The notes beneath the pieces are model-generated. The model saw only the letters and a list, made by a program, of their open reading frames with translations, had not been told where the DNA came from and searched no databases. This document shows, one piece after another, positions 1-64,000 of a stretch of DNA of 64,000 nt; positions within the stretch are counted from its first letter, which is position 1, and the number at the start of each line of letters is the position of its first letter. The DNA is from a virus. The DNA lies in IMG/VR virus record IMGVR_UViG_3300045996_000607, positions 22,292-86,291 of that record; one strand, given 5' to 3'. The translations under genes were made by a program, and so were the position numbers.

Positions 1-10
1 GGAGTGAAGG

Positions 11-685
11 TCATGCTGCCTTCCTTTCGGTATGCACGATCATGCCGGGGATGGTGACGGGACCGCGCTTGCCTTCGAGGGCCGCGAGTTCGTCAAAGAA
101 CCGCTGGCATTCGTCACGGCGCTGCGCCCACGCCCAGCGGGCGAATGCGGTATAGTCGGTGACTTCAGCGCGGTAGCTGGTGCGCAGTCCCGTAGCCGAG
201 CGGTCAATCTTGTTGGCGACAGCCGTGAGCTTTTTGGCGGTTGCAAGGTCCTGCTCCGCGGAAAATCTCTCCTGAAGATCATCGGAGGATTGCAGCGCGG
301 CCAGCGCCGCCTGCTGGCGGGCATCGGCTTCCTCACGAGCCACGCGCGCGGCCTCATCCTTCGCCTTCTGCCTGGCCGTGCGGTACGGTGTCAGCAGCCG
401 CTTGATCGTTTCGGCCGCCATATCGCAGCGATCCAGAAGCGGCTTGTATTTCGCCTGCACAGCCTTGGCGGCGTCATCATGCGGGCGCTTCTCCTCGACA
501 CGATCGGCATCCGCCGCCTTGCGGGCTTCCCGAACATCGTCCAGCAGCTTGTCGAGGGTGGCCTCCTGTTCGTCGTTCGACACCTCGCCTCCGGCAACGG
601 TGTCCGAAATGAGAGCGAACAGGTCCTCGATGTGGATGGCGTGCCCCTCCGCTTTCGGGGGGTGGTTGTGACCAATGCCGGTCAT
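11..685 (-). CDS. Coiled-coil phage protein of the recombination region (homolog of 47628-48332)
   Basis: GHNHPP..H..HIEDL N-terminus and IPG..I..E.KAA C-terminus shared with the phage B gene upstream of the annealase. Confidence 0.75.
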   Translation of the reverse strand: MTGIGHNHPPKAEGHAIHIEDLFALISDTVAGGEVSNDEQEATLDKLLDDVREARKAADADRVEEKRPHDDAAKAVQAKYKPLLDRCDMAAETIKRLLTPYRTARQKAKDEAARVAREEADARQQAALAALQSSDDLQERFSAEQDLATAKKLTAVANKIDRSATGLRTSYRAEVTDYTAFARWAWAQRRDECQRFFDELAALEGKRGPVTIPGMIVHTERKAA

Positions 686-873
686 GCGGTCCTCCAGTAT
701 CCAAGGCGGCGCTCAAGCATCTCGATCGCGCGTTCCGTCGTTTTGCCGGCGCCGAGCTGGACCGGGTGAAGCCGGCTCAACTGGCACTCGGCTTCGAACC
801 AGCCATCGGGCAGCTGCCGAGTGGTGATCGCGCCGAACGCAGGCGCCGTGTCGAAGCGTGCCGGCGCGTTCAC
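682..873 (-). CDS. Small early hypothetical protein
   Basis: 4-bp overlap coupling with both neighbours. Confidence 0.55.
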   Translation of the reverse strand: MNAPARFDTAPAFGAITTRQLPDGWFEAECQLSRLHPVQLGAGKTTERAIEMLERRLGYWRTA

Positions 874-1052
874 GACGCAGGCCTTTCGATTGCGGTGTCG
901 ACCCGCGCCCGAAACGCAGCCAGGTCGCGCTCCATTTCCTCGATGCAGCGGCGCTGCCAGTCATCGAACACGAAGCCGGGACCGTCGCTGGCATAGGTGC
1001 CAAGCGTGCGCGCAGTGTCGCGGGCGTGGGCGATTGCGGGGTCGACAGGCAT
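870..1052 (-). CDS. Small early hypothetical protein (MPVDPAIAH...)
   Basis: Start trimmed to ATG 1052, coupled to the upstream stop. Confidence 0.55.
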   Translation of the reverse strand: MPVDPAIAHARDTARTLGTYASDGPGFVFDDWQRRCIEEMERDLAAFRARVDTAIERPAS

Positions 1053-1164
1053 TAGAAGCCTCCAATCCAGCGAAGGATGAGATAGACGGGAACCGCTACG
1101 ACAATGCCGAGACCAGCAAGCTCTCCAGCGCTCCATTGCGGTGCGGCGTTTGCGCGAGCGGCGG

Positions 1165-1416
1165 TCACGAGACGCGCTCCTGCTGAGCCGGATACACACC
1201 CGTCTCGAGCCAGATGCGGGCAGCACGTTCGGCACGGTCCTTCTGCGAATACCGGCTCTCGGAACCCTCTGCCGGCGCGTATCCGCCGACACCCTGCCCC
1301 CAGATGCGCAGACGCCAGTTGAGCGGGGTCTTGAGCCATGACTGCGCATGGTCGACCACTGCGAACCGGGTTGGCTTGGCTTCAGCCTGTACGATGGGCT
1401 GCTCAAGCATCGTCAC
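1165..1416 (-). CDS. Early hypothetical protein
   Basis: In the leftward operon, overlaps its neighbours. Confidence 0.5.
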   Translation of the reverse strand: MTMLEQPIVQAEAKPTRFAVVDHAQSWLKTPLNWRLRIWGQGVGGYAPAEGSESRYSQKDRAERAARIWLETGVYPAQQERVS

Positions 1417-1792
1417 CTCCCGCGTTGGATGCGGGGGTGCGGGCGCTTCGGAGGTAAGCGGCGTGGCTACGATAGGTGTTTGCCGTGCGCTCGTAATGCT
1501 CCTGCAGGCCGCGCAACGCCCTCGCCAATGTCACGTCGCCGTTCTCATGAAGGAACCGTGCGCGGGTGCCGTATCCAGCGCTCTTTGCCTTATACCAAGG
1601 CTGATCGCGCACCATGGATCGCTCAACACACAAGGTTGAGAGGCGATTGAACCCGCTCGATTGAATGCCAGTAGCGAAGAGCTTCACGGCATCTTTCGAT
1701 GCGCGATGCACGGTCCAGTTATAACCCGGCATGATCTTGACCAGTTCGGCCCGGAAATCGTCCGCGGTGAACGGCTTGTCCTGCTTAGCCAT
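1403..1792 (-). CDS. Early hypothetical protein (MAKQDKPF...)
   Basis: Start trimmed to ATG 1792 after a GG-rich RBS. Confidence 0.65.
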   Translation of the reverse strand: MAKQDKPFTADDFRAELVKIMPGYNWTVHRASKDAVKLFATGIQSSGFNRLSTLCVERSMVRDQPWYKAKSAGYGTRARFLHENGDVTLARALRGLQEHYERTANTYRSHAAYLRSARTPASNAGGDDA

Positions 1793-2450
1793 GGTCCACC
1801 CCCTGCCCGGCGTCGGGCGTGAAGGCGGCGAGGATGGCGTCGGCAAGTTCAAAGCACTGCTGCTCGACGCGCTCAGGCACACATTCGAGGATGCGCTTTT
1901 CCCATTCGGCTTGCGTCCACGAGGCATTTGGAGGCCCACGGTGATCTAGACCGCTGCAAGTACCGAGGCCGTGCAGCGCGGCTATACGAGCAATCGCCTC
2001 CCGCCTGTCCGACGCGCTGGACGGTTGCGGGGCTGCGAGGGCTGCGCTGTTGCTTTCGCCCCAAGTATCAGCCTTGCCCTGCGTCGCGATGCGGACGACG
2101 CCATTGGTCGGCACGTCAGCAGGACGCCAGATGCATCCGCAACCATGGCACAGGTGCGAACGATGCGGCGGGTTCGACCCATCAGGCGTGCGCTCGTCGG
2201 GCTCGTCAATATGTTGGAGCCCACACTTCGGGCAGAACAGCAGCATATCGACCGGCGGAACCTCACTCCGGGGCGCGGCGGCGAAGGCGAGGGCGTCAGC
2301 GGCTTGCTTCACGATCGCCACCGCATCCTCGATCACATGCGGCTCGCTCTCGCATTGGAGGACGGCAACGACGTGCTCCCGCAACACCATGGGAAGGCGC
2401 TCAGGCTCTACATGCGCACGCTCGCGCGCATCGCTGTTATTGGTCGGCAT
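1785..2450 (-). CDS. Early hypothetical protein with Zn-ribbon-like CPKC/CHGC motifs
   Basis: LFCPKCGLQHID...HRSHLCHGCG; coupled within the operon. Confidence 0.65.
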   Translation of the reverse strand: MPTNNSDARERAHVEPERLPMVLREHVVAVLQCESEPHVIEDAVAIVKQAADALAFAAAPRSEVPPVDMLLFCPKCGLQHIDEPDERTPDGSNPPHRSHLCHGCGCIWRPADVPTNGVVRIATQGKADTWGESNSAALAAPQPSSASDRREAIARIAALHGLGTCSGLDHRGPPNASWTQAEWEKRILECVPERVEQQCFELADAILAAFTPDAGQGVDHG

Positions 2451-2919
2451 GGTCAGCGTCCTTCATGAAGACGATCCAGTGCGTCTTGGCCGCGCTTCCC
2501 GACCGGTGTCCGAACAACGGCTTCTCGGGCGTCATCGAAAGCACGGTCTTCACCGACACCCGATGCTCGTTCCATTTGAAGATCAGCGTTCCACCGGGGC
2601 GCAGGACGCGGAAGCATTCGGCAAATCCGGCCGTGATCTGCTCGCGCCAGCCGGGTTCTAGCCGCCCGTACTTCTGCGCCATTGCGCTATTCACACCATT
2701 GAAGGTGTGCGGCGGATCGAACACGACGAGAGAGAATGCGTCGTCTTCGAACGGCAGGTCAGTGAAGTCGCCGAGCACGTCGGGATTGACCACCACTTCG
2801 CGTCCGCGTGGATCGGTGCAGACCTCCCGCCGCTTGTCGAGAAAGAGTGCGCGCGCATCCTCCTTGTCGAACCAGAACATGCGCGAACCGCAGCAGGCGT
2901 CTAGAACACGCGCGCTCAT
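2437..2919 (-). CDS. SAM-dependent (probable DNA amino-) methyltransferase
   Basis: VLDACCGSRMFW SAM-binding motif and catalytic-type DPPH. Confidence 0.8.
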   Translation of the reverse strand: MSARVLDACCGSRMFWFDKEDARALFLDKRREVCTDPRGREVVVNPDVLGDFTDLPFEDDAFSLVVFDPPHTFNGVNSAMAQKYGRLEPGWREQITAGFAECFRVLRPGGTLIFKWNEHRVSVKTVLSMTPEKPLFGHRSGSAAKTHWIVFMKDADHADQ

Positions 2920-3446
2920 CGCTCCCCCTCCCCGTTAGCGGCGGACAGGGCGGCGAGGGCCTGGGAAGCTATCTCCGCCTCTTCGCTGACCTCTTCAAAG
3001 TCGACGTATCCGCCCTCAAGATCGTACATGTCGCCGACGCGCTCGGTGCGCTTGCGTGTGCCGACCTCAACGATCCGCTCCAAGGCCTCCACAAGCTGCG
3101 CGTTATCCGGCACAGACGATGCCGGGGCTGCGAGGGCGTGTTGCGCCTCAAGCACCAACTCGGCCAGCCGATCGTGATTGATCGAAAGCGTGTTGCGCCG
3201 GTTCTTGCCGCCATCGGTCAAGGCAATGACGAAATCCTGCAACAGCCGACGCTCGACCCCCGCCGCCTGCTCTTTGGCGTGGGCGAGGCGGTGGCGGGCG
3301 AAGGCTTGAACCTCATCCTGATTATCGCACCGACCGGCCAAGATTGACGCGCACCAACCAGCAGCCAGTGAACCGTTCTGCGCGTACACCAGCTTTTCAG
3401 CGGCTTCGCGGTCGGCTTGGATTACGGATGCTAGTTCGCGTGTCAT
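2916..3446 (-). CDS. Early hypothetical protein with DR..A/VQAFARHR domain
   Basis: Domain repeated at 43404 and 49884; ATGA coupling. Confidence 0.6.
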   Translation of the reverse strand: MTRELASVIQADREAAEKLVYAQNGSLAAGWCASILAGRCDNQDEVQAFARHRLAHAKEQAAGVERRLLQDFVIALTDGGKNRRNTLSINHDRLAELVLEAQHALAAPASSVPDNAQLVEALERIVEVGTRKRTERVGDMYDLEGGYVDFEEVSEEAEIASQALAALSAANGEGER

Positions 3447-3754
3447 GCGCCGCGCTCTGACGCTCTGAGGATCGCCCGCCATTGATGCGTGCAGGTGCCG
3501 CCAGCCGTGCAGTTGACGAGAACTGCGGCAGGGGTGTCAGCGCCGAACGCTGGTGGAACGGGCTTTCTTGTGTGGTGCAGAACGTGGTGCCTGCATCGCG
3601 GGCAAGTTCGCGCGATCATGGTATCTCGCTCGCCCGCCGGGGTCGCGGTCTGCGGATCGGGGGTGTGAGCGGTGGGCGATGGGTAGCCGTGCTCCATCCA
3701 AAGGCGGCAATCTTCGTCACCGCAAATGCAGGGCGATGTTTGCTCCCCCATCAC
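3443..3754 (-). CDS. Early hypothetical Cys-rich protein
   Basis: ATGA coupling on both sides. Confidence 0.5.
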   Translation of the reverse strand: MMGEQTSPCICGDEDCRLWMEHGYPSPTAHTPDPQTATPAGERDTMIARTCPRCRHHVLHHTRKPVPPAFGADTPAAVLVNCTAGGTCTHQWRAILRASERGA

Positions 3755-4278
3755 TCGGCCTCCGATTGCTGGAGGGCGGCGCGGGCTGCGTCCCGATAAG
3801 TCACCACCGGATCGCGGCGACGACGCAGGCGGAACAGGCGCGCGATGGCCCTAAGCCAGAAGCCACCAGCGTCCTCATCGACCGACTGGCCCTTGCGTAG
3901 CTCATCCTGAAAGGCGTTGATCTCGGGCCATCCCATGCGGTCAATCGCGTCGGCGATTACCCGCTGCTCGAAGGTCATCGACTTGTGCCGACGCTCACCT
4001 TCGAACCGCTCGCGTTCGCAGCATTCGACCTGGAATACACTGCTGTCGAATGAGGGGTTGTCGGTCCAGATGCCAGATGGGCGATCACCGATGCCAGCCG
4101 GCCACATGACCCGATCCTCATGCTCAGCCTCGTAGGCGTCGCAGATTTCGGCAATCAGACTGACAAGGCGCTGCTGGTGCTCGCTCGATAGCTGGACGGG
4201 CTCGGGGAATATGACCTCGATCAGCGAGACGCCCTGAGGCCCACCCGCTTGCTGGCTCAATGCGGGGGTGGCGCTCAT
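3751..4278 (-). CDS. Early hypothetical protein
   Basis: ATGA coupling on both sides. Confidence 0.6.
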   Translation of the reverse strand: MSATPALSQQAGGPQGVSLIEVIFPEPVQLSSEHQQRLVSLIAEICDAYEAEHEDRVMWPAGIGDRPSGIWTDNPSFDSSVFQVECCERERFEGERRHKSMTFEQRVIADAIDRMGWPEINAFQDELRKGQSVDEDAGGFWLRAIARLFRLRRRRDPVVTYRDAARAALQQSEAE

Positions 4279-4493
4279 TGCGACACCACGCGGTAGGCGA
4301 TGATGTCGTGATCGGGTTTGAAGCCGTTCGGAGCGCGACCCTGCGACAGGTGCTGCCAGTGATAGACATGCGCCTCATTGTTCAGGCCGATGTGTTCGAC
4401 GCCATCGCGGAAGCGGACATCGACACGCGCATCCAGAGCAACCGGGCATTCCCCGCCCGCCCACTCGATCCACTCGTTTTCGGAATTCGACAT
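4275..4493 (-). CDS. Small phage protein, WIEWxGGECP...IIAYR family
   Basis: GGAGG RBS upstream; motif common in phage early genes. Confidence 0.7.
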   Translation of the reverse strand: MSNSENEWIEWAGGECPVALDARVDVRFRDGVEHIGLNNEAHVYHWQHLSQGRAPNGFKPDHDIIAYRVVSQ

Positions 4494-4529
4494 GTTTGCC
4501 TCCGCAGCGGGTGTCGCTGTTGATTTGAG

Positions 4530-5102
4530 TTAGTTGCTTGATCGAGAGCGGCGGGCTTGGACCCGCTCGTTGTGGCAAGTGATGCAGCGGCGGCGCCCAT
4601 GGTCGCTTTTCCAGCGCGGCTGACCCTCGTAAGCGTGGCCGCGGCTGCAGAGGTCCGGGCTCGCCCCGTGGCCGGTCCCGCGCGGCGAGCGATACGCTGG
4701 CATCAGGTCGCGAAGAGCAACCCGCAGCAAGGCGAGCGCAGTCGCATGAAGGCGGCTGGCATCGATGTTCTGCGAGCGACCCTTCGCAACCCGATCGGCA
4801 GTGTTGCCGGCGTGCGTTCCGAGCCAAAGGTGATCAGGATTGACGCATGCCGGATTGTCGCAGGAGTGGCAGACAATCATGCCCTCGGGCACGGGAGAGC
4901 CGTTTGAGAGCTCCCAAGCCACTCGGTGAGCGAGCGTGCTTTTCCGGCGCCTCTCGATGACGCCGTAGCCCCACGCGTTCACGCGGCCGACCCAGACATG
5001 GCACTCGATGCCAGTGTCGCGGCAAACGTGGAGTTGGAAGTCTTCGGGGGTTACCGACTGTAACACGATATGCCTCCCGCCGGTCATCGGCGTTGAAGGC
5101 AT
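4530..5102 (-). CDS. HNH endonuclease (HNH_3-like); start uncertain
   Basis: AHRVAW...[16 protein letters not shown]...N..D motif and C-terminal CSRGH/CITC. Confidence 0.8.
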
Positions 5103-5103
5103 A

Positions 5104-5152
5104 TTGCGACTATCGCAACTTTAGGTCAAGCGGGAAATTGCGATTGTCGCAA
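5104..5152. promoter_or_regulatory. Phage A left operators (OL): two 15-bp palindromes
   Basis: TTGCGACTATCGCAA (5104-5118) and TTGCGATTGTCGCAA (5138-5152). Confidence 0.8.
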
Positions 5153-5157
5153 TTATT

Positions 5158-5724
5158 TTAGAGGTCGGTCACTTTTTTGCGGACTCGACCGATTACCTCG
5201 ATGGGTTCTTCGCCAAGGTAGATCGCCTTATGCTCGTCGCTGGTCGAGCAGGGCTCAAGGCGCGCGGGCGCTTCCATGTACCGCTTGAAGGTGGTTTCCC
5301 CCTCGCTGTTGCGGATCACATAGAGCTTGCCTGCGACCAGGTGCCGATCGCGCGGCTCAACGATGATGTCCTCGCCCTCGCGCGCAATCAGATCCATGGA
5401 GTTGCCCGACACGCGAACGACAAAAGCGTCCTCGCTTAGACCGGCGTCCGGGCTGGGCATCCAGCCAATCACGCTTTCGAAGCCTTCGCGCCATGCGCCC
5501 GCAGCGACCAATCCGACGATCGGAAGCCGCCGCGAAGGCGGCAGTGCCGCAGGGTCGGTGACGCCCAGAAACCGGCGCAACAGATCCGTCTCCGCGGCCG
5601 TAAGCTTGCGGGTTCCCTTGAGCACCTTGGAGAACTTGTCAGGCGTGAGGCCAAGCACCTCCGCAGCATCCTTCTGCTTGGTGCCTCGCTCTTTGAGGAG
5701 CGCCCTAATGCCTTCGCCGTCCAT
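5158..5724 (-). CDS. CI-like repressor (HTH XRE + S24 peptidase), phage A
   Basis: HTH QKDAAEVLGLTPDKFSK; VAAG cleavage site; GNSM Ser and TFKR Lys; start trimmed to ATG 5724. Confidence 0.9.
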   Translation of the reverse strand: MDGEGIRALLKERGTKQKDAAEVLGLTPDKFSKVLKGTRKLTAAETDLLRRFLGVTDPAALPPSRRLPIVGLVAAGAWREGFESVIGWMPSPDAGLSEDAFVVRVSGNSMDLIAREGEDIIVEPRDRHLVAGKLYVIRNSEGETTFKRYMEAPARLEPCSTSDEHKAIYLGEEPIEVIGRVRKKVTDL

Positions 5725-5743
5725 AGCGGCATCAAAATCAAAC

Positions 5744-5807
5744 TCGCGATCATAGCAATTGCCGATATCGCAAGTTTTTCCTTGCATTGAAATTGCGATT
5801 GTCGCAA
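5744..5807. promoter_or_regulatory. Phage A right operators (OR): three sites between cI and cro
   Basis: 5793-5807 TTGCGATTGTCGCAA plus degenerate copies at 5744-5758 and 5759-5773. Confidence 0.75.
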
Positions 5808-5817
5808 CTTGCGGGGT

Positions 5818-6045
5818 ATGGAAACCCGCGCCGCTGATCTGATCGACGCCCTTGGGGGCACGTCCGCCGTAGCTCGAATGACGGAGGCACCAACCTCCAC
5901 CGTCCATAGCTGGCGGAAGAACGGGATACCGCAATCCCGGCTCGCGCATCTGAGGCTGGTAGCTCAAGTTGCGAAACCCGAGCTGGATTTTGACGCACTC
6001 GCGGTTGGCGTTCTGCCAACTGATATTGAAGCGAGAGCGGCATGA
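5818..6045 (+). CDS. Cro-like HTH protein, phage A
   Basis: IDALGGTSAVAR...STVHSWRKNGIP; divergent from cI. Confidence 0.85.
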   Translation: METRAADLIDALGGTSAVARMTEAPTSTVHSWRKNGIPQSRLAHLRLVAQVAKPELDFDALAVGVLPTDIEARAA

Positions 6046-6295
6046 TCCGCATTCGAGTGAGCGCCTTTCATCTCGACCGCACTCCCAAATGTGGGCACGG
6101 GCGCGTGTACTGCGCGGCTTGCGGGTTTAACCCTTTTGAGCAGAGCCGGGGCAATATTGAGCGCTCGACAATAACCCATGTCAATGGGCCAGCGACAACA
6201 AATGATGGTTGTTCAGTAGTTTCCCTTACCGACCTGAGAGACTGCAACTCAAACAGCGCTGTCATCTGCGACGAGCATTCAAAGGCGGTGCTGTC

Positions 6296-6451
6296 GTGAC
6301 GTACCCCGGCCAGCGCCCCACCCCCTACGTCGCCCCCCGTCATCGCCGCCGCCGCGTGCCGTGGCTCGCGATCATCTGGCTGTCTGCGTTGGTTGCATGG
6401 CCGGTCGTGGAGATCGCGGTGGACTGGTTCTCGCGCGGTGGTGCGCTGTGA
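6296..6451 (+). CDS. Small membrane protein (homolog of 51599-51811)
   Basis: Single hydrophobic helix ending in VEIAxDW in both phages. Confidence 0.55.
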   Translation: MTYPGQRPTPYVAPRHRRRRVPWLAIIWLSALVAWPVVEIAVDWFSRGGAL

Positions 6452-7062
6452 GCGCTTGGGAAGCCCCCGGCGCCACTGACGAGTGGTATACGCCCAAGGC
6501 CGTCTTCGACGCGCTCGGGTGCGACTTCGACATGGATGTCGCTGCGCCCATGTGCATCCCCAGCTACATCGGCGATCGACTGCGCTGCACGACGCCGAGC
6601 GGTGGTCGCCGCTGGCTGTGGAAAGACAGCCTCGGAACCGAGTGGTCGGGCTTCGTCTGGATGAACCCACCCTTCGGCGGTCGCAACGGTCTGGTCCCGT
6701 GGCTCGACAAGTTCTTCCAGCACGCCAACGGCATCGCGCTCGTTCCGGACCGCACCAGTGCGCTGTGGTTCTGGGATGCATGGCTCAAGGCCGATGCTGT
6801 CCTGTTCACCCGCAAGATCCGCTTCCTCCGCCCCGACGGCACGGAAGGCAGACAGCCCAGCTGCGGCACCGCATTGCTCGCTGTCGGTCCTCAGGGTGTC
6901 CGCGCTCTCAACCGTGCCGCCGATTCCGGTTTCGGCATCCTCGCAACACCCTGCCCGCCAATGCGCCACGACACCACCGACCACCGCCTCCACACGGGCG
7001 GCAACTTCCTCGGGGCTGATCAGGGCGGCGGGTTCATTCATCTTGGGAGTGCTTGTAAGTGA
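6448..7062 (+). CDS. Phage DNA N6-adenine methyltransferase (Dam-like)
   Basis: DEWYTP, FDMDVAA and WMNPPF motifs; start trimmed to GTG 6448. Confidence 0.85.
   Translation: MSAWEAPGATDEWYTPKAVFDALGCDFDMDVAAPMCIPSYIGDRLRCTTPSGGRRWLWKDSLGTEWSGFVWMNPPFGGRNGLVPWLDKFFQHANGIALVPDRTSALWFWDAWLKADAVLFTRKIRFLRPDGTEGRQPSCGTALLAVGPQGVRALNRAADSGFGILATPCPPMRHDTTDHRLHTGGNFLGADQGGGFIHLGSACK
6983..7045 (+). repeat. Shared linker L0 (copy at 51878-51940)
   Basis: 63-bp near-identical sequence just upstream of the CII-like gene in both phages. Confidence 0.85.
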
Positions 7063-7535
7063 GCAACTGCAGCAATGATGTCCAAAGCTCGCCCGTCGTG
7101 TCGGACGAACGTTTGCGGGACATTCTCCGCAAGGATCTCCACCGCGCGTTCAACGTGGACCACACGTTCACGCGCAAATCGTTGGCCGAAGATAGCGGCG
7201 TAAACATCTACCAGATCGACCAGATCATGTCGCGCGACGCTGGGAAAAAGCGTCGGGTCGCCATTGAGGACGCGTTCTCGCTGGCCCTCTCTCTGGGAGA
7301 TCGCACGATCGGGAAACTGATCGCGGCGCTAGGTTATGTCGGCCAGCCCGCAGACGAAGTCGTTCACAGCCAGCCGATGCAAATCGTGGCGAACGGCATG
7401 AAGCACTTCGCTATCATCGCCAACGCTGCCGCTGACAACCGCATCGACCACACGGAAGAGCGCATCACCACGGAAGCAGCGGATGCGCTGATTGCGGAGA
7501 TCCTGCCGCTGTCGAGCGCGGGGAAGTCGGCATGA
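7059..7535 (+). CDS. CII-like regulator, phage A
   Basis: Position after cro; HTH-like LAEDSGVNIYQI; C-terminal ADNRIDHTE. Confidence 0.6.
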   Translation: MSNCSNDVQSSPVVSDERLRDILRKDLHRAFNVDHTFTRKSLAEDSGVNIYQIDQIMSRDAGKKRRVAIEDAFSLALSLGDRTIGKLIAALGYVGQPADEVVHSQPMQIVANGMKHFAIIANAAADNRIDHTEERITTEAADALIAEILPLSSAGKSA

Positions 7536-8227
7536 GCGGCGTTGTCCTCTCACTGTTCCCGGGAATAGGCCTGTTGGATCAAGCCTTCGAGGAAGAGGGC
7601 TTTTGCGTCGTTCGCGGTCCCGATCTGCTGTGGGGCGGCGATATATGCGCCTTCCATCCCCCTGCGGGGGTCTTCGCCGGCATTATCGGCGGACCTCCCT
7701 GCCAAAGCTGGTCGGGGCTCGGGAACGTCAATCGTGCCCGGTGGGGCGACCAATGCATGATGCCCGACCGCATCCCGGAGTTCGCCCGGTGTGTGAATGA
7801 GGCCCAGCCTTACTGGTATCTCATGGAGAACGTCGCGGCTGCACCGGCTCCGGACACCCCGGGCTATTCGTCGGTGCAGCGTCTTTGCAACAACCGGTGG
7901 TGTGGCGGCGAGCAAAACCGCGAGAGGAAGTTCACCTTCGGCGCTCGCGTAGCCGTGGACGCCTTCCACATCGACGGAGAGGCCCTGCTCCCGGGGAATT
8001 ACAAGCCGGCCGTCATCAGCAGCGGGCAAGCCGGGAAAGGCGGCCACCGTGCCTCGATCGCCGACATGGCGAGGGACCAAGGATTAGACGCAGGCCGGTT
8101 CGTCAACAGCCCGTTCACGACCACAGAGCTTCGCCGCGCGATAGCGAACGGGGTGCCGATTCCGATGGGCCGCGCCGTTGCCCGAGCCGTCAATCGCTCA
8201 TTGGCTCAGCATAGGGCCGCAGCATGA
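7532..8227 (+). CDS. C5-cytosine DNA methyltransferase
   Basis: LSLFPGIG, GGPPCQ, MENV, QNRER and ANGV motifs. Confidence 0.9.
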   Translation: MSGVVLSLFPGIGLLDQAFEEEGFCVVRGPDLLWGGDICAFHPPAGVFAGIIGGPPCQSWSGLGNVNRARWGDQCMMPDRIPEFARCVNEAQPYWYLMENVAAAPAPDTPGYSSVQRLCNNRWCGGEQNRERKFTFGARVAVDAFHIDGEALLPGNYKPAVISSGQAGKGGHRASIADMARDQGLDAGRFVNSPFTTTELRRAIANGVPIPMGRAVARAVNRSLAQHRAAA

Positions 8228-8382
8228 CCGCCTCACCAGACTGGCGGGTCTACCACGCCCACATGCTCCACTGCGCCCGTCAGGCGAAGAAGCCCGTAGT
8301 CAAGGCGATGTGGCTGAACGGTGCCGCTCGAGCACGTCGCGAGATGCAGAAGGCCAAGACGCCGGTGCAGGGGAGCTTGTTC

Positions 8383-8429
8383 GCATGAGCCCCGTCGCAG
8401 CACCCGGCATCTACGCGCGCACGGCGGAG
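8383..8429 (+). repeat. Shared linker L1 (copy at 52592-52638)
   Basis: 47-bp identical GCATGAGCCCCGTCGCAGCACC...GGCGGAG. Confidence 0.9.
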
Positions 8430-8729
8430 CGCTTTCCGTACCTCTCGCACCGCACGGTTGACGAGACCGGATACAGCTCCGGCGACCTGTTCTGCACCCC
8501 TGATCACGTCAGCACCGTCCCTATCCTGATCGGCTTCGGGGCGCCTGACTGCTGGGAATTCCGCTTCATCATTCCGGGAGATGGCCGATGAGCCCTGACC
8601 TTGGCCGCCGTGAACGGATGGTGGCGATGTACCGCCGCGGTCTCGGCACGGAAGAAATCGCCGAGCAATTCAGTGTCCGGACGCCAGCCGTTCGACAGGC
8701 TCTGATCCGCGCCGGCGTCTACCAAACAC

Positions 8730-8758
8730 CCTGCATCGCACAACGGAGGAAGGGATGA
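8730..8758 (+). repeat. Shared linker L2 (copy at 52703-52731)
   Basis: 29-bp identical CCTGCATCGCACAACGGAGGAAGGGATGA containing RBS and start. Confidence 0.9.
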
Positions 8759-9318
8759 CGCGCACCTGTCTCGATTGCTCGGGCACGATCAGTACGCGCA
8801 ACCAGTCTGGGCGCTGCAGACGGTGCGTGATGCTGCACATGCAAGCCGATGCCGCCGTAGCTGCGCGTCGCCTTGCGAAGCTCAAATCCCCGGAAACGCG
8901 CGCGAAGAAGTCGGCTGCGGCCAGGCGAGCTGTGGCTGAAGGCAGGAACAATCCCGCTTGGGTAGAGAAGAAGCGGGCGTCCGGGGTCGGGCTCCAAAAG
9001 CTTCTCCACGGTTCCCCTGAGGCTAGGGCGCGGTGGCTGTCTGCGCGCGCGCGCCGGCTAGACTGGTGCCCCGCAGACCGGATGGAAGAGTATCGCGCCC
9101 TGCGCAAGAAGATCGGGGCGGGCGAGGCAAAGCGCCTGATCCTCGCCGACGTTGCCGCGAAGATCGCCGCGACCGAAGCCCGCCGCGTAGATGCGCTAAC
9201 ACCGCTTCAACGTCAGCTTGAGCGCCTACATGCAGGCGCGGCCCTTATCGAGAGGCCAAGCTTCCGCCGTGCTGACCACGCTTTCACACTAGGCGGTATC
9301 GCCTCGGGGTTGCTGTGA
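8755..9318 (+). CDS. Basic hypothetical protein with N-terminal CxxC..CxxC
   Basis: Strong RBS; occupies the slot that holds the DnaA-C gene in phage B. Confidence 0.65.
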   Translation: MTRTCLDCSGTISTRNQSGRCRRCVMLHMQADAAVAARRLAKLKSPETRAKKSAAARRAVAEGRNNPAWVEKKRASGVGLQKLLHGSPEARARWLSARARRLDWCPADRMEEYRALRKKIGAGEAKRLILADVAAKIAATEARRVDALTPLQRQLERLHAGAALIERPSFRRADHAFTLGGIASGLL

Positions 9319-9452
9319 TGGCTACGCTCGAGCTCACCACCGATCATATCGCGGCGTACATCGACGCACGCCTCGCGGCGCGCAAGCTGCTTCGTGAGGA
9401 CCGCCAGCGTGCAGCTCGCAAGGGCGTCGAGACGCGGAGGGCGCACGCATGA
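9318..9452 (+). CDS. Small conserved protein (AAYIDARLAARK), homolog of 53009-53149
   Basis: Not in the ORF track; conserved in both phages and translationally coupled. Confidence 0.65.
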   Translation: MATLELTTDHIAAYIDARLAARKLLREDRQRAARKGVETRRAHA

Positions 9453-9901
9453 ACGCGCCGTGGCCCTTGCTCGAGGCGGGCATCATCACGCTCACCGTAC
9501 CCGGTGTGCCGGTCGCCAAGGGTCGCCCGAAGCTGACGACACGTGGCAAGTTCGCCCGTGCCTACACGCCGGCCAAGACGCGCCGCTACGAGGATCTGAT
9601 CAAGATCGCCGCAGCGGATGTGATGCAGGACTGTCCGCCGATCGAAGGCGCGCTGCTGCTCACCGTCACCGCCTATGTCCCCATGCCCAAGTCGCTGTCC
9701 AAGAAGGCACGTCTGGAGGCTCTGGAGGGCATCAGGAAGCCGGTCACCCGCCCCGATGCCGACAACTACGCCAAGGCCGCGCTGGATGGCTGCAACGGCG
9801 TCCTGTTCCGCGATGACAGCCAGGTCACCGACCTGATCGTCCGCAAGCGGTATTCCGAGCGTCCGCGGCTCGTCATCACACTGGAGCTCGATGCGCAATG
9901 A
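9449..9901 (+). CDS. rusA: RusA-family Holliday junction resolvase
   Basis: PVAKGRP...RPDADNYAKAALDGCNG..FRDDSQV. Confidence 0.9.
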   Translation: MNAPWPLLEAGIITLTVPGVPVAKGRPKLTTRGKFARAYTPAKTRRYEDLIKIAAADVMQDCPPIEGALLLTVTAYVPMPKSLSKKARLEALEGIRKPVTRPDADNYAKAALDGCNGVLFRDDSQVTDLIVRKRYSERPRLVITLELDAQ

Positions 9902-10572
9902 GCCGCTGGTTTCGCCATTATGCCGGGCTCGCCCGCGACGACAAGCTGGTCCGTGTTTCGATCAAATCGAAGCAATCCGTCGAGCGCGTCGTGTGGGTCT
10001 GGATCGCAATTTTGGAGAGCGCAGCCGAGATTGATGACGGTGGGCGCTTCGAGGTCGAAAAAGAGGAAATCGCCCGCTTCCTTCGATGCCCTGCCAGCAA
10101 GGTTGCCGCCGTTATTTCCGGTTTGGAGGACATCGGACGCCTCTCGGAGGGGAAAGTGGCAAAATGGGCGTCACGCCAGTTCCAAAGTGACCGTTCCGCA
10201 GCACGCACCAAGGCGTATCGCGAACGTCACCGTGACGGCGATGTGACGTCACAAGAACGTCGCAGTGACGCACCAGATAACAGAGACAGAGTACAGAGTT
10301 CCGAAGATAAATCTTCGGGCACGGTCGTGCCGCTTGTCGATCCTGAAAAGGTGATGTTCGACACTGGCCTTCGCTATCTCGCCGGCTGCGGCATTCCCGA
10401 AAGCAAGGCGCGTCCACAGCTCGGCAAATGGCGGCGGGATCATGGCGCCGGCGCGGTCATCGAGGCCCTCGGCGCAGCGCAGCGGCAGGGCGTGGTCGAC
10501 CCCATGGGCTGGATCGAAGGGCGGTGGCGGACCGAGAGGCAGAGCGCGCGGCAGCCGGTGGTCCCCCTATGA
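9898..10572 (+). CDS. Replication initiator (O-like), phage A
   Basis: RWFR N-terminus, internal iteron-like repeats, position upstream of the helicase. Confidence 0.7.
   Translation: MSRWFRHYAGLARDDKLVRVSIKSKQSVERVVWVWIAILESAAEIDDGGRFEVEKEEIARFLRCPASKVAAVISGLEDIGRLSEGKVAKWASRQFQSDRSAARTKAYRERHRDGDVTSQERRSDAPDNRDRVQSSEDKSSGTVVPLVDPEKVMFDTGLRYLAGCGIPESKARPQLGKWRRDHGAGAVIEALGAAQRQGVVDPMGWIEGRWRTERQSARQPVVPL
10225..10300. other. Putative replication origin of phage A
   Basis: GTGACG/CGTCAC repeats, palindrome TGTGACGTCACA (10242-10253), then an A/G-rich tract inside the initiator. Confidence 0.55.
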
Positions 10573-11084
10573 TCCACTGGAACCCGACGCGAGAGGGCAA
10601 GCAAACGTGCCCCGAATGCAGCGACAAGCGGAAACACAAGAAAGACAGGTGCTTGAGTGTCACACGAACCGACGAGGGATATGTCTGGTACTGCCACCAC
10701 TGCCAGTTCGCAGGCGGCACCGGCAATGCATCCGAAGCACGCGGCATGGATCGAAGCCCGCGGGATTTCCGCCGGGCTGGCAGCAAAGCTTGGGCTGGAG
10801 ACAGTCGACCGATCCGGCGCGAAGTGGTTGGCGGTTCCCTACGTGGAGCACGGCCGGACGGTGAACCACAAGTATCGGCTCACCTCCGAGAAGCGCCACA
10901 TGATGGACCCGGACGCGCCGCTGGTGCTCTGGAACCTCGACGGGCTGGAACGGGCAGCCGAGACTGGTCAACCATGGGTTCTCTGCGAGGGCGAGTGGGA
11001 TGCGATGGTGGCGCTCGATCTGGGCTGGGACGCCAGCTCGGTTCCCAACGGGGCGCCCTCCACGGAGAGCGACGACCCGGCTAA
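10569..11084 (+). CDS. Primase zinc-binding domain ORF (only the first ~52 codons look conserved)
   Basis: CPECS..RK...DRCLSV...WYCHHC, a Twinkle-type ZBD, out of frame with the Toprim-helicase. Confidence 0.6.
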   Translation: MIHWNPTREGKQTCPECSDKRKHKKDRCLSVTRTDEGYVWYCHHCQFAGGTGNASEARGMDRSPRDFRRAGSKAWAGDSRPIRREVVGGSLRGARPDGEPQVSAHLREAPHDGPGRAAGALEPRRAGTGSRDWSTMGSLRGRVGCDGGARSGLGRQLGSQRGALHGERRPG

Positions 11085-12162
11085 TGCCAAGCGCTACGAG
11101 TTTCTGTGGCGGGCTCGCGACCAGATAAACCGGGTATCGCGGATCGTTCTCGCGGTCGATGACGACGCAGCCGGCAAGGCACTGCGCGCGGACCTGATTG
11201 CGCTGCTCGGCGCCGATCGCTGCAGCTTCGTGGAGTACCCGTTCCCTGCCAAGGATCTGAACGAAGTCCTGCTCGAGCATGGCGCCGATGCGGTTCACAA
11301 GGCGCTGCGCGAAGCCAAGCCGGTCCCGGTCGAAGGCCTTTATCGGCTCAGCGACTTCCCCGACATGCCCGAGGTTCGCGGTATCCCGCTCGGCATCGAC
11401 GCGCTGGATGGCAAGATCGAGATCGTGGCCGGCACCCTCACGGTGTTCACCGGCTATGCCAACATGGGCAAGACGACCGTGACGAACACGATTGTAGCCC
11501 ATGCCATCATGCGCGGGTTCAACGTGTGCCTTGGCAGCTTCGAAACGCTTCCCAAGCCGATCCTTCGCGACCAGCTCGCACAGGCGCTCATCGGCTGCTC
11601 GCGCTACGAGTTCGCCGGGCATCCTCAACGCAAGGCGGCATACGAGACGCTGGAGAGGCAGATCCGCATCATCAGCAATTCGCTGAACGAGGATCTGGAG
11701 ATCGACATCAACGGCCTGCTTGAGCTCGCTCGCACTGCCGCAGTTCGCGACGGGTGCAAGCTGTTCATCTTCGACCCCTGGAACGAGGTCGAGCACAAGC
11801 GCCGCGGCGATGAGACTGTTACCGAGTATGTCGGCCGCGCCATTCGCGCAGTGAAGCGCTTTGCCCGGATGCACAACGTCGCGGTCTGGATCGTGGCGCA
11901 CCCGACCAAGCCGCAGAAGGGCGTCAACCAGATGCCCAGCCTGTACGACGTCTCGGACTCCGCGAATTGGTCGAACAAGGCCGATTACGGGCTGGTCTAT
12001 CACCGCAAGGACAAGACCAGGAACGAGGCCCAGCTTGCCGTCGTGAAGGTCCGCATGGGCCTCCCGGGCGAGTGCTGCTGCGAGACGGTGTTTCTGGATC
12101 AGCGCACGGGCCGGATTGCCGGTTCGCACCCCCTCCCCGACAGCATGAAGGAACAGGCATGA
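10726..12162 (+). CDS. Twinkle/T7 gp4-like Toprim primase + SF4 helicase
   Basis: CEGEWDAM, AVDDDAAG and KDLNE (Toprim); GYANMGKT Walker A, IFDPWN, VAHPTK. Confidence 0.9.
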   Translation: MHPKHAAWIEARGISAGLAAKLGLETVDRSGAKWLAVPYVEHGRTVNHKYRLTSEKRHMMDPDAPLVLWNLDGLERAAETGQPWVLCEGEWDAMVALDLGWDASSVPNGAPSTESDDPANAKRYEFLWRARDQINRVSRIVLAVDDDAAGKALRADLIALLGADRCSFVEYPFPAKDLNEVLLEHGADAVHKALREAKPVPVEGLYRLSDFPDMPEVRGIPLGIDALDGKIEIVAGTLTVFTGYANMGKTTVTNTIVAHAIMRGFNVCLGSFETLPKPILRDQLAQALIGCSRYEFAGHPQRKAAYETLERQIRIISNSLNEDLEIDINGLLELARTAAVRDGCKLFIFDPWNEVEHKRRGDETVTEYVGRAIRAVKRFARMHNVAVWIVAHPTKPQKGVNQMPSLYDVSDSANWSNKADYGLVYHRKDKTRNEAQLAVVKVRMGLPGECCCETVFLDQRTGRIAGSHPLPDSMKEQA

Positions 12163-12166
12163 GCGA
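12131..12166 (+). repeat. Shared linker L4 (copy at 56466-56501)
   Basis: 36-bp identical CCCTCCCCGACAGCATGAAGGAACAGGCATGAGCGA. Confidence 0.9.
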
Positions 12167-12497
12167 ACTAGCTTCAGCCGAGTGGCCGTTTAGCGGTCTG
12201 ACAAACGCGGAGATCGAGCGCCTCGACATGCTTTCGGAGGAGGCCGCGGAAATCATCGTGGCGGTGTCCAAGATCAAACGGCACGGTCCGTACAGCTACA
12301 ACCCGGACAAGCCCGACGATGGCGACAACGCGGCCCAGCTGAACAGCGAGATATCAGACTTGTTCGGGGTGTTGCTCGGAATGGCAGAGGCCGGGGACCC
12401 ATTTCATGTCGGCAGCATCGCCCAGCATCGCGCAGCTTGGACGAAAAAACTTCGGTACTCACACCATCAGGAGAACGCCCGTGCCCATGTATCGTAA
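12159..12497 (+). CDS. MazG-like nucleotide pyrophosphohydrolase
   Basis: LSEEAAE...K..RHG...NSEISDL (ExxE...ExxD). Confidence 0.65.
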   Translation: MSELASAEWPFSGLTNAEIERLDMLSEEAAEIIVAVSKIKRHGPYSYNPDKPDDGDNAAQLNSEISDLFGVLLGMAEAGDPFHVGSIAQHRAAWTKKLRYSHHQENARAHVS

Positions 12498-12744
12498 AAC
12501 CGCGCTCGTTGAAGCTGAGCAGTTCTTGCCGAGCGAAGGCAAAATCCCCGCTGGTGTTATCTCTGACGGCCTCGGCGACCCACTCAAGGACAACCGCTTT
12601 TCGTTCGTGCTCCAAACGCTGGAAGGTCAACACACCCTCCGCAACGGGGATTACATCTGCACCGGGCCCGCTGGCGAAAAGTGGAACGTCGAGCGCAGCA
12701 TCTTCGAGGCGACCTATGAGCTAGCTGCGGACACCCCCGCATGA
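12487..12744 (+). CDS. Widespread small phage protein (TLEG...GDY...GE...IF..TYE)
   Basis: Recognisable motif; function uncertain. Confidence 0.7.
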   Translation: MYRKTALVEAEQFLPSEGKIPAGVISDGLGDPLKDNRFSFVLQTLEGQHTLRNGDYICTGPAGEKWNVERSIFEATYELAADTPA

Positions 12745-12778
12745 CCGCCATCATCGCAGCAATCGTGGCGAGAGTAGC

Positions 12779-12973
12779 ATGAGCATCCTCTGCCGCTTCG
12801 GCATCCATCGCTACGGCGAGCCCACCTACGACGGCCCGTACAACCTTGGCGACGGCTTCGAGCGGACATTCGGAAACATGCTCATGATCGAGAAGTGCAC
12901 GCGCTGCCCGAAGAAGCGGACCACGCGGTTCTATCTGCCGGTGCTGGCTTCATGGAACAGGAGGAAGGGGTGA
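12779..12973 (+). CDS. Small protein with CRFGIH / CTRC Zn motif (DUF1660-like)
   Basis: Ends in linker L6. Confidence 0.6.
   Translation: MSILCRFGIHRYGEPTYDGPYNLGDGFERTFGNMLMIEKCTRCPKKRTTRFYLPVLASWNRRKG
12942..12973 (+). repeat. Shared linker L6 (copy at 56893-56924)
   Basis: 32-bp identical TGCTGGCTTCATGGAACAGGAGGAAGGGGTGA. Confidence 0.9.
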
Positions 12974-13218
12974 GCGAGATGGAGTGGTTCTTCGACTGCC
13001 CGCAATGTGGGCACATCGGCACCATGGCAGACATGCGCGAGCACCCTACTCGCCCAGTCGCAATGGACCTTGGCTTCTGCCCGAAATGCGGAGGCGAGAT
13101 CGAGGAGTTGATCTCTGAGGATCAGGTTCGCGCGCTGATGATCGAGTATGGCGACGATCCTGATGCCGAGATGGCCGCGATCAAAGCCAACCCCCGCAAA
13201 CCACCGGCGCAGGAGTGA
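12970..13218 (+). CDS. Small Zn-ribbon protein
   Basis: CPQCG...CPKCG; lies between L6 and L7. Confidence 0.65.
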   Translation: MSEMEWFFDCPQCGHIGTMADMREHPTRPVAMDLGFCPKCGGEIEELISEDQVRALMIEYGDDPDAEMAAIKANPRKPPAQE

Positions 13219-13251
13219 GTGATGGCGCGTAAACTAGGCGGCTCTAGGCCG
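13191..13251 (+). repeat. Shared linker L7 (copy at 57112-57172)
   Basis: 61-bp identical CCCCCGCAAACCACCGG...GGCTCTAGGCCG. Confidence 0.9.
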
Positions 13252-13379
13252 GTCACGCTCCGAAATGCCTCAAAACTGCCCAACGCAGGCCACTGGACGC
13301 GATTTGAGGGTGAAGTGGGACAATCCCTCACAATCAGCGCGAACACGCCACACGGGCTTTAAAATCGAAAGGACGGGAT

Positions 13380-13925
13380 ATGGGTCGCCACGCAAAGCGC
13401 AAGCCGATGAAAGCCAAGGGTCCGCCCGTTGTCATGGTGACGGGTATCGACGCGACTCCGGAACGCCTCGCCAAGGACCCGGACAACGACATCGTGCCGG
13501 CCGGCATCGAGAAGCTTGGCGAGCGGCAGGGCAAGGCGCGGCAGTTCCGCGCCACGCACCTCGATCGCCTGCACAAGTCGGGCAACCTGAGCTACCTGCA
13601 GTGGTACGCCGGCAACGTGTACCGCGAGACGCATGCCCGCTGCCATTTCGCGCTGTCGGTGGTCGCCAGCTACGGCGAGCGCTCCGGGGCAGCCGAACAC
13701 CCGGGCAACTTCGGCTTCGGGTTGCCACGGCAGGAAGCGCAGGTCAGGGCACGCGACCAGATGCGGCTGATGCGCAGCGAGTTTCCCCGTGAGCTGCAGG
13801 GGTTCATGGACCGTCTGCTGATCCATGACAGCATGCCGCGCTATGCCGGACGGGCCGCAATGCGGAACATGGCCGAGATCCGCAAAGGGCTGGATGCACT
13901 CGCGTTGTATCTGCGCTTGACGTGA
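13380..13925 (+). CDS. Putative late-gene regulator (Q-like by position), phage A
   Basis: Last early gene before promoter/terminator and terS; duplicated in phage B. Confidence 0.6.
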   Translation: MGRHAKRKPMKAKGPPVVMVTGIDATPERLAKDPDNDIVPAGIEKLGERQGKARQFRATHLDRLHKSGNLSYLQWYAGNVYRETHARCHFALSVVASYGERSGAAEHPGNFGFGLPRQEAQVRARDQMRLMRSEFPRELQGFMDRLLIHDSMPRYAGRAAMRNMAEIRKGLDALALYLRLT

Positions 13926-13972
13926 CCGGAAAATTCGGGCATGGAATCCCACAAGTTGGCGAATTGCGCCAA
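13917..13972 (+). promoter_or_regulatory. Putative late promoter (pR'-like) and short hairpin
   Basis: TTGACG at the end of the Q-like gene; TTGGCG-aattg-CGCCAA hairpin; identical at 58430-58485. Confidence 0.5.
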
Positions 13973-13973
13973 T

Positions 13974-14000
13974 AAGGGCTCGCTTCGGCGGGCCTTTTTC
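13974..14000 (+). terminator. Intrinsic terminator (tR'-like)
   Basis: AAGGGCTCGC-TTCG-GCGGGCCTTTTT. Confidence 0.75.
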
Positions 14001-14110
14001 GTTTCAGCGCGCGTCCCCTGCGCTGACCCCGCCCGACCCCGATCCGCAGACGCACTGATGCACCAGCTGCGCGAAGGCCGTCGGGCGGGACATATTCGAG
14101 GAGCATTGGC

Positions 14111-14275
14111 ATGGTTAGCCTTCTGATCACGCTGCTGGTCGCAATCCTCATCGTGGCCGTGCTGTTCTACGCCGTCGACTTGCTCGGCATGGACGGGCGC
14201 CTGTCGAACCTGCTGAAGCTTGTCGTGATCGTGCTCGCACTGGTCGTCGTGCTTCAGCGGAGCGGTGTGGTCTGA
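14111..14275 (+). CDS. Small two-TM membrane protein (54 aa), absent from phage B
   Basis: GAGGAG RBS; MVSLLITLLVAILIVAVLFYAVDLL...; below the ORF-track cutoff. Confidence 0.7.
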   Translation: MVSLLITLLVAILIVAVLFYAVDLLGMDGRLSNLLKLVVIVLALVVVLQRSGVV

Positions 14276-14278
14276 GCC

Positions 14279-14590
14279 ATGCCTGTCTTCGATGCGGACA
14301 ACCAGCCTGAGAACAAGGGAAATGCCGGCAAAGGCCGCCCCAAGGGCTCGGTCAACAAGGCCACCAAGGCGATCAAGGAGATGATCCTTCAGGCGCTGGA
14401 CGAGGCGCACCCTGATGGTGGCGTCGCGTACCTGAAGAAGCAGGCCAACGAGCAGCCGGTCGCGTTTATGGGTTTGCTCGCCAAGGTGATGCCGACGCAG
14501 GTTGAGGGCGCGGGAGAAAACGGCGAACACCTCATCCATACGATCGTGCGCGAAGTTGTCCGGCCGAACGCTCAGCATACCGACAGCTGA
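14279..14590 (+). CDS. terS: Terminase small subunit, phage A
   Basis: GKGRPKGSVNK motif; directly upstream of terL. Confidence 0.8.
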   Translation: MPVFDADNQPENKGNAGKGRPKGSVNKATKAIKEMILQALDEAHPDGGVAYLKKQANEQPVAFMGLLAKVMPTQVEGAGENGEHLIHTIVREVVRPNAQHTDS

Positions 14591-15860
14591 GGTCTTCGAA
14601 CCGCTTCTCGCCGATGCGCGGGACAAGGCGGCATACGGGGGCCGCGGCTCAGGGAAGTCGCATTTCTTCGGCGGGCTAATGGTTGAGGACTGCCTTGCCG
14701 AGCCCGGACAGGCAGCGGGCGAGGGCCTGAGGTGTGTTTGTATCCGCGAGGTGCAGAAGGATCTGGCGCAGTCGAGCAAGGCGCTGATCGAGCAGAAATT
14801 GAGCGACTTCAGGCTGACCCAAGCGGATGGGTTCAAGGTGTTCCGGGACGTGATCACCACCCCGGGTGATGGCATTATCATCTTCAAGGGCATGCAGGAC
14901 TACACCGCTGACAGCATCAAGTCGCTGGAAGGGTTCAAGCGGGCATGGTGGGAAGAGGCCCAAGGCGCCACGCAGCATTCGATCAACCTGCTTCGCCCGA
15001 CCATTCGTGCGCCTGGCTCCCAGCGGTGGTGGAGCTGGAACCCGCGACGGCCGATTGATCCCGTCGACCAGATGTTTCGCGGTGCGGAGAAACCAACCGG
15101 CGCCGTCGTGGTGCAGGCGAACTGGCGGGACAATCCGTGGTTCACCTCGGAGCTTGAGCAGGAGCGCGTTGATGGTCTCCGGATGCAGCCCGACCAGTAC
15201 GGGCACATCTGGGACGGCGAGTACGTGACGGTTGTGGAAGGCGCATACTTCGCCAAGGAACTGAATGCAGCGAAGGCCGCAGGCCGGATTGCCAACGTCG
15301 CGCCGGACCCGCTGATGACCTACCGCGCGTTTTGGGACATCGGCGGCACGGGCGCACGGGCCGATTCCTGCTCGATCTGGATAGCCCAGTATGTGGGCCG
15401 CGAGATCCGCGTGCTGGATTATTACGAAGCGCAGGGACAGCCACTTGCTACCCACGTTCAGTGGTTGCGCGAGGAAGGCTATGGTAAGGCCCTTTGTGTG
15501 TTGCCGCACGATGGTGAGACTAACGATCGGGTCCACGATGTCAGCTTCGAAAGCGCATTGAAGGCTGCCGGGTTTGATGTCGTCGTAATACCCAATCAGG
15601 GCAAGGGCGCGGCCAAGATGCGGGTTGAATCGGCACGCAGGCTATTCCCGTCGATCTGGTTCAACAGGGCAACCACCGAGGGCGGCCGACAGGCGCTTGG
15701 CTGGTATCACGAGAAGAAGGACGAGGCGCGCAACATCGGCCTCGGCCCGGAGCACGACTGGTCCAGCCACGGGGCTGATGCCTTCGGCCTGATGTGCGTC
15801 GCCTATGAGGCGCCGAAGCAGGCACAGACAATCAATTACGAGAAGAGGGGCATCGCATGA
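14556..15860 (+). CDS. terL: Terminase large subunit (PBSX-like), phage A
   Basis: GGRGSGKS Walker A, WWEEAQ Walker B, SWNP, WDIG, HGADAF; likely TTG start at 14556. Confidence 0.95.
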   Translation: MSGRTLSIPTAEVFEPLLADARDKAAYGGRGSGKSHFFGGLMVEDCLAEPGQAAGEGLRCVCIREVQKDLAQSSKALIEQKLSDFRLTQADGFKVFRDVITTPGDGIIIFKGMQDYTADSIKSLEGFKRAWWEEAQGATQHSINLLRPTIRAPGSQRWWSWNPRRPIDPVDQMFRGAEKPTGAVVVQANWRDNPWFTSELEQERVDGLRMQPDQYGHIWDGEYVTVVEGAYFAKELNAAKAAGRIANVAPDPLMTYRAFWDIGGTGARADSCSIWIAQYVGREIRVLDYYEAQGQPLATHVQWLREEGYGKALCVLPHDGETNDRVHDVSFESALKAAGFDVVVIPNQGKGAAKMRVESARRLFPSIWFNRATTEGGRQALGWYHEKKDEARNIGLGPEHDWSSHGADAFGLMCVAYEAPKQAQTINYEKRGIA

Positions 15861-17941
15861 GGGAGGACGCCCCCGATCTGCTCGCATACCTGCAGTCCGA
15901 GGCCGAGCGCGCCAAGGATACATCGCTGGACGATCAGCGGGCCGTCGCCCTCGATTATTACAACGGCGAGCTATTCGGTGATGAGCTTGAGGGGCGCTCG
16001 CAGCTGGTGACGCGCGATGTTGCCGAAGTGGTCGACCAGCAGGTTATCGAAGTCCTGCGCACGATGGTGTCCGGCGATCATGTCGTTGAGTTCGACGGCG
16101 AAGGCGAAGATGGCGAGGACTTCGGCCAGCACGCGACAGAGGCGGTCCAATACCAGTTCATGCGCAAGCAGAACGGCTATCGGGTGCTTCACGACAGCCT
16201 GAAGGCAGGCCTGCTCGAGAAGACCGGGATCGTAAAGAGCTGGGTGCAGCGCAAGTTCAAGATCGAGACGGGCGAAGTGCCGATCGACATGCTGCTCGAG
16301 GTGCAGGCCAACCCGGAGTTTGGGGAGGTGCTGGCCGCCGAACCAATCGATGAGCTGGACGAGTTCGAAGGGCTGTGGAAGGTCCGTGTCCGCGTTGAGC
16401 AGCCGCCGCAGTTTCGCGATATGGCCGTTCCGAACGAGGAGTTCCGGATTGCGCCGGATGCGCGGTCACTCGATGATGCTGCCTACATTGCCCATGTGAC
16501 GGAAAAGAGCCTGTCCGAACTGATCGAGATGGGCTTCCCGATTGACAAGGTGAATGAGCTGTGGGGCGACAACCCCTCCTCTACCACTCTTGCAAACGCT
16601 CGCGATGCCGGCGCTACGAGCCGTGAGGTAGCGCGGCCCGGCAACCAGCGCCGCCTGTGGCTCTATGAAGAATATGTCCGCTACGATGCCAATGGCGACG
16701 GCTACGATGAGTTGCTGTGCGTGCATCGCATCGGCACGACGATCCTTTCGGTCGAGGAAGTAGAGGAGCAGCCATTCTCGGGATGGACCCCCTTCCCGAT
16801 GCAGCACCGGTTCATTGGCCAGTCATCTGCCGACAAGACCATGGACATCCAGCGCACGCGATCGGTGATGTTGCGCCAGGCGATGGACAATCTGTACCTG
16901 TCCAACTCGCCGCGGGTAGCTGTCGATGAAGTGGGCATGACGGCGGATACGATAAGCGACCTCCTGACCGTCCGTCCCGGCGCGCTGGTGCGCTACAAGG
17001 GTGGTCAGGCGCCCGTACCCTTTGCGGTTCCGTTCGTTGCCGGCCACGCCTTTGAGGCCATGGAGATGATGACCGCCGAGCGCGAGTCCCGCACGGGCGT
17101 CACGCGGCACAATCAGGGGCTGAACCCCGACACGCTGAACAAGACGGCTTCGGGCATGGCGATGCTGCAGCAGGCCGGCGATCAGGTGGGCGAATATGTC
17201 GCTCGCAACTTCGCGGAAGATCTGGTCGCCCCGATGTTCGCCAAGCGCTACCGGCTGATGCGCAAGTTCGGGCAACCGTTCAGCATGAAGATCGACGGTA
17301 CGCGGGTGGAGATCGACCCGCGCACATGGCCCGAAGAGATCGACATGCTGATCAACGTTGGGCTCGGCACCGGCCGCAAGGATCAGCGCCTCGCCTACCG
17401 TGTCCAGCTGCTCGACTTCCAGAAGGAGGCCTATGCTGCCGGCTCACCGCTGGTGAATGAGGACAAGATCTTCAACAATGTCCGCGGCATGATCAAGGAT
17501 GCGTCGCTGGGCAGCCCCTCCGACTATCTGGTCGACCCAGAAACGCTGAAGGACCCTGAAACCGGCGAGATGCCGCAGCGTCCTGACCCGCAGGCGGCAC
17601 AGGCGGAGGCGCAGGCAGCGATTGAGGCCCAGAAGCTGGCAGGCGAGCAAGCCGAACAGGAGCGGCAGGCGCAGATCAAGATGCGGTCGGTCGAGATTGA
17701 CGGCGAGATCCGCACCATTGGTGCGCAGGCGGACGCGGAGACCAAGCGGGCATCGGCCGAACTGGACGCACAGCTGCGCCGCGACAAGGCGGCGGAAGAG
17801 GCGCGGCTTGCTCAGGACAAGATGATATTCGAGATGGGAATGGCCGAGGAGCGGTTCGAGTTCGAGAAGACCTTGAAGCAGGCACCGCAAGAGGGTTCGG
17901 GCGTTAACGGCTTCAGGCCGGGCGGAGATCTCGCGCAATGA
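15857..17941 (+). CDS. Portal protein (podovirus type), phage A
   Basis: Follows terL; 694 aa with C-terminal coiled coil; homologous to 61058-62935. Confidence 0.85.
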   Translation: MREDAPDLLAYLQSEAERAKDTSLDDQRAVALDYYNGELFGDELEGRSQLVTRDVAEVVDQQVIEVLRTMVSGDHVVEFDGEGEDGEDFGQHATEAVQYQFMRKQNGYRVLHDSLKAGLLEKTGIVKSWVQRKFKIETGEVPIDMLLEVQANPEFGEVLAAEPIDELDEFEGLWKVRVRVEQPPQFRDMAVPNEEFRIAPDARSLDDAAYIAHVTEKSLSELIEMGFPIDKVNELWGDNPSSTTLANARDAGATSREVARPGNQRRLWLYEEYVRYDANGDGYDELLCVHRIGTTILSVEEVEEQPFSGWTPFPMQHRFIGQSSADKTMDIQRTRSVMLRQAMDNLYLSNSPRVAVDEVGMTADTISDLLTVRPGALVRYKGGQAPVPFAVPFVAGHAFEAMEMMTAERESRTGVTRHNQGLNPDTLNKTASGMAMLQQAGDQVGEYVARNFAEDLVAPMFAKRYRLMRKFGQPFSMKIDGTRVEIDPRTWPEEIDMLINVGLGTGRKDQRLAYRVQLLDFQKEAYAAGSPLVNEDKIFNNVRGMIKDASLGSPSDYLVDPETLKDPETGEMPQRPDPQAAQAEAQAAIEAQKLAGEQAEQERQAQIKMRSVEIDGEIRTIGAQADAETKRASAELDAQLRRDKAAEEARLAQDKMIFEMGMAEERFEFEKTLKQAPQEGSGVNGFRPGGDLAQ

Positions 17942-18246
17942 CCGACGCTGTTGCATCTGAGCGCATCGATCGCGGTCAGCGGGCCACATCGGCGCTGCGT
18001 GAGTTCCTCGATCCGGCGTTCGATGTGGTGATTACCGACTATATGTCCCGCCTGACGCAGATTGCCGCCGAGACGCCGTGGGATACGGGTAAAATCATCA
18101 AGCTGGCGTCGGCCGCGAAGATCGCCGAGCAGGTGCGGGTGCAGATCAAGTCGCTCGTTGCTGACGGTGAGGTAGCGCTGGATGGTGTGCAGCGCGCCCG
18201 GCAGATCGAGGGCATGTCGACCGAGCGGAGGAAGTGGCTCGGGTGA
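17938..18246 (+). CDS. Small head-module protein after portal (similar to 23454-23702)
   Basis: Position and RA..L...LDPAF pattern. Confidence 0.65.
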   Translation: MTDAVASERIDRGQRATSALREFLDPAFDVVITDYMSRLTQIAAETPWDTGKIIKLASAAKIAEQVRVQIKSLVADGEVALDGVQRARQIEGMSTERRKWLG

Positions 18247-18437
18247 CCATCCGCGAGGACATCTCCGACGCGGGGCTGATGCTGTTCGATGGCCAGCCGA
18301 CTGATGGGCAATCAGGCAAGAGCTTGATCCTCACGGACGGCAAGCACTTCGAGATTGTCGAGTTCGATCCTGACAGGGAAAATGAGGAAGCGGTGCTGGC
18401 CGACATGCTGGCGCGGTTCCGGCAACAGCTGAACTAG
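18243..18437 (+). CDS. Hypothetical protein
   Basis: GTGA coupling. Confidence 0.55.
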   Translation: MTIREDISDAGLMLFDGQPTDGQSGKSLILTDGKHFEIVEFDPDRENEEAVLADMLARFRQQLN

Positions 18438-18460
18438 ATTCCCGCACCAGCGGGTGACGC

Positions 18461-18488
18461 AAGGGCTGCTTCTGCGGCCCTTTTTCTT
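18461..18488 (+). terminator. Intrinsic terminator-like hairpin
   Basis: AAGGGCTGC-TTCT-GCGGCCCTTTTT. Confidence 0.65.
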
Positions 18489-18501
18489 TGGAGCAACACA
18501 G

Positions 18502-19443
18502 GTGACCCAGCTTGCAGAAGCAGTCGCCGACGCTCCCGTTCTCGATGATGCGAACGGTGCGACGGCTGATCAGACGAACGCGCCCCTCGATCCCGCATCG
18601 ATGTATCCCGAGGATGCGAAGGAACCAGATGCCGGTGATGAGCCGGAGCAGTCGGACGATGAGCCCGTCGATGACGACCAGACCGACGAAGTGGACGAAC
18701 CGGAAGCGGCCATTGATCCACCCGTTAGCTGGGACAAGGAAGCCAAGGCGAAGTTCGCCCAGCTACCTCCTGACATGCAGGCCTTTCTCGCGGAGCAGGA
18801 CGCCCACCGCAATCGGCAGGTCACCGATGTCACCACCCGCGCAGCGGAGGCCCAGAGGCAGGCGCAAGCCGAACTTCAGGCCAATGTCGCGGAGAGTCAG
18901 CAGTACTACGCCCAGCAAGTTGAGTTGGTCGCACAGCAGTTCCTGCCGCCTGAGCCGAACCCGGCCCAGTTTCAGGACATGCAAAGCTACCTGTACGCCA
19001 AGGACCAGTATGGGCAGGCGCTCGCCCAGCATCAGCAACTGATGCAGCACGCCAGCCAGATCCGTTCACAGGCGGAGCAGCAGCTTCAGCAGCAGCAAAT
19101 CCAGATGCTCCAGCAGGATGCAAAGCGCGTCTCGATCGAGCTGCCAGAGCTGAACGACCAGACCCAATACCAGCAGCTGGTACAGGACCTGACGCCGATC
19201 GCCAAAGAGCTTGGCTACGACGACGAACGCATTGCCCAGGCATGGCCTTCCGACATCCTCGCGATGAAGCGGGTGAAGGGCTGGAAGGACAAGGCCAGCA
19301 AGTGGGACTCGCTCCAGGCTCGCAAGATGGAAGGCGTTCGCTCGGCGAAAGCCCTTCCGAAAGTGTCCGCGCCCGGCGCCGCGGGGACAGCAGCGAGAGC
19401 CGCACCAGTCCCCATCGCCAGGCAGCTTTACCCGAACGACTAA
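18502..19443 (+). CDS. Capsid scaffolding protein, phage A
   Basis: Acidic N-terminus, PPVSW motif, Q-rich coiled coil, precedes the MCP. Confidence 0.75.
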   Translation: MTQLAEAVADAPVLDDANGATADQTNAPLDPASMYPEDAKEPDAGDEPEQSDDEPVDDDQTDEVDEPEAAIDPPVSWDKEAKAKFAQLPPDMQAFLAEQDAHRNRQVTDVTTRAAEAQRQAQAELQANVAESQQYYAQQVELVAQQFLPPEPNPAQFQDMQSYLYAKDQYGQALAQHQQLMQHASQIRSQAEQQLQQQQIQMLQQDAKRVSIELPELNDQTQYQQLVQDLTPIAKELGYDDERIAQAWPSDILAMKRVKGWKDKASKWDSLQARKMEGVRSAKALPKVSAPGAAGTAARAAPVPIARQLYPND

Positions 19444-19455
19444 CAGGAGGCCGCA

Positions 19456-20487
19456 ATGGCGACCATTGGCAATTCCTTTCTGGGAATCATCGACCACTAC
19501 AAGCGGGTAGACCGCAACGGCAACATCATGCCGATCATCGAGGCGCTGCATCAGCTCAATCCGCTCATGCAGGACGCCCACGTCATCGAGGCGAATAACG
19601 GCTCGAGCCACCGTTCCACGATCCGCACGGGGCTTGGTTCCGTTGCGTGGGGCAAGCTCTATCAGGGCATCCTGCAGAGCAAGTCGACCACCCAGCAGGT
19701 GGAAGACACGACCGGCTTTGTCGAGCGCTTGTCGACCATCGACACCCGCTTCCTGAAGCTGGTGAAGGACCCCGCCGGCGAGCGCATGGCGGAAGCCAAC
19801 GCGGCGCTGGAAGCCATCTCGCAGGATGTGCAGTCCAACTTCTTCTACGCGGACTCGAACATCACGCCTGAGCGCTTCAAGGGCCTGGCTGCACGCTACA
19901 ACGCGATTGCGGCGGGCGGTGCAGCCGCTGCCCAGATCGTGGACGGCGGCGGTGTCGGCTCTGACAACACGTCCGTCTGGCTCGTGGGCTGGGGCGCTCC
20001 CGGCACGTCGCTGATCTACCCCGAGGGTACGACCGGCGGCATCCAGCGCGAAGACAAGGGCGAGCAGCGCACGCTCGATGACAACGGCATGCCGTACTTC
20101 GTGAAGGAGGAATATTTCTCCCAGCACGTCGGCGTGAAAGTCGGCGACTGGCGCTACAACGTCCGCATCGCCAACATCGACGTGTCCAACATGCTCGCCG
20201 GCACGGTCGACGTGTATGCGTTGCTGCGGCAGGCCTATTACAAGGCCCATGAGCGCCGCAACACGCGGATGCAGAACGGTGGCATGGTGCAGGGCGTCAA
20301 GCCCGTCATCTACGCAAACCGCGACTTCTTGCAGGCGCTCGATGCGCAGGCGACTAACGACGGGGCGAGCGACAACTTCGTTCGCATGACCCCGGACGAG
20401 ATCGCCGGCAAGGAAATCCCGACCTACCGCGGCATCCCGATCCGCGAGACGGACGCCCTGATCAACGCGGAAGCCCGCGTGGTCTGA
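19456..20487 (+). CDS. Major capsid protein, BPP-1 Bbp17-like
   Basis: GGAGG RBS; PERFKGLAARY, DWRYNVRIANID, GIPIRETDAL; followed by a Bbp16-like cement gene. Confidence 0.85.
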   Translation: MATIGNSFLGIIDHYKRVDRNGNIMPIIEALHQLNPLMQDAHVIEANNGSSHRSTIRTGLGSVAWGKLYQGILQSKSTTQQVEDTTGFVERLSTIDTRFLKLVKDPAGERMAEANAALEAISQDVQSNFFYADSNITPERFKGLAARYNAIAAGGAAAAQIVDGGGVGSDNTSVWLVGWGAPGTSLIYPEGTTGGIQREDKGEQRTLDDNGMPYFVKEEYFSQHVGVKVGDWRYNVRIANIDVSNMLAGTVDVYALLRQAYYKAHERRNTRMQNGGMVQGVKPVIYANRDFLQALDAQATNDGASDNFVRMTPDEIAGKEIPTYRGIPIRETDALINAEARVV

Positions 20488-20511
20488 TCCGGAAAACAGG
20501 AGAATATCGAC

Positions 20512-20943
20512 ATGATTATGGATCGCACGGGCCTGTTTTCCGAGAACCAGGCCGTCACCGCAACCGCCGTATCCACCAATATCATCGATCTTGGTGCGAC
20601 CGGCACTCCCTACGGCTCGTCGTCGGCTCTCGCCCGCGACATCGGCAAGGGTGAAGACGTTCCGCTTTACTGCGGCGTCACCGCTTCGTTCAACAACCTG
20701 ACTTCGCTGACCATCTCGATCGAGACGGACGACAACGCCGGGTTCGCGAGCGCCACCACCGTCTGGACCTCGCCGGCATACACGCTGGCCCAGCTGGCAA
20801 CGGGCGCGCGCTACCTGCTCCCGGATCATCTGCCGGTGGGCGTGAACGAGCGCTACGTCCGGCTTCGGTACACCGTCGCCGGCACCGCCCCCACCTTGGG
20901 CACCATCACGGCCGGCGTCGTGATGTCGCGCCAGTCCAACTAA
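20512..20943 (+). CDS. Capsid cement/decoration protein, Bbp16-like
   Basis: MIMD...FSENQAVTATAVSTNIIDLG...RYVRLRYTV. Confidence 0.8.
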   Translation: MIMDRTGLFSENQAVTATAVSTNIIDLGATGTPYGSSSALARDIGKGEDVPLYCGVTASFNNLTSLTISIETDDNAGFASATTVWTSPAYTLAQLATGARYLLPDHLPVGVNERYVRLRYTVAGTAPTLGTITAGVVMSRQSN

Positions 20944-20946
20944 GGA

Positions 20947-21258
20947 GTGAATGACATGGCAAAGCAGCCAAAGACCTATGTCGCTCCGCACGCGGTCTAC
21001 ACCGGGGGCAAGATGTATGCTCCCGGGGAGCCGTTTGTGACTGCCGATACCCCGGGCGAGCAGTGGGAGACGGTCACCAAGGGCGAGGCAGCCGCAGCGG
21101 AGGCCGCGCAGAAGGGCCCGCCCAACGACGTGCCGCTCGACTCCCTCTCGGGTGCTGCTCTTCAGGCCTATGCGGCCACGAAGAACATTAATCCGAAGGG
21201 TCTCAGCGACAAGGAACTTCGCACGGCGATTGCCGCAGCGGACGAACCCGCCCTCTGA
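20947..21258 (+). CDS. Hypothetical virion-associated protein with SAP/Rho-N-like C-terminus
   Basis: AAGGAG RBS; LQAYAATKNI..KGLSDKEL. Confidence 0.6.
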   Translation: MNDMAKQPKTYVAPHAVYTGGKMYAPGEPFVTADTPGEQWETVTKGEAAAAEAAQKGPPNDVPLDSLSGAALQAYAATKNINPKGLSDKELRTAIAAADEPAL

Positions 21259-21267
21259 GGCAATACC

Positions 21268-21298
21268 GGGGCGACCCGTCAGGGCCGCCCCACCTTTT
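21268..21298 (+). terminator. Intrinsic terminator-like hairpin
   Basis: GGGGCG...CGCCCC then CTTTT. Confidence 0.5.
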
Positions 21299-21325
21299 CC
21301 CGAGCAGCCGAGAGGATCGCGCCTG

Positions 21326-23374
21326 ATGAATGTGCCCGATCTGCGCGCTGCTGTGTCTGTAAATGGCGGAACCCCCACCCGCTATGATATCGTCGGGCTG
21401 TTTCGTCAGCTGGTCACAGCCTATGGTGGGACACCGACGAAATGGTCCATCCGTGAACTTCTGCGGGAGGCGGTGACCGCAGCCGGCGGCACGCCGACGC
21501 AGTGGTCACAGGTTGGGCTCATGCGCGAGCTGGCGGCGGCCTTGGGGGTTGATCCGGGCGAGTATGCCGGGCGCACTCTTTCAGAGATTATCGCAGAGAC
21601 TGCGAAGGGCGGCACCCCCACGCCTACGCCCACTCCCGGCGTGGCTGCTCCGAACTATGCGACGGTCGCCAGCGCCCCGAACGTCGAAGTCTTCCCGCAC
21701 CTGACGACGTTCACCGAGAGCGGCGGGCGCGTGACCGGGTTCACCGATCAGAAGGGCCTGCCCTTCACCTCGCCCGACACAAACGGCCCCGTACTGATGA
21801 CGGATCTGCTGGGCCGCAAGTTCCTGCGCTTCACGGTGTTCACCGGCATTCAGGGAGCATGGTTGCGCAACGCCACGCTTGCGGCGCTGGACACCTATTG
21901 CGCGACATGGATGCTCGTTGGGCGCGTCCACCTTGCCTACAAGCAGGCATTCGTCAGTCACGGCAACAACGGCGCGACGCCGGCCACGAACGGATCTGCA
22001 CAGCTCGGCTGCTCGGGCGGGACCAACGTCATCCCGGGCGCCCCGATGGTCTCGGGCATGACGCCGCTGATCAACACCGCTGTCGCCAACGCTGCCAAAC
22101 TGGAGACCGGCTGCCAGCTTCAGGTCATCGGCAACGCGATCATGGCGAGCGACGGTGTGGGCGGGGCGACCACCTCGGGCACGCTGCACCACTGGCTCAA
22201 CAACGAGGTCGCAAGCCTCGCGATCAGCGGGCAACGCAATGTCGGCCGCACTGGCTTTGAAGTCGGGCGGCGGGCGAATGGCTCGGGCTCGACGTTCGAG
22301 TACGCGTATCTGGACCTCTACTACCTCGCTGGCTGGACGACGGGGCAGTTCACCAATGCGAACGTGCTGGCGCAGTCGACACTGATCGCAGGCATTCTGA
22401 CCAGCAACTGGGCGATCCCGGCGATCACCGATAGCACTATCCTCGGAGGCGATAGCCGCACCGAGCAGAACCAGACCAATGGCGTGTCCATGGCGATGAT
22501 GCTGACCGAGCCGGGTGGCGCAAATGCCCTCGCCACCAGTCACCGCGTGATCAATCTCGGCTATTCGGGCAAGGGATGGCAGACGCAGTACAACGCCACC
22601 GTCCGTCCGACCTCGCCCTATGGCTTCCTGCTGGGCGGCGGCAAGGATCGCGCGGTGTTCGGCGTCGGCCCCGGCGTGAACGACATGACTGCGGCGTCCG
22701 GCTGGCCCAAAACCAACGCAACTGCCGATCCCGGTGCCCTCACGGCTAACGATACCGTGGCGAGAGCGAACGAAGTATACGATACGGCGGGCACTCTGGA
22801 CTCGGTTTTCACCGGCTCGATCAGCGCCGCGGTCCTCACCGTCACTGCCGTGACCAGCGGCGCTATCCGCGTGGGCATGTCGCTCGATGTCAACGGAGGC
22901 ACCCTGTTCATCAACTCGCTTGGCACGGGAACGGGCGGAACTGGAACCTACAACCTGAACACTTCCGCCACGGTGGCATCGCAGACGATCACCGCGCGCC
23001 AGGGTGATGCACGTCGCACCGTGACCAACCTGCTTACGCTCGGCTGGAAGGTAGCGGTTTCGGCAGAGATCAAGAACAACGGCGCGAACGACGCCGGGAG
23101 CCCCTCACCCCTCGACACGCTGCGCGGCAAGCTCCTTGCCATGGCGGCTGATGTTCAGGCCGGCCCGGGTCAGACCTATGACGGCAAGTTCCGCGCGTTC
23201 GACAATCGCGAAATCGTGGTCGGCGGGCTGAAGATCTTCGGCACCGATGCTGTATTCAGCACCGGCTATTACACCGATGGCGTGCATCCGAACGACACGG
23301 GGCGTCCGTTCCTCGTGAGCGGCGGAACCACCCCGCAGCACGGCATCAAGGCCAACATCGAGGCGCTCGTCTGA
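21326..23374 (+). CDS. Virion-associated SGNH/GDSL esterase (N-terminal 20-aa repeats, PT linker, beta-rich domain)
   Basis: GDS, INLGYSG, GVND and DGVHP catalytic blocks; start at ATG 21326. Confidence 0.8.
   Translation: MNVPDLRAAVSVNGGTPTRYDIVGLFRQLVTAYGGTPTKWSIRELLREAVTAAGGTPTQWSQVGLMRELAAALGVDPGEYAGRTLSEIIAETAKGGTPTPTPTPGVAAPNYATVASAPNVEVFPHLTTFTESGGRVTGFTDQKGLPFTSPDTNGPVLMTDLLGRKFLRFTVFTGIQGAWLRNATLAALDTYCATWMLVGRVHLAYKQAFVSHGNNGATPATNGSAQLGCSGGTNVIPGAPMVSGMTPLINTAVANAAKLETGCQLQVIGNAIMASDGVGGATTSGTLHHWLNNEVASLAISGQRNVGRTGFEVGRRANGSGSTFEYAYLDLYYLAGWTTGQFTNANVLAQSTLIAGILTSNWAIPAITDSTILGGDSRTEQNQTNGVSMAMMLTEPGGANALATSHRVINLGYSGKGWQTQYNATVRPTSPYGFLLGGGKDRAVFGVGPGVNDMTAASGWPKTNATADPGALTANDTVARANEVYDTAGTLDSVFTGSISAAVLTVTAVTSGAIRVGMSLDVNGGTLFINSLGTGTGGTGTYNLNTSATVASQTITARQGDARRTVTNLLTLGWKVAVSAEIKNNGANDAGSPSPLDTLRGKLLAMAADVQAGPGQTYDGKFRAFDNREIVVGGLKIFGTDAVFSTGYYTDGVHPNDTGRPFLVSGGTTPQHGIKANIEALV
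21608..22607 (+). repeat. Direct repeat 1 of the SGNH gene body (copy 62995-64000)
   Basis: Mostly synonymous differences; 22481-22607 is identical to 63874-64000. Confidence 0.95.
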
Positions 23375-23453
23375 TGCACTTCTATCGCTCTCCGCCCTTC
23401 ATCATCACTGAGCTCTCGCTGGTGCTGTGGGCGGGGATATTGGGACTGATGAC

Positions 23454-23702
23454 ATGAGCGACACCGAAGCCCGCGCAGCCGCAGCCCGTCAGCTGCTGGA
23501 CAATCCCCTGCTGGCCGAGGCGTTCGCCAACGTGCGGGCCGCAGCGATCGAGGCATGGACCGAAACGAGCGTCATCGACGCCCAGAAGCGCGAGATCGCA
23601 TGGCTGACGGTGAAGGTGGTCGACCGGATCGTCGGTGAACTCGAGAGCGTCATCGTAAACGGCAAGATCGCCGCCCGTCGGGTGCAGGCGCCAGTTCGAT
23701 AG
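23454..23702 (+). CDS. Small head-module protein preceding the scaffold, phage B
   Basis: ARQLLDNPLLAEAF motif, typical of post-portal genes. Confidence 0.7.
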   Translation: MSDTEARAAAARQLLDNPLLAEAFANVRAAAIEAWTETSVIDAQKREIAWLTVKVVDRIVGELESVIVNGKIAARRVQAPVR

Positions 23703-23880
23703 GTGTTGGCCTCTCACCAACTTGGACGTTTCCTTACTGCTCGTGGGCGTAACGTGCGGCTGACGCCGCCGGCCCGTTTCCACTCAAGCGCAGCCTGACC
23801 GCTAGGATGCAACGTCTAAGCAGACACCTCGCGAACTGAGCGCTGAGACTACCACTCTCACCCCTGAGAAGGAACCCAAA

Positions 23881-24897
23881 ATGACAGATACGGCGACCCC
23901 GGAAACGGGACCCGTTGACGCGCCCGCGTCGGCTGAAAGCATTGCTGCCGAACTGATGTCGGGAAACACGGAAGCCCCTGCGAACGAGCTGGAAAGCGTC
24001 ACGCAGGAACTGGTCAATGAGGCCGAAGGGAAAGGCGAAGCCGACGAGGCACCCGCTACCGAGGACGATGCGACCGAACCCGTCGAAGAGGCTGAGAACC
24101 CCGAGGAAAGCTCCCCCGAACAACAGCAGATGGTGACCGTCAAGGTCAACGGCGAGGACCGCGAGGTCCCGCTGGCCGAAGCTCTGGCGGGCTATAGCCG
24201 ACTGGAGGATTACAAAGCGAAAACGGCGGAAGTGGCCGAGCAGCGCCGACAGATCGAGGCCAAGGCTTCGACCATCGAGGCGGACATCAAGGCCCATTAC
24301 GCGAGCCAACTTGAAGAAGCGACCAACCTGTTTGCCCAGTTCGACCCCGTGCTGGCGGAAGCCCGTACGATCAACTGGGAGGCCCTGAAAGCCGCCGACC
24401 CCGCTGCCTTCGTCGCTGCCCAGGATGCCGTCAACGCACGGCTGACTGCCATCCAGCAGATGCAACAGCAGGTCGAGAGCAACCGGACCGCCGCACAACA
24501 GCGACAACAGCAAGAGGCCGAGCAGGAGCGCGCACAGCGCTTCGACAAGGCCGCCGATGCAATCGTGAAGGAAATGCCCGAGCTGGCCGATGAGGCGAAG
24601 TTTCAGGCGTTTGCGACCGACGCTGTCTCTGCACTGCGGGAAAGCGGGTTCAACGATGCCGAAATCGCGGAATCTCTGGACGATCGCGTCCTGAAGCTCG
24701 CGAACGAGGCCCGTCAGTGGCGCGCCCATGTGGCCGCCCAAAAATCGCTCCCTGAAAAGCGTGTCGTTCCCAAGTCCGCGGTGAAGCCGCTGACCACGGA
24801 CGGCTCCGGCTCGCGCGCAAACCCTCCCCGGTTTCCCGGCAACGCTTCGCGCGATCGCAAGGTGGACTGGGTCACCTCCCAACTCCTTGAAGGATAG
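23881..24897 (+). CDS. Capsid scaffolding protein, phage B
   Basis: Acidic N-terminus; VTVKVNGEDREVPL.E...GY.R..DY..KT; INWEALK..DP. Confidence 0.8.
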   Translation: MTDTATPETGPVDAPASAESIAAELMSGNTEAPANELESVTQELVNEAEGKGEADEAPATEDDATEPVEEAENPEESSPEQQQMVTVKVNGEDREVPLAEALAGYSRLEDYKAKTAEVAEQRRQIEAKASTIEADIKAHYASQLEEATNLFAQFDPVLAEARTINWEALKAADPAAFVAAQDAVNARLTAIQQMQQQVESNRTAAQQRQQQEAEQERAQRFDKAADAIVKEMPELADEAKFQAFATDAVSALRESGFNDAEIAESLDDRVLKLANEARQWRAHVAAQKSLPEKRVVPKSAVKPLTTDGSGSRANPPRFPGNASRDRKVDWVTSQLLEG

Positions 24898-24902
24898 TAC
24901 CC

Positions 24903-25859
24903 ATGGCTGTTCCCACGAACACGTTCCTGACGTTCTCCGCCGTCGGCAATCGCGAAGATCTGCTCGACAAGATCACCAACATCTCGCCGGTCGACGTGCC
25001 GTTCACCACCATGGCGGACAGCGCGACGACCAATGGCGTGCTGCACGAGTGGCAGACCGACGCACTCGCTGCCGCCGCCGGTAACGCCCAGCTTCAGGGC
25101 GACGACGTGACGTTCGCGGCGGCAACCCCGACCGCGCGTGTCAGCAACCGCACGCAGATTGCCCGCAAGGAAGTCATCGTGTCGGGCACGCAGGAAGCCG
25201 TCGACAAGGCGGGTCGCAACAGCGAAATCGTCTACCAGATGAGCAAGAAGCGTGACGAGCTGAAGCGCGACAAGGAGTTCATCCTCCTGTCGAACCAGGC
25301 GCCCGTCACCGGCAACTCGTCCACCGCGCCGCAGCTTCGCCCGCTGTGCGGCTGGATCACGACCAACGACTATCGCGGCGCCGGCGGTGCGGACGGCACC
25401 TCGTCGGCCGCAGCAACGGACGGCACCCAGCGGGCACTCACGCTCGCCATGGTGACGACCGCCCAGCAGGCGGCATGGACGCAGGGCGGCAAGCCCACGT
25501 TCCTGCTTTGCGGCCCGGTGCAGCGCGGCAATCTGACCACCGTCATGGGCGGCGCGGCGACCAAGTTCTACGCCGTGGAAGACAAGAAGATGACGGCGAC
25601 GATTCAGGCGTTCGAAGGCGACTTTGGGCTGGTCAAGATCGTCACCGATCGCTTTGTCCGCGGCGGCCAGACCGGCGCCGATCGTGAGATCTTCCTGCTT
25701 GACCCCGATATGTGGGCAGTCGCCTACCTGAAGGGCCGCAAGATGGTCACGCTGGACCTCGCCAAGACCGGCGATTCCGAGAAGGGCGCGGTTCTCACCG
25801 AGTTCACGCTCGAGAGCCGTCAGGAAGCTGCTTCGGCGGCGGTGTTCGACCTCACCTGA
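24903..25859 (+). CDS. Major capsid protein, DUF5309/SU10-like, phage B
   Basis: GNREDL.D.I.NISP.D.PF, HEWQTD, N.TQI, LAKTGDSEK, EFTLE. Confidence 0.85.
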   Translation: MAVPTNTFLTFSAVGNREDLLDKITNISPVDVPFTTMADSATTNGVLHEWQTDALAAAAGNAQLQGDDVTFAAATPTARVSNRTQIARKEVIVSGTQEAVDKAGRNSEIVYQMSKKRDELKRDKEFILLSNQAPVTGNSSTAPQLRPLCGWITTNDYRGAGGADGTSSAAATDGTQRALTLAMVTTAQQAAWTQGGKPTFLLCGPVQRGNLTTVMGGAATKFYAVEDKKMTATIQAFEGDFGLVKIVTDRFVRGGQTGADREIFLLDPDMWAVAYLKGRKMVTLDLAKTGDSEKGAVLTEFTLESRQEAASAAVFDLT

Positions 25860-25881
25860 TAGGCCGCACTTCAACGACAAC

Positions 25882-25915
25882 GGGGCGGGGGAGCAATTCT
25901 CCGCCCCCTTTCTTT
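25882..25915 (+). terminator. Intrinsic terminator after the MCP
   Basis: GGGGCGGGGGA-gcaa-TTCTCCGCCCCC-TTTCTTT. Confidence 0.7.
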
Positions 25916-25926
25916 GGGAGACGCCG

Positions 25927-26265
25927 ATGCGCCGGATGATCGGACAGCATTGGGAAAACGACGTGCGCGTCACGTGGTGGGGCGATCCCGTCACGCACGA
26001 AGTCACGATCGAGCGCTGGCAGGACAATGAGCTTGCCCTCCGCAAGGTCGCCGACATCAATTCCGAAGGTGCGCCAAGTGTCGACGGGCTGGGTCACGCC
26101 GTGATCGAGCTGCCCGTCACCGTCGCTCAGGAATATTGCGCCAAGCGCGGCATTCCTTGGGAAAAGTTCATGTACGGCAACCAGTACGATGCGGAGTACA
26201 AGCGGCTTGCTTCGGAATACAGCCGGCTGACCTATTCCAATCACCGCGCCGTGAAGGCGTCCTGA
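25927..26265 (+). CDS. Hypothetical virion/assembly protein
   Basis: GGGAG RBS; coupled to the adaptor gene. Confidence 0.65.
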   Translation: MRRMIGQHWENDVRVTWWGDPVTHEVTIERWQDNELALRKVADINSEGAPSVDGLGHAVIELPVTVAQEYCAKRGIPWEKFMYGNQYDAEYKRLASEYSRLTYSNHRAVKAS

Positions 26266-26843
26266 TGGCTTATGCGGACCTCCTCGAAGACGTTGAGGAC
26301 ACCCTTGACCGCGACGATGTAGCCACTCGCCTGCCCCGCTGGCTCAAGCTCGTGGAATCGCGCCTCAACCGCCTGCTCGATGATCCTGATATGGAGGTCT
26401 CGACCACGCTGACGGGCGACGGGGCGAGCCTCCCCGCCGATTTCGGCGCGATGGTCTCGATCGGCACGGCGGACGGCAATCGGATTCTGCCGATGGGTTC
26501 TTCCGAATATGCGGCGATCCTGCCAGCCTCGGGCATCTCGCGCTATTACACGATCCGCGAGGGCAAGGTCTATTACACGCCGGGATCGGCAAATGTGACG
26601 CTGGTTTATCGTCGGTCGATCCCGCCGCTGACGGAAGCCGATGACAGCAACTGGCTGCTCGAGCGCGCGCCGGATCTCTATCTTTACGGTGTCCTTTTGC
26701 AGGCGGAAGCATGGGACGCGAACAACGAGCAGGCCGTTGGCTGGAAGTCTCTGTTCGATGAGGCGATTGACGAGCTTCGCGGGGATGGTGCCCGTCGCAA
26801 ATGGGGAGTGGGGCCGATCTCGCCCCGCCTGCGTCGCGCATGA
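26265..26843 (+). CDS. Head-tail adaptor protein
   Basis: Y.DL...L.R.D...E.RLNR.L and NWLL..APDLYLYG.L motifs. Confidence 0.75.
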   Translation: MAYADLLEDVEDTLDRDDVATRLPRWLKLVESRLNRLLDDPDMEVSTTLTGDGASLPADFGAMVSIGTADGNRILPMGSSEYAAILPASGISRYYTIREGKVYYTPGSANVTLVYRRSIPPLTEADDSNWLLERAPDLYLYGVLLQAEAWDANNEQAVGWKSLFDEAIDELRGDGARRKWGVGPISPRLRRA

Positions 26844-28264
26844 AGCTGGCCTACGGGGATTTCCTGCCGGACCTCCCTGACCACGCCTCCCCGGGGATTT
26901 CCGAGGCGATCAACGTCTATCCGAGCTCGGCGGGCTATCGTCCGGTTGGGGACTTCCTTGCGCATACCGACGCCCTGCCCGGCACCTGCCGCGGCGCCGC
27001 GGCGTTCGTAGCGCCAAGCGGGCGTGTCGTGTTCCTGGCAGGCACAGAGACGAAGCTCTACCGGCAGGACGGTGTTGAGTGGGTCGAGATCGGCACAGGC
27101 TACGCGACCCCGGAGGGCGGGCGCTGGCGCTTCGTCCAGTTCGGCGAACTGGCGGTTGTCAGCAATGCCTTTGATGTCCCGATCAAGGTCAATCTGGAGA
27201 CCGACGCCGTCGCAGTCCTTGGCGGAACCCCGCCCAAGATGCAGGCGATGGCGGTGGTGTCGAACTTCCTCGTGGGCACGCAGATCAACGGACTGGTCAA
27301 CGAGGTGGCGTGGTCCGGTGAGAACGATGCCGAGTGGTGGACCTTCGCTACTCGCAAGTCGGACTACAACGATTTCCCAGATGGCGGAGAGATTACCGGC
27401 ATTCTGGGTGGAGAGGTTGGGCTGATCCTTCAGCGCAACGCCGTTCGCCGGATGGCCTATATCGGCGGCAACGTCCTGTTCCGCTTCGACAAGATCAGCA
27501 GCAACGTCGGCTGCGCAACCATCCATTCGGTCGCGCAGCATGGCGAACTTGGCTTCTGGTACTCAGATACGGGCTTCAAGATGTGGGACGGCTCGCAAAT
27601 CCGCTCCATCGGTTTCGAGCGGGTCGATACGGCTTTCAACCAGCTGTACGGCATCGTGGACTTCAACGCGATGTCGACGGCCGTGGATGGGCAGCGCAGT
27701 ACGGTCGTCTGGTCCACCGGGCAGCGGATGTGGATCTACAACTGGCTGCTCGACAAGTGGTCAGTGGTCGATTTCGCCGCGGAAATCGTGACATCGCGGC
27801 TTACTCGCGCGCCCTCGCTGGACGAGCAGGACCCGGCAGTAGGCGAGGATGACGACAACGTCGATTTTGTGGGCCTAGACCCCTTTGATGCAGCGCGCTT
27901 CGGTGCCGGCGATCCGCGGTTCTATGTGTTCGAGAGCGGCCTGCTCGGCACGTTTGCCGGGGATAACATGGCGGCCAAACTTACAGGACGATCGATAGAG
28001 TTGATCGCGGGCCGTAGCGCCCGCATCCGGCGTGTCCGCCCGATGACCGATGCAGTGGGCGGGATTACGCTCCGTATCGACACGCGGCAGAGGCTGGGGG
28101 ACGCGCCGCGACGTGCGGACTTCACCACCCTGCAGGCGAGCGGAGAGATGCCGGTTCGTGCTCGCGGTCGATTTGCAAAGACCCGGATTACGATCGCAGC
28201 CGGCGAGGTGTGGACATACGTCCAAGGCATCGACGCGACGGTTGAAGCGGCCGGAAGCCGATGA
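26840..28264 (+). CDS. Tail nozzle / packaged-DNA stabilisation protein
   Basis: GDFLPD N-terminus, beta-propeller-like, podovirus gene order. Confidence 0.7.
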   Translation: MKLAYGDFLPDLPDHASPGISEAINVYPSSAGYRPVGDFLAHTDALPGTCRGAAAFVAPSGRVVFLAGTETKLYRQDGVEWVEIGTGYATPEGGRWRFVQFGELAVVSNAFDVPIKVNLETDAVAVLGGTPPKMQAMAVVSNFLVGTQINGLVNEVAWSGENDAEWWTFATRKSDYNDFPDGGEITGILGGEVGLILQRNAVRRMAYIGGNVLFRFDKISSNVGCATIHSVAQHGELGFWYSDTGFKMWDGSQIRSIGFERVDTAFNQLYGIVDFNAMSTAVDGQRSTVVWSTGQRMWIYNWLLDKWSVVDFAAEIVTSRLTRAPSLDEQDPAVGEDDDNVDFVGLDPFDAARFGAGDPRFYVFESGLLGTFAGDNMAAKLTGRSIELIAGRSARIRRVRPMTDAVGGITLRIDTRQRLGDAPRRADFTTLQASGEMPVRARGRFAKTRITIAAGEVWTYVQGIDATVEAAGSR

Positions 28265-28722
28265 GCGAGGTTTTCGCCTACATCTGCACCCGGCAGACGG
28301 CGGACCCCTATGTTCCGGGTATGTCGCGCGATCTAGCGACGCTTTCACGCGACGTGTCGGACGGGTTTCAGGCGCTGGTCGGTGGCTATCTGAGGATCGG
28401 GCAAATCAGCTTCTTCCCGATCCAGAAGGCCATCCCTTTCCATCTGCTCTGTGACGGACACGAGGAGCCGCAAGAGCGATTCCCGGAGCTATATGCCTAT
28501 CTCGGGAGCAGTCAGGGCACGCCGGCTGACCCGCTCAACTTTGTCCTGCCGAACTACATCGGCACCCTCGCCCCGGCCGCCACTGCTGATCCGGAAGTTA
28601 TCGCAGGCGGGACTGTCACGTCCACTACCCCGTCGCCTGGAACCGGCAATTCGGGCGGCTCGATCAATCCTCCGGTGGATAGCGGCGGACGCGTGCCTCG
28701 GTTGCGGGCACTGGAAGAATGA
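28261..28722 (+). CDS. Tail collar-domain protein
   Basis: IGQI..F....P...LLCDG.....FPELYAYLG...FVLPN. Confidence 0.75.
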   Translation: MSEVFAYICTRQTADPYVPGMSRDLATLSRDVSDGFQALVGGYLRIGQISFFPIQKAIPFHLLCDGHEEPQERFPELYAYLGSSQGTPADPLNFVLPNYIGTLAPAATADPEVIAGGTVTSTTPSPGTGNSGGSINPPVDSGGRVPRLRALEE

Positions 28723-29111
28723 CCTTCGGCTACGTGGCACCTCCTTACGGTGCCTTGTGGCCCTCGATAGTGGCGTTGCTGGGCAAAGCCGTGGAGCGAG
28801 GTGGTAACGACTGGACCGAGATCGAGGCGACCCTCGAGAATGGCCGTTCGCAGCTCTGGCTCACGGTTGAGGACAAGCCCGTCGCTGCGATGGTGACGCG
28901 GATCGACGGTGACACGCTGGAGGTCTGGCTTGCCGGCGGTGCTGTTCTCGCAGGCTCAGTGCCATTCCTTGAGACGGCGATCGAGGCTTCGAAAGCGGCA
29001 GGAACGACGAACGGCAGGATCATCGGCCGCAAAGGCTGGGCCCGCGTGTTGCGCGGCTATGGCTGGCGGACAGACGGCGAGCATTTGGTGAAGGATTGGG
29101 CGGATGGGTAA
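28719..29111 (+). CDS. GNAT-like virion assembly protein
   Basis: GRSQLW...GRKGWARVL; position before the ejection proteins. Confidence 0.55.
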   Translation: MTFGYVAPPYGALWPSIVALLGKAVERGGNDWTEIEATLENGRSQLWLTVEDKPVAAMVTRIDGDTLEVWLAGGAVLAGSVPFLETAIEASKAAGTTNGRIIGRKGWARVLRGYGWRTDGEHLVKDWADG

Positions 29112-29757
29112 AACCAAGACGGTTCAGAAGAATGATCCATGGGCGCCGGCACAGCCGTACATTCTCAAGAACCTGCAGCAGCAGGACGATGTTTTCACGT
29201 CCTCGCAGCCGGATCTGATGAACTATGCGAACCAGCAGCGCGATACCTACGGGCGGGTCGCGCCGGGTGCCGAGAAGGGCATCACGGGCGCGCAGGATCT
29301 CGTGAACCGCAACCTGTCGGGCGCCAATATGCAGGGCAACCCGTACCTTGACGCCATCCTGACCAAAACCCGCGAGAATGTGGCCGGCTCCGTGAATGAC
29401 CAGTTCGGCCCGGCTGGGCGGTATGGATCGGGCCAGCACGCCGCCATTCTCGCCCGCGAGCTGGCATCGGCCGAAAATCAGGCTCGGTATCAGGATTACG
29501 GCGTTGAGCGCGGCTATCAGCAGGACGCCATCGGACAGGCGCAGAGCCTCATGGGCGGCTCGCAATCGCTGCTCAACAATGCCGCGGAATTGCCGTGGAT
29601 CGGCGTGCAGGCGGCGAACGGCGCGGTTCGGCAGGCGTCGGGCGGGTACGGAACCAGCACCACGACGCAGAGTGGAGGCATCGGGCAGATGCTCGCAGGC
29701 ATCGCGGGTGCCGGCTTGTCCGGATGGGCAGGCGGCGGCTTTAAGGGGATCAAGTAA
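29104..29757 (+). CDS. DNA ejection (internal virion) protein
   Basis: DPWAPAQPY, NPYLD, GRYGSG; Gly-rich C-terminus. Confidence 0.65.
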   Translation: MGKTKTVQKNDPWAPAQPYILKNLQQQDDVFTSSQPDLMNYANQQRDTYGRVAPGAEKGITGAQDLVNRNLSGANMQGNPYLDAILTKTRENVAGSVNDQFGPAGRYGSGQHAAILARELASAENQARYQDYGVERGYQQDAIGQAQSLMGGSQSLLNNAAELPWIGVQAANGAVRQASGGYGTSTTTQSGGIGQMLAGIAGAGLSGWAGGGFKGIK

Positions 29758-30329
29758 TGGCAGTTGGCCTCACTCCTGGGCGTCTCGGCCTCGGGTTGCA
29801 AAACCTGCTTGCGGTCGACCAGCAACCAACCCCGCCGGCGCAGTCGAAGCCTTCCTTCTTCCAGGAGGGGGGTATGGGCCGACATCTCGCCGGAGCCATT
29901 GGAGACGCGCTCCTCAATTATGGCGGAATGCAGCCGGTCTACGCGCCAATGCAACAGCAGCAACGTCAGCAGGCGCAGGAAGAAGCGCAGTGGTCGCGCC
30001 GGCAGCAGGCGGAGGACGATCAGTGGGTGCGGCGCGAGCAGTTCAAGCTGGCGAACCCCGACCCTTCGCCGATGATGCGCGATGTGCAGGCGTGGCAGGC
30101 GATGGGCCCCGATCAACGCGCCGCATATGAGCAGATCCGCAAGGCGCAGATGGGAGACCCCGACGTCACTGTCTCGCTGCCGAACGGCCAGTTCTATGCC
30201 GGCCCCCGTTCGGGCCTGAGCGCGGCGCTGACGGGCGGCATGGCGCCGTCCGAAACGCCCACCGCACCTGTCGGCAAGCTCCGTCCGATCGGAGGTGCGA
30301 CGCCCCGTGCGTCGGGCAACTTTCGCTAG
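29757..30329 (+). CDS. DNA ejection protein 2
   Basis: TAATG coupling; Q-rich. Confidence 0.6.
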   Translation: MAVGLTPGRLGLGLQNLLAVDQQPTPPAQSKPSFFQEGGMGRHLAGAIGDALLNYGGMQPVYAPMQQQQRQQAQEEAQWSRRQQAEDDQWVRREQFKLANPDPSPMMRDVQAWQAMGPDQRAAYEQIRKAQMGDPDVTVSLPNGQFYAGPRSGLSAALTGGMAPSETPTAPVGKLRPIGGATPRASGNFR

Positions 30330-30336
30330 CCCTCCC

Positions 30337-30600
30337 ATGCGCCTGAAAAGCGGTGTGATGACGAGCGGTCGCCGGACGCCGGAAGGAAATCGTCTTGTCG
30401 GTGGCGTGCCGGGCTCTTGGCACCCTGACGGCAATGCGATCGACTATGACGGGCCGAACCTTCCCGCCCTCCTTCAGGAGGTGCAGGCGACGTTCCCCGG
30501 CGCCAAGGCTTTCATCCACAAGAACCACGTCCACACGCAAGATCGGCGCATCCGCGCGCCCTACTTCGGTCAGCGCGGCACCACCGGATTGAAGAGGTAA
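30337..30600 (+). CDS. Peptidase M15-like (D-Ala-D-Ala metallopeptidase) domain
   Basis: TSGRRT..N..VGGVPGSWH..GNAID...HVH. Confidence 0.75.
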   Translation: MRLKSGVMTSGRRTPEGNRLVGGVPGSWHPDGNAIDYDGPNLPALLQEVQATFPGAKAFIHKNHVHTQDRRIRAPYFGQRGTTGLKR

Positions 30601-30603
30601 AGA

Positions 30604-33336
30604 ATGGCTCAGCAGCAAGCGCAGGACGATGCCGGCAACATCTGGGAAGTCGACGCGCAGGGAAACCCGGTGCGCCTTGTCCGGCCTGCGCCTTCGATGC
30701 AGCGTGGCCGGGTTTTCAGTCTCGCCCCCTCTCCGAAAGAGCAGAGGCAGGAATCGCGTCAGGACGTTCAGGACAGCCGCGCTGCCGCAGCCGATGCGCG
30801 GGCAGCCGCTGCGGCTGAACGCGAAGCGCGCGAATGGGCCGCCACCCACAACCCGGACGGCTCCCCCAAACCAACCGCGAACAGCAACGGCAGCGCTGAA
30901 CTGACGGCGGCAACTCGAGCGAACGCTATCAATGCGTTCACGGCAACTCGCCAGCTCGATAACCTTATCTCGGACATCGAGGACCGCTATCGGCGCGGTC
31001 CGGGTTCTACGAGGGGACTTAAAGGCGCACTTGACTGGCTCCCCACTCCGGGCAACCGCGCCTTTGACGCTGCGGGCAATGCGGTCCGAGGCGCGGCCAT
31101 CACAGCATTGGGCTTCACTTCAGGGCAGACCAACTCGCCCAAGGAAGTCGAGATGAATATCGGGCCCTATATCCCGGCGGCGGGAGATTACGATGAGGTG
31201 ATCACGGACAAGATCGCGCGGCTTAAGGAGCTTCGTGATCGTGCCCGGGTGCAGGCCGTTACGGTGCTGGGGGGCGTTCCTTCCGCTGATGGTCGAATCA
31301 ACCCGCTCTCCCAGATCCCGCGAGAGGAACGTGATCGCCTGTTCCCGCCCGGCACGATGCAGCCGACTGGTTTTGACGGCGGTACGCCATCTGGCCCGCC
31401 GCCTGCGAGCCCTTCGGCTGGCGGCCCTACGCTCGGCGGCGATGGCCCTACGCTCGGCGGCCCGGGCAGGCGCCTTGCTCCCGACGAAATGCTGCAGTTC
31501 AACGGCGATGGCGCCCCCGTCACCGGCAAGCGCCTTGCTCCCGATCAGGAGGCGCAAATTGTCAGTGCCATCCGCAGTGGCGACGAGGGGCAGGCATTGG
31601 CCCTGCTCGGCCGCTTTAGCGGAGCTGCGCCGGGTGAAGGTGAGGTGGCATCCATTCGCGCGGCAATTTCGCAGGTTCGCAAGGACCCACGGACGCCGAT
31701 CGGTCTGAACTACGGCAAGGTCGACGCCTTCGCGCAAACGCAGGCCGATCGCGAACGGTTCGGCAATGCACTTGCTCCGGCGATGGAGGAGCGCTCAACG
31801 GCTGGCGGGCTCGACGTGTCTGCCCGCGCCGGCATCAATGGCCTTACCGCCGGGCTAGCGGACTATGCGGCGGCCGCAGGTGGCATGCTGGGAGGTGGTA
31901 GCTACACCGAAAACCTGCAGCGTCAAAAGGCGCTCTCGGAAGCCGACGCGCGACTGAACCCCGGCAACACGATGATCAGCAACATCGTGGGAGGAGCAGC
32001 GGGCGCAGCTTTGACCGAAGGGGCCGCGTCGGCCCTGCTTCCGGCGCGAGCGGCTGCATGGGCGCCGCGGGTGGGCGACGCGTTCTATGGCACCGTCGCA
32101 GGGGCCACAGGAACGGCTCCGGGCAATGAGGCAACCGGGGCTGCGACAGGCGGGCTCGGCGGCGTTCTGGGCGGCATTCTCGGGCGTAACGTCGTCCGAG
32201 GGGCTGGCAACGTCGCCCGCGGTGCGCGTGACGCCAGCGCCGATATGCTGCGCGATCGCGGTGTGCCCCTCACGGTCGGGCAACTCGTCGGGCAAGGAGG
32301 TCGTGTCGGGCAGGCGGTGAAGGGCGTCGAGGACCGCCTGACCGGCGTTCCGATCCTCGGGGACATGATCAATGCTCGCCGTCGGGAAGGGCTGGAGGAG
32401 TTCAACCGCGCGGCCTTCACGGAAGGTTTGGGTCCAATCGGTGCGGTCGGGCCACGGGACATCGCCGAGCAAGGCATCGAGCAGGGTCAGCAATCGGTAT
32501 CGGACGCGTACTCGAGCGCGCTGAACGGGGTGAACGTCGCCCCTGACGCGCAGTTCTCAACGGATTTCGGTGCGGCCCGGAGCGCGGGGCAGGCCATCCC
32601 TCGTATGGGGGAAGATTTCGACTATGTCGTGCGTGATCGCATCGACCCGTTCTTGCAGCAGGGGTCTTTCAACGGCCCGGCCATTCAGGACGCTCTCCAG
32701 GGTCTACGGGCGGCGAGGTTCAGCAATGACTCCATGGGCGATGCGGCAAAGGGGGCCACTGGGCAGGTAGAGGATGCCCTGACGGGCCTTGTCTCCCGGC
32801 AGGCGCCAGATGTTATGCCGCAACTGGACGCCGCCAATGGCGCCTATCGCAACCTGTCGGTGCTCGCTGATGCAGTCGGGAGAGGCGCGAACGCTGGCGG
32901 CGTGTTCACCCCGGCGCAACTCGGCATGGCCGCTCGATCCAACGCGACGAAATACACCGGCAAAATGAACGCAGCCACGACGCGGCGCCCATTTTTCGAT
33001 CTGCAGCGTGCCGGGCAGGACGTGTTGCCGTCTGCGGTCCCTGACAGCGGGACAGCGGGTCGCCTTGCCACACTGGCCCTTCCGGGGATGCTCGGTGGTG
33101 CCGGGGCTGGCGCCGGCTATCTTACGGGAGACGCGGGCGGCGGCACTACAGCCGGCCTAGCACTTGGTTCGCTGCTGGCGGCTGGTGGCACCCGGAACGG
33201 TCAGCGCTTGCTAGCCGCCATTCTAGCGGATCGTCCAGACGCCCTTGTTGCCATCGGGGAACAGCTCAACCGTCGTGCCGGCATAGGCGGCGCTATCGGG
33301 GCGCCGCTGCTCGCCGGCGCTGGCGCCGGCCAATAG
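30604..33336 (+). CDS. Large DNA ejection protein (910 aa)
   Basis: Ala/Gly-rich, PLTVGQ, PDSGTAGR; podovirus core-protein position. Confidence 0.7.
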   Translation: MAQQQAQDDAGNIWEVDAQGNPVRLVRPAPSMQRGRVFSLAPSPKEQRQESRQDVQDSRAAAADARAAAAAEREAREWAATHNPDGSPKPTANSNGSAELTAATRANAINAFTATRQLDNLISDIEDRYRRGPGSTRGLKGALDWLPTPGNRAFDAAGNAVRGAAITALGFTSGQTNSPKEVEMNIGPYIPAAGDYDEVITDKIARLKELRDRARVQAVTVLGGVPSADGRINPLSQIPREERDRLFPPGTMQPTGFDGGTPSGPPPASPSAGGPTLGGDGPTLGGPGRRLAPDEMLQFNGDGAPVTGKRLAPDQEAQIVSAIRSGDEGQALALLGRFSGAAPGEGEVASIRAAISQVRKDPRTPIGLNYGKVDAFAQTQADRERFGNALAPAMEERSTAGGLDVSARAGINGLTAGLADYAAAAGGMLGGGSYTENLQRQKALSEADARLNPGNTMISNIVGGAAGAALTEGAASALLPARAAAWAPRVGDAFYGTVAGATGTAPGNEATGAATGGLGGVLGGILGRNVVRGAGNVARGARDASADMLRDRGVPLTVGQLVGQGGRVGQAVKGVEDRLTGVPILGDMINARRREGLEEFNRAAFTEGLGPIGAVGPRDIAEQGIEQGQQSVSDAYSSALNGVNVAPDAQFSTDFGAARSAGQAIPRMGEDFDYVVRDRIDPFLQQGSFNGPAIQDALQGLRAARFSNDSMGDAAKGATGQVEDALTGLVSRQAPDVMPQLDAANGAYRNLSVLADAVGRGANAGGVFTPAQLGMAARSNATKYTGKMNAATTRRPFFDLQRAGQDVLPSAVPDSGTAGRLATLALPGMLGGAGAGAGYLTGDAGGGTTAGLALGSLLAAGGTRNGQRLLAAILADRPDALVAIGEQLNRRAGIGGAIGAPLLAGAGAGQ

Positions 33337-33471
33337 CTTACGTTCCGAGCGGCGATGCCACAATTCGAGGACTAGCCCCTTCAGCGCGCAAGCGACGGCT
33401 ATTTCGATGAACGTCATATAGCCCGCGACCATACGCCCTTCCCCAGACTTTCGCAAATTGGAGCCACGCTA

Positions 33472-35220
33472 ATGAGTTTTAGCGATTATTCCGGCACGCC
33501 TGCGTCCAACACGACGCTCGGCGACAGCATCTTCATCGGCCCCAACATGGAGCGCGGCAAGGTGCGCCCTGCCCTCCAGCAGCTCGCCGCGGACGGGCGT
33601 GAGTTGTACGACGAGATGATCGCGCGCGGGTTCGGCGACTTGCCGGAGTTCATCGCGGCGGGAGCCGGGGCCACTGCGCGGCCAGTGAATGACAAGCTGC
33701 GGGAAACGCTGTCAGTCAAGGACTTCGAGGCTGTAGGTGACGGAGCGGCCGATGACAGCGCGCCCCTCCTTGCGACAGCGGTCGCGGCGCGCATAGCCTT
33801 GACTGACGGCATCCGCGCCTTGGCCGGCGAGGTGAAGCTCCCCCCCGGCCGCTATCGGATCACCGGCCCTCTGGATCTGGCAGCCGTGGGAGGCGTGAGC
33901 GGCCTGACCATCTCGGGCAGCGGCGGCACCGAGATCGTTTTCGATGGCCCAACTGCGACGCTAAAATGCACCTCGTCGCGCACCATCACCTTCCGCAACA
34001 TCGTGTTCCGCTCAACGGAAGCGACCGATGTAAGCCCCGGCGATCCTTACGGCATTGACCTCGGCCAATCTGCCTTCACGATCGCACAGAGCGGCAATCC
34101 GCTGCGATCGTGGCGTTTCGAGCGGTGCCATTTCTACTTCTTCGACAAATGCTTCACCGTCACCGGCGCGACGATGTGCAGCGAGTTCTATTTCGACGGC
34201 TGCATCTTCGGAAACTGCTATTACCTGATGGACAATAGCAACGATCAGGCGGTGAACTGGAACTTCGTCAACTGCGATTGGGAAAACCCAGAACTCGACA
34301 CGGTGAAGGCCAAAAGCAGCTCCACGATCTTCAAGCTGCAAAAAGGCATTTCCTGCAAATGGACGGGCGGCTCGGTCATAAGCTACGGCACGCTGGTCTA
34401 TTTTAACCTGACCGCCACGTCTTCCTTCGTGGCGAACAGCCATGCCATCACGTTCGACGGCATCCGCATCGAGCGCATGGACGACGGCGGCACCTGCACG
34501 CCGCTCTACGATCGCGTTTCGAGCGGTTATATCAGCCCCGGCAACGCGCCCACGGTCGCGCTCCTGAACGCTGCGATGATCTCGCGCGGCACGATCCCAT
34601 CGACGGTCACGCACTTCAAGGTGTGGGACAACGTCAACTTCCTGGTCGACAATTGCGACATCGAGACCGGCAAGATCGTGGGCGTCTATGGATCGCTCTC
34701 GGGTGCCAACACTGGCGAGTTCACGCTGCGCAATTCTACAGCCCTGCTCTACGAAGATGACGCCACCGGCAAGATCAGCGACCACATCAAGCACAGCATC
34801 ACGATCGAGCCGCAGACGCGCGGGGGTACATTGGGCCTGACGTTTCATCAGCGCTCTGATTCGTTGAGCGTGCCTTACTCGCTGGCGCCCAACGAGATTC
34901 GGTTTCGAGGTCCGACAGGTAGCCTACCGGAAGGCGGCACCACCGTGAACGTCCCCCCTCTGCCGAAGTATACCGTGCTGGAACGGCTGGTCGTTCGAAG
35001 ATTCTCGGCCGCTACGTATGGCCTCACAGTTCAGCTTCGCGACCAAGCAGACACGACGACTTATGCTGAGGTTGTCTTGGCGGCTGGTACGGATCGCTTC
35101 GCGGAGGCGCAGATCAATCTTGAGCTAGGCTTTCAGCTCCTGACTACAACCCCGTTGATGCTCAAGGTCATCGGCACGCCTGAATCCGTCAAAGGCTTGG
35201 TCGGGCTAGGGTATTCGTGA
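33472..35220 (+). CDS. Tailspike with beta-helix (pectate-lyase-like) domain
   Basis: DKLRETLSVKDF.AVGDG..DD and LPPGRY motifs; N-terminal particle-binding segment. Confidence 0.8.
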   Translation: MSFSDYSGTPASNTTLGDSIFIGPNMERGKVRPALQQLAADGRELYDEMIARGFGDLPEFIAAGAGATARPVNDKLRETLSVKDFEAVGDGAADDSAPLLATAVAARIALTDGIRALAGEVKLPPGRYRITGPLDLAAVGGVSGLTISGSGGTEIVFDGPTATLKCTSSRTITFRNIVFRSTEATDVSPGDPYGIDLGQSAFTIAQSGNPLRSWRFERCHFYFFDKCFTVTGATMCSEFYFDGCIFGNCYYLMDNSNDQAVNWNFVNCDWENPELDTVKAKSSSTIFKLQKGISCKWTGGSVISYGTLVYFNLTATSSFVANSHAITFDGIRIERMDDGGTCTPLYDRVSSGYISPGNAPTVALLNAAMISRGTIPSTVTHFKVWDNVNFLVDNCDIETGKIVGVYGSLSGANTGEFTLRNSTALLYEDDATGKISDHIKHSITIEPQTRGGTLGLTFHQRSDSLSVPYSLAPNEIRFRGPTGSLPEGGTTVNVPPLPKYTVLERLVVRRFSAATYGLTVQLRDQADTTTYAEVVLAAGTDRFAEAQINLELGFQLLTTTPLMLKVIGTPESVKGLVGLGYS

Positions 35221-35999
35221 TGCACGAGCCTCGAAACCCGCACCCGCTCAAGCCGCGGACCTACCAAGGCCGCAAAGCCGAACGCGATCGCCGCCGCCAT
35301 CAACATCGGCACGCCCGCGCCGTAGCAGAACAGCAGGATCGGAAAGTGCGTGAGGTACAAAGTGTAGGAGAAGCTCCCCGATATCGCGAGCAGCCCGCCC
35401 GCTTGCCTGCTGGGGCGTTCGGCGCCTCGCCACCCCGCCACGAAGCCAGCTACGAACGCCAGCCCCTTGATCGCGAACCAAGGCTGCAGGATGGTCAGCA
35501 CCACCAGCAACAGCACCGCTATGGCCCGCTGCCGATACACCGCCAGCGCGGCAATCGCGTAGTACCACACCTCGTAGGACAGCGACCAAAGCGGACCGTT
35601 GCTATCGAGCGTCGGGCCAGCAAAGCCGTTCAGGAACAGCAGGGTCGGCAGCAGGCCGTCCATACTGAAAGCCGCCCGGGCGGTTCCGTTCAGCGCGTGG
35701 GAGCTGGTTGTGAACACGAGCGGCGCCAGTGCCCACAAGACGGCGCACAAGGCGACGCTGAACAGGAACGGCGGAAGCAACCGATCGGCGCGTCGGATCG
35801 CGAATTGCCGCCAGTCGTGCGCCTTCAGCGATTTGGCGATCACGAAGCCGCTGATTGCGAAGAACCCGAGCACCGCAGCGTAGGCGAGCCATCCATATGC
35901 CGGGTGTGCAGCCGGGTCGTAGATCTGCGCGAGATGCCCCACCGCTACTACCAAGGCCAGCCCGCCGCGAGACGCGTCCAGATATCGAAGCGGGTTCAC
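35133..35999 (-). CDS. Acyltransferase-3 family membrane O-acyltransferase (moron)
   Basis: LDASRG, FFAISGFVI, F..RR..RL.P, NGPLWSLSYEVWYY, SYTLYLTHFP. Confidence 0.9.
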   Translation of the reverse strand: MNPLRYLDASRGGLALVVAVGHLAQIYDPAAHPAYGWLAYAAVLGFFAISGFVIAKSLKAHDWRQFAIRRADRLLPPFLFSVALCAVLWALAPLVFTTSSHALNGTARAAFSMDGLLPTLLFLNGFAGPTLDSNGPLWSLSYEVWYYAIAALAVYRQRAIAVLLLVVLTILQPWFAIKGLAFVAGFVAGWRGAERPSRQAGGLLAISGSFSYTLYLTHFPILLFCYGAGVPMLMAAAIAFGFAALVGPRLERVRVSRLVHHEYPSPTKPLTDSGVPMTLSINGVVVRS

Positions 36000-36074
36000 G
36001 GATTACTTGTCCACCTCCCCACGCCGCCCGTCAAGGCCCGCCAAATACCGCCCACGACCAAGAGGAGAACGCAG

Positions 36075-36173
36075 ATGCCAGGTGAAGAGAACGAGAGCGA
36101 GCAGCACACGAAGAAGCCGCCGCAGCCTACGCCCACCCCGACACCCACGCCTACTCCGACGTTGAGCTGGTAG
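36075..36173 (+). CDS. 32-aa Pro/Thr-repeat peptide
   Basis: AGAGGAG RBS; MPGEENESEQHTKKPPQPTPTPTPTPTPTLSW. Confidence 0.6.
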   Translation: MPGEENESEQHTKKPPQPTPTPTPTPTPTLSW

Positions 36174-36611
36174 GTGCTACCCGGCGACATCTATGTGATG
36201 CTGCTCGTGCTGACGGCGGTATTCGTCGCGCCGTTCAGCCGGCTGGCGTTCGTCGTCGTCGTTGCGTGGACGATCGGCCACTTCGCATTTATCGCCGGGG
36301 CTCACGAACATTGGGTCAATCTGCTGCAGCATCTCGGTGCAGCGGCGTTCGGCATGCGATATGCCCGACAGACCGCCTACGCATTCGCGTGGGCTTTGTT
36401 CGCACCGCTGGTGACGATCGACCTGATCGTGCTCTTCGCCGGGTATGATCCGGATCATGGCTGGTGGCTGGTCCTCGGGCTGGCGACCTTGCAGCTATTC
36501 GCCATGCCGTTCGGGATCGACCGCGGCCGGGCCCGCGCTCTCTTCAAGGCGTGGAAAGAGAATGTCTGCTGGCAACGCACATTCGGGGAGCCGGGCTTTG
36601 TGGCTATCTAG
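36174..36611 (+). CDS. Multi-TM membrane protein upstream of the lysis genes
   Basis: Several hydrophobic helices; same frame as the upstream peptide. Confidence 0.7.
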   Translation: MLPGDIYVMLLVLTAVFVAPFSRLAFVVVVAWTIGHFAFIAGAHEHWVNLLQHLGAAAFGMRYARQTAYAFAWALFAPLVTIDLIVLFAGYDPDHGWWLVLGLATLQLFAMPFGIDRGRARALFKAWKENVCWQRTFGEPGFVAI

Positions 36612-36993
36612 CTTCGTGGCGCAGACCGCGGTCCCGGTCACCGTCAACAACCTGACTCCGACGTTCTATGTCATGTGCGTTGCGGTCGTTGGCCTGTTCG
36701 GCATCCTCGTGCGCCAGTGGGTGCCCTACAAGAAGCTGCTGGTTGAAGAAGACGCGAGCCTGCGGGCGGATCTTCTCAAGCGCATCTCCGAGCTTGAGGC
36801 CGAGCTTAGCGAGGAGCGCCGGCGCTGCGACGAGAAGATGTCCAAACTTCAGGCGCAGTTCGACGGTCTACAACGCATGGTGATCCAGTGGCAGGTTTCG
36901 TCTGGTCGCGCATTCGAGCTCGGCGGGTCCAGCGAGGCCGCCAAAACAATACCGCGCGTGGAAGAGCATCTTGCGAAACGAGGTCAGGAATGA
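36598..36993 (+). CDS. TM + coiled-coil lysis-cassette protein (holin-like?)
   Basis: GGGGAG RBS with TTG start; ATGA-coupled to the endolysin. Confidence 0.55.
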   Translation: MWLSSFVAQTAVPVTVNNLTPTFYVMCVAVVGLFGILVRQWVPYKKLLVEEDASLRADLLKRISELEAELSEERRRCDEKMSKLQAQFDGLQRMVIQWQVSSGRAFELGGSSEAAKTIPRVEEHLAKRGQE

Positions 36994-37571
36994 ACCGCAA
37001 ACCCATCTTCGACGCAGTTCGCGCACAAGGTGTCGACTTCAACCGTCCCGGCGCCGTGGAGATCCTCGACAATGCCCTGTCGTTACTCGGGATGCCGAGG
37101 GAGGATGCGTTAGCGCCCTCCTCCGTCGCCGTGGCACTGATCCAGCGTTTCGAAGGTTGCCGGCTGCAGGCATATCCGGACCCCGGCACGGGCCGGGATC
37201 CATGGACGATCGGCTGGGGCAGCACGACCGACGAGCTTGGACAGGCGATCAAGCCGGGCACCATCTGGACGCAGGAGCGCGCTGATAGCCGCCTGAAGGA
37301 TCAGGTGCGCGACTTCGGCAACAAGGTCGCCGCGGTGCTGGACGGCGTGCCGACGACGCAGCACCAGTTCGATGCCATGGTGAGCCTGGCATACAACATC
37401 GGCATTCGGGCGTTCGCCGATTCCACGCTGGTCAAGCGCCACAAGGAGGGCGCCTATGCGGGTGCAGCGCTCGAGTTCCTTCGCTGGAACAAGGCCGGCG
37501 GAAAGGTGCTTGCGGGCCTTACGAAGCGTCGGGACGCGGAAAGCTGGCTGTACAAGGGGTTGACGGCATGA
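36990..37571 (+). CDS. Endolysin, GH24 lysozyme
   Basis: FEGCRLQAYPD..TG..PWTIGWG, QFDAMVSLAYNIG, RWNKAGG.VL.GL..RR. Confidence 0.93.
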   Translation: MNRKPIFDAVRAQGVDFNRPGAVEILDNALSLLGMPREDALAPSSVAVALIQRFEGCRLQAYPDPGTGRDPWTIGWGSTTDELGQAIKPGTIWTQERADSRLKDQVRDFGNKVAAVLDGVPTTQHQFDAMVSLAYNIGIRAFADSTLVKRHKEGAYAGAALEFLRWNKAGGKVLAGLTKRRDAESWLYKGLTA

Positions 37572-37828
37572 ACACCGGCATTCCCCACCTGCGCATCGTG
37601 GTAGCCGCCTGCGTCGCAGCGATCGTCGGTTACGCGATCTTCAGCGCCTATGTCGTGATCGTACTCCGGGACGCCACGATGACGGGCGACACGATCGGCA
37701 CGTGGAAGAGCTTCGCGGTGCTCGCTTTTGGATTTTGGCTGGGATCGAGTTCGGCCGGCAAGACCCGCACCGATGCGCCCACCGGCAAGCCTAACGATCC
37801 TGTGAGCGTCGAGGAAGTGAAGCCCTGA
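37568..37828 (+). CDS. Holin-like two-TM protein
   Basis: Two TMs with FWLGSS motif, after the endolysin. Confidence 0.65.
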   Translation: MNTGIPHLRIVVAACVAAIVGYAIFSAYVVIVLRDATMTGDTIGTWKSFAVLAFGFWLGSSSAGKTRTDAPTGKPNDPVSVEEVKP

Positions 37829-38006
37829 CCGCTCGCCACAGCCATAGCACCGGCCCCGCGACGATAGCCATGCACCCCGGCTCGGGAGAGTGCTGATCCT
37901 TGCGTGATTCGCTCATCCCGCGATCGTAGGCAGGTTTTGGGCGGGTTGGGTAGCGTATCGCGGGGCCGATGCTTGATAACCCTCACCAACCTGCTAGCAT
38001 TCTCCC

Positions 38007-38135
38007 ATGGATCTACGCGAGATTATAGCCGCCGCAATTGCTCTACTGCTGTTTGCAGGCGCGGGTTTCGGCGTCTGGTCTTTCCGCCGCATGGTTTATC
38101 ATCGGCGTCATGGGCGGTATCCGAAGAAGGGGTAG
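38007..38135 (+). CDS. Small membrane peptide
   Basis: MDLREIIAAAIALLLFAGAGFGVWSFRR...; convergent with the leftward operon. Confidence 0.35.
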   Translation: MDLREIIAAAIALLLFAGAGFGVWSFRRMVYHRRHGRYPKKG

Positions 38136-38139
38136 CAAC

Positions 38140-38364
38140 CTAATTCCTGATAGCGCTGCTGGACGTGTCCCTGCGCGGGATCACATCGACGGGCCGCTCT
38201 CCGCACTTGCATCGCAGCCGGGCCTTGAGCTCGTCCAGCGTCAGGTCGCCCAACCGCTCGAGCAGTTCCTTCGCGCTCATCACCCGGATACGCTTGCAGC
38301 CGGGCTTGTGGCAGCCGACGTGGACGTTCAGGCCGTCTGATACGAGCGTCGAAAGCTTCCTCAC
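38140..38364 (-). CDS. Small Cys-containing hypothetical protein
   Basis: C...C / CKC motifs; end of the leftward operon. Confidence 0.55.
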   Translation of the reverse strand: MRKLSTLVSDGLNVHVGCHKPGCKRIRVMSAKELLERLGDLTLDELKARLRCKCGERPVDVIPRRDTSSSAIRN

Positions 38365-39004
38365 CCCAACGCCATCCAGCAGGCGGCAAACACCAGCATG
38401 CCGAAGAAGCCGCGGAGGGTGCGGCGGTCGGTTAGCAGGCGGGTCACCGTTTCAGCCGAGCCTTGATCCGTTCCGTGCGAGCATCAGCGAAAATCGCGTC
38501 GATCTTGGCCGTGACCCGCGCAACAGCATCGGCGGCATAATCACGCCGCGGCCGGAAGTGGTAGTTGATCTCGGCGGGCTCCTGATCCCAAGGCATCCTC
38601 AATCTCCTGTCACAAGGTGCGGTCGGGGTTCAGGGCGGCGGTTATTGCCGAGCAGATTTCCTGTATGAGCGGAGGTCTTTTTCCTTCTGCCAAACCGTAC
38701 TCGGACCAATCCTGCCCGGGGGGCGCGGCCACGACGCAAACAACAAAGCTATCCTTAGTCGGGCCGTAACCTTCCGGGAGCCACGTAATATGCCATGGAT
38801 CCCGACAGCCAGCATCTAGCCCACTCGACGGGATTCGATATTCGCCGCCATATCCTACAGCACACCGACCTTTCCGCTCCACCATCTCACTTGCCACCGA
38901 ACATCTCCTTCGCAATCTTGCGGCGCTCGCTCAGCGCTCCAGCCATGTGACCAGATAGAAAAGCAAGGATGATAAACAGGTCGCCGATGACCATATCACT
39001 CACA

Positions 39005-39232
39005 TCATTCTCCCTTACCGGAGGGGGTTAGCTTGGCGTACAGGGCGCAGGCTTTGTACACTTCCGCAGGGTAGGTTAGAGGGTTCCTCGGAGTCGCCAA
39101 GAGCCCAGCCAAAGCCGCCTGAGCCTCCTCGATCAGTGCGGCGGCTTCCTGAATGATCGCGTACGTCGTGGCAGGCGCTTGATACATTGCCTCCTCATCG
39201 ATCTCGCGCAACCGCTCCACAATATCCATCAT
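39005..39232 (-). CDS. Small hypothetical protein (DIVERLR...EAA..IE)
   Basis: Common phage early-gene motif; coupled. Confidence 0.6.
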   Translation of the reverse strand: MMDIVERLREIDEEAMYQAPATTYAIIQEAAALIEEAQAALAGLLATPRNPLTYPAEVYKACALYAKLTPSGKGE

Positions 39233-39582
39233 CTCTCCCCTTGGGCGCGTTGAAGGTGGGCTGCCCCTACCCGTTTCCGATAAGCGAGGGGCAAGCTCGA
39301 CCAGTCGAAGTCATCGACAAACTCTCCGCAATGATGCTGGCGCGGGGTGAACGGGTGCCCTGCACCAACCGGAGCGCTTATACCGCTCATCCCCAACATG
39401 CTGGCGCGCTGATCTCCCGACATCGGTGCGGCCTTTCGGCATTCACCCACTATCGATGTGACCGAATGCCAATGGTCGCAGCCTGCGCAGCAAGGACCGT
39501 GCTGCCAATAAAAGATGTCAAGCACGGCCTGCCTCTCGGCCACTCCCGCTATCTCAGCCTCTTGGGGGGTTGGCGGGGTCAT
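39229..39582 (-). CDS. Cys-rich hypothetical protein
   Basis: GPCCAGCDHW...GEC...HCGEF; start at ATG 39582. Confidence 0.65.
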   Translation of the reverse strand: MTPPTPQEAEIAGVAERQAVLDIFYWQHGPCCAGCDHWHSVTSIVGECRKAAPMSGDQRASMLGMSGISAPVGAGHPFTPRQHHCGEFVDDFDWSSLPLAYRKRVGAAHLQRAQGER

Positions 39583-40214
39583 TGCGGCCGTTCCTTGGCG
39601 ATGCCTTCGGCCCCGGCTGTCGCGGCTGCGCCGTCGAGCTGCTGCGCATCTCGCCCCTTCGGGCTTCCATCCGTATCGTGGAGCGCACGGCAAGCCGCGA
39701 AGTACGCCCACGCGGTTGGCGGGAGCCATGTGTTGCCGTCCTCGTCGGTGAAAGCCTCAACCCGCAACAGGTCTTGGACACTCGCATATGCGACCCCGAC
39801 CGACTTGCCATCTTGGTTGTAGATGCCCCGCGCCACCGCCTCTGGCGTGCTGATGATGCGGTCGATAAGCACCCACTGCTCCAAGGTCAGCCGAGCGTCT
39901 ATCTGACACCGGAACCCACTATCGGCCTTGAGCGTGACCTTCACCGTCGACGTGTCGAACGGCAGCCAGCCCCCTTGACCGGGGCACCACTTGCTTTGGT
40001 GCCACTCGGTTTCATCGATCTGTCCGCAAGCCACGCATCGAGGCGTTCCATCGCGCACCTTCTTGCTGAGCGGGTGAAAGCGAAGGACCTCCTTGCCGCC
40101 GATGTCGATCGTATCCTCCCGCGAGGGATTGAAGCCGCTTGCGGCCGAGACCGCAGGGCTCGGTTCACGAAAGCCCGTACCCGTCAGGGGCGCGCCTAAA
40201 TCTCCATCATTCAC
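39579..40214 (-). CDS. Hypothetical protein bounded by inverted E elements
   Basis: ATGA coupling at both ends; begins in E2 and ends in E1. Confidence 0.55.
   Translation of the reverse strand: MNDGDLGAPLTGTGFREPSPAVSAASGFNPSREDTIDIGGKEVLRFHPLSKKVRDGTPRCVACGQIDETEWHQSKWCPGQGGWLPFDTSTVKVTLKADSGFRCQIDARLTLEQWVLIDRIISTPEAVARGIYNQDGKSVGVAYASVQDLLRVEAFTDEDGNTWLPPTAWAYFAACRALHDTDGSPKGRDAQQLDGAAATAGAEGIAKERPQ
39597..39678 (-). repeat. Branched-hairpin element E1
   Basis: GATGGAAG-CCC(GAA)GGG-GCGAGA-TGC(GCA)GCA-GCTCGAC-GGC(GCA)GCC-GCGACAGC-CGGG-GCC(GAA)GGC-ATCGCC. Confidence 0.7.
40121..40196 (+). repeat. Branched-hairpin element E2
   Basis: Near-identical to E3, with a compensatory stem change. 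Confidence 0.85.
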
Positions 40215-40468
40215 GCGGTATCTCCTTGATTCATCCCTGCTATTTCAGCGTTGAGGGAGGGGGTGTAGGCGACGCGATCCCAATCCGACGTAGGGTTGGT
40301 GCAGAACTCCCCGTGCTTCCATCCGTAGCCGCGCATGTGATACATTCCGCCGTCACGACACAGGTAGGGGCCGTTATCCCAATCACGCGGGGCGTTCGGA
40401 TAGTCGGGATGATCGGGGCCGTATGCCTTCATCCCGACAGGAATCGTCAATGCAAGAAGATCGCTCAT
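40211..40468 (-). CDS. Small protein, IP.GMK...P.DWD.GP.L...VAYTP family
   Basis: Shares its domain with 44792-45601. Confidence 0.6.
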   Translation of the reverse strand: MSDLLALTIPVGMKAYGPDHPDYPNAPRDWDNGPYLCRDGGMYHMRGYGWKHGEFCTNPTSDWDRVAYTPSLNAEIAGMNQGDTA

Positions 40469-40683
40469 CAGAAGCCTCCCGTCTTGGCGTGCTGAAAGCA
40501 GAACAGGTTGCCCAGCCCATGACCGTCGCGACGCTTGCAGCGGTAAAGATGCAGAGCCATCGACCCGCGCCCCGCGTACCCGGCGCATCGCCCCGGAGAC
40601 CAAGCCAACGGCTCGTGATCCTCTATGAAGCACTCGTATCGGCGCGCCTTGACGCGATCGATTTCAACAGCATCCTCGCTCAT
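40468..40683 (-). CDS. Small Cys/His hypothetical protein
   Basis: GGAGG RBS; C.R..GHG...FC.QH. Confidence 0.6.
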   Translation of the reverse strand: MSEDAVEIDRVKARRYECFIEDHEPLAWSPGRCAGYAGRGSMALHLYRCKRRDGHGLGNLFCFQHAKTGGF

Positions 40684-40720
40684 GCTACACCTCCCAGGCG
40701 CGCTATCTCGGATTCGGGGG

Positions 40721-40963
40721 TCATTTGGCATTCTCGTGTTGAGCCGGCCACCGCTCCGGGTGCTCGAGCGCGTCGCGAAGGTCCGCCGCCATCTGCGGGT
40801 TCTCGTGCTGAATACTGGCGGCATAAGTCTCGATGGCGCGCCAAGCGTGAATGTCGCCGGCAAAGTCGAGCACGATGTAGCGGGCCTCGGGTCGGCAGGG
40901 TTTTCCGTCCGTGCGGGTGACGTTGAAGCGAGCCTCGAACCCGCCGTTGGTTTCGCGTGTCAT
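40721..40963 (-). CDS. Small hypothetical protein
   Basis: GGAGG RBS; F.V.RTDG...YIVLD..D.HA. Confidence 0.6.
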   Translation of the reverse strand: MTRETNGGFEARFNVTRTDGKPCRPEARYIVLDFAGDIHAWRAIETYAASIQHENPQMAADLRDALEHPERWPAQHENAK

Positions 40964-41676
40964 GCTGCCATAGCCTCCAGTCTGTCGGCGTAGTTTCGGC
41001 GCCCGCGCCACGCGGCATGGGCTTCAACGAACAGGTCCGCCTGCCTGTCCTGCCAGTCGTATCGGTGACCGTTCTGCGCGAGGCTGGTGCTGTCACAGCT
41101 CACAAACGGATAGTCGCTCCCGACCAGCACGCCGCGCAGCATGTGCAGCGGGTGCCAGCGGTTGCCCATCAGGGCCGCAACTTCGTCCATTTTCCAGCGG
41201 TATGCATCGCAGCCGACCGGCTCGAGTTTGGGGTCGCCAATCCAACCAAGGCAAACCCTGTCGTAGCGCTCGCAGAGACGGCCTAGACGATCAATGGGGC
41301 CGTCCATATGCCAGACCGGCGCACCCCGTGACGTGCCGTGCGGCCACTCGTTCAGCAGCCCATCGTTGAGCTGGGACGGAGCGGCGGGTTTGTCGGGGAT
41401 GATGGCCCAGCGACCGGGTTGCCAGAGCCGTTGATCGAGCCACGCGTAATATGCTGACCAATCCTGCCGCCCCGCATCCATAGGATCGGCACCAGCCCGA
41501 ACGGCCTGCATCCAGTAGGAGAACGCGCCGTTGTCGTACATCAGGAACGCGCAAAGCTGCTCCGCCAGCGTCGTCTGATCGGGCCGGAAGAAGCTGACGC
41601 ACGCGGCCCGCTGGCGCATAACCTGCTCGAACGCCGCGTTTGGCGTCATGGGAGTGCCGTGGTAGCAGAGCGCCAT
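40960..41676 (-). CDS. TGT/DpdA-like protein (putative DNA base-exchange enzyme)
   Basis: YHGTP, DNGAFS, IIPD, PVWH, HMLRG, DSTS motifs; coupled to a QueD-like gene. Confidence 0.6.
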   Translation of the reverse strand: MALCYHGTPMTPNAAFEQVMRQRAACVSFFRPDQTTLAEQLCAFLMYDNGAFSYWMQAVRAGADPMDAGRQDWSAYYAWLDQRLWQPGRWAIIPDKPAAPSQLNDGLLNEWPHGTSRGAPVWHMDGPIDRLGRLCERYDRVCLGWIGDPKLEPVGCDAYRWKMDEVAALMGNRWHPLHMLRGVLVGSDYPFVSCDSTSLAQNGHRYDWQDRQADLFVEAHAAWRGRRNYADRLEAMAA

Positions 41677-41984
41677 CACCGCAGCGCCTCCGGGACGGGC
41701 CACTCTGCGCCCATGCGCTCACGGTCGCGCTTGACGACAACGCGGACGCAATTGACCAGCGAGCCCACTGCGCGGGCGATGTCCTCGTTCCACTCAATCT
41801 CAGGCGGGAGCTGCTTGCCTTCCCAGTTGGCACACATGGCGTCGAGCATCGCCAGATAGCAGCGCGCGTCGGTGTGCCGCCGAACCCGGAACGCCGCCTC
41901 TACCTCCCACCTATGGACGTGAGGCTCAGCCTCCGCGCACAGATGCGACGCGGTGAACGAGCTCCAGACGGTAATGAGGGCCAT
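41676..41984 (-). CDS. QueD/PTPS-like T-fold protein (divergent)
   Basis: FTASH...HVHRWEVE and NEDIA; GCGGAG RBS before ATG 41984. Confidence 0.6.
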   Translation of the reverse strand: MALITVWSSFTASHLCAEAEPHVHRWEVEAAFRVRRHTDARCYLAMLDAMCANWEGKQLPPEIEWNEDIARAVGSLVNCVRVVVKRDRERMGAEWPVPEALR

Positions 41985-41998
41985 CTCCGCCGTTTCGT

Positions 41999-42160
41999 GT
42001 TTTCCACTCGCGCCCAGAACACCAGCCTTTTCAATGGCCGGTTTTCCAAGAACGCAAGGTGACTCTGGCGGATTTTCGTGCATGACACCTATCGCAATTT
42101 TAAGTGGATATCGACGCATATACTAGGCAGACTTTGGGGTGTTTTCCAAGCGTTTTCGAT
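41999..42160. other. Putative intact attP (arm-type repeats flanking an AT-richer core)
   Basis: GTTTTCCA at 41999, 42041 and 42141, plus GTTTTCGA at 42152, around the int stop; phage genes lie on both sides. Confidence 0.55.
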
Positions 42161-43184
42161 TGCCGCTCTTTGTTCCCTCCCATTTCAGGACCGCCGCAGA
42201 GCCGAGACGCTTGTTGTTCCGGCGCCGTGCGTAGTGCTCGACCATCCCGAGCGATTGCCCTGTGATCGATGAAACCTCGCCCGTTGAGCAGCCGGCCTCG
42301 AGCAGGGCATTCACAGCATTCTTGCGGAGGCCGTGGGGCACCACCTCGTAGCTGAGTGTGCGGGCAAACCGTTGCAGGTGCTTGCGCAGCGTGTCGACCT
42401 TCATTGGCCGGCCATTGCGACCATAGAGGATCGTCAGGGCCTCGCGCGGGGTTGCTTCCAGCAGCGCCTTCAGGTCGCTGTGTAGCTGGATATCCAGCTC
42501 CTTGCCGGTCTTCTGCTGCTTCACATAAACGAAGCCGTCGCGGATATCGGACCATCGCATCTTGCACACGTCGCCGATCCGCTGGCCGGTATAGTAGAGC
42601 AGGCCCACCGCGAGCCCGACGTTTGCATCAGCAAGCGCGGCCTCAATCAGATCCTCGGGCCATGGCTCGTGCTCCTCCTCCGACTTCTCGCCGAAGTCGA
42701 TGCCATCGGTAGGGTCGATCTTGATCCATTCCCGCTTGATCGCGAACCTCATCAGGTTCTGCATCACGGCGAGCACCATCTTTGCGGCGCCCGGTGTTGC
42801 TGACATCTTGTCGAGGAGCGCCACGATGTCGGAGCGCTCAACTTCAGCAAGCGGTGCATCCCCCATCTCGGCCTCGATCCGCCTGATGTAGATCAGGTAG
42901 GTGTGCTGCGTGCCGTTGCTGCGGCGGGTGAACTTCTCGCTCTTCTGGTACGCGCGGCTCAGGTCGGCAACCGTAGTGTCGCTCTTGAGCGCAGCCCGCG
43001 ACGTGCGAGCGGCCAGCAGCGAAGCATACACACCGCCATAGCTCGGGTCCGACTTCTTGGGCAGGCGCTTGTAGACACGCTTGCCGGCGACCGTCTGACC
43101 GGTGTCGAAATACTCGTAGTCATTGCCCCGCGCGCGGACCTTCTTGATGAAGTCGGGATATGAGGCGACCAGTTTACGCGGCAT
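42123..43184 (-). CDS. int: Tyrosine integrase
   Basis: YTGQRIGD, QQKT, HGLRK, SITGQS...HY catalytic residues. Confidence 0.95.
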   Translation of the reverse strand: MPRKLVASYPDFIKKVRARGNDYEYFDTGQTVAGKRVYKRLPKKSDPSYGGVYASLLAARTSRAALKSDTTVADLSRAYQKSEKFTRRSNGTQHTYLIYIRRIEAEMGDAPLAEVERSDIVALLDKMSATPGAAKMVLAVMQNLMRFAIKREWIKIDPTDGIDFGEKSEEEHEPWPEDLIEAALADANVGLAVGLLYYTGQRIGDVCKMRWSDIRDGFVYVKQQKTGKELDIQLHSDLKALLEATPREALTILYGRNGRPMKVDTLRKHLQRFARTLSYEVVPHGLRKNAVNALLEAGCSTGEVSSITGQSLGMVEHYARRRNNKRLGSAAVLKWEGTKSGNRKRLENTPKSA

Positions 43185-43407
43185 TGTAGAGCTTCGATTT
43201 GCTGCGCCAGTTCGGCGTGGTGTCGTTGGTCAGGCGGTTCAGGTGCTCATCGATCGCCACGCGGCTCCAATGCTCACTGTTGCCCAGCTTGACCGGTCCC
43301 GGCAGCCGGGCTGCGGCAACCTCGCGCTCGAACTCCGCCGCGGTCAAGTCGCAGTACAGGGCAGCCGTTGCCCGGCGCATCATTCGAGGCCAGCCTGGTG
43401 CCGTCAC
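43174..43407 (-). CDS. xis: Excisionase/AlpA-like protein
   Basis: PRMM...AALY......F...V...RLP.P...W...ID; immediately upstream of int. Confidence 0.7.
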   Translation of the reverse strand: MTAPGWPRMMRRATAALYCDLTAAEFEREVAAARLPGPVKLGNSEHWSRVAIDEHLNRLTNDTTPNWRSKSKLYNAA

Positions 43408-43799
43408 GGCGTTCCCTCCCCCACCCCCGCGCTGCCGGTCTTGCCGGGGCTGAGGGCCTGCAGGATCTCCCGGCTTTCGGTGCAGAACCAGTCGTAGGCG
43501 CCCTGCCAGTCGGCGCGCTCTATATCCTCGTCGTCCATCTCGGATGTCGGGCGCTGTTTGGCCATTATGCGCAGCCGCTCGATCGCGTCAGAATCCGTCT
43601 CCGGATCGAGCGTCGATGCGACCGGGCGGGTGTTGAGGCGATGGCGGGCGATCTTCTGCATCTTCTCCCAATGGTCGAACTCGCCATTAAGGATGCGCTG
43701 AAACCCGCCCTCATTCGGCACCACGTCGAAGCCCATCAGGAAAATGAAAAGCTCCCGATCAGCCCGCACCACCTCTGCCGGCGCGCTTGTTTCAGTCAT
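43404..43799 (-). CDS. Early hypothetical protein (DR..F/ARHR domain)
   Basis: Coupled; shares a domain with 2916 and 49884. Confidence 0.6.
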   Translation of the reverse strand: MTETSAPAEVVRADRELFIFLMGFDVVPNEGGFQRILNGEFDHWEKMQKIARHRLNTRPVASTLDPETDSDAIERLRIMAKQRPTSEMDDEDIERADWQGAYDWFCTESREILQALSPGKTGSAGVGEGTP

Positions 43800-43975
43800 G
43801 GGACGTAATCCTGAAGGCGGGTTTCTCGCGCGGGTCCGTCTCTTCCCACATCTGGCCGATCATGCTGCAGCTAAGCGCGTGAATCATATCAGCGGTGAGG
43901 CGGCATCCCGTCCCCCGGTTATGGGCTCGGCGCATCCGATTGAGTGCGTCTTGGGCGGCAGCGAGAACACTCATA

Positions 43976-44512
43976 TCACCCCTCCTCCCTCTGTTCGTTG
44001 CTGGCATCGTCCCGCCCTCCGTCGTTGGGGGTGAGGGCTGCTCGGGCTTTTGCGCGCAACCGGATGATCTCTTTACCCGCTTGGATCATCATTCGGGCGG
44101 CGTTGACATCTCCCTGCCTCTCAAGGGCTCGCGCCATCACGCCAAGGTCTTTCGTCCGGACAAAGCCATCCTCCCCCGTCTCGCCGCTATGGGAGGGGAT
44201 CAAGGCAAGGATGGCGTCGGCGGCGGAAAGTTGATCCAGCCAATGCGCCGCCGCCATATCGGACCCGCGCGCGAATGTCGGCCCGCTGACCTTGGCCGCA
44301 ATAATTTCCGCCACCCGTTCCCGCGAAGGAACCGCCGGCATTGCGGCTGCGGGTTCGGTGAAGGCGAGCATGGCGCGGATTATCGCGTCGTTGTCTTGCA
44401 TTGTCAGGTTGACGCGCCCATTCGCCACGTCTTCTCGCTTCTGCTGCTCGCGCGCTTGACGCAGCACCTCTCGCGCACACTCGGCCAGCGCCTCGGATCG
44501 GGAGTTGGTCAT
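43976..44512 (-). CDS. Early hypothetical protein
   Basis: RE.VA.II...ADAILAL motif, also seen in 1785-2450. Confidence 0.55.
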   Translation of the reverse strand: MTNSRSEALAECAREVLRQAREQQKREDVANGRVNLTMQDNDAIIRAMLAFTEPAAAMPAVPSRERVAEIIAAKVSGPTFARGSDMAAAHWLDQLSAADAILALIPSHSGETGEDGFVRTKDLGVMARALERQGDVNAARMMIQAGKEIIRLRAKARAALTPNDGGRDDASNEQREEG

Positions 44513-44603
44513 AGGGAGGTGTCCTTGGTGGCGAGGGCAAGTGCAGCGCGCACAGCGGCTTCCTGAATGCGGGCAAGCGCGATCTCGTAGGCTTTGATCT
44601 GCT

Positions 44604-44795
44604 TCATCGCGGCTTCCTTCCCGTGCCGCTGCACTCGCTGGGCGACCGACATTCCTGCGCGCGCTCACAATGCGTCGAGGGGCAGCGCTTCCAGTTGTCC
44701 AGAATGTCTGTGCGGCACCAATCCTCGTGATAGGTAAGGTGCCCGCATTCCTTGCACGGACCCTTTGGCCCTTCGAACAGGCTGAGGATGCTCAC
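44604..44795 (-). CDS. Small Cys-rich protein
   Basis: CPSTHCERAQECRSPSEC; GAGGAG RBS. Confidence 0.55.
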   Translation of the reverse strand: MSILSLFEGPKGPCKECGHLTYHEDWCRTDILDNWKRCPSTHCERAQECRSPSECSGTGRKPR

Positions 44796-45601
44796 GCCCC
44801 CTCCTCCGCTTCGGGCTGCGGGGTCGCGGCGGCTACCATCGCTCGCCAGATGTCGGCCAGCATGCCCGCATCCAAGTCGGGAATCGGTTCTTCGCCGATC
44901 CACGTTCCGTCCCACGCTGCGATGCACATCGCCTCGGTCGGCTCCCTCGGCACCACCACCAAATCCCCACCCGGCTGCACTGCCGGGGCGGAGAGAAGGG
45001 CGTCTGGCGAACGATAGTTTTTCAGCCACACCAAATGCTGGCGGGCGGCGATGCGGAGGAAGAGCGAAAGGCTAACCCCGCGTCGGTTCGCTGCCTTTGT
45101 GATCTCCTTCCATTCCGGCGTCGGCACCAGCGTTTGGATGTTCTTGCCGGGATCGCCTTCGCGAAATTCGGCAAGCATCTGATCTGCATCCGCGAGAAGA
45201 GCCGACTCCATCGCGTTGACCTCGCTGGCTGCGCAAAGGTATCCCGCGCGGAACACATGCCATTGCTGCTGCTGGCTCGGGGAAAGATTGTCGTAGTGCG
45301 CTCCTGCCCATTCGTCGGCAGAACTATCGGCCAAAGCCTCCCGCAAATCCTGCCCGGAGGATGCTGCTGGCGGGGTCTTCGGGGTGTAGGCGACAACCTT
45401 GTAATCGCCAGCGAAGTCTAGCCAGCGCTCATCTCCGGCGCGGTCTGGTAAGGCGAAGGTACGCCAGCCGCTCACACTCTCCATGAGCACCGGCCCACCA
45501 TCCCAGTCAGCAGGCGCACTATCGCCGCCGTGGCATTCCTTCATGCCCTCAGGGATAACCTCCCCCGAGGATGCGATGGGGGGCGTTTGGGGAGCGGTCA
45601 C
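44792..45601 (-). CDS. Multi-domain early hypothetical protein
   Basis: DWDGGPVL domain, RHH-like segment, VVVPREPTEAM...IWRAMVAAA C-terminus. Confidence 0.65.
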   Translation of the reverse strand: MTAPQTPPIASSGEVIPEGMKECHGGDSAPADWDGGPVLMESVSGWRTFALPDRAGDERWLDFAGDYKVVAYTPKTPPAASSGQDLREALADSSADEWAGAHYDNLSPSQQQQWHVFRAGYLCAASEVNAMESALLADADQMLAEFREGDPGKNIQTLVPTPEWKEITKAANRRGVSLSLFLRIAARQHLVWLKNYRSPDALLSAPAVQPGGDLVVVPREPTEAMCIAAWDGTWIGEEPIPDLDAGMLADIWRAMVAAATPQPEAEEGA

Positions 45602-45828
45602 TTGGAAGCCCTCCGGCGCATAGCCACGACGCGACTTGCTTCCGGCACGCGCTCGGCATCGCGATCGGTACGATGCAGCACCAGATCTCCCGGCTGCTTT
45701 TCAGTGCGCTCGACCGTGACGCGGCGGTATCCGCGAGCGGCGAGGAAATCGTGGTAAGACATCATCTGTCCTTTCTGCCCGGTGGGTAAGAGGGGAGCCC
45801 ACCGGGCGTTGCGCCCATCGGGGCGATC

Positions 45829-46176
45829 TCAGTGCGTGGGAGCCCCCACAGAGGCGGCAGGCGCGGGCTTGCGGGGCTTGCCACCGGGGATGAGGTTGGC
45901 GACGTTGCGGCGGTACTTGAGGGCGTCCTCGCGGTAGCCGTCGCGCTCATCCTGCGCAGTGATGCGCTCGATGGCACTGGCGTTCGCATCGGACAACGCC
46001 GCGCGAAGGTAACGAAGCACCATCTCTGCGGTGGTCTCGTCGTGCCGAGGCTCCGGATGCAATCCTAGCACCTTCAGGCCGTCAGTCAGCTCGCCAACCA
46101 TCTCACGCAACGCTGCGGCGCCGTTTGCCTTTGCTTCGGCCACCATCTGATCACGCGTGCTCTTGAGTACCAACAT
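45829..46176 (-). CDS. Hypothetical protein
   Basis: GAGGAG RBS before ATG 46176. Confidence 0.6.
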   Translation of the reverse strand: MLVLKSTRDQMVAEAKANGAAALREMVGELTDGLKVLGLHPEPRHDETTAEMVLRYLRAALSDANASAIERITAQDERDGYREDALKYRRNVANLIPGGKPRKPAPAASVGAPTH

Positions 46177-46190
46177 GGTCGTTCTCCTCT

Positions 46191-46634
46191 CTATGCTGCT
46201 TGGTCTTGGGCTTCGCGTGTAAGCGTCGTGACATCGCAACCGATGCGAGCGCTCAGCTTGTCGAAAGCCCATTGGATGAAGTCGGCCCGCTCGTTCTCGG
46301 GCATCGTCTCGAACGAGATGCTGTCGTAATCGTAGTCGATGATCTCGCCGGTCTTCCGGGAGACGATCGGCGTTGCTAGACCGGCCTCGCGCTTGAGCCA
46401 GCGGTGAAGGGCCTTGGTCGACACCTTGCCCTCGAAGGCGTCCGAGAGCTGTTCCACGGCGAGCCGCAGGACCACCCAGTAGAGAGCGAGGCGCCGGGTG
46501 TTTCCCGTGGTGCGCTTGATCTCGATCCGGACCATCATGCCCTTGTTGGCGGCGATGGCTTCCGCTGCGGCGGAGGTGACCGGACGCAGGGCGCCGAGTG
46601 CTTCGCGGCAAAGCAGGGGCTCTTTGTCAGCCAC
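46191..46634 (-). CDS. DUF1367/NinB-like recombination-region protein
   Basis: N..R..LYW, SISF..M...E...F; clusters with the annealase. Confidence 0.6.
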   Translation of the reverse strand: MADKEPLLCREALGALRPVTSAAAEAIAANKGMMVRIEIKRTTGNTRRLALYWVVLRLAVEQLSDAFEGKVSTKALHRWLKREAGLATPIVSRKTGEIIDYDYDSISFETMPENERADFIQWAFDKLSARIGCDVTTLTREAQDQAA

Positions 46635-46974
46635 GCTCGATCTCCTGCGATTTCGCCCACAGCCAGTCCGCGGTGACAAGCAGATCGATGCCGTAGGTTG
46701 CCTTGAACCCGGCATGGCCCAGCGCCTCGACGCTCTCGCGACTTCCGAACTGGATCATGTGGTGTTTCGGACAGAGGGGGGTCACGCGCTCATGGGTGCG
46801 GGTCAGCCGCTGGTAGCCGTCGCTGGTGACGTGATGCACCGTGGACGGCTCACCGCAGACGAGGCAGCCCATAGCGGCCACCCTGTGGAGGTGCCGGCGC
46901 TCGATCGCGGTGGCGGCCTTGCGGGGCTTCACCTTCATCGGTGAGCGCTTGAGAGGCGTGGTGCGCGCGAGCAT
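46627..46974 (-). CDS. Ref/DUF968-like HNH nuclease
   Basis: VAAMGCLVCG...HH...PLCPKHH. Confidence 0.7.
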   Translation of the reverse strand: MLARTTPLKRSPMKVKPRKAATAIERRHLHRVAAMGCLVCGEPSTVHHVTSDGYQRLTRTHERVTPLCPKHHMIQFGSRESVEALGHAGFKATYGIDLLVTADWLWAKSQEIERG

Positions 46975-47631
46975 CTATCCGCTCCCCAGATTGGCGACTT
47001 GCTGAAGACCCAGCTTGCGCGCCTGCCATTCGTCGCCGAGCAGCCCGCCGTATCCACTGGCGTTGGCGGCGGCGGTGTTCGCCTTCGCCCAATCGTTGAG
47101 ATCCTTGACGGTTTGGCATGCCCGGATGCTGTCAATCAGGCGCTCGACTTCCGGAGGTAGAGGCGCCGCGGCCTTTTCCTGCTGGGCGAACTCCTGCTTG
47201 GTTTCAGTGACGTACTTGTCGTCCTCGAACATCCCCATGTGGATGTCACCGCCGACGCCAATGAACTTGAAGGCGTTGTTCACGGCATCGGTGAATGCCT
47301 TCTTGAAAGCCTCATCGTCGCAGAACGAGCCGCTGGAACGCTTCGCCTGAACCTTGTCGCCGCCGACGCCGTAGAGGATGTTCGCCTTGTCGCCGTGCCA
47401 CGCGGACACCGTGCAATAGACGAGGATTTCGCCATCTGCCGGCACGACCTGGAACTGAGGCTCGTTGACGCCCCAGCCGACGCCAGCAGGGCCGAAGCGA
47501 TCCGTGAGCTGACGGATGATCCAGATGGGCTTGATCGCGGTGCCCTTGAAGCCACCTGACCGGTTGAACGGCTTGGTGTGCTTCGGGTCCGTCTTCGAAA
47601 GCGTGTTCCATAGTTCCAGATTGTCGCTCAT
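46975..47631 (-). CDS. Rad52/Sak-like single-strand annealing protein
   Basis: TDP..TK, FGP.G.GWG, DEAFKKAFTDA, IG...DIH.G. Confidence 0.75.
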   Translation of the reverse strand: MSDNLELWNTLSKTDPKHTKPFNRSGGFKGTAIKPIWIIRQLTDRFGPAGVGWGVNEPQFQVVPADGEILVYCTVSAWHGDKANILYGVGGDKVQAKRSSGSFCDDEAFKKAFTDAVNNAFKFIGVGGDIHMGMFEDDKYVTETKQEFAQQEKAAAPLPPEVERLIDSIRACQTVKDLNDWAKANTAAANASGYGGLLGDEWQARKLGLQQVANLGSG

Positions 47632-48332
47632 GCCGCCCTCCGATCTTCGGTGATGGTGAAGCCTGGAATGACGCGGGCGCCGAGCCGCACGTCCTTAGCC
47701 GCCTGCTCAAGCAACCACGCCTTGAGCGCCTCGGGCTGATGCTCGCGGTAGTGGCGGAGCGCGGCGGCGGAGTCGGTTAGCGTCGGCTCCCAATAGGAGC
47801 GCAGTCCTATCGACCGGCCACCGGTAGCGACCAGCGGCTTGGCCTTGTCAGCCTTCGATGCAGCGGTCTCGGCGTCCTTGGCGCGCTTCAGTGCCGCCTC
47901 GGCTTCCTCAGCATCCTCAAGGCGCTCAGAGCCCTGTGCGGCGTCCAGCTTGGCCTGTGCTGCCACTCGCTCTGCTTCGGCGTTGCGCGCGGCTTCCTGT
48001 GCTGCGGCACGCTGATCAGCCTCAAGCTTGAGCTGCCACGCGCCTATCGCATTCTTGGCGATCTTCTCGGCACGCTCGCACTTCTCGATCAGCGGCTTCC
48101 ATGCAGCCTGAACCGCTGCCTTGCCCTCATCGAACGGCTTGGCTTCCACCTTACGCTGGTCGTCGGCACCGGTGCGGGCCTCGCGGAACGCCAGCAGCAG
48201 CTTGCCGAGAGCTTCGGCCTGTCCCTGCGTCTCGATGGGCTTGCCGTCGAGGAAGTCGGCGGCGGTCGCATACAGGTCATCGATATGCATTCCGTGCGCC
48301 TCGACGGGTGGCGGATTGTTGGAGAGCGTCAC
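47628..48332 (-). CDS. Coiled-coil recombination-region protein (homolog of 11-685)
   Basis: Shared termini and central motif with 11-685. Confidence 0.75.
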   Translation of the reverse strand: MTLSNNPPPVEAHGMHIDDLYATAADFLDGKPIETQGQAEALGKLLLAFREARTGADDQRKVEAKPFDEGKAAVQAAWKPLIEKCERAEKIAKNAIGAWQLKLEADQRAAAQEAARNAEAERVAAQAKLDAAQGSERLEDAEEAEAALKRAKDAETAASKADKAKPLVATGGRSIGLRSYWEPTLTDSAAALRHYREHQPEALKAWLLEQAAKDVRLGARVIPGFTITEDRRAA

Positions 48333-48532
48333 GCTGCGATCCTCTCGTTGCGGAGTGCCGCCAGACGGGCGCGCACGGTGTTCAGGGCGGTGGCGATCCC
48401 CGGCAGGCGGGTTGCGCTCGCAGCGGTGCGGCAGCGGTCGTGCAGGTCCAGCAGCGTGGCGTAGCGCCGCGTCAGGTGAAGCTCAGCGGCGGACTTGCCG
48501 GGGCGATCGATGAAGGGGCGGAGCGCGCTCAT
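48329..48532 (-). CDS. Small hypothetical protein
   Basis: Coupled on both sides. Confidence 0.5.
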   Translation of the reverse strand: MSALRPFIDRPGKSAAELHLTRRYATLLDLHDRCRTAASATRLPGIATALNTVRARLAALRNERIAA

Positions 48533-48783
48533 GATGCGGCTCTCGCCTGATCGCGAACGTTATCCTTCAGCGCATTGAAGCGGTCGCGCGCGAGATCGTA
48601 TTCCGGCCCGCCGTGGAGCCCGTGCTCCAACATCGCGCCGAAAGCCTCGTCCATCGCTTCCAGGTGGTCGATGGCGTTAGCGAAGGTCCGCGAGCGCCAC
48701 TGCGAGGGATTGAAGCCCGTCAGGGCCGAGACCGAAGGGCTCGGTTCACGAAAGCCCGTCCCGAAGGGCGCACCATTACCCAC
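48529..48783 (-). CDS. Small hypothetical protein beginning in element E3
   Basis: GGAG RBS with GTG 48783; N-terminus GAP.GTGFREPSP.VSA..GFNPS shared with 39579-40214. Confidence 0.5.
   Translation of the reverse strand: MGNGAPFGTGFREPSPSVSALTGFNPSQWRSRTFANAIDHLEAMDEAFGAMLEHGLHGGPEYDLARDRFNALKDNVRDQARAAS
48702..48774 (+). repeat. Branched-hairpin element E3
   Basis: GCGAGGGATTGAAG-CCC(GTCA)GGG-CCGAGA-CC(GAA)GG-GCTCGGTTCACGAAAGCCCGT-CCC(GAA)GGG-CGCACC. Confidence 0.85.
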
Positions 48784-49168
48784 GGCTCTCCTCCCCTGCC
48801 TGCGAGAGGGGTTGGAGGGCGGCTCGGGCCGCTTTCTCCGCCTCTTCCGCGGCGGCAAACGTCCAGTCCAGACAGCCTTCGCGATCGTCCGCCCGATAGC
48901 TGTCAGCATCGTCAGGGTCGTTGGCAGCACGGATTTGCGCGAGTTGATCGGCGCACAGAGTCAATGCCGCCCGAAGCTCAGCCTGTCCGGCAATGCGGTG
49001 GCGATTGTTCCATGCCTTCTCTGCGCGCGCGACACTGGCAAAAACCGGCGTAGTGCAATCGCATTCGGTGCATACGATGCACTTCCATCCGCGCTGTCCG
49101 GCTTCGAAGCCAAGCTCTCCACGGCCTCCACAAAACGGGCACGGCAGCAGCTCGGTTGAACCACCCAT
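48776..49168 (-). CDS. Lar-like restriction alleviation protein
   Basis: ELLPCPFCGG...C.EC....P...A..AWN.R. Confidence 0.75.
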   Translation of the reverse strand: MGGSTELLPCPFCGGRGELGFEAGQRGWKCIVCTECDCTTPVFASVARAEKAWNNRHRIAGQAELRAALTLCADQLAQIRAANDPDDADSYRADDREGCLDWTFAAAEEAEKAARAALQPLSQAGEESRG

Positions 49169-49169
49169 C

Positions 49170-49421
49170 TCAAATACCTCCATTAGCCTGCGACCCGAAG
49201 GTGCGGCCTTGCTGTGCGGGGCGCTGGGCGTAAGACGTTGCTGCGCGGCTCTCAGGGAACAGCGACGACAACCGGTTTTGAATGACGTGGCCCGCTTCGC
49301 GCAGGCTAATTCCGGATTGCTCGCGGATAAGTTTTGCTGCGCCGATCCAATCCAGATCACTCGCCAGCTCCAGAAGTGCCGGCCAATCGTCGTGTTCGAA
49401 CTTCATCTCGTGAAATCCCAT
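49170..49421 (-). CDS. Small hypothetical protein
   Basis: I.A.KLIRE.SG.SLREA (L7/L12 C-terminal-like pattern). Confidence 0.5.
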   Translation of the reverse strand: MGFHEMKFEHDDWPALLELASDLDWIGAAKLIREQSGISLREAGHVIQNRLSSLFPESRAATSYAQRPAQQGRTFGSQANGGI

Positions 49422-49581
49422 GTCGTCACCCGCCGCTCATCACGATCCTCGCCTTCGGGATCGGGGAACGGGGTGAATTTGCTGGCGCGTCTGGCCTGCT
49501 CGGCACGAAGGCGCGCGACGATCCGCTCGAAGCTCTCAAGGCGATCGAGGCCCGTTGCCGCGATCGGGTTGGTGCGGGCGT

Positions 49582-49887
49582 TCACTTGCCGAGAGCCTTG
49601 CGGACGAGGCCCTGCGCAGTCGCACAACCGTTGGAAGCGCTGCTCTCGATGTATTCGAACATCTCGGGAGCGAGGGCGATCAGGCGGGCGTTAGCTTCAA
49701 GCTCTGCGAGCGGCCAATCAAGGATCACCTCCAAACCGAATATAGGCTGTGGCGTCGGGCTTGTGCTGATGTAACCGAGCGGAAAATCAATGCCGTCAGT
49801 CCCATCGAAGTCGCTGCCGAACATCGCGTGCGGTTCAAACTGCCAAGGCCCCGGCGTCCAACCGCCCTCGATCTCTCCCCCGCTCAT
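49582..49887 (-). CDS. Early protein, TPGPW...ANARLIA.AP family
   Basis: Classic phage early-gene motif. Confidence 0.75.
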   Translation of the reverse strand: MSGGEIEGGWTPGPWQFEPHAMFGSDFDGTDGIDFPLGYISTSPTPQPIFGLEVILDWPLAELEANARLIALAPEMFEYIESSASNGCATAQGLVRKALGK

Positions 49888-50234
49888 GACGATTTGCCTG
49901 CGCGGGAGAGGGCGCTTATGTACTCAGCGGTGCGCCGATAGGAGCTGGCAATGTGGTGCCCCATGTCGGTGCGATCCCATTGCGCAGCGGCACTCTCACA
50001 AAGCCTAGCCGCCTGCTCGACAATCTCAGCCTGCGCCGCGATACGGTGCGAGACGAAGGCTTGGACCAGCGAATGATTGTCCGCTGCGCCTTGCCGCATC
50101 TCAAAGCTGAATGTGGCATCGTCAGTCGGGTACTTTGCCGTATAATTCGCAGCCGCATCACGATCCACCTGCTCCACTTGCAGCACATCCGCCACCTCCA
50201 GCCCCGCTGAGCCGGCAGTGTCCGGGGGGGTCAA
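49884..50234 (-). CDS. Early hypothetical protein (DR..A/VQAF..HR domain)
   Basis: Shared domain; coupled. Confidence 0.6.
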   Translation of the reverse strand: MTPPDTAGSAGLEVADVLQVEQVDRDAAANYTAKYPTDDATFSFEMRQGAADNHSLVQAFVSHRIAAQAEIVEQAARLCESAAAQWDRTDMGHHIASSYRRTAEYISALSRAGKSS

Positions 50235-50431
50235 GATTGCACCTGTGCGGCCAGAATCTCACGGGCTTGGTAAGCGGCAATGCTGGCGCGATAGTGCGCA
50301 GCGGCCTCAAGCGGCGTCAGCGTCTTCGTAACTCGGTCGGCCCCGGTCGGCTTGCCATCCGCGCCGAAATCTCGCTCGCTGAACGTTTCGCCGTCGAAGT
50401 AGCGGACGGTGGTTGGTTGGGCGACCATCAC
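50231..50431 (-). CDS. Small hypothetical protein
   Basis: Coupled. Confidence 0.5.
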   Translation of the reverse strand: MMVAQPTTVRYFDGETFSERDFGADGKPTGADRVTKTLTPLEAAAHYRASIAAYQAREILAAQVQS

Positions 50432-50592
50432 GCAGCCACCAGATCGGCGGCGCTGTAAAACGAGCCAGTGTAGCCGCGAACCGCGCAGAGCAGGTAATGC
50501 AGCCCGCCTTCGATCCGACCGACAGTCAGGACACGATGCGGCGCCAGCTTGATCCGGACTTCGTCGCCGATCTGGAAAGTCTGGGTAGCCAC
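50428..50592 (-). CDS. First pL gene, small SH3/DUF2158-like protein
   Basis: FQIGDEVRIK; GGAG RBS; not in the ORF track. Confidence 0.5.
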   Translation of the reverse strand: MATQTFQIGDEVRIKLAPHRVLTVGRIEGGLHYLLCAVRGYTGSFYSAADLVAA

Positions 50593-50628
50593 GTTCTCAT
50601 CTCCAGCGCCGGTATGGCGTGGAGATCA

Positions 50629-50673
50629 TGTACCGCTTATCGGTACATCAGGTCAATACCGAAAATCGGTACA
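50629..50673. promoter_or_regulatory. Phage B left operators
   Basis: TGTACCGCTTATCGGTACA (50629-50647) and AATACCGAAAATCGGTACA (50655-50673). Confidence 0.8.
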
Positions 50674-50681
50674 CGCGAAAT

Positions 50682-51263
50682 TTATACGCGAGACCCCTTC
50701 CAGACCACCCTTCCAAGGATGATCGGATCGCAGTCGCTGGCGAGAAAGCCAACGTTATCAGGGTTGGCAGAGACTGGCTCGAAGCGTGCCGGCGACTTCT
50801 GGTAGCGCTTCACGGTCACCTCGTGGTCGCCGTTCTGCAGGAGATAGCTTTTACCCGGGCGCAGCTCCTTGTCGTCAGGGTCGACAACAACCCAGCCGCC
50901 ATCCTCTATCAGCAGGTCCATGCTGTCACCCTTCACCTCGACGGCGAAACTGCGGGGGCCAGCAACGCTAGAGGGAACCATCATCTTTCCGATGGGCATC
51001 TCAACAGCTTCGCGCCAATACCCAGCCGATGTCAAGCCGATGACGGGTACTGTTCGCACAGTATCATGCTCTATAGGTATTAACCCTAGGTACTCATAGA
51101 TGCGCGCCGCCTCATCAATTTGAACGCGCCTCTCACCCTTGAATATCTTGTTCGCCGCTGAACGGTGAGGAAGCCCGACAGCGTTGGCAAAGTGCTCAAC
51201 GGAGATGCCGCGCTCCTTAAGCGTGCGCCGCACCAGCTCGGGATCAAATCGGGTCTCGCTCAT
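50682..51263 (-). CDS. CI-like repressor (HTH + S24), phage B
   Basis: HTH, TSAG, GDSM, TVKR; start trimmed to ATG 51263. Confidence 0.9.
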   Translation of the reverse strand: MSETRFDPELVRRTLKERGISVEHFANAVGLPHRSAANKIFKGERRVQIDEAARIYEYLGLIPIEHDTVRTVPVIGLTSAGYWREAVEMPIGKMMVPSSVAGPRSFAVEVKGDSMDLLIEDGGWVVVDPDDKELRPGKSYLLQNGDHEVTVKRYQKSPARFEPVSANPDNVGFLASDCDPIILGRVVWKGSRV

Positions 51264-51296
51264 GGACCGATTATGCCGCACCGCATCAAACGGCGC

Positions 51297-51349
51297 CCCT
51301 ACTAAGATCGGTACAGACCCACTTGCGTTATGTACCGATAGTCGGTACA
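51297..51349. promoter_or_regulatory. Phage B right operators
   Basis: TGTACCGATAGTCGGTACA (51331-51349) and a half-conserved site ending TCGGTACA at 51315. Confidence 0.75.
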
Positions 51350-51359
51350 CGTCGTCCTC

Positions 51360-51599
51360 ATGAGCGTAGTCCATGATATCATCGACGCCTTCGGCAACCA
51401 AGTCGCGATGGCAAATGCCACCGGCATTTCGCAGCAGACGATCAGCGAATGGGCTAACCGCGAGCCGCCCGAGATTCCCCCATGGCGCCGCTCGACCATC
51501 GCAACGGTCGCGAATGCCAAGCGGATCGTGCTCTCGCCCGAGGTGCTGGCCTACCTGCATTCTACCGAACGCACCAAGCGCGCGAAGCAGGCAGCCTGA
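51360..51599 (+). CDS. Cro-like HTH protein, phage B
   Basis: IIDAFGNQ..MANATGISQQTISEW...IP. Confidence 0.85.
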   Translation: MSVVHDIIDAFGNQVAMANATGISQQTISEWANREPPEIPPWRRSTIATVANAKRIVLSPEVLAYLHSTERTKRAKQAA

Positions 51600-51811
51600 T
51601 GCTCCCCATCACCCCCCAAGACCGCGCCGAGTGGATTGAACACGCCCACGCCCGGGACATGGACCAGACGCAGGTACGTCACCGCCGCACCATTGCCGGC
51701 CGGATAGTACTGGCTGCTGCGCTGGCGCTGTTTTGCGCAGCTGTGATCGGGGTCTCCGTTGCAGCCGTCGAGATCGCTTCCGACTGGCTGCACAGCGGGA
51801 GGCCGATGTGA
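51599..51811 (+). CDS. Small membrane protein (homolog of 6296-6451)
   Basis: TGATG coupling; TM followed by VEIASDW. Confidence 0.6.
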   Translation: MLPITPQDRAEWIEHAHARDMDQTQVRHRRTIAGRIVLAAALALFCAAVIGVSVAAVEIASDWLHSGRPM

Positions 51812-51956
51812 TCCTCTGGGCCGCAATCTCCAGCGCCTTCCAGCGCTTCGCGCCCCTTCCCCGCCAGCAATCCAACAACCGCCTCCACACGGGCGGCGAT
51901 CTCATCGGGGCTGATCAGGGCGGCGGGTTCATTCATCTTGATCGGGAGCACTACTG

Positions 51957-52427
51957 ATGTCCGACCAGACAATCGTCCGGCGCTATCGCGTTCCTTCCGC
52001 TTCAAGTCTGCTCGATGCGCTTGCCGACAACCTCACCGCCATCAAGGATGAGGACGGCCACACGGACGCAGAAATCGGCGCCATCCTGCACAAGGGCGAG
52101 GATCAGGCCCGCAAGTATCGCGCCGGCATAGCGGAGATGGGCGTCGTCGCATTCCTCCGCGGCTGCGCGACTTGGAACGGGCGGTTCGCCAACGATGCGC
52201 TGGCGCTGATCGGCATGAAGCTGACCCCGCTGGCGGCTCGCCCGCAATCCGATCGCAAATTTGGCGTGATCCTGTCCCGCCTGAAGCTGGCGGTCGATGA
52301 GGCGCTCGAGAACGACGATCAGATCGATGACGCCGAGCTGGACGCTATGCGCTCGCTTCTGGATGAGGCTGGGCAGGCGATAGACGCGCGCCGGGTTGCT
52401 CCGACGCTGAAGGCAGTGCGGTCGTGA
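51957..52427 (+). CDS. CII-like regulator, phage B
   Basis: Position after L0; HTH-like segment; ALEND.QIDDAE C-terminus. Confidence 0.55.
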   Translation: MSDQTIVRRYRVPSASSLLDALADNLTAIKDEDGHTDAEIGAILHKGEDQARKYRAGIAEMGVVAFLRGCATWNGRFANDALALIGMKLTPLAARPQSDRKFGVILSRLKLAVDEALENDDQIDDAELDAMRSLLDEAGQAIDARRVAPTLKAVRS

Positions 52428-52727
52428 GCGAGCCCCTCCTTCGCAACGATCCGGCGTTCCTCGCATGGTACGCACAGGTGCTCGAGCACGAAGCGTCCGT
52501 TCGCCCTGGGCAGAACGTCGCATGGATGCAAGCCGGCGCTGAACGTGCCCGCAAAGTAGCGGGTCGCAAGCCCGAAGCAGGCGAGGCAGCAGCATGAGCC
52601 CCGTCGCAGCACCCGGCATCTACGCGCGCACGGCGGAGGGGAAGATCCTCTTCGCCATGCCGCTCAAGCCCGTTCCCGCTCCCGGCTGCACCCACTGGAA
52701 CACCTGCATCGCACAACGGAGGAAGGG

Positions 52728-53012
52728 ATGATCCACGTCGCCGAAATCCAGCACGCCGTTGCCAAGCACTACGGCCTGACCATGGCCGACCTGCGCGGGC
52801 CGGGCAGGAAGCGGGTGTTCATCGCCCCGCGGCATGTCGCCATGTACCTCGCCCGCCGGATGACGCCACAGAGCTTCCGGCAGATTGGCAACCGCTTCGG
52901 CGGGCGCGACCACACGACGATCCATTCCGCCTGCCAGAAGATCAAACGCCTCCGCGCGACCGATCCGCAGCTCAGCGAGGACATCAGCGCCATCGTGAGT
53001 ATGATCCCATGA
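52728..53012 (+). CDS. Stand-alone DnaA C-terminal (domain IV) HTH protein
   Basis: IQ.AVA.HYG....L....R......RHVAMYLARRMT..S...IG..FGGRDHTTI. Confidence 0.9.
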   Translation: MIHVAEIQHAVAKHYGLTMADLRGPGRKRVFIAPRHVAMYLARRMTPQSFRQIGNRFGGRDHTTIHSACQKIKRLRATDPQLSEDISAIVSMIP

Positions 53013-53149
53013 CGCCGCTCGAGCTGACCATCGACATGGCCGCTGCGTACATCGACGCGCGCCTTGCCGCCCGCAAGATGCTCCGAGATGTCCGTCAAGA
53101 CGCGGCAAGGAAAGGCGCCGAAACGAAGCGGAGGGCACGCCCATGCTGA
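53009..53149 (+). CDS. Small conserved protein (homolog of 9318-9452)
   Basis: AAAYIDARLAARK. Confidence 0.65.
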   Translation: MTPLELTIDMAAAYIDARLAARKMLRDVRQDAARKGAETKRRARPC

Positions 53150-53490
53150 ACCGCACTCGCGCGCTTGGCCGGCTCAAGGTGGGCACCAAGAACAAGACCG
53201 AACTTGCCTACGAGGATCAGGTTCTGAAGCCTGAAATGCAGGCCGGTTTCGTGTCGTGGTATCGCTTCGAGGGCCTGAAGCTGCGCCTCGCTGACAACAC
53301 GTTCTACACTCCTGACTATGCCGTCATGCTGGTGAATGGTTTGATCCAGTGCCGCGAGGTCAAGGGCTTTTGGACCGACGACGCCCGAGTGAAGATCAAG
53401 GTCGCAGCGGACCAATACCCCTTCGAGTTCATCGCAGTCAGCCAGCTTCGCAAGAAGGATGGCGGCGGCTGGAAGGAGGAGCGGTTTTGA
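53143..53490 (+). CDS. PD-(D/E)XK endonuclease (DUF1064-like), in the RusA slot
   Basis: NKTE..Y, FYTPDY, EVKG, ARVKIK. Confidence 0.75.
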   Translation: MLNRTRALGRLKVGTKNKTELAYEDQVLKPEMQAGFVSWYRFEGLKLRLADNTFYTPDYAVMLVNGLIQCREVKGFWTDDARVKIKVAADQYPFEFIAVSQLRKKDGGGWKEERF

Positions 53491-53567
53491 CCAGTTCTCC
53501 ACATGCTCAAACTCGACTTGTCGCATCGGTCTATCGCGGTTTCGCAAACGCGGGGATGAAATAACCC

Positions 53568-53759
53568 ATGGAGCACACCCGCATTTCTTCGCTTCCGACG
53601 CGTCTCAATGCAGAGGCCGCATGGGAAGAGTATCACGCGCTTGCGATGGCGGCGGATGCTGATCGGCGTCTATGGACCGATCGGGAGCACTGCGAGGCGA
53701 TGGCCCGTGCTCATGCCCGGTGGCAGAGCCTGTTCCTTGCCATGGATGCTGCGGCATGA
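53568..53759 (+). CDS. Small hypothetical protein
   Basis: ATGA-coupled to dnaB. Confidence 0.55.
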   Translation: MEHTRISSLPTRLNAEAAWEEYHALAMAADADRRLWTDREHCEAMARAHARWQSLFLAMDAAA

Positions 53760-55144
53760 CGGCGCTGGCGTTCCCGGCCAGCCAAGGTCTCACCAACACC
53801 GATAGCGAGTTCGCCCTGCTCTCGGCGATCCTCTACGAGAGCAAGCGGGTGGAGACGGTGGTCGATACCCTCCGAGAAGAGCATTTCTCTGAACCGTTTT
53901 TCGGCCGCGTCTACGGCGTTGTTGCCCGCGAGTTCAGCAAGGGCAACCCGCTCAATCCGTTGACGCTGCGCCCGTTCATCGAGGCAGACGAATCCTACCA
54001 GATGCATGGGGCGATGCAGTTCATCGCCAACCTGACGAACTCCAATTCGCTGCTGGTCAACACCAAGGCGACGGCAGCCCAGATCAAGGAACTGGCACGA
54101 CGCCGGGAGCTGATCGCCGGGATGCGCGAAGCCCTCCACATGGCGGGCGATGTCAACGAGACGATCGAAAGCGTGGTCGATGCCGCAGAGGCAGCGATCG
54201 TGGACGCCGCGGACAAGTCGGACACAATCCGCCAGCCCAGCGCCGCGCAGGCCATGAGTTCGCTCCTGAAGGCAGCGGAGAGCCCCAAGCGCTCGATCAG
54301 GTCGACTATCATCCCGAGCATGGATGACCTGCTCGGCGGTATGCGGCCCAAGCAGCTGATCATCGGCGGCGGACGCCCCGGGATGGGCAAGACAGCCGCC
54401 GCCCTCTCGTACAGCCTAGGGGCGGCTCAGGCAGGCCATGGCGTGCTCTACGTCTCGCTGGAGATGGGCGCAGAGGAGCTTGCTGCGCGAATGGCAGCGG
54501 ATCTGGCGTTCAACGGCAATACCGGCGTGCTCTACGCCGACATCAACAGCGACAACCCCACGCGCCGCGCGCTCCAGGCTATGTACGACGCGCAGAAGAT
54601 GCTGGAGGATATGCCCTTCCACATCATCGACGCTGGCGGATTGACCCTCGCCCAGCTCGAGCTTCGGGTGCGCAGGTTCAAGCGCCGTTTCGCAGCGAAG
54701 GGCGTTACTCTGGATCTGGTGGTCGTGGACTACCTCCAGCTGCTCCGCACCGATGACAAGCGCCAGTCCGCATATGAGGCTGTCTCGGAGATCAGTCGGC
54801 GCCTGAAGGGGATCGCCAAGGACTATGATGTCGCGGTGTTCGCACTCGCCCAGCTGAGCCGCGGTGTTGAGAGCCGCAGCGACAAGCGCCCCCAGCTTTC
54901 GGACCTGCGGGACAGCGGTCAGATTGAGCAGGACGCGGACGCCGTGCTCTTCTTCTACCGGCACGCCTATTACCTCCGGCAGGCGCTCCCGTCGAACGAG
55001 AATGACCCGATGTACGCCGCCACCATGGCGGAGATCGAGAACGTCGAGGATGCGATCGAGTTCGTCTGCGCGAAGCGCCGCAACGGGGTCACAGGCGCCT
55101 CTGTGGGCGAGTTCCACGGGAAGTATCAGGCGGTGCGTGGGTGA
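53756..55144 (+). CDS. dnaB: DnaB-family replicative helicase
   Basis: GGRPGMGKT, SLEM, VDYLQL, QLSR, DLRDSGQIEQDAD, KRRNG. Confidence 0.95.
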   Translation: MTALAFPASQGLTNTDSEFALLSAILYESKRVETVVDTLREEHFSEPFFGRVYGVVAREFSKGNPLNPLTLRPFIEADESYQMHGAMQFIANLTNSNSLLVNTKATAAQIKELARRRELIAGMREALHMAGDVNETIESVVDAAEAAIVDAADKSDTIRQPSAAQAMSSLLKAAESPKRSIRSTIIPSMDDLLGGMRPKQLIIGGGRPGMGKTAAALSYSLGAAQAGHGVLYVSLEMGAEELAARMAADLAFNGNTGVLYADINSDNPTRRALQAMYDAQKMLEDMPFHIIDAGGLTLAQLELRVRRFKRRFAAKGVTLDLVVVDYLQLLRTDDKRQSAYEAVSEISRRLKGIAKDYDVAVFALAQLSRGVESRSDKRPQLSDLRDSGQIEQDADAVLFFYRHAYYLRQALPSNENDPMYAATMAEIENVEDAIEFVCAKRRNGVTGASVGEFHGKYQAVRG

Positions 55145-55845
55145 GTGGCTGGGTGTCCATGCACCGCGGCTGGCGCGATTGTGAAGCGTTCGAGGATCGA
55201 CGCGACCCGATGGCCGACGCGGACGCATGGTTCTGGATCATCGAACATACGGCGTGGAAGCCGCTTCGCCGCACTGCGGGTCAGGGCCAGTCTGTGATGC
55301 TGAAACGCGGCCAAATTCACATCTCCGATCGCTCACTGGCCACTGCTTTTCACTGGGATAAAAAGCGGGTTCGACGCTTCCTTGAGCGCCTTGAGCAGCA
55401 CGGGATGGTGCTTCAAAATCGGGACCAGTCAGGGACCATTTTAACTGTCTGTAATTACGACAAATATCAGCAGATTTCGGAACCGTCGGGACCAGCTAAG
55501 GACCAGTCAGGGACCACACAAGAACAAGGGAAACAAGATTCTGCTTCTAACGAAGCAGGCGTTCCGCCCGTCGACACCGTGAAAGCCATCTTCGAGCTTG
55601 GCGTCACGCTCTTGACCGCATCGGGACAAACCGAACGCGACTCCCGCTCCATCGTGGGCCGTTGGCGCAAGAACTACTCGGACAGCCGAGTTCTGGAAGC
55701 ACTGGTCGACTGCCAAAATCGGCGGATCAGCAACCCCGTGGAATGGATGCCCCGCCGCCTCTCCGCCTCTGGCGCACAGGCTCCGGGCAGCGACCTCGCC
55801 TCGCTGCTTGAGCAATCCTCCCGCTATCGAAAGCAAGCAGCATGA
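55141..55845 (+). CDS. Replication initiator (O-like), phage B
   Basis: [20 protein letters not shown]; internal iterons. Confidence 0.8.
55421..55540. other. Putative replication origin of phage B
   Basis: Five GGACCA repeats in two clusters (55421-55438, 55488-55516), followed by an A-rich tract. Confidence 0.65.
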
Positions 55846-56300
55846 GTGGAAGCGTCAACAAGGTAATCATCGTTGGCAATCTCGGCCGAGATCCGGAGAG
55901 CCGATCGTTCCAGAACGGCGGCAAGGTGGTCGAGCTTCGCATCGCCACCTCGGAGAGCTGGAAGGACCGCAACTCGGGCGAGCGCAAGGAAAAGACCGAT
56001 TGGCACACGGTCAAGGTCTTCAACGAAGGCCTCGCCAACGTCGCCGAGAAGTATCTCCGCAAGGGCTCCAAGGTCTACATCGAGGGCGCGCTGCAGACCC
56101 GCAAATGGCAGGACCAGAGCGGGGCCGACCGGTATGCCACGGAGATCGTGCTTCAGGGCTTCAACAGCGTCCTGACAATGCTCGATGCGCCGAACGGGAA
56201 CGACCGCGGCGCCGATCGCGAGCAATCGCAGGGCGGGCAATCAGGCGGCAGCTTCGGCGGCGGTTTCCCCGATGATCTTGACGATTCGGTGCCGTTTTGA
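55842..56300 (+). CDS. ssb: Single-stranded DNA-binding protein
   Basis: [16 protein letters not shown]...TRKWQD; acidic DDSVPF tail. Confidence 0.95.
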
Positions 56301-56497
56301 GGGCGGTTCTCGCCAAGATCGTCGCGGGTTCGATGATCGCCGGTGCGGCTCTGCTCGCGGACGCTGCACGCGATAGCGATCGAAACCCGGAGGGCGAAGA
56401 CGGCACGGCTTCGTCGCGGAGCGATGAGAGCGCGGGCCCGTCAGGGCATCGCACCGATACCGGAGCCCTCCCCGACAGCATGAAGGAACAGGCATGA
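56297..56497 (+). CDS. Small ORF ending in element E4 and linker L4
   Basis: TTGA and ATGA coupling; hydrophobic N-terminus. Confidence 0.4.
56371..56455 (+). repeat. Branched-hairpin element E4
   Basis: GATCGAAA-CCC(GGA)GGG-CGAAGA-CG(GCA)CG-GCTTCG-TCGC(GGA)GCGA-TGAGAGC-GCGG-GCCC(GTCA)GGGC-ATCGC. Confidence 0.7.
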
Positions 56498-56745
56498 GCG
56501 AGAGCCAAAACTGGCGAGAGATCGCCGAACGGATCAAGCCGCAACTTCTCGGCATGGACGTCACCGGCGACGAGTTGATGTGGGTGATGCGATACACCTG
56601 GTACTTCCAGAACATATCAGGCTGGGCGATGTCCGAGTGTGTCCGAATGGCCAACGCAGCCTACGAGGCTTGGGGCCAAGACCCGACCTGCACGCCTGAG
56701 GAGATCGCTTCAAGCGACGCGGCGTGTTTGCGCGAGGCCGGATAA
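56494..56745 (+). CDS. Hypothetical protein (slot after L4)
   Basis: Coupled. Confidence 0.6.
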   Translation: MSESQNWREIAERIKPQLLGMDVTGDELMWVMRYTWYFQNISGWAMSECVRMANAAYEAWGQDPTCTPEEIASSDAACLREAG

Positions 56746-56924
56746 TGACCGCCACCCTCATCATCCTCACCACCGGCATTCTCGCCGCGTCGGTCTTCGC
56801 CTGGAACATCGGCTTTGGCGCGGTTGCGGTGTTCGTGTGGGCATCGGTGACCGGAGCGTGGTGGAACAGCCCTGCAGAGCGTCGCAAGCGTCTGCTGGCT
56901 TCATGGAACAGGAGGAAGGGGTGA
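56745..56924 (+). CDS. Small membrane protein ending in L6
   Basis: Two hydrophobic stretches; TAATG coupling. Confidence 0.55.
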   Translation: MTATLIILTTGILAASVFAWNIGFGAVAVFVWASVTGAWWNSPAERRKRLLASWNRRKG

Positions 56925-57139
56925 TGGGAGCGATCCAGACGATTTGCCAACGGTGCGGCTCAACGCACGTAAACGGGCGCTGTGATTGTAGCGGTGGGCA
57001 GACGGTCAATCTGGTCCAGTGCGCCTACTGCGGCGTGCACACGACCTCAGACCGCATCATCGCGGGGAAGTGCGCGCAGTGCCAAGCGCACGCCGGCGAT
57101 CAGTCCCTCTTCCCCCGCAAACCACCGGCGCAGGAGTGA
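56924..57139 (+). CDS. Small Cys-rich Zn-finger protein (slot L6-L7)
   Basis: CQRC, CDC, CAYC, CAQC. Confidence 0.6.
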   Translation: MGAIQTICQRCGSTHVNGRCDCSGGQTVNLVQCAYCGVHTTSDRIIAGKCAQCQAHAGDQSLFPRKPPAQE

Positions 57140-57277
57140 GTGATGGCGCGTAAACTAGGCGGCTCTAGGCCGTGCTTTGCATTGCGAACAAATCGGGAAT
57201 TTGCTAGTATTTCTGCGGCCCGAACAGGTGTTGGTAGCACCTATCCGAGCCTGACCACAACGCGATTGGAGCGCGAT

Positions 57278-57844
57278 ATGGCTACTCGCCCCGTAGAGGC
57301 ATCTGCGGCGATTCTCAACATCGCCCGCATCAACCCACATTGCTGCTGCTACTGCGGCTCGCCGTTCGACGTAACTAGAGATCACGTCATCCCGACAAGC
57401 TATCTTCGCGTAAAGAGAAGGTCCGAGGGGGACTGGCTGGTCCCGGCCTGTCGCGAATGTAATTCGACGTTAGGGTCAGAGTTGATTTTCAACGTGCCTG
57501 ATCGCGCGGCTTGGGTAGCGGCTGCCTATCGGCAGAAATACGCGAAAATCGTCCGCATGGTTGAATGGGGCGAGGATGAGATTGAGCAGCTAGGGCCAAA
57601 TCTGCGCCAAGTTGTTCTCGGCTCTATGCGAGCGAGAGCTGAGATTGGCGAACGCCTCCGGCATTTAGAAATCGTTGCCAGTATGGCGGTCAACTATCTG
57701 GCTCGGCTGAGGCCGCACATCGATCCTGAAGACGAGGATATTCCGGAATTCATGGCCGATGATTTGCATCTCGCTCGCCAACGCCGTCGCGAGCTCATCG
57801 CACTGGCAAGGAAGCGGAAAAGCATCTCGGAAATGAACCAATAG
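57278..57844 (+). CDS. HNH endonuclease
   Basis: CCYCG...DHVIP...LVPACRECN; GGAG RBS before ATG 57278. Confidence 0.8.
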   Translation: MATRPVEASAAILNIARINPHCCCYCGSPFDVTRDHVIPTSYLRVKRRSEGDWLVPACRECNSTLGSELIFNVPDRAAWVAAAYRQKYAKIVRMVEWGEDEIEQLGPNLRQVVLGSMRARAEIGERLRHLEIVASMAVNYLARLRPHIDPEDEDIPEFMADDLHLARQRRRELIALARKRKSISEMNQ

Positions 57845-57892
57845 GCGCAGCGCGAACACGCCACACGGGCTTTAAAATCGAAAGGACGGGAT

Positions 57893-58438
57893 ATGGGTCG
57901 CCACGCAAAACGCAAGCCGATGAAAGCCAAGGGTCCTCCGATCATCGTGGTTACCGGCATCGACGCCACGCCCGAACGGCTGGCAAAGGACCCGGACAAC
58001 GACATTGTCCCAGCCGGCATCGAGAAGCTTGGGGAGCGGCAGGGTCGTGCCAGGCAGTTCCGCGCAACCCACCTCGATCGCCTGCACAAGTCGGGGAACC
58101 TGAGCTACCTGCAGTGGTACGCCGGCAACGTCTACCGTGAGACGCATGCTCGCTGCCACTTCGCCTTGTCGGTGGTCGCAAGCTACGGCGAGCGCACCGG
58201 AGCGGCGGAGCATCCCGGCGCGTTCGGCTTCGGGTTGCCGCGGCAAGAAGCGCAGGTCAGGGCCCGCGACCAGATGCGGCTCATGCGCAGCGAGTTCCCC
58301 CGCGAGCTGCAGGGCTTCATGGACCGTCTGCTGATCCACGACAGCATGCCGCGCTATGCGGGGCGGGCTGCGATGCGGAACATGGCCGAGATCCGCAAAG
58401 GGCTGGATGCGCTCGCGCTGTATCTGCGCTTGACGTGA
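57893..58438 (+). CDS. Putative late-gene regulator (Q-like), phage B
   Basis: Near-identical to 13380-13925. Confidence 0.6.
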   Translation: MGRHAKRKPMKAKGPPIIVVTGIDATPERLAKDPDNDIVPAGIEKLGERQGRARQFRATHLDRLHKSGNLSYLQWYAGNVYRETHARCHFALSVVASYGERTGAAEHPGAFGFGLPRQEAQVRARDQMRLMRSEFPRELQGFMDRLLIHDSMPRYAGRAAMRNMAEIRKGLDALALYLRLT

Positions 58439-58486
58439 CCGGAAAATTCGGGCATGGAATCCCACAAGTTGGCGAATTGCGCCAAT

Positions 58487-58512
58487 AAGGGCTCGCTTCG
58501 GCGGGCCTTTCT
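58487..58512 (+). terminator. Intrinsic terminator (tR'-like), phage B
   Basis: Same hairpin as 13974-14000. Confidence 0.7.
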
Positions 58513-58654
58513 TGTTTCTGGCGCCCTCCCTTCGCCAGACCCCGCCCGACCCCAATCCGCAGACGCACTGATGCACCAGCTGCGCGAAGGCCGTCGGGCG
58601 GGAATATTCACAGACTGAAAGCGGCGACCCGCATGCGGACCCGTGGAGAAAGTC

Positions 58655-58927
58655 ATGGAAGAACAGCCCACTGAAGAACCGAACCGCGGCAACGCCGGCA
58701 AGGGCCGCCCAAAAGGCTCGGTCAACAAGGCGACCAAGGCGATCAAGGAGATGATCCTTCAGGCGCTGGACGAGGCGCACCCTGATGGTGGCGTCGCGTA
58801 CCTGAAGAAGCAGGCCAACGAGCAGCCGGTCGCGTTTATGTCGCTGATCGCCAAGGTGATGCCGACGCAACTTACCGGAGAGGATGGCGGGGCAATTCAG
58901 GTGACCGCCATTCGCTGGGTTGACTGA
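58655..58927 (+). CDS. terS: Terminase small subunit, phage B
   Basis: Core nearly identical to phage A TerS; termini differ. Confidence 0.8.
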   Translation: MEEQPTEEPNRGNAGKGRPKGSVNKATKAIKEMILQALDEAHPDGGVAYLKKQANEQPVAFMSLIAKVMPTQLTGEDGGAIQVTAIRWVD

Positions 58928-60191
58928 GCTTGTCATCCCGAGGGCCCGCGTGTTTTCGCCCCTCACCCGGCCGGCGCGCTACAAGGGCGCATATGGCGGT
59001 CGCGGATCGGGCAAGTCGCAGTTCTTCGCGGATCTCATGGTGGCGAGGGCTGTGGCGCAACCGGGCTTTCGGGCACTCTGCTGCCGCGAGGTCCAGAAAA
59101 GCCTCAAGGAATCGGCGAAGCGGCTGATCGAGCAGAAGATCATCCAGCAGGGCGTCGGCAAGCTGTTCGAGGTGCAGGAGTCGCAGATCAAGACCCCGGG
59201 TGGTGGCTTGGTCGCGTTCGCGGGCCTGCAGGATCACACGAGCGAGAGCATCAAGTCGTACGAGGGCTTCGACGTCGCGTGGGTCGAGGAGGCCCAGACC
59301 GTCAGCGACCGATCGCTGAACCTGCTGCGTCCTACCATCCGCGCGCCGGGCTCGGAATTGTGGTTCAGCTGGAACCCGCGACGCCGGGAAGACGCAGTCG
59401 ACAAGATGCTGCGAGGCTCGGAGCTACCAACTAACGCGATCGTGGTCCGGGCGAATTATGACGAGAACCGGTGGTTTCCCGCGGAGCTGGAGCAGGAGCG
59501 GCTGGACTGCCTCCGCCAACAACCGGACCAGTACGCGCACATCTGGGAAGGCGATTACGTCACCGTTGCAGCGGGCGCCTATTACGCGGCCGATCTCGCG
59601 AAGGCACGGGCGGATAGCAGGATCGGGTTCGTCGCTCCTGACCCGCTGATGACCTATCGGGCGTTCTGGGACATCGGCACACGGGACGCGACGGCCATCT
59701 GGATAGCCCAGTTCGTTGGCTCGGAAATCCGCGTGCTGGATCACTATGAGGCATCGGGTCAACCGCTGGCAGCGCACCTCAACTGGCTGCGCTCACGGGG
59801 CTACGCAGCGGCTCAATGCGTGTTGCCGCACGATGGCGCGAACGAGAACCACGTTACGGCCATCCGTTTCGAGGATCACATCAAGGCGGCGGGTTTCGAC
59901 ACGCTTGTCATCAAGAACCAGGGCAAGGGCGCCGCGCTCAAGCGTGTGGAGGCATCGCGACGGCTGTTCCCATCGGTCCGTGTGAATGAAGAGACGTGCC
60001 GCTCCGGTCTCGAGGCGCTTGGCTGGTACCACGAACGCCGGGACGAGCATCGGGGTATCGGGCTCGGGCCTGAACACGACTGGGCGTCGCATTCCGCGGA
60101 CGCATGGGGGCTGATGTGCGTGGCGCACGCCGAACTGGCGGCTTCCGACACATGGGCGCCGGTCACGCAACGCAAGATCCGGGTGGTCTAG
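58920..60191 (+). CDS. terL: Terminase large subunit (PBSX-like), phage B
   Basis: GGRGSGKS, WVEEAQ, SWNP, WDIG, HSADAW. Confidence 0.95.
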   Translation: MTELVIPRARVFSPLTRPARYKGAYGGRGSGKSQFFADLMVARAVAQPGFRALCCREVQKSLKESAKRLIEQKIIQQGVGKLFEVQESQIKTPGGGLVAFAGLQDHTSESIKSYEGFDVAWVEEAQTVSDRSLNLLRPTIRAPGSELWFSWNPRRREDAVDKMLRGSELPTNAIVVRANYDENRWFPAELEQERLDCLRQQPDQYAHIWEGDYVTVAAGAYYAADLAKARADSRIGFVAPDPLMTYRAFWDIGTRDATAIWIAQFVGSEIRVLDHYEASGQPLAAHLNWLRSRGYAAAQCVLPHDGANENHVTAIRFEDHIKAAGFDTLVIKNQGKGAALKRVEASRRLFPSVRVNEETCRSGLEALGWYHERRDEHRGIGLGPEHDWASHSADAWGLMCVAHAELAASDTWAPVTQRKIRVV

Positions 60192-60240
60192 CCCGAAGTT
60201 CAATCCGGGTGGGCAATCAACGCGAACACAGGAGAACGAC

Positions 60241-60789
60241 ATGACCAAGGCAAAGACCGCCCCGGCCCGTCCGGCGGCGAAGGAAGACGTTATCGCAACG
60301 CAGGGCGACACCAAGCTTGTGCTGCAGGGTGCCGCGGAAAGCGACCGGCCCGTCCAGAAGGCCGGCGAGAAGGGTCCGGCATCCTCGCTCGAAACCGGCG
60401 TCGGCTCTGTCACTGGCGCGAGTGCAGGCGGCGAGCACGACTTCGAAGGCCGCCGCGGCGAAGGCGCCACCAAGCCCAAAGGCCAGCTCTACAGCGTGCA
60501 GAAGCACGACGACGAGAACGGCCTGCAGGTCGAATACGTCACTGCGGAGAGCGGCGACGAGGCGGCGCAGAAGGTCCTCGAGGCGGCCAAGTACAAGGGC
60601 ACGTCGATCCGCGGCGTCGATGTCGCCAGTGCGCCCGATCCCAACAGCCACGGCGGCGAGCGCGATGCGGCTATCATGATCGCCAATGCCGAGAACCCGG
60701 GCGATGCGGTCGATCCGCTCGGCACCGATGCCAACCGCGAGGCCAGCAAGGGTCTGGGCAAGGCCGACATCACTGAACTGGGCGAGTAA
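60241..60789 (+). CDS. Hypothetical late protein
   Basis: AGGAG RBS; shares a domain with 60852-61058. Confidence 0.7.
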   Translation: MTKAKTAPARPAAKEDVIATQGDTKLVLQGAAESDRPVQKAGEKGPASSLETGVGSVTGASAGGEHDFEGRRGEGATKPKGQLYSVQKHDDENGLQVEYVTAESGDEAAQKVLEAAKYKGTSIRGVDVASAPDPNSHGGERDAAIMIANAENPGDAVDPLGTDANREASKGLGKADITELGE

Positions 60790-60795
60790 GCCCAC

Positions 60796-60828
60796 ACGGC
60801 GCGGCTTATCCCCTGGCCGCGCCGTTTT
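60796..60828 (+). terminator. Intrinsic terminator-like hairpin
   Basis: ACGGCGCGGC...GCCGCGCCGT-TTT. Confidence 0.6.
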
Positions 60829-60851
60829 ACCCTCCAGCAATCGGAAATATC

Positions 60852-61058
60852 ATGGCTGAACAGCTATATCGGGTGACGCTGACCACGGCGGTTGGCACCA
60901 ACCTCGACGCCGACGTTATGGCGGAAACCGGCGACGGCGCGGCGCTCGCAGCGCTGGCAGAGCATCGCGGTGCGCGCGTCTCGCACGTCGAGCCCGCCCC
61001 CGCGCACCTCCAGCCGCACATCATCGCGGCCAAGGCAGCCGAGAAGAAGGCCGCCTGA
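60852..61058 (+). CDS. Small hypothetical late protein
   Basis: TGATG-coupled to the portal gene. Confidence 0.65.
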   Translation: MAEQLYRVTLTTAVGTNLDADVMAETGDGAALAALAEHRGARVSHVEPAPAHLQPHIIAAKAAEKKAA

Positions 61059-62935
61059 TGATCGAAGCTACCGCCTTTCGTGACCTCGTGGTCCGCAGGC
61101 GGGACGCGTGCGTCAAGTTCAAGGACGGGAAGCCGTCCCGCGATCGGCGCGAGGCGATGGACTTCTACAACGGCAAGAACCTCGATCTCTACGGCGACAG
61201 CGGGGACGGACTTTCCACCGTCGTCAGCCGCGACGTCATGGAATCGATCGAAAGCGTCATGCCTCCCCTGCTGCGCCCGTTCGTGGCTGGCGAGGAGGTG
61301 GTCTCGTTCGATCCCGTGCAGGCAGAGGACGAGGAAGGCACCAAGCAGGCTACCGAATACGTCAACCACGTCTTCAAGCGCGGCAACAACGTGCTCGACG
61401 TGGCGCAGACGGCGCTGAAGGATGGGCTCCTGTTCCGTCTTGGCGTGGCAAAGACCGTCATGGAAGAGGAAGAGGACGGCGGGCCCGAGCAGTTCAGTGA
61501 TCTGGATGAAGCACAGCTGATGGCGCTCAGGGCGTCCGCACAAGAGCAAGGCCGCGAGCTGGTGGGCGACATAGCCCAAGACCCCTCGACAGGCCTCTAC
61601 AGTGCCACGCTGGGGCCGAAGAAGCGCAAATGCTACCGCGTCCACATCATCGCGCCCGACGAGTTCCTGTATGAGGAGCGGCTGGCATCGCTGAACGCCT
61701 CCACGTTCCTCGGGCACTCCAAGGTTGTCGCATTGGGCGACCTGATCGCCATGGGCCTCGATGAGGAAAAATGCCGCGCGCTGAAATCGGGCAAGCCTAG
61801 CGAGGAGCAGGACGCCCGCTTCCCCGACGAAGACGACAACGGCGACGACTGGAAGACCGACGACCTCGCCCGGCCGGTCTGGGTCGATGAATGCTATATC
61901 CGGTGCGACTATCAGGGTGAAGGCGTCCTCGAATGGCGCAAGGTCATGCTCGGCGGGCAGGACAAGACGCTCATTCTTGATGAGGCCGCGGAAGATCACC
62001 CCTATTCGACGTGGACCCCAATCCCGATCCCGCACAAGCTGGTCGGGCTCTCCTATTTCGATCTGACCCGCGAGATCCAGATCAACAAGACCGCGATTCA
62101 GCGCGAGCTGAATAATGCGATGTACCTTGCCAATCGCCCGATGCGTGCGGTGCTGAAGGGCAAGGCGGACATCGACGCGCTGCTGAACCCGTCGGTGGGC
62201 GGGATCGTGCAGATTTCGGAAAAGGGAGCCGTCGAAAACATCCCGAGCGGCGGTGACGCAGCTTTCGGTCCCGGCCTCCAGATGATCGAATACATGGACG
62301 GGATGCGCGAAGCCCGTACCGGCGTCACCCGCTACAATCAGGGTATGGATTCCAACTCGCTGAACAAGACGGCGACTGGCATGAATATCATCTCGAGCAA
62401 CAGCCAGCAGCGCCAGGAGCTGGTTGCGCGGCAGTTTGGCGAGTTCCTGAAGGACATCTTCCTCAAGCTGCTGGGCCTCGTCTCGCAGCACGCCTCAGAG
62501 CAGGACGTGGCGAAGCTCCGCGGCCAGTTCGTACCATGGCCGACCGAATACGACGCGAACGTCTCGGTCGGGCTAGGAACGAATAACAAGGATCAGCTTG
62601 TCGGCCACCTGATGTCGCTGATGCAGCTTGATGAGCGCATTATCGGGCTTCAGCAGGGCCTGAACGGCCCGCTCCTTACCGCCGTCAACGTTTACGAGAA
62701 GCTGAAGCGCGTCACCGAAGCGATGGGGCTGAAGGGCGACAAATATTACACCAACCCCGAGGACATGGAAGCGCAGCCGCAGCAACAGCAGGAGCCACCG
62801 CAAGACCCGTTGGCAGAGCCGAAGCTGAAGGCGCAGACCGAGATCGAGAAGGAAAACATCCGGCAGCAGGGCAAGGTTGCCGTCGAGCAGATGCGGCAGC
62901 AAAGCTCGGTTGTGCCGTTTGAGGCTGTGGGCTGA
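61058..62935 (+). CDS. Portal protein, phage B
   Basis: Homologous to 15857-17941 (S.VVSRDV, RTGVTR.NQG....LNKTA.G, VGLGT). Confidence 0.85.
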   Translation: MIEATAFRDLVVRRRDACVKFKDGKPSRDRREAMDFYNGKNLDLYGDSGDGLSTVVSRDVMESIESVMPPLLRPFVAGEEVVSFDPVQAEDEEGTKQATEYVNHVFKRGNNVLDVAQTALKDGLLFRLGVAKTVMEEEEDGGPEQFSDLDEAQLMALRASAQEQGRELVGDIAQDPSTGLYSATLGPKKRKCYRVHIIAPDEFLYEERLASLNASTFLGHSKVVALGDLIAMGLDEEKCRALKSGKPSEEQDARFPDEDDNGDDWKTDDLARPVWVDECYIRCDYQGEGVLEWRKVMLGGQDKTLILDEAAEDHPYSTWTPIPIPHKLVGLSYFDLTREIQINKTAIQRELNNAMYLANRPMRAVLKGKADIDALLNPSVGGIVQISEKGAVENIPSGGDAAFGPGLQMIEYMDGMREARTGVTRYNQGMDSNSLNKTATGMNIISSNSQQRQELVARQFGEFLKDIFLKLLGLVSQHASEQDVAKLRGQFVPWPTEYDANVSVGLGTNNKDQLVGHLMSLMQLDERIIGLQQGLNGPLLTAVNVYEKLKRVTEAMGLKGDKYYTNPEDMEAQPQQQQEPPQDPLAEPKLKAQTEIEKENIRQQGKVAVEQMRQQSSVVPFEAVG

Positions 62936-64000
62936 TGGGGCGGCTGTCGCTCGGCGTCCGCCTTGGCATGGGCCCGCATGGCAACGGCTCCAGCGGCGGC
63001 ACCCCCACGCCTACGCCTACGCCCACTCCCGGCGTTGCCGCGCCAGATTATGCGACTGTCGCGAGCGCCCCAAACGTCGAAGTATTCCCGCACCTGACGA
63101 CGTTCACCGAGAGCGGTGGGCGCGTGACCGGGTTCACCGATCAGAAGGGCCTGCCCTTCACCTCGCCCGACACAAACGGCCCCGTGCTGATGACGGATCT
63201 GCTGGGCCGCAAGTTCCTTCGCTTCACAGTGTTCACCGGCATTCAGGGCGCCTGGCTGCGCAACGCCACGCTTGCGGCGCTGGACACCTATTGCGCGACA
63301 TGGATGCTCGTCGGTCGTGTCCACCTTGCCTACAAGCAGGCATTCGTCAGTCACGGCAACAACGGCGCGACGCCGGCCACGAACGGATCTGCACAGCTCG
63401 GCTGCTCGGGCGGAACCAACGTCATCCCCGGAGCTCCGATGGTCTCAGGCATGACACCGCTGATCAACACCGCTGTCGCCAACGCTGCCAAACTGGAAAC
63501 CGGCTGCCAGCTTCAGGTCATCGGCAACGCTATCATGGCGAGTGATGGTGTGGGCGGGGCGACCACCTCGGGTACGCTGCATCACTGGCTGAACAACGAG
63601 GTCGCCAGCCTTGCGATCAGCGGGCAGCGCAATGTCGGCCGCACTGGCTTTGAAGTCGGGCGGCGGGCGAATGGCTCCGGATCCACGTTCGAGTACGCCT
63701 ATCTGGACCTCTACTACCTGGCCGGCTGGACGACCGGGCAGTTCACCAATGCGAACGTGCTGGCGCAGTCAACACTGATCGCAGGCATTCTGACCAGCAA
63801 CTGGGCTATTCCGGCGATCACCGATAGCACGATCCTGGGAGGTGACAGCCGCACCGAGCAGAACCAGACCAACGGCGTGTCCATGGCGATGATGCTGACC
63901 GAGCCGGGTGGCGCAAATGCCCTCGCCACCAGTCACCGCGTGATCAATCTCGGCTATTCGGGCAAGGGATGGCAGACGCAGTACAACGCCACCGTCCGTC
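62935..64000 (+). CDS. SGNH esterase virion protein, second copy, truncated by the window end
   Basis: MGRLSLGVRLGMGPHGNGSSGGTPTPTPTPTPGVAAPDY...; open to 64000; absent from the ORF track because it has no stop. Confidence 0.85.
   Translation, partial: MGRLSLGVRLGMGPHGNGSSGGTPTPTPTPTPGVAAPDYATVASAPNVEVFPHLTTFTESGGRVTGFTDQKGLPFTSPDTNGPVLMTDLLGRKFLRFTVFTGIQGAWLRNATLAALDTYCATWMLVGRVHLAYKQAFVSHGNNGATPATNGSAQLGCSGGTNVIPGAPMVSGMTPLINTAVANAAKLETGCQLQVIGNAIMASDGVGGATTSGTLHHWLNNEVASLAISGQRNVGRTGFEVGRRANGSGSTFEYAYLDLYYLAGWTTGQFTNANVLAQSTLIAGILTSNWAIPAITDSTILGGDSRTEQNQTNGVSMAMMLTEPGGANALATSHRVINLGYSGKGWQTQYNATVR

Follow-up and report, generated by a model that had tools for sequence, protein, structure and literature searches.

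Why should two phages with largely different early genes share short, often letter-identical sequences, in the same order, at the joints between these genes? The window (the whole 64,000-nucleotide stretch analysed here, positions 22,292 to 86,291 of IMG/VR record IMGVR_UViG_3300045996_000607) comprises parts of two collinear, related temperate phages, hereafter A and B, with 63% GC and hosts that are probably Sphingomonadaceae (Sphingomonas-type bacteria). No relatives of this phage type were found in INPHARED. The initial annotation had listed a numbered series of shared blocks in the early-right regions of both phages, and our comparison recovered them in the same order within otherwise unrelated sequence, collinear and with flanks at random similarity (Table 1). 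L1, L2, L4, L6 and L7 (47, 29, 36, 32 and 61 bp) proved 100% identical at the positions first given, and L0 is near-identical as described, with 59 of 63 matching bases that BLAST extends to 63 of 69. A reading of L0 as part of a repressor was discarded, the block being better read on the plus strand as the 3' tail of a different gene in each phage. The last member, the proposed "Q leader", is likewise 100% identical over its first 60 bp, but it is not isolated and instead starts a 764-bp region of 90.6% identity, which holds the leader, the conserved 181-aa gene 13380-13925 and, at 13974-13997, a terminator-like hairpin present in both phages. This gene has no match in Pfam or PHROG and is not placed in the lambda Q-type family by sequence; it is Q-like in position only, as the last early gene before the terminator-like hairpin and the terminase genes. 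The number missing from the series presumably corresponds to a block of 127-131 bp ("L3"), with 74% nucleotide and 73% protein identity, which is an ordinary shared gene rather than an exact linker.

Table 1. Shared blocks and recombination genes in the window (phage A and B copies; strand as read in the window).
Feature	Phage	Coordinates	Strand	Description
L0	A	6977..7045	+	3' tail codons of Dam-like methylase gene 6361-7062; 63/69 identical to 51872-51940
L0	B	51872..51940	+	3' tail of 74-codon ORF 51733-51957, just upstream of a 156-aa gene
L1	A	8383..8429	+	upstream stop overlapping ATG, then first 15 codons of gene 8385-8591; 47/47 vs B
L1	B	52592..52638	+	start and first 15 codons of 45-codon ORF 52594-52731
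L2	A	8730..8758	+	last 8 codons of gene 8588-8758, Shine-Dalgarno, ATGA start of gene 8755-9318; 29/29 vs B
L2	B	52703..52731	+	same junction as in A, into DnaA_C-domain gene 52728-53012
"L3"	A / B	9325..9451 / 53016-53145	+	homologous 45/46-codon gene (A 9315-9452, B 53009-53149)
L4	A	12131..12166	+	last 10 codons of primase-helicase 10657-12162, Shine-Dalgarno, ATGA start of gene 12159-12497; 36/36 vs B
L4	B	56466..56501	+	same tail on unrelated 66-codon ORF 56297-56497, plus start of gene 56494-56745
Lx	A	12736..12770	+	stop/ATGA junction and first 10 codons (MTAIIAAIVA) of a mini-ORF; 34/35 vs phage C, absent from B
L6	A	12942..12973	+	last 9 codons (LASWNRRKG), Shine-Dalgarno, GTGA start of gene 12970-13218; 32/32 vs B
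L6	B	56893..56924	+	same tail on 59-aa membrane-like protein 56745-56924, plus start of gene 56921-57139
L7	A	13191..13251	+	last 8 codons (PRKPPAQE), stop, 33 nt downstream; 61/61 vs B
L7	B	57112..57172	+	followed by a 675-bp insert missing from A
Long homology including leader	A	13335..14097	+	90.6% to 57848-58609
Two junction blocks near integrase end	B	40232-40271, 40676-40721	-	95% and 93.5% identical to A
Early-left linkers	B	43595..45005	-	43595-43634, 43766-43801, 43975-44033, 44170-44198, 44334-44366, 44488-44533, 44792-44833, 44956-45005
Junction block, NinB-like gene / next gene	B	46174..46210	-	37 bp, 92%
Rad52-like single-strand annealing protein (predicted, from fold)	B	46975..47631	-	218 aa
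Putative exonuclease partner	B	47628..48332	-	PHROG 10477; phage A homologue at window 11-685 (-)
Blocks common to B and phage C only	B	49550..50624	-	49550-49587, 49870-49913, 50190-50233, 50588-50624

As the initial annotation had noticed, the blocks keep the stop, the Shine-Dalgarno site and the next start (NTGA overlaps), and unrelated proteins consequently end in identical peptides (...LPDSMKEQA, ...LASWNRRKG, ...PRKPPAQE). In the early-right operon, A has a shared block at 6 of about 15 junctions and B at 6 of about 11, in addition to the one shared small gene. Since 13 of the 15 junctions in A are 4-nt NTGA overlaps, an exchange that preserves the junction would retain translational coupling. 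The blocks turned out not to be confined to the early-right region, as 11 more were found, in the early-left operon and beside the integrase. Eight of these are early-left linkers of 29-59 bp with 94-100% identity to A, whose A copies lie upstream of the window; four are stop/Shine-Dalgarno/start junctions and four encode Pro-rich interdomain peptides inside ORFs. Gene boundaries (tail, stop, Shine-Dalgarno site or start) thus account for all early-right blocks and for 7 of the 11 early-left ones, the remaining four being interdomain. Four additional blocks, of junction or leader type (37-44 bp, 92-100% identity), are common to B and phage C only, and the core of one of them (49870-49913) occurs twice in phage C, flanking an extra gene.

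Altogether, 17 isolated blocks of 29-69 bp and 91-100% identity were obtained, and similarity drops at once to the random level in their flanks. All 102 exact matches of at least 20 bp between A and B are collinear, whereas shuffled sequences gave no collinear exact match longer than 15 bp. Of the isolated exact islands, 15 measure 29-61 bp, while the range of 17-28 bp holds only fragments of larger blocks with mismatches, which places a lower length limit at about 29 bp as judged from these 15 islands. The 17 sequences differ from one another, and in a self-comparison no linker recurred in the same phage, save for a local 17-bp duplication in A. A run of C (proline codons) stands at the start of 8 of the 17.

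The genes between the blocks are largely unrelated, with only three pairs of cargo proteins in A and B related by BLASTP. Among the cargo named initially, DnaA-C was confirmed as DnaA_C (1e-27), MazG-like found a sub-threshold match only (E 0.0075), and the "basic Zn protein" matched no family. Linker-encoded tails go with the junctions rather than with the cargo, because the ten-residue L4 tail on the primase-helicase of A occurs in none of its 120 closest homologues (65-93% identity), all of which end 2-15 variable residues past a conserved ...RTGRI core. Some slots are also empty or duplicated: B joins L1 and L2 in one 45-codon ORF (52594-52731), whose last 10 codons are L2, where A has two genes; phage C fuses Lx directly to L6 as a 22-codon ORF; and in A a 17-bp repeat brackets an additional Zn-ribbon mini-domain.

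We were interested in whether the blocks occur beyond this pair. Phage C, on an IMG/VR contig, contains L4 (31/31), L6 (36/36), L7 (about 91%), Lx and six early-left blocks, and on either side of these linkers its cargo has no relation to that of A or B, so that the blocks are not peculiar to two genomes. Over these three phages only, L4, L6 and L7 are each found with three different upstream and three different downstream genes. Their left edges agree within 2-6 nt across the three upstream genes, whereas their right-hand edges vary between phage pairs, and a "linker" is therefore in part no more than the overlap of shared tracts. Scans for the exact patterns in IMG/VR, JGI metagenomes and 185,579 species genomes returned no carrier beyond A, B and C. 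Phage D, with 75% identity in the 181-aa gene, is devoid of linkers apart from a diverged L7 (about 70%), which directly abuts the start of the 181-aa gene.

Conservation is higher in the linkers than in the shared genes nearby. Between A and B the linkers contain 17 mismatches in 686 bp, compared with a divergence of 5.1% in the integrase region (P=0.004 versus the linkers) and 9.4% in the region of the 181-aa gene (P=2e-8), although the apparent 100% identity of individual blocks is inflated by BLAST trimming and by the selection of detectable blocks. Between C and A, 101 of 102 linker positions are identical, against 80% in the 181-aa gene (P=2e-9). Because the linkers exceed the shared genes in conservation and yet are lacking in phage D, the pattern is better explained by sharing among members of a single recombining pool than by functional conservation of ancient date.

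A candidate enzyme for such sharing had been named in the initial annotation, and structural modelling supported its assignment as an annealase at the level of the fold. Its product is predicted to adopt a Rad52-like fold (AF2 model from a 42-sequence alignment, pLDDT 92.8), with human RAD52 as the top Foldseek match (E 2.7e-7, probability 1.0, TM 0.43-0.59), followed by Mgm101, the 80-alpha Sak protein and Red-beta; its ESM Atlas neighbours are named Rad52/22. Pfam (Rad52_Rad22 PF04098 or any other SSAP model) gave no match for this protein or any of the 42 homologues, and PDB sequences gave none for the protein itself. Because of this, the model makes it a fold-level relative of Rad52 only. 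Its PHROGs label is "exonuclease". The counterpart in A, also of 218 aa, ends at window base 14, and the two proteins share 41% identity over 152 aa. In both phages the Rad52-fold gene adjoins the putative exonuclease gene, and B additionally has a NinB-like mediator.

Taken together, the cassette-exchange grid proposed in the initial annotation stands in part, namely in its ordered shared junctions, differing cargo, retained stop, Shine-Dalgarno site and start, and the annealase fold. We favour, with a probability of roughly 0.65, homologous exchange of gene or domain cassettes at boundary ("linker") sequences that double as translational-coupling units. The early operons of both phages are mosaics, in which unrelated genes, and in some ORFs unrelated domains, are joined by position-specific sequences of 29-61 bp that are letter-identical between phages. 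Most linkers provide the upstream protein with a short, Pro-initiated, hydrophilic C-terminal tail that contains the Shine-Dalgarno site of the next gene, followed by the NTGA stop/start overlap and sometimes by the first codons of that gene. Such patches would have just the length needed for homologous recombination, carried out either by the Rad52-like annealase and exonuclease of the phages or by host RecA, and cassettes could be exchanged, inserted or deleted at them without breaking operon expression, with co-infecting phages or resident prophages as partners. The evidence for crossovers inside the blocks is indirect and consists of the coincident breakpoints, the duplicated junction cores beside extra genes, the gap in block lengths and the excess identity; both these crossovers and the enzyme that would make them are inferred. 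Each linker must still have come to lie on unrelated cargo through at least one non-homologous event, and some of the conservation may be functional, because the junctions carry real translation signals.

That last point can be extended to the whole phenomenon: the blocks could be translation-coupling or regulatory elements, or functional tails, under purifying selection and unrelated to recombination. The Shine-Dalgarno site and NTGA overlap in most blocks and the common Pro-first, hydrophilic style of the tails agree with this. Coupling, however, needs only about 15 nt, far less than 29-61 nt of identity that includes every synonymous site; the 17 blocks are mutually different with no common operator or motif conserved, and four of them are interdomain linkers inside ORFs without start or stop. 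Moreover, the junctions of phage D are of the same style with different sequences, and function therefore does not dictate these letters, which makes this explanation improbable as a full account. A trivial origin is far less probable still. The source record is one contig, an 86-kb circle with a 127-bp terminal overlap in which two complete phages are joined via a 473-bp exact repeat, the typical figure-of-eight of an assembly graph, and it might be a two-phage chimera in which the assembler made the shared blocks. At 29-61 bp, however, the blocks are shorter than the apparent k-mer of 127 and therefore cannot produce graph joins, several also occur on the independent contig of phage C, and the comparison of the early regions is unaffected by any chimeric join at the 473-bp repeat.

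A more serious competitor, which we nevertheless regard as unlikely, is that the blocks are passive remnants. Here cargo would have been replaced by illegitimate (non-homologous or microhomology) joining, selection would have kept those joints that preserve gene ends and coupling, and the blocks would be leftovers with no role in exchange. For most phage mosaics, illegitimate joining is the prevailing explanation, given that boundary sequences are seldom found (PMC3029335). The variable right-hand edges would agree with it, the C-runs could serve as microhomology, and the initial joining of each linker to foreign cargo must in any case be non-homologous. Independent illegitimate events, on the other hand, should not converge to within 2-6 nt at three linkers, each with three different upstream genes, and many islands below 29 bp would be expected where none is seen. 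Common descent further predicts that the blocks are conserved no better than the integrase or 181-aa genes, both of which they exceed, and the in-frame reuse of a resident tail of 8-23 codons by unrelated genes is unexpected from random joints. Going beyond homologous exchange at the linkers, one may speculate that these are selectively maintained recombination adaptors of a population-level cassette-exchange system that spans both early operons and even domains within ORFs. Each linker would then be held at or above the minimum of about 30 bp for the phages' own Rad52-like annealase, the proline/C-run start would insulate the reusable tail from the protein fold or mark the start of the exchange, and position-unique linkers would preserve gene order; we consider this combination doubtful.

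Exchange at short boundary sequences is itself an old idea. The modular theory (Susskind & Botstein 1978) and the work on HK620 (Clark et al. 2001), as cited in PMC3029335, concern short "linker" sequences in lambdoid phages, which likewise lie in a fixed order between unrelated genes of temperate-phage early operons and were proposed as sites of homologous exchange. The present linkers belong to another host clade (probably Sphingomonadaceae), mark a large share of the junctions whereas those in the literature could not be found at most boundaries, are longer (29-61 bp) with a lower length limit, and extend into coding sequence, where they supply reusable C-terminal tails and interdomain peptides. 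Relaxed homologous recombination by Rad52-like phage recombinases has been described (Martinsohn et al. 2008, PMC2327257; De Paepe et al. 2014, PMC3945230) in temperate phages that similarly combine a Rad52-type annealase and an exonuclease with mosaics bounded by short homology, and the roughly 30 bp quoted as the minimum for Red-beta (PMC3945230) are close to the 29-bp minimum in A and B. In those studies recombination was measured in E. coli phages, whereas the enzyme here is known by its fold only. Integrons (attC and IntI) also present ordered arrays of exchangeable single-gene units under a common promoter, but they have a common attC-type site at every boundary, whereas every linker here differs and exchange would depend on homology instead of a specific site. 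Linker repeats within a phage amount to one local duplicated pair in A and one duplicated junction core in C, and no integron integrase gene was seen in the operons.

The idea is thus the known Susskind-Botstein/Clark boundary-sequence model and no new mechanism, and the finding is a very clean example of a long-proposed linker route to mosaic genomes rather than a new kind of system. Since 1978 it has been debated whether mosaics come from homologous exchange at short linkers or from random, illegitimate joints followed by selection, and the usual objection to the linker route is that most boundaries yield no linker (PMC3029335). In the A/B pair, a large share of the early-gene junctions is marked by a shared linker, in a system outside the enterobacterial phages where the linker idea was developed. 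It yields predictions that can be measured, namely a minimum length near 29 bp, edges at proline codons, cargo-independent tails and a Rad52-fold annealase in both phages. While it adds no new principle, the pair is a good natural test case.

The early-right regions of phages A and B, the two related temperate phages in the window, share a series of short blocks, and each block described in the initial annotation was confirmed at its position (see table). Directly outside every block the similarity between A and B drops to random. All exact A/B matches of at least 20 bp are collinear (102/102), and shuffled sequence yields no collinear exact match longer than 15 bp. The accompanying claims, that unrelated proteins end in identical peptides and that the cargo between linkers differs in kind, were borne out as well. 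A Dam-like methylase in A faces a 74-codon ORF in B, two small genes face one 45-codon ORF in which L1 and L2 are joined, a Cys-rich basic protein faces a DnaA_C domain protein, and RusA, a 224-aa protein and a primase-helicase face a DUF1064 protein, DnaB, SSB and a 66-aa ORF. Across A, B and a further linker carrier, phage C, BLASTP identified only A7/B6, A3/C2 and B1/C1 as homologous cargo pairs.

Coordinates of phages, linkers and genes (window numbering unless marked contig; single numbers are block positions)
Feature	Phage A	Phage B	Strand	Length	A/B identity	C vs A	Remark
Phage	contig 1-44771 (window up to 22480)	22481-63873					
CI-like repressor	5158-5967	50682-51560					differs between A and B
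L0	6983 (BLAST-extended 6977-7045)	51878 (BLAST-extended 51872-51940)	+	63 bp	59/63 (63/69 when extended)		
L1	8383	52592	+	47 bp	100%		
L2	8730	52703	+	29 bp	100%		
L4	12131	56466	+	36 bp	100%	31/31	
Lx	12736-12770					34/35	block of A and C
L6	12942	56893	+	32 bp	100%	36/36	
L7	13191	57112	+	61 bp	100%	about 91%	
181-aa gene	13380-13925						
Terminator-like hairpin	13974-13997	58487-58510					
Annealase gene		46975-47631	-				Rad52-like fold

L0 forms the 3' end of a plus-strand gene; GC3 and Pfam checks spoke against taking it for the N-terminal part of a minus-strand repressor. In A, 13 of the 15 early-right junctions have 4-nt NTGA overlaps, and promoter and terminator scans returned nothing special within the linkers. 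In B, a 166-bp "gap" (52427-52597) appears to contain an unannotated small ORF that ends in the GCATGA of L1 and that resembles, at its C-terminus, A gene 8224-8388 and C gene L001 5921-6082. The "Q leader" (13335/57848), which had been listed with the linkers, is instead the start of a 764-bp region of 90.6% identity, and the "Q" label of the 181-aa gene found no family support. Both phages carry this conserved gene, directly followed by an identical GC-rich terminator-like hairpin with a 10-bp stem and then by the terminase genes and an SU10-type portal; the layout of gene and hairpin resembles lambda Q/tR', and the 181-aa protein matches no known family.

The early-left operon on the minus strand contains 11 further isolated blocks of 29-59 bp and 92-100% identity, while structural-gene regions contain almost none. 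Seven of the 11 are junction blocks that combine, in a three-frame reading, a C-terminal tail, a Shine-Dalgarno site and a stop/start overlap, and the other four are Pro-rich interdomain peptides within ORFs whose flanking domains differ. In phage A, contig 19754-19917 (upstream of the window) holds a mini-domain of ~43 aa with a CxxC...CxxC motif (Zn-ribbon), bordered on either side by a copy of a 17-bp linker core; the corresponding site in B (44956-45005) has one copy and no insert. Besides, the first early-left gene begins in B and C with a common 37-bp stretch of leader and gene start (50588-50680 on the minus strand vs L001 3569-3660). Directly upstream lie TTGAC-type promoter-like sequences, with palindromes that differ between B and C and look like different-immunity operators ahead of a common leader.

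The primase-helicase of A allowed tails to be compared with cargo. In each of its 120 closest database homologues (65-93% identity), a conserved ...RTGRI core is followed by just 2-15 variable residues up to the end of the protein, and the ten-residue tail encoded by L4 was found in 0/120 of them. The same tail is carried by the A primase-helicase, the B 66-aa ORF and a 212-aa protein of C. Therefore, one cargo family has many tails and one tail sits on three unrelated proteins, and the tails go with the junctions, not with the cargo. Within this family (10657-12162 and homologues P0121-P0240), the C-terminal 2-15 residues are hypervariable even among close homologues, and the last residue is mostly Ala, as would suit a GCATGA stop/start overlap with the gene that follows.

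Phage C (IMG/VR contig 3300045996_000387, loci L001 and L003) has cargo unrelated to that of A and B. In addition to its early-right linkers, six of its early-left blocks are common to B or A with their order kept, and at L4, L6 and L7 the left boundaries in A, B and C fall within 2-6 nt of one another. Lx and L6 are joined in C as a 22-codon ORF, which looks like an "empty slot". At L001 1927-2542, C has an extra gene between two copies of a junction core that is single in B (49870-49913), an arrangement that reads as the trace left by a cassette inserted at that junction. The fused L1-L2 of B and the duplicated cores of A and C resemble empty or duplicated slots. In the more distant phage D (L002; 75% identity in the 181-aa gene), the junctions are alike in style but different in sequence, and the only linker kept is a diverged L7 directly abutting the start of the 181-aa gene. 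None of the linkers occurs in four distant phages that are related via the integrase alone (42-59% aa identity). The 181-aa protein led to two viral related loci, none in genomes and one in metagenomes (without upstream DNA). In exact-pattern scans, the L4, L6 and L7 cores occurred in one IMG/VR contig only, and there were no matches for L1 or an early-left 31-mer, for an L6 23-mer in JGI metagenomes or for an L4 22-mer in species genomes. The comparison of linker carriers accordingly covers three phages.

The early regions contain 15 isolated exact islands of 29-61 bp and, fragments of mismatched larger blocks aside, none of 17-28 bp; below this gap there are just one 16-mer and some 12- and 13-mers, the latter at the level expected by chance. 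The minimum for Red-beta recombination is ~30 bp, as quoted by De Paepe et al. (PMC3945230). Because BLAST trimming biases them upward, the conservation figures are supportive rather than exact: A and B linkers differ at 17 positions in 686 bp, which is less than the divergence of the adjacent shared genes, at 5.1% for the integrase region (P=0.004) and 9.4% for the 181-aa gene region (P=2e-8); no mismatch at all occurs in eleven blocks (441 bp in total); and C matches A at 101/102 linker positions, whereas their 181-aa genes are 80% identical (P=2e-9). Runs of at least four C mark the block start in the direction of transcription in 8/17 blocks vs a 3% background (P about 2e-8), and, read in frame, these runs encode proline where the tail or interdomain peptide begins.

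The label "annealase" for the protein encoded at 46975-47631 is supported at the level of the predicted fold. Pfam gave no match and PHROGs labels the protein "exonuclease", while in the ESM Atlas it groups with clusters that bear the name Rad52/22. The single-sequence AF2 model was poor (pLDDT 52), and the model used instead, built from an alignment of 42 homologues, reached a pLDDT of 92.8; its best Foldseek match is human RAD52 (E 2.7e-7, probability 1.0), with Mgm101, the 80-alpha Sak protein and Red-beta next. The phage A counterpart has 218 aa, a putative exonuclease gene (PHROG 10477) adjoins the annealase gene in both phages, and B additionally has a NinB-like gene. For many homologues of the annealase, an identity of 70-85% is confined to the first 66-78% of the annealase's length, which suggests that phages also exchange its C-terminal helical part. 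Relaxed homologous exchange was shown for Rad52-like phage recombinases (Martinsohn 2008, PMC2327257; De Paepe 2014, PMC3945230), whereas the likeness here is one of fold only; the annealase may have a role in cassette exchange.

The source contig (86,291 bp, of which the window covers bases 22292-86291) has a terminal overlap of 127 bp, and self-comparison resolves it into two collinear related genomes, head to tail, the join being a 473-bp exact repeat within a gene otherwise 94-97% identical. At 21608-22953 and 62995-64000 (contig ends), two complete phages are joined via this repeat into an 86-kb circle. The circle could be genuine, as a cointegrate, or a figure-of-eight made by the assembly, and the A/B early-region comparison is unaffected by this question. 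Both phages have an integrase (95% nucleotide identity), an early-left operon with a recombination module and an early-right operon with replication genes. Phage A has three DNA-methyltransferase-like genes (6361-7062, 7532-8227 and 2437-2919; one Dam-like, one with a partial C5-cytosine methylase model match, one of PHROG 954), with none at matching positions in B. No tRNA genes were found. The host is probably a member of the Sphingomonadaceae, judging from 63% GC and named homologues of three different proteins from Sphingomonas or Sphingobium. Searches of INPHARED (megablast, blastn, tblastn) revealed no related phage, just two weak gene-level matches, and PLSDB contained no close relative.

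As the origin of the blocks as such, an assembly artefact is excluded: they recur in an independent contig, and their length is below the apparent k-mer of the assembler. Illegitimate recombination followed by selection, which would leave the blocks as passive remnants, fits poorly with the way breakpoints coincide, with the lack of short islands and with the excess identity. Purely functional conservation fits less well than exchange at linkers, since it leaves unexplained both the synonymous-site identity across 29-61 bp and the different letters that the next relative uses for junctions of the same style. An integron-like, site-specific reading was rejected, since the linkers differ from one another and have no recombination site in common.

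The boundary-sequence or linker model is the best-supported reading of the three phage sequences. Position-specific homology patches would double as translational-coupling units, and homologous recombination at these patches may swap, insert or delete gene and domain cassettes. The principle is already known (the field is summarized by Pope et al., PMC3029335). Distinctive here are the number of early junctions that have a linker common to the A/B pair, the reach of the linkers into coding tails and domain joints, and, further, the length floor, the proline/C-run edges and the non-enterobacterial host.

Follow-up and report, generated by a model that had tools for sequence, protein, structure and literature searches.

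This locus raises the question of how two scaffold genes and two unrelated major capsid genes come to stand in one late operon. The window analysed here, a stretch of 64,000 nucleotides, is the end of a single virus record of 86,291 bp, and its last base is the end of the contig. The earlier note had read it as one complete phage (phage B, or X) inserted into another prophage (phage A, or Y) by Campbell-type homologous integration through a shared SGNH esterase gene, and had named an assembly chimera through the repeat as the alternative. Our data favour the alternative: most probably, the 86-kb record consists of two separate, related phage genomes strung together by a short-read assembler, with no biological insertion.

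The left part of the window belongs to phage A. Its early and regulatory region (1..14300; PHROG matches and tblastx) is seen here in part, as phage A continues upstream beyond the window to contig base 1. This region matches PHROG families of exonuclease, DNA methyltransferases, HNH endonuclease and CI-like repressor, is collinear by tblastx with the early region of phage B, and holds no host-like genes over window 1-14300. The head genes that follow, all on the plus strand, are the large terminase TerL A (14502..15860; phrog_2, 7e-42; Pfam Terminase_3, 1.3e-20), an SU10-type portal (15857..17941; Pfam SU10_portal, 8.7e-172), scaffold A (18454..19443; phrog_3927 head scaffolding, 1e-09, at the same position as in A-type relatives), a major capsid protein of the GP7/BPP-1 type (19456..20487; Pfam GP7, 2.8e-114) and a Bbp16-type cement protein (20512..20943; Pfam Bbp16, 7.6e-22). 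The first copy of the SGNH esterase gene (21326..23374, plus strand) comes after them.

Beyond this copy the head genes are of phage B, again on the plus strand. Specifically, a 91-aa protein found ahead of scaffold B in every B-type relative (23427..23702; assigned by its gene context in them) is followed by scaffold B (23881..24897; phrog_3927, 1e-43), by a major capsid protein of the SU10 type (24903..25859; Pfam SU10_MCP, 9.3e-84), and by B-type virion structural proteins (26136..28264; phrog_2941, phrog_3287), after which tail genes run to about 36 kb. The two major capsid proteins show no BLASTP similarity (E 2.9), so that the late operon with two scaffolds and two unrelated capsids holds in the record as assembled. 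The large terminase and the portal of phage B lie at the other end of the window, also on the plus strand (TerL B, 58920..60191; Pfam Terminase_3, 7.4e-30; SU10-type portal B, 61058..62935; Pfam SU10_portal, 3.3e-153, 29% identical to portal A). The start of the second SGNH copy (5' part, 62935..64000, plus strand) overlaps the portal B stop codon (TGATG). The rest of this copy is contig bases 128-894, and once read across the contig closure the gene is intact, with 610 aa. The sequence after it, which the earlier note had singled out for inspection, is an A-type adaptor and tail set.

A repeat search confirmed that the two SGNH copies are direct repeats spaced 41,393 bp from start to start. 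By pairwise alignment, copy 1 of the repeat (21608..23376, plus strand) shows 95.3% identity to copy 2 over 1,775 aligned columns; copy 2 corresponds to window 62995-64000 and runs on at the contig start. Direct repeats of shared homology thus flank phage B, and the 41,393 bp between the SGNH copies contain one complete phage with a full single gene set, as the earlier note had stated. Within the repeat, a block of 473 bp is identical in both copies and forms the joining point of A and B (22481..22953, plus strand; contig 1-473 = 44772-45244), with mismatches directly before and after it. Bases that tell the alleles apart stand at window 22438, 22444, 22450, 22453 and 22480 to its left and at 22954, 22957 and 22963 to its right, with corresponding columns in the other copy. 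No other exact repeat in the whole record reaches 127 nt, the next longest being 108 nt. Outside the block the SGNH alleles differ by 6.2%, and the probability of such an identity by chance is about 6e-14; because a perfect stretch of 473 bp sits in alleles otherwise this different, it suggests a recent exchange between phages A and B. The alleles offer no way of phasing by an outgroup, the differences being synonymous plus 3-4 residues and the nearest homologue being 50% identical.

The ends of the contig coincide with this same block. Contig base 1 is the first base of the 473-bp block, and contig bases 1-127 equal bases 86165-86291 at 100% (window 63874..64000, plus strand), these being also the first 127 nt of the block. 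The two ends overlap by exactly 127 bp, and the record closes through this overlap to a circle of 86,164 bp. In addition, the gene content of the whole 86,291-bp record includes no host DNA anywhere.

These observations bear directly on the proposed integration of circular phage B into prophage A within a bacterial chromosome. From the window alone such a reading is understandable, as direct repeats surround a complete phage B and the end of phage A is out of sight. However, the record holds no host DNA and no attL or attR host junctions, and it closes on itself. Moreover, the integrase/att region of phage A (contig 16.2-17.5 kb) is bordered left and right by phage genes, which places phage A in the excised and not the integrated permutation. 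We therefore regard the Campbell insertion as highly improbable and do not retain this part of the earlier note. Campbell-type cointegrates and tandem polylysogens of temperate phages are familiar from lambda biology. The record resembles them in the direct order of two genomes separated by direct repeats of a shared sequence, but differs in that host junctions are lacking, that the repeated sequence is a cargo gene rather than an att site, and that the arrangement is known from assembly alone.

The circle resolves into two phage genomes, phage A of 44,771 bp and phage B of 41,393 bp, that are collinear over their whole length by tblastx and by repeat comparison. When it is split at the 473-bp block, terminase, portal, scaffold, capsid, adaptor/tail set and integrase occur just once in each half, and the alternative pairing at the block gives two complete circles of normal size, with one head module each. 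The second pair of repeats that the earlier note had pointed out, in the Q-like region with an offset of 44,513 bp, is real (the shared late-regulator region 57848..58609, plus strand, is 90.6% identical to phage A 13335-14097), and it is ordinary homology between the two genomes.

The gene order of the two separate circles matches that of 160 relatives in IMG/VR, none of which carries both capsid types and the longest of which is a contig of 46,957 bp; relatives in GenBank measure 33-47 kb. None of the 49 A-type loci for which 5 kb or more of downstream sequence is available has B head genes, and the succession of an A-type cement gene and B-type scaffold and capsid genes was found in none of these 49 informative loci. 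Likewise, a B-type portal stands directly upstream in each of the 35 B-type loci for which 5 kb or more of upstream sequence is available, and every B-type relative has the order portal B, small protein, scaffold B, capsid B. The assignment of the scaffold and capsid genes after the first SGNH copy to portal B, made in the earlier note, is thereby borne out. The positions occupied by the SGNH gene are variable cargo slots in the relatives, 24-1,227 bp past portal B and 0.4-7 kb past cement A. In their sizes and gene order both phages match their relatives: phage A has the GP7 capsid and Bbp16 cement of BPP-1-like podophages, phage B has SU10_MCP as in podophages of the SU10-type capsid and portal, and both phages have SU10_portal. 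What they have in addition is the rare SGNH esterase gene that both bear in a cargo slot.

How an assembler could have produced the record can be outlined as follows. Two distinct, related temperate podophages, phage A with the BPP-1/GP7 capsid and Bbp16 cement and phage B with the SU10-type capsid, would have been present in one sample, both with a near-identical SGNH carbohydrate-esterase gene whose alleles share one perfect stretch of 473 bp. In a de Bruijn graph with k=127 this stretch would be one edge common to both genomes, with two paths leading in and two leading out, and the graph would take the form of a figure-8. A path through the block, A, the block again, B and back to the start would yield one apparent circle of 86,164 bp, and the emitted contig would start and stop at the branch vertex, its two ends sharing k bases. 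The opposite pairing of entries and exits would yield the two normal circular genomes. We infer an assembler of the SPAdes type, which chose its pairing without read support, and take the identical block itself to be the trace of a real recent exchange between the two phages.

The observations behind this account are the overlapping ends, a block that is unique and lies at the join, two halves that are complete and collinear with each other, the gene order of the relatives and the absence of host DNA. The terminal overlap of 127 equals the top k of the JGI metaSPAdes workflow, which uses k up to 127 on 2x150 reads (10.1101/2020.09.30.320929). According to CheckV, assemblers leave k-mer-length terminal repeats on circular templates, and over-long DTR contigs in IMG/VR were judged to be assembly artefacts (PMC8116208). 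Replicons connected through a repeat get merged (Recycler, PMC5408804), and chimeric contigs arise when viruses present together have similar stretches of sequence (Roux et al. 2017, PMC5610896). The record shares with figure-8 chimeric circular contigs the k-mer-length terminal overlap, a length about twofold that expected, a join at sequence common to co-existing viruses, and parts that are each a complete genome; both genomes contain the exact repeat, no shorter than k, in which they are joined, and they have no other shared edge. The CheckV cases are mostly the same genome repeated, whereas the present record concatenates one copy each of two distinct genomes, whose capsid families differ, via the single 473-bp edge.

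Because an assembler working with k=127 yields just such a contig from two circles that share one edge, and the join lies in the only exact repeat of at least 127 nt with the contig cut at its first base, the chimera that the earlier note had kept as an alternative is the better reading. Two points temper it. The position of the join is not discriminating on its own, because the longest perfect identity is also the likeliest site of a real homologous recombination, and the choice made by a path-based assembler may have been backed by read pairs.

Such a real event would be an 86-kb episomal cointegrate or hetero-concatemer, formed when A and B recombined in one cell within the 473-bp block, with the joined form abundant. 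In its favour, each genome is bordered on both sides by the shared gene in direct orientation, the outcome expected of one reciprocal crossover, the perfect identity amid divergent alleles suggests recent exchange, the integrase regions point to a probable common host and attachment site, and the assembler did choose the joined path. On the other hand, a dimer of 86 kb is larger than all 160 relatives (at most 47 kb) and could not be packaged whole, the join falls exactly where the k=127 graph is ambiguous and where the contig is cut, and neither assemblies nor reads from IMG/VR, GTDB, JGI, GenBank phages, PLSDB and Logan contigs lend it independent support. We consider such a cointegrate unlikely, and marginally less likely still that the circle is a heterodimeric replicon or hetero-concatemer of heteroimmune phages that have just recombined in the esterase gene, an intermediate of capsid-module exchange. 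If the join were true, the record would be a snapshot of phage–phage recombination placing two capsid systems in one late operon.

The search for independent copies covered both assemblies and reads. An exact 60-mer of the 473-bp block had no match in IMG/VR; the SGNH protein, searched against IMG/VR, GTDB genomes and JGI metagenomes, had none either; and no GenBank phage or PLSDB plasmid matched the 19-27 kb segment by megablast, in collections from which the record itself may be absent. Two sequencing runs contained 7% of the sampled words, with only short Logan contigs over 17-29 kb. One of them matches the B head module with an identity of roughly 89-96%, and the other, a rhizosphere metagenome, gave scattered fragments, a few at 99% or more. 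None of the Logan contigs of these two small-share runs bridges the 473-bp block over 17-29 kb, the listed 'joints' having sides of less than 30 nt, and these contigs are evidence neither for nor against the join.

Integrase B is a tyrosine recombinase (42123..43184, minus strand; Pfam Phage_integrase, 1.7e-18; phrog_1), and the 136 bp past its 3' end (41987..42122, no strand assigned), about 95% conserved with phage A, are a candidate attP of phage B. The DNA of the integrase region is about 95% identical between A and B (contig 16239-17720 versus 64278-65759), in a block of homology that runs past the integrase stop codon, and because of this identity the two phages probably share a host and an attachment site. 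No tRNA genes lie near the att regions. The integrase/att region of phage B has phage genes on both sides, as does that of phage A.

This similarity could also speak for a tandem double lysogen that was excised as one circle via its outer att sites: the near-identity of the integrases suggests a common attB, and the repressors of A and B differ. However, cuts at the att regions, 48,039 bp apart, would give a 48-kb unit with two head modules and a 38-kb unit without scaffold and capsid, contradicting the canonical gene order of all relatives, and the natural boundaries of the units are the SGNH copies and not the att sites. Such an att-mediated cointegrate appears to us the least probable of the readings considered, below even the Campbell insertion.

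The record, then, is an assembly path and not a demonstrated molecule. It should be split at the 473-bp block into genomes of 44,771 bp and 41,393 bp, and statistics that count it as one complete virus of 86 kb are wrong. What remains as real biology is ordinary mosaicism, that is, related phages sharing a rare SGNH esterase.

The two copies of this esterase show 99.5% amino-acid identity with a dN/dS of 0.02, and their N-termini differ; one shared enzyme occupies a different cargo slot in each of the two head operons. The small proteins next to one copy have no similarity to those next to the other, and neither a promoter-like site nor a plus-strand terminator-like site was found around the esterase gene. 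The exact ORF of copy 1 is present in Atlas, and a single full-length homologue, at about 50% identity, is the sole one to reach that level in large protein databases.

Copy 1, of 682 aa, is divided on the basis of its residues, model and fold into an N-terminal anchor module, a lectin-like jelly roll and an SGNH domain. The protein has no Pfam match even at E 0.1, and 2 of its 22 homologues match Lipase_GDSL_2 (best E 7e-06). The SGNH/GDSL residues D376-S377-R378, G415, N452, D651 and H654 are invariant or nearly so in the 22 homologues, Ser377, Gly415, Asn452, Asp651 and His654 being strictly invariant. In the AF2 model (pLDDT 76), residues 366-682 adopt a fold like that of GDSL esterases, with Z 15-17.5 and rmsd 2.6-3.3 over about 180 aligned residues, the best being 4rw0_B (Z 17.5). 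Judged by these residues and the predicted fold, the label of SGNH esterase holds. Clostridial neurotoxin binding domains, the top Foldseek matches, were rejected as relatives, the similarity being that of a generic lectin-like jelly roll (residues about 130-360). This jelly roll, which precedes the SGNH domain, also resembles the Pan3 tailspike domain. With virion-associated SGNH/GDSL carbohydrate esterases of phages, the tailspike-type deacetylases, the protein would share catalytic residues, fold and the preceding jelly roll; it differs from them in that the predicted esterase is encoded inside the head operon, with two different N-termini.

The genome to which the window belongs consists of a single virus contig of 86,291 bp, of which the window covers bases 22292-86291, up to the contig end. 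A self-comparison of this whole contig revealed that bases 1 to 127 are identical to bases 86165 to 86291; the unique length of this 'circular' contig is therefore 86,164 bp. As the same 127-mers occur twice in the contig, the record must derive from a path-based assembler. Terminal repeats of k-mer length arise when reads from a circular template are assembled (CheckV, PMC8116208), and the JGI metagenome workflow employs metaSPAdes with k = 33, 55, 77, 99 and 127 on 2x150-bp reads (10.1101/2020.09.30.320929). The present record was presumably made by an assembler of the SPAdes type.

Self-comparisons, including one by tblastx, show that the contig is made of two collinear phage genomes arranged head to tail, whose homologous blocks are ordered alike: phage A (contig 1-44771) and phage B (contig 44772-86164). 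Specifically, both genomes carry adaptor and structural genes (~40% amino-acid identity between A and B), a tail gene (80%), the integrase region (1,482 bp at 94.9%), early genes, a Q-like region, the small terminase, the large terminase (~64% identity) and the portal. The Q-like repeat noticed earlier was found as 764 bp at 90.6% identity, with an offset of 44,513 bp between the genomes. The repeat in the esterase gene has a spacing of 41,393 bp and extends over 1,775 aligned columns (95.3% identity; contig 43899-45667 versus 85286-86164 continuing into 1-896).

Everything described in the earlier note concerning this esterase repeat, the gene order, the two scaffolds and the two unrelated capsid genes is present in the sequence. 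Upstream of esterase copy 1 (21326-23374) lie terminase A, an SU10-type portal, a scaffold, a GP7/BPP-1-type capsid protein and a Bbp16 cement protein, while downstream are located a 91-aa protein, the second scaffold and an SU10-type capsid protein. Copy 2 (from 62935) directly follows portal B (61058-62935). We also inspected what follows copy 2, outside the window and in phage A: in order, a 94-aa ORF, phrog_2941, phrog_3287, internal and tail proteins, a tailspike, a TnpB-type transposase and integrase A. No host DNA was detected across the whole record, as the genes outside the window and the phage A early region within it are all phage-like, and both integrase/att regions are flanked on each side by phage genes. 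Therefore, 'prophage A' is not integrated in anything in the record, and the proposed Campbell-type insertion of phage B into it through the esterase gene is not supported. An att-mediated tandem could be ruled out as the origin of the record, since cuts at the att regions, 48,039 bp apart, would leave both head modules in one unit and no head module in the other.

To compare the two halves with their relatives, we mapped their head and adaptor proteins on 160 IMG/VR loci, of which 80 carry a capsid gene of type B (up to 90% identity) and 80 one of type A (up to 78%). The two capsid types never occur together in these 160 relatives. In the 35 B-type loci that reach 5 kb or more upstream, the order is always portal B, the 91-aa protein, scaffold B and capsid protein B followed by B-type adaptors. 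In the 49 A-type loci that reach 5 kb or more downstream, it is always portal A, a small protein, scaffold A, capsid protein A, cement, a variable stretch and A-type adaptors, and a B-type head gene is present in none of them. The B-type order is also found on a Thiobacillus MAG contig, whose capsid gene (83% identical) is the nearest in GTDB genomes. The longest contig among the 160 relatives measures 46,957 bp, and GenBank relatives range from 33 to 47 kb. These gene orders and sizes indicate that the two halves are natural genome units of normal size with one head module each, in support of the earlier view that the stretch between the esterase copies is one full phage.

Contig bases 1-473 and 44772-45244 (window 22481-22953) form a block of 473 bp with perfect identity between the esterase copies, which is the sole exact repeat of at least 127 nt in the whole record, the next longest being 108 nt. 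The first base of the block is contig base 1, the flanking bases differ both before (44771 versus 86164) and after it, and the final 127 bases of the contig are the opening 127 bases of the block. These results show that A and B are joined in the record at the block; the sequence alone is compatible with either pairing of the flanks. At k=127, the de Bruijn graph of two circular genomes with exactly one common stretch longer than k has the shape of a figure-8, the common stretch being a single edge that can be entered and left in two ways each. If entry A is connected to exit B, and entry B to exit A, the outcome is a single circle of 86,164 bp, as in the record. If each genome's entry is connected to its own exit, the outcome is two circles, namely Y (contig 1-44771) and X (contig 44772-86164). 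Chimeric contigs where co-existing viruses share highly similar regions are produced more often by metaSPAdes than by MEGAHIT (Roux et al., PMC5610896), the merging of replicons connected through a repeat and the ambiguity of pairing have been described (Recycler, PMC5408804), and, in IMG/VR, DTR contigs at least twice as long as expected have been judged assembly artefacts (CheckV, PMC8116208).

A real episomal cointegrate or hetero-concatemer of A and B would be joined at the same place, because genuine recombination would also take place at the longest perfect identity, and the path chosen by the assembler may have been backed by read pairs. We consider this rather unlikely. The join coincides with the single ambiguous place in the graph, the contig is cut at that very vertex and an 86-kb dimer is without precedent among the relatives; for these reasons the record is most likely a figure-8 assembly path, as the chimera through the repeat already named as an alternative would have it, and it should be split at the block into Y and X. 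In two public runs, whose short contigs cover only 7% of the sampled words, no contig bridged the block. The esterase gene was found in no other assembly in IMG/VR, GTDB genomes, JGI metagenomes, GenBank phages or PLSDB. In the run of a coded isolate ('organism A'), low-depth contigs are ~89-96% identical to phage B head and adaptor genes (23448-28379); the esterase and the phage A head genes are absent from these contigs.

Given the 6.2% divergence outside the block, the chance probability of 473 bp without a difference is ~6e-14. Most simply, the block would be a recent gene-conversion patch, which would mean that both phages meet in the same host; less simply, the identity may stem from assembler collapse.

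The gene common to both phages is indeed an SGNH esterase, as earlier suggested. A Pfam search of the protein gave no match, and two of its homologues matched Lipase_GDSL_2. In an alignment with 21 homologues, S377 (the GDS serine), G415, N452 and D651/H654 are fully or almost fully conserved, and in the predicted structure (pLDDT 76) residues 366-682 resemble GDSL carbohydrate esterases (Z up to 17.5), preceded by a lectin-like jelly roll at residues ~127-360. The two alleles differ at 80 of 1,758 nucleotides, yet at only 4 of 586 residues (dS 0.18, dN/dS 0.023; 582/585 identical by BLASTP); both are thus old, functional and under strong purifying selection. Homology between the copies begins abruptly at a Pro-Thr linker, the N-termini being unrelated (21326-21640 and 62935-63010). 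That of copy 1 is a ~100-aa module that also begins many proteins whose C-terminal domains differ (50-66% identity), while that of copy 2 comprises only 24 aa; copy 2 is translationally coupled to the portal, its ATG overlapping the portal stop codon. These features suggest a virion-associated carbohydrate esterase whose anchor can be exchanged. Both esterase positions are variable cargo slots in relatives, where portal B is followed by a gap of 24 to 1,227 bp and cement A by one of 0.4 to 7 kb. The cement-adaptor slot, which the esterase gene occupies in phage A, may generally receive cargo in BPP-1-like head operons. In five A-type relatives (L085, L095-L097 and L102), 4-7 kb of extra genes lie between cement and adaptors, including ORFs of 500-1,090 aa.

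Comparing the head modules of A (15857-20943) and B (61058-62935 plus 23427-25859), the portals are 29% identical and the capsid proteins share no detectable pairwise similarity. The presence of different capsid families (GP7 plus Bbp16 versus SU10_MCP) in otherwise collinear phages with a near-identical integrase region, late regulator and small terminase amounts to a head-module swap. The TnpB-type gene of phage A (contig L001 13921-15144, 7.1 kb upstream of the window; Pfam OrfB_IS605, Cas12f1-like_TNB and HTH_OrfB_IS605) sits between tail/lysis genes and integrase, where phage B carries unrelated genes. The phage A early region includes two DNA methyltransferases and an HNH endonuclease (2437-2919, 4530-5102 and 7532-8227). 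In both phages, the cargo genes close to the att regions are separated by short conserved islands, and a 61-nt element occurs twice within phage B (40121-40181 and 48702-48762) at 89% identity.

Follow-up and report, generated by a model that had tools for sequence, protein, structure and literature searches.

A multi-hairpin element present in four copies in a virus record was found to belong to a widespread, apparently undescribed family carried by temperate phages, conjugative plasmids and ICEs. Over 250 copies, spread across viral contigs, bacterial genomes and plasmids, were matched in covariance-model searches, and no Rfam family matched the element at permissive thresholds. Copies were confined to mobile-element islands (4-11 per genome or plasmid searched), with none scattered along chromosomes. 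Folded single-stranded DNA is its most likely working form. It is moderately probable that the element is a cis-acting module of mobile elements, active on one strand and read by a conserved host factor.

Copies in the record and their common fold

The window analyzed is the whole 64,000-nucleotide stretch at positions 22,292 to 86,291 of the record. A covariance model seeded on viral copies (R2) recovered the four copies of a preliminary description, E1 to E4, within a few bases of the positions given there and with scores of 67-77 bits. The full 86,291-bp record contained no copies beyond these four. The features are as follows.

39595-39680, minus strand: E1, 75.3 bits with R2, with an extra P4b hairpin
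40118-40198, plus strand: E2, 68.9 bits with R2, short form without P4b
48699-48776, plus strand: E3, 76.5 bits with R2, short form
56369-56455, plus strand: E4, 67.4 bits with R2, with the P4b hairpin
39681-40117, minus strand: E1/E2 interval, 437 bp inside a head-to-head pair, coding for the conserved core of protein P0001
39579-40214, minus strand: open reading frame of 211 aa that reads the reverse complement of E2, the core and then E1
56466-56501, plus strand: junction block, 36 nt just 3' of E4, matching 12131-12166 of the other prophage at 100% identity

All four copies lie at gene ends, as originally described. E1 has the same sense as the local genes; past its 3' end, at a distance of 13 nt, come the ORF 39579-40214 stop and the ATG with which the next gene starts. 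E2 is antisense, with its 3' end 14 nt off the GTG start of the same ORF, for which no Pfam or PHROG family match was obtained. The 3' end of E3, also antisense, meets a junction, read directly off the sequence, between the stop of a Lar-like gene (48776-48778) and the GTG start (48783) of ORF 48529-48783, which encodes 84 aa. E4 is sense to the local genes and is flanked by the SSB gene (55842-56300) and gene 56494-56745. An ORF covering E4 (56297-56497) is doubtful, since it has a TTG start and is absent among the ORFs whose third-position GC is 0.75 or higher.

Likeness among the four copies within the record was limited. By BLAST, the sole significant match was between E2 and E3 (89% identity over 58 nt); the likeness of E1 and E4 was weak (nhmmer E 0.2-12), and these two were tied to E2 and E3 via bridging copies from other contigs. 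Folding of E1-E4 was no better than that of shuffled sequence (z -1.3 to +1.2).

The element is 70-100 bases long and consists, in order, of a closing stem P1 (5-6 bp), P2, P3, P4, an optional P4b, an optional P5 and a CC(A) tail. The fold contains a three-way junction; P2, the junction stem, is composed of AGGGAUUGAAG and CGAAAGCCC, and the P4 hairpin has a conserved A facing a G. Conservation stops directly past P1' and CC. Among 107 distinct viral copies, 94.0% of cells were paired, compared with 70.7% after shuffling and 35-48% with partners slid; both sides changed in 23 of 25 pairs, and the covariation score was 0.525 versus 0.136. Similar pairing and covariation figures were obtained for the 20-sequence seed. 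Copies from the same genome were about 55% identical, yet every stem was kept through compensatory changes, which argues for long-term selection on the fold. Collectively, these data strongly support the covariance-model structure, and the shared scaffold and covarying stems of the preliminary description proved real.

The composition of stems and loops was also determined. Of 2586 paired cells, 2404 were Watson-Crick, 26 were G-T and 25 were A-C. Triloops of P3 and P5 were GNA in 127 of 149 cases, confirming the reported dominance of such loops, and C(GNA)G in 103 of 149. Among 88 tetraloops in the same hairpins, 11 were GNRA and none was UNCG.

Phage copies at gene edges

Phage copies were distributed almost evenly with respect to local genes (44 sense, 51 antisense and 14 mixed). 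A start codon with a ribosome site within 60 nt was present at the 3' end of 51 of 103 copies, as compared with 17 at the 5' end. In 29 of the 103, including E1 and E4, the ribosome site and start codon past the 3' end were on the same strand as the element.

The arrangement of E1 and E2 as inverted ends about a cargo of some 440 bp recurred: 21 of 24 close pairs in viral contigs were head-to-head. These pairs bracket unrelated small genes and have outer ends 5'-TGG...CCA-3', and pair partners were no more similar to each other than random copies. Homologues of P0001 (P0004-P0008) all share the core, with element-coded ends present in some and absent in others. The unrelated proteins P0009-P0016 terminate in near-identical copies of E1, and such copies were detected in 67 metagenome contigs. 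A single 5' flank was joined to as many as 15 different 3' flanks. E4 adjoins a mosaic junction: in prophage 1 the 36-nt block terminates the helicase gene, and the helicase gene of prophage 2 is separated from this block by a loader gene, the SSB gene and E4. Phage copies mark synteny breakpoints, the edges of swappable genes, in keeping with the association with gene gain and loss proposed earlier.

Gene families near phage copies included Erf, SSB, exonuclease, RusA, NinB, ordinary integrases and terminase, with Lar-like and SSB families represented by the neighbours of E3 and E4. Clustering of the ORFs within about 5 kb on each side of 156 loci revealed no recombinase or HUH nuclease common to the loci. 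Neither target duplications nor clean empty sites were seen in these loci, taken without contigs for comparison. Of the earlier proposal of a recombination or cassette signal, the association with gene gain and loss was upheld, and no dedicated recombinase or HUH nuclease came to light within these flanks.

The view that copies are translated in frame applied to part of the family. In GC-rich DNA, 72 of 75 copies were read through by open frames, whereas 18 of 32 copies in AT-richer contigs lay outside any long frame, and some had stops in all frames. The frame through the element also varied between copies.

Copies in conjugative elements

Frpo (ssiD) of the F leading region was reportedly described by Masai and Arai in 1997. 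Using a model built from viral copies only, two copies were detected in the F plasmid, at 58,090-58,173 (minus strand, 78.6 bits) and 63,478-63,561 (minus strand, 62.7 bits). The first is located about 100 nt 3' of a hairpin of about 330 nt upstream of ssb, which we take to be Frpo. Three significant matches were found in the leading region of IncN R46, all on the plus strand and in intergenic blocks. In pIPM3H3-GES5, a 690-nt unit occurs three times with 98-99% identity; each unit carries a long hairpin and a promoter, and one of three matches to the element lies at its far end. A MOBF Pseudomonas plasmid had three matches, and Tn4371-type ICEs were also matched by the viral-built model; a long hairpin with an adjoining element was seen in pIPM3H3-GES5 and in a Tn4371-type ICE.

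The copies of F, R46, pIPM3H3-GES5, the MOBF plasmid and the ICE backbones were all on the template strand of leading-region genes, opposing the coding strand of ssb, DUF932, parB or ard genes. Copies were co-oriented at 28 of 28 multi-copy genome loci, although these were mostly related ICEs and hence not independent. Conjugative elements differ in this from phages, whose copies face both ways. This template strand would be the transferred strand, which enters the recipient, judging for ICEs and the other plasmids by gene orientation and textbook F biology. The reverse complement of the plasmid element lies 5-16 nt past the stop codon of the upstream gene. In accessory regions, copies were found sense-upstream of the cargo genes chrB, higB, relB-Shedu and GNAT, a position that fits an RNA leader also.

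The F leading region contains single-strand promoters, ssp1a/ssp1b, that are related to Frpo (bioRxiv 10.64898/2026.01.09.698686; PMC11541004). The element shares with Frpo a predicted fold and a place on what would be the transferred strand in leading regions, ahead of ssb, psiB and anti-defence operons. However, Frpo consists of a single long, imperfect hairpin in which -35 and -10 boxes are rebuilt, whereas the element is branched and short, a junction whose stems have 3-6 bp and which lacks promoter boxes. In phages it also stands alone, with no long hairpin beside it. CUP (conserved upstream) repeats of the IncN leading region of pKM101/R46 (Delver and Belogurov 1997, as cited in PMC6289460) are likewise repeated blocks ahead of leading-region genes, and the 690-nt cassette found three times in pIPM3H3-GES5 is comparable. 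In the accounts of CUP consulted, the name refers to the ArdK operator and promoter part, with a 13-nt consensus, and a GC-rich folded module at the other end is absent from the descriptions. In plasmids and ICEs the copies accompany single-strand promoters, all in one orientation, and are not cassette ends.

Proposed mode of action and alternative explanations

Strand-specific folded single-stranded DNA signals of mobile elements include the ssi signals (G4-type and phiX-type), RSF1010 ssiA/ssiB and the sso of rolling-circle plasmids and ICEBs1. The element would resemble these if it is single-stranded, as its sequence suggests, and we know of no sequence likeness to them. The two signals of RSF1010 are in opposite orientations, which recalls the head-to-head pairs in phages, and stable GNA mini-hairpins were first noticed at the phage G4 origin. 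Early second-strand starts of F near Frpo-type promoters depend on RNA polymerase and are lost with rifampicin (bioRxiv 10.64898/2026.01.09.698686), which weakens a primase or PriA start-site role for F.

A structured RNA is an unlikely alternative. It might serve the gene past its 3' end as a 5' leader or a riboswitch-like element, act as a small or antisense RNA, or, in the form of its reverse complement, stabilize the 3' end of the upstream message. The conserved junction and covarying stems resemble a riboswitch or ribozyme core, and the phage copies followed by a same-strand start, the sense copies ahead of accessory cargo genes and the plasmid reverse complements just past stop codons all speak for such an RNA. 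However, half of the phage copies are antisense to local genes, the conjugative backbone copies are all antisense to the surrounding operons, G-U accounts for just 1% of cells (the same as A-C), C(GNA)G triloops dominate while the usual RNA tetraloops are missing or rare, and Rfam gave no match. An RNA leader is unlikely given the near-pure Watson-Crick pairing, the triloops and the equal sense and antisense placement in phages, and the template-strand position of all conjugative copies further favours single-stranded DNA. G-U scarcity could be due in part to high G+C content, and, since Watson-Crick pairs hold for either strand, the complementary strand folds too, which leaves room for an RNA or two-strand role. 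The radC and STAXI motifs share with the element neighbours such as ssb, antirestriction, integrase and radC genes in mobile DNA. STAXI has been discussed as possible single-stranded DNA, and its UUCG loops were taken by its authors as a sign of RNA (PMC2864571); the loops of the element are GNA triloops instead, and the radC and STAXI models matched no copy at E up to 10 in short stretches that included a radC upstream region. The earlier preference for structured single-stranded DNA over a cis-acting RNA is thus supported indirectly, by Watson-Crick pairing, GNA loops, the two-way orientation of phage copies and the strand rule.

Less probable still is an attC-like site at which a site-specific or single-strand recombinase captures and moves gene cassettes, with crossover at the 3' CC(A) end. 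The sharp 3' boundary followed by variable DNA, the ICE and plasmid cargo genes directly 3' of the element in the same direction, the 21 head-to-head phage loci, the optional element-coded ends and the identical block beside E4 are as such a site would predict, and the element resembles attC and the DUF1874 motif, considered a possible complex attC (PMC5737381), in a fold kept more than sequence, a gene-edge position and a plausible single-stranded role. However, ordinary homologous recombination at a conserved 85-bp block would give an identical mosaic pattern, partners of a pair resemble each other no more than random copies do, neither a common recombinase nor target duplications were found as described above, and the F, IncN and ICE backbone copies occupy conserved spots by single-strand promoters rather than between cassettes. 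In addition, attC forms one imperfect hairpin, which bears R and L boxes and is located 3' of each cassette in co-oriented arrays beside intI, whereas the element is branched and forms inverted pairs in phages; no IntI-type partner was seen among ORFs near the loci, and the Rfam search, which should include attC-like and DUF1874 motifs, returned no match. A selfish MITE- or REPIN-like element, functionless for its carrier and tolerated at gene ends by in-frame read-through, as are the palindromic elements of Rickettsia, would explain the inverted pairs, the frames crossing copies in GC-rich phages, the database proteins with element-coded tails and the near-identical E1-type copies in metagenomes. 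This is very improbable in view of the compensated stems, the restriction to mobile-element islands, and the position and strand by single-strand promoters conserved across unrelated plasmid families; ORF clustering near loci revealed no partner transposase. Finally, both E2 and E3 encode GTGFREPSP.VSA..GFNPS at ORF N-termini and the E1-coded tail recurs among database proteins, as expected of a conserved peptide motif with nucleotide likeness merely secondary. That reading, which has next to no probability, is contradicted by differing frames (GFNPS in some copies, ASIPS in others), reading on either strand, compensatory stem substitutions and copies outside long frames; conservation does not follow the amino acids.

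Against folded single-stranded DNA count the lack of an obligatory single-strand stage in double-stranded DNA phages and the two-way orientation of phage copies compared with the one-way orientation of plasmid copies. If the element does act in this form, it would be a cis-acting module recognized by a host factor that is widely conserved and takes part in DNA replication or transcription. In conjugative elements the acting strand would be the leading-region template strand, with the module just 3' of Frpo-type long hairpins, where it may shape or shield the adjoining single-strand promoter, stall or start second-strand synthesis, or load a protein. In phages its 3' end is placed at gene starts in either orientation, often as a head-to-head pair about one small gene, and the conserved sequence at gene edges may double as a linker during gene exchange.

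Identity and fold of the family

The record of which the window forms part is 86,291 bp long, with 63% G+C. Two related prophage-like genomes lie in it at a distance of about 44 kb; they represent tandem prophages or else two variants joined by the assembly. Identity between the two phages is 69-94% across the structural and terminase genes (for example, 13335-13634 against 57848-58147 and 21613-21912 against 63006-63305). No tRNA or tmRNA was present. The four copies of the element reported in the preliminary description (E1 to E4) were all found in place in the window; within the record only the second prophage carries the element, with zero copies in the first. The second prophage and its border have the following features:

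42123-43184, phage-type integrase of the second prophage, the sole integrase of the window region
40960-41703, minus strand, queuine tRNA-ribosyltransferase-like gene (phrog_887, E 1e-34), adjoining the integrase and lying between the two phages
Second prophage, leftward early operon with exonuclease genes and a Lar-like gene
Second prophage, CI-like repressor
Second prophage, rightward operon with a DnaB-like helicase, a DnaD-like loader and SSB

The Lar-like restriction-alleviation gene (in ORF 48776-49360, minus strand) terminates in GTGGGTAA at 48776-48783, which overlaps the GTG start of the next ORF and suggests translational coupling right at the 3' end of E3.

Significant likeness inside the record was limited to E2 and E3, which were 89% identical over 58 nt by BLAST. 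E1 and E4 were marginal by nhmmer, and neither program tied them to E2 and E3. Minimum-free-energy folding of single copies gave no gain over shuffled sequence (z -1.3 to +1.2), so energy alone is uninformative in this GC-rich DNA. From the window alone, half of the reported pattern could be the product of pattern-seeking in such DNA.

The kinship of E1 to E4 was settled by copies from other contigs. A 17-nt word of E2 and E3 led to five viral contigs bearing the element in AT-richer DNA, and the copies in these contigs combine the GCGAT...ATCGC closing stem of E1 and E4 with the core of E2 and E3. At least one of these copies (L004) is surrounded by stop codons in all frames, sense and antisense. 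Further pattern scans yielded 26 distinct viral copies. The structure was drawn by hand on a 20-sequence seed, from which the covariance model R2 was built; 94% of cells in the seed were paired, and 21 of 28 pairs had changed on both sides. In this structure, stem P1 closes the element, which ends with a CC(A) tail. P2 pairs GGGAUU with AA(G)CCC and is altered on both sides to CGGAUG/CA(G)CCG in E1 and GCGAUC/GA(G)CGC in E4. P3 and P4 are hairpins, of which P4 keeps an A opposite a G. Two further hairpins are optional, P5 and P4b, the latter being the 7-nt 'insertion' of E1 and E4.

R2 scored E1 to E4 at 67-77 bits and detected 109 copies at 67 viral loci. Among the 107 distinct viral copies, 94.0% of cells were paired, compared with 70.7% in shuffled sequence and 35-48% when partners were slid. 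The covarying stems described at the outset were borne out in the same copies, with both-sided change in 23 of 25 pairs and a covariation score of 0.525 versus 0.136 for the control. The fold that covariation supports is a branched junction of four to six helices. Family and fold alike are real. Species-representative genomes, scanned with a pattern, contained at least 119 matching stretches; the matches listed were mostly from Alpha-, Beta- and Gammaproteobacteria, and strong ones came from Selenomonas and a Bacteroidales MAG as well. When E2 was compared with cultured phages by BLAST, chance matches alone resulted, the conserved words being too short for that program, and megablast of the 20-kb region gave an ssb match alone.

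The repeat had been called unrecognised, and the family indeed remained unmatched in Rfam 15. The whole window gave zero matches at the gathering threshold (radC RF01754, STAXI, chrB, DUF1874 and known ribozyme classes included), at E up to 10 no relevant match came from short stretches around E1/E2, an ICE copy upstream of radC or a chrB-upstream copy, and nine further loci gave no match at E up to 1. A search of the published literature for the conserved words of the element found nothing relevant. A paper on mobile-element primases has no bearing on the element, as the covariation it treats is that of protein residues.

Conservation of a protein motif was rejected as an explanation, since one DNA is read in differing frames and on either strand: the frame used in E2 and E3 gives GFNPS, that of other phages ASIPS, and the opposite strand GIEARR. 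The earlier statement that the copies are translated in frame held for GC-rich contigs, where 72 of 75 copies lie inside long open frames, often on both strands; it failed for AT-richer contigs, where 18 of 32 lie in no long open frame. Some read-through of the element by ORFs is probably real. ORF 39579-40214, which spans E2, a conserved core and E1 and encodes protein P0001, probably starts upstream of E2 because no ATG lies between E2 and the core.

Copies on conjugative elements

R2 was built from viral copies alone, yet in F and in an IncN plasmid it recovered this fold from the strand that serves as template for the leading genes. The phage element and the module of F, R46 and pIPM3H3-GES5 are one family. 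The conjugative copies are as follows:

F plasmid, 58,090-58,173, minus strand, copy 1, opposite the leading genes (R2, 78.6 bits)
F plasmid, 63,478-63,561, minus strand, copy 2, opposite the leading genes (R2, 62.7 bits)
IncN plasmid R46, three copies in the ard/ccg leading region, strand opposite the leading genes (R2, 40.4, 28.4 and 24.8 bits)
pIPM3H3-GES5, three copies, opposite the backbone coding strand
MOBF Pseudomonas plasmid, three copies, opposite the backbone coding strand
Tn4371-type ICEs, copies with the neighbours int, radC, DUF932, parB, DUF736, DUF2958, repA, parA and relaxase; many of these loci are mutually related and not independent

On these conjugative elements, which represent several independent families, the copies were all co-oriented, being antisense to the backbone genes around them. 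In the accepted picture of F transfer, the recipient receives the template strand of the leading genes. Judged from gene orientation, the strand carrying the element on the other conjugative elements would likewise be the transferred one. RefSeq annotates a 'hypothetical protein' across an F copy (L411 9808-10164, 57807-58163 of its record, minus strand), a probable misannotation comparable to those of the window.

F copy 1 lies about 100 nt 3' of a hairpin of about 330 nt upstream of ssb, which we take to be Frpo, the single-strand promoter of the F leading region. A long hairpin with an adjoining element also occurs upstream of DUF932 in an ICE, and the layout recurs in a pIPM3H3-GES5 cassette as a 690-nt repeat in three copies that are 98-99% identical. 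These non-coding repeats (680-694 nt, 98.5-99% identical) are located as follows:

pIPM3H3-GES5, 14472-15165, non-coding repeat
pIPM3H3-GES5, 28384-29065, non-coding repeat
pIPM3H3-GES5, 31858-32550, non-coding repeat

Each precedes an operon (a primase operon, an ssb operon and a DUF3560-headed operon). Each also has the element at one end, a long hairpin mid-repeat (DNA fold z -7.2) and, at the other end, a sigma70-type promoter, TTGACG-17 nt-TACAAT, with a palindrome over the -35 box. The element itself does not resemble a single-strand promoter of the Frpo type: Frpo is a long hairpin that rebuilds -35 and -10 boxes on the transferred strand, whereas the stems of the element measure 3-6 bp and promoter boxes are absent from it, and the F copy lies beside the long hairpin rather than inside it.

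Cargo genes of ICEs and plasmids lie 3' of the element in the same direction, and include GNAT, relB-Shedu, a chrB operon and higB-immA. ICE-type copies (L215-L330) carry an extra conserved module, AAGCGAAGCGCGCAGCGCCGCAGGCGCGAA, 30 nt 5' of P1, which can be read as three successive GNA-triloop mini-hairpins, GC(GAA)GC, GC(GCA)GC and GCC(GCA)GGC. In alphaproteobacterial genomes (L223, L229, L236, L254, L261 and L318) another conserved module, GAAGTGCGCTGAGGGG-loop-CCCCTAAG, occupies the position 30 nt 5' of P1; its AAGTGCGC recalls, in our estimation, the nick region of MOBQ-type oriT sites. At other alphaproteobacterial loci (L227, L286, L217, L262 and L264), a clear TTGACA-17 nt-CATATT promoter lies 20-70 nt 3' of the element on the element's strand and is followed, about 6 nt on, by ATGACCAAAGC (or ATGGCAAAAAC), as if by a leaderless gene.

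Pairing and loops were examined along with orientation. Watson-Crick pairs filled 2404 of 2586 cells, and G-T (26) and A-C (25) cells were equally rare, so that wobble pairs favour neither strand. The predominance of GNA loops in the preliminary description was upheld, with 127 of 149 triloops in P3 and P5 being GNA and 103 being C(GNA)G, a class of loop that forms unusually stable DNA mini-hairpins. Tetraloops of the same stems were GNRA in 11 of 88 cases and UNCG in none. Relative to local genes, 44 viral copies were sense, 51 antisense and 14 mixed; these counts are approximate because orientation came from a crude, heuristic GC3-based gene caller that errs on small genes. Collectively, the pairing, the loops, the mixed orientation in phages and the strand rule of conjugative elements point away from a conventional RNA. 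A cis-regulatory leader or riboswitch would lie consistently sense and upstream of its gene; the phage copies showed no such bias, and in F, R46, pIPM3H3-GES5 and the MOBF plasmid the copies are antisense to every backbone gene. Pairing and loops of RNA type were likewise not seen, given the parity of G-T and A-C, the scarcity of GNRA and the absence of UNCG.

Placement in phages and gene exchange

In phages, 51 of 103 copies had a start codon with a ribosome site no more than 60 nt from the 3' end; for the 5' end the number was 17. The starts at 3' ends read away from the element in 29 cases and back through it in 28. E1 to E4 all have their 3' end at a gene start. Among close adjacent copies (no more than 700 nt apart), 21 of 24 pairs were head-to-head, with 5' ends facing at 130-700 nt; E1 and E2, described earlier as inverted ends, form one of these pairs. 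Seven of 12 loci with at least three copies read '-...-+...+', and none showed the reverse pattern. The stretches between pair members were unrelated, mostly coding and not AT-rich. Partners were no more alike (identity 0.556) than random copies (0.545), and mutual base pairing or concerted evolution of partners was rejected. Head-to-head pairs were also not supported as replication origins, since the gaps were not AT-rich (0.588 versus 0.599 in flanks) and 13 of 21 were open frames. Frequent neighbours were Erf, SSB, YqaJ-type exonuclease, RusA, NinB, Ref-like nucleases, ArdC-like proteins, integrase and terminase, which represent the early or recombination region; no gene family was common to all loci within about 5 kb either side of each copy.

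The proposed tie to boundaries of gene gain and loss was sustained by several observations. Homologues of P0001 retain the core, IDIGGKEVLRFHPL to PPTAWAYFAACRAL, and either possess the element-coded N-terminus (P0005, P0006 and P0008) or are without it (P0004 and P0007). The E1-encoded peptide forms the end of eight otherwise unrelated proteins, two of which also start with a peptide of the type encoded by the reverse complement. In 54 distinct E1-type metagenome copies, conservation ceases directly after P1' plus CC. Among 201 copies, the commonest 5' flank was joined to 15 different 3' flanks, and the commonest 3' flank to 5 different 5' flanks. E4 adjoins a 36-nt block (56466-56501) that is 100% identical in the other prophage (12131-12166). 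In prophage 1 this block directly ends the helicase gene; prophage 2 interposes the loader gene, the SSB gene and E4.

Both members of that block are at gene junctions. Further blocks are 100% identical between the phages (57112-57172 and 13191-13251; 52592-52638 and 8383-8429; 56893-56924 and 12942-12973). At 32-61 nt, with no BLAST similarity in the DNA around them, the identical blocks resemble the 'boundary sequences' of mosaic phages.

Known kinds of mobile signal were set against these data. An integron attC site is a single imperfect hairpin with R''/L'' and L'/R' boxes, and attC sites form co-oriented arrays, 3' of each cassette and next to intI; the element is instead a branched junction, its phage copies are head-to-head, and no intI-type partner was seen in the window region, where the only integrase is of phage type (42123-43184). 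A MITE or REPIN, for which partner ends more alike than those of separate elements, near-identical dispersed copies and a RAYT-type transposase would be expected, is improbable: partner ends were no more alike (0.556) than random copies (0.545), copies were confined to islands (4-11 per genome or plasmid searched), and no transposase family recurred within about 5 kb either side. A recombinase dedicated to the element is conceivable, though unlikely. The co-occurring recombinase sought on the earlier suggestion did not emerge, none being common to the loci within about 5 kb either side, and no clean empty site was found, the loci related to the P0001 family offering only distant zinc-ribbon relatives devoid of element copies. 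The mosaic pattern needs no special enzyme; a conserved 85-bp block at gene edges would be a natural site of homologous exchange.

Proposed function and significance

The most likely interpretation of these sequence comparisons is that the element would be a module acting in cis, which takes up its fold once its strand is unpaired and which a conserved host component would then read. In conjugation its place of action would be the entering strand, beside the single-strand promoters. Structures of this sort in F can start second-strand synthesis via RNA polymerase; they can also block it, and so lengthen the period of early gene expression, until they are cleared by UvrD (bioRxiv 10.64898/2026.01.09.698686). 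An ssi or sso priming signal would have primer synthesis beginning at the folded element or beside it. Because starts near Frpo-type promoters in F are RNA-polymerase-dependent (bioRxiv 10.64898/2026.01.09.698686), a primase or PriA start site is less likely. Since the element is on the 3' side of the promoter hairpin on the entering strand, a polymerase arriving from later-entering DNA would reach the element before that hairpin, and shielding or pausing is accordingly as plausible as priming. Single-stranded exposure in double-stranded DNA phages could occur in the lagging-strand template, through Erf/exonuclease recombination or by supercoil extrusion; the first of these would fit the divergent polarity of phage copies.

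A more sweeping idea, which we regard as rather improbable, is that the element might be a universal 'punctuation mark' of mobile DNA, read in single-stranded form by a conserved host protein such as SSB, RNA polymerase, a helicase such as UvrD or a primosome protein. In plasmids and ICEs, such a mark would programme the fate of the entering strand. In phages, the divergent layout would place every copy on the lagging-strand template as forks move away from a head-to-head pair, and the element would set pause points for forks or exonucleases as well as points of cassette swapping. If this were true, phages and conjugative elements would have one single-strand DNA code in common.

There are few folded signals of single-stranded DNA, for the most part simple hairpins (attC, Frpo, ssi and sso). 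Unlike these, the element is a branched module supported by covariation. F, resistance plasmids of IncN and other types, Tn4371-type ICEs and many temperate phages have it in common, across several phyla. Rfam has no entry for it, and we found no paper describing it. Since the plasmid copies flank single-strand promoters, which switch on anti-defence and establishment genes in a new host, the element is directly testable in F with existing assays. In GC-rich genomes the phage copies account for a class of ORFs that are spurious or extended, a point of relevance to annotation; they also mark the edges of exchangeable genes, which bears on the origin of phage mosaics.
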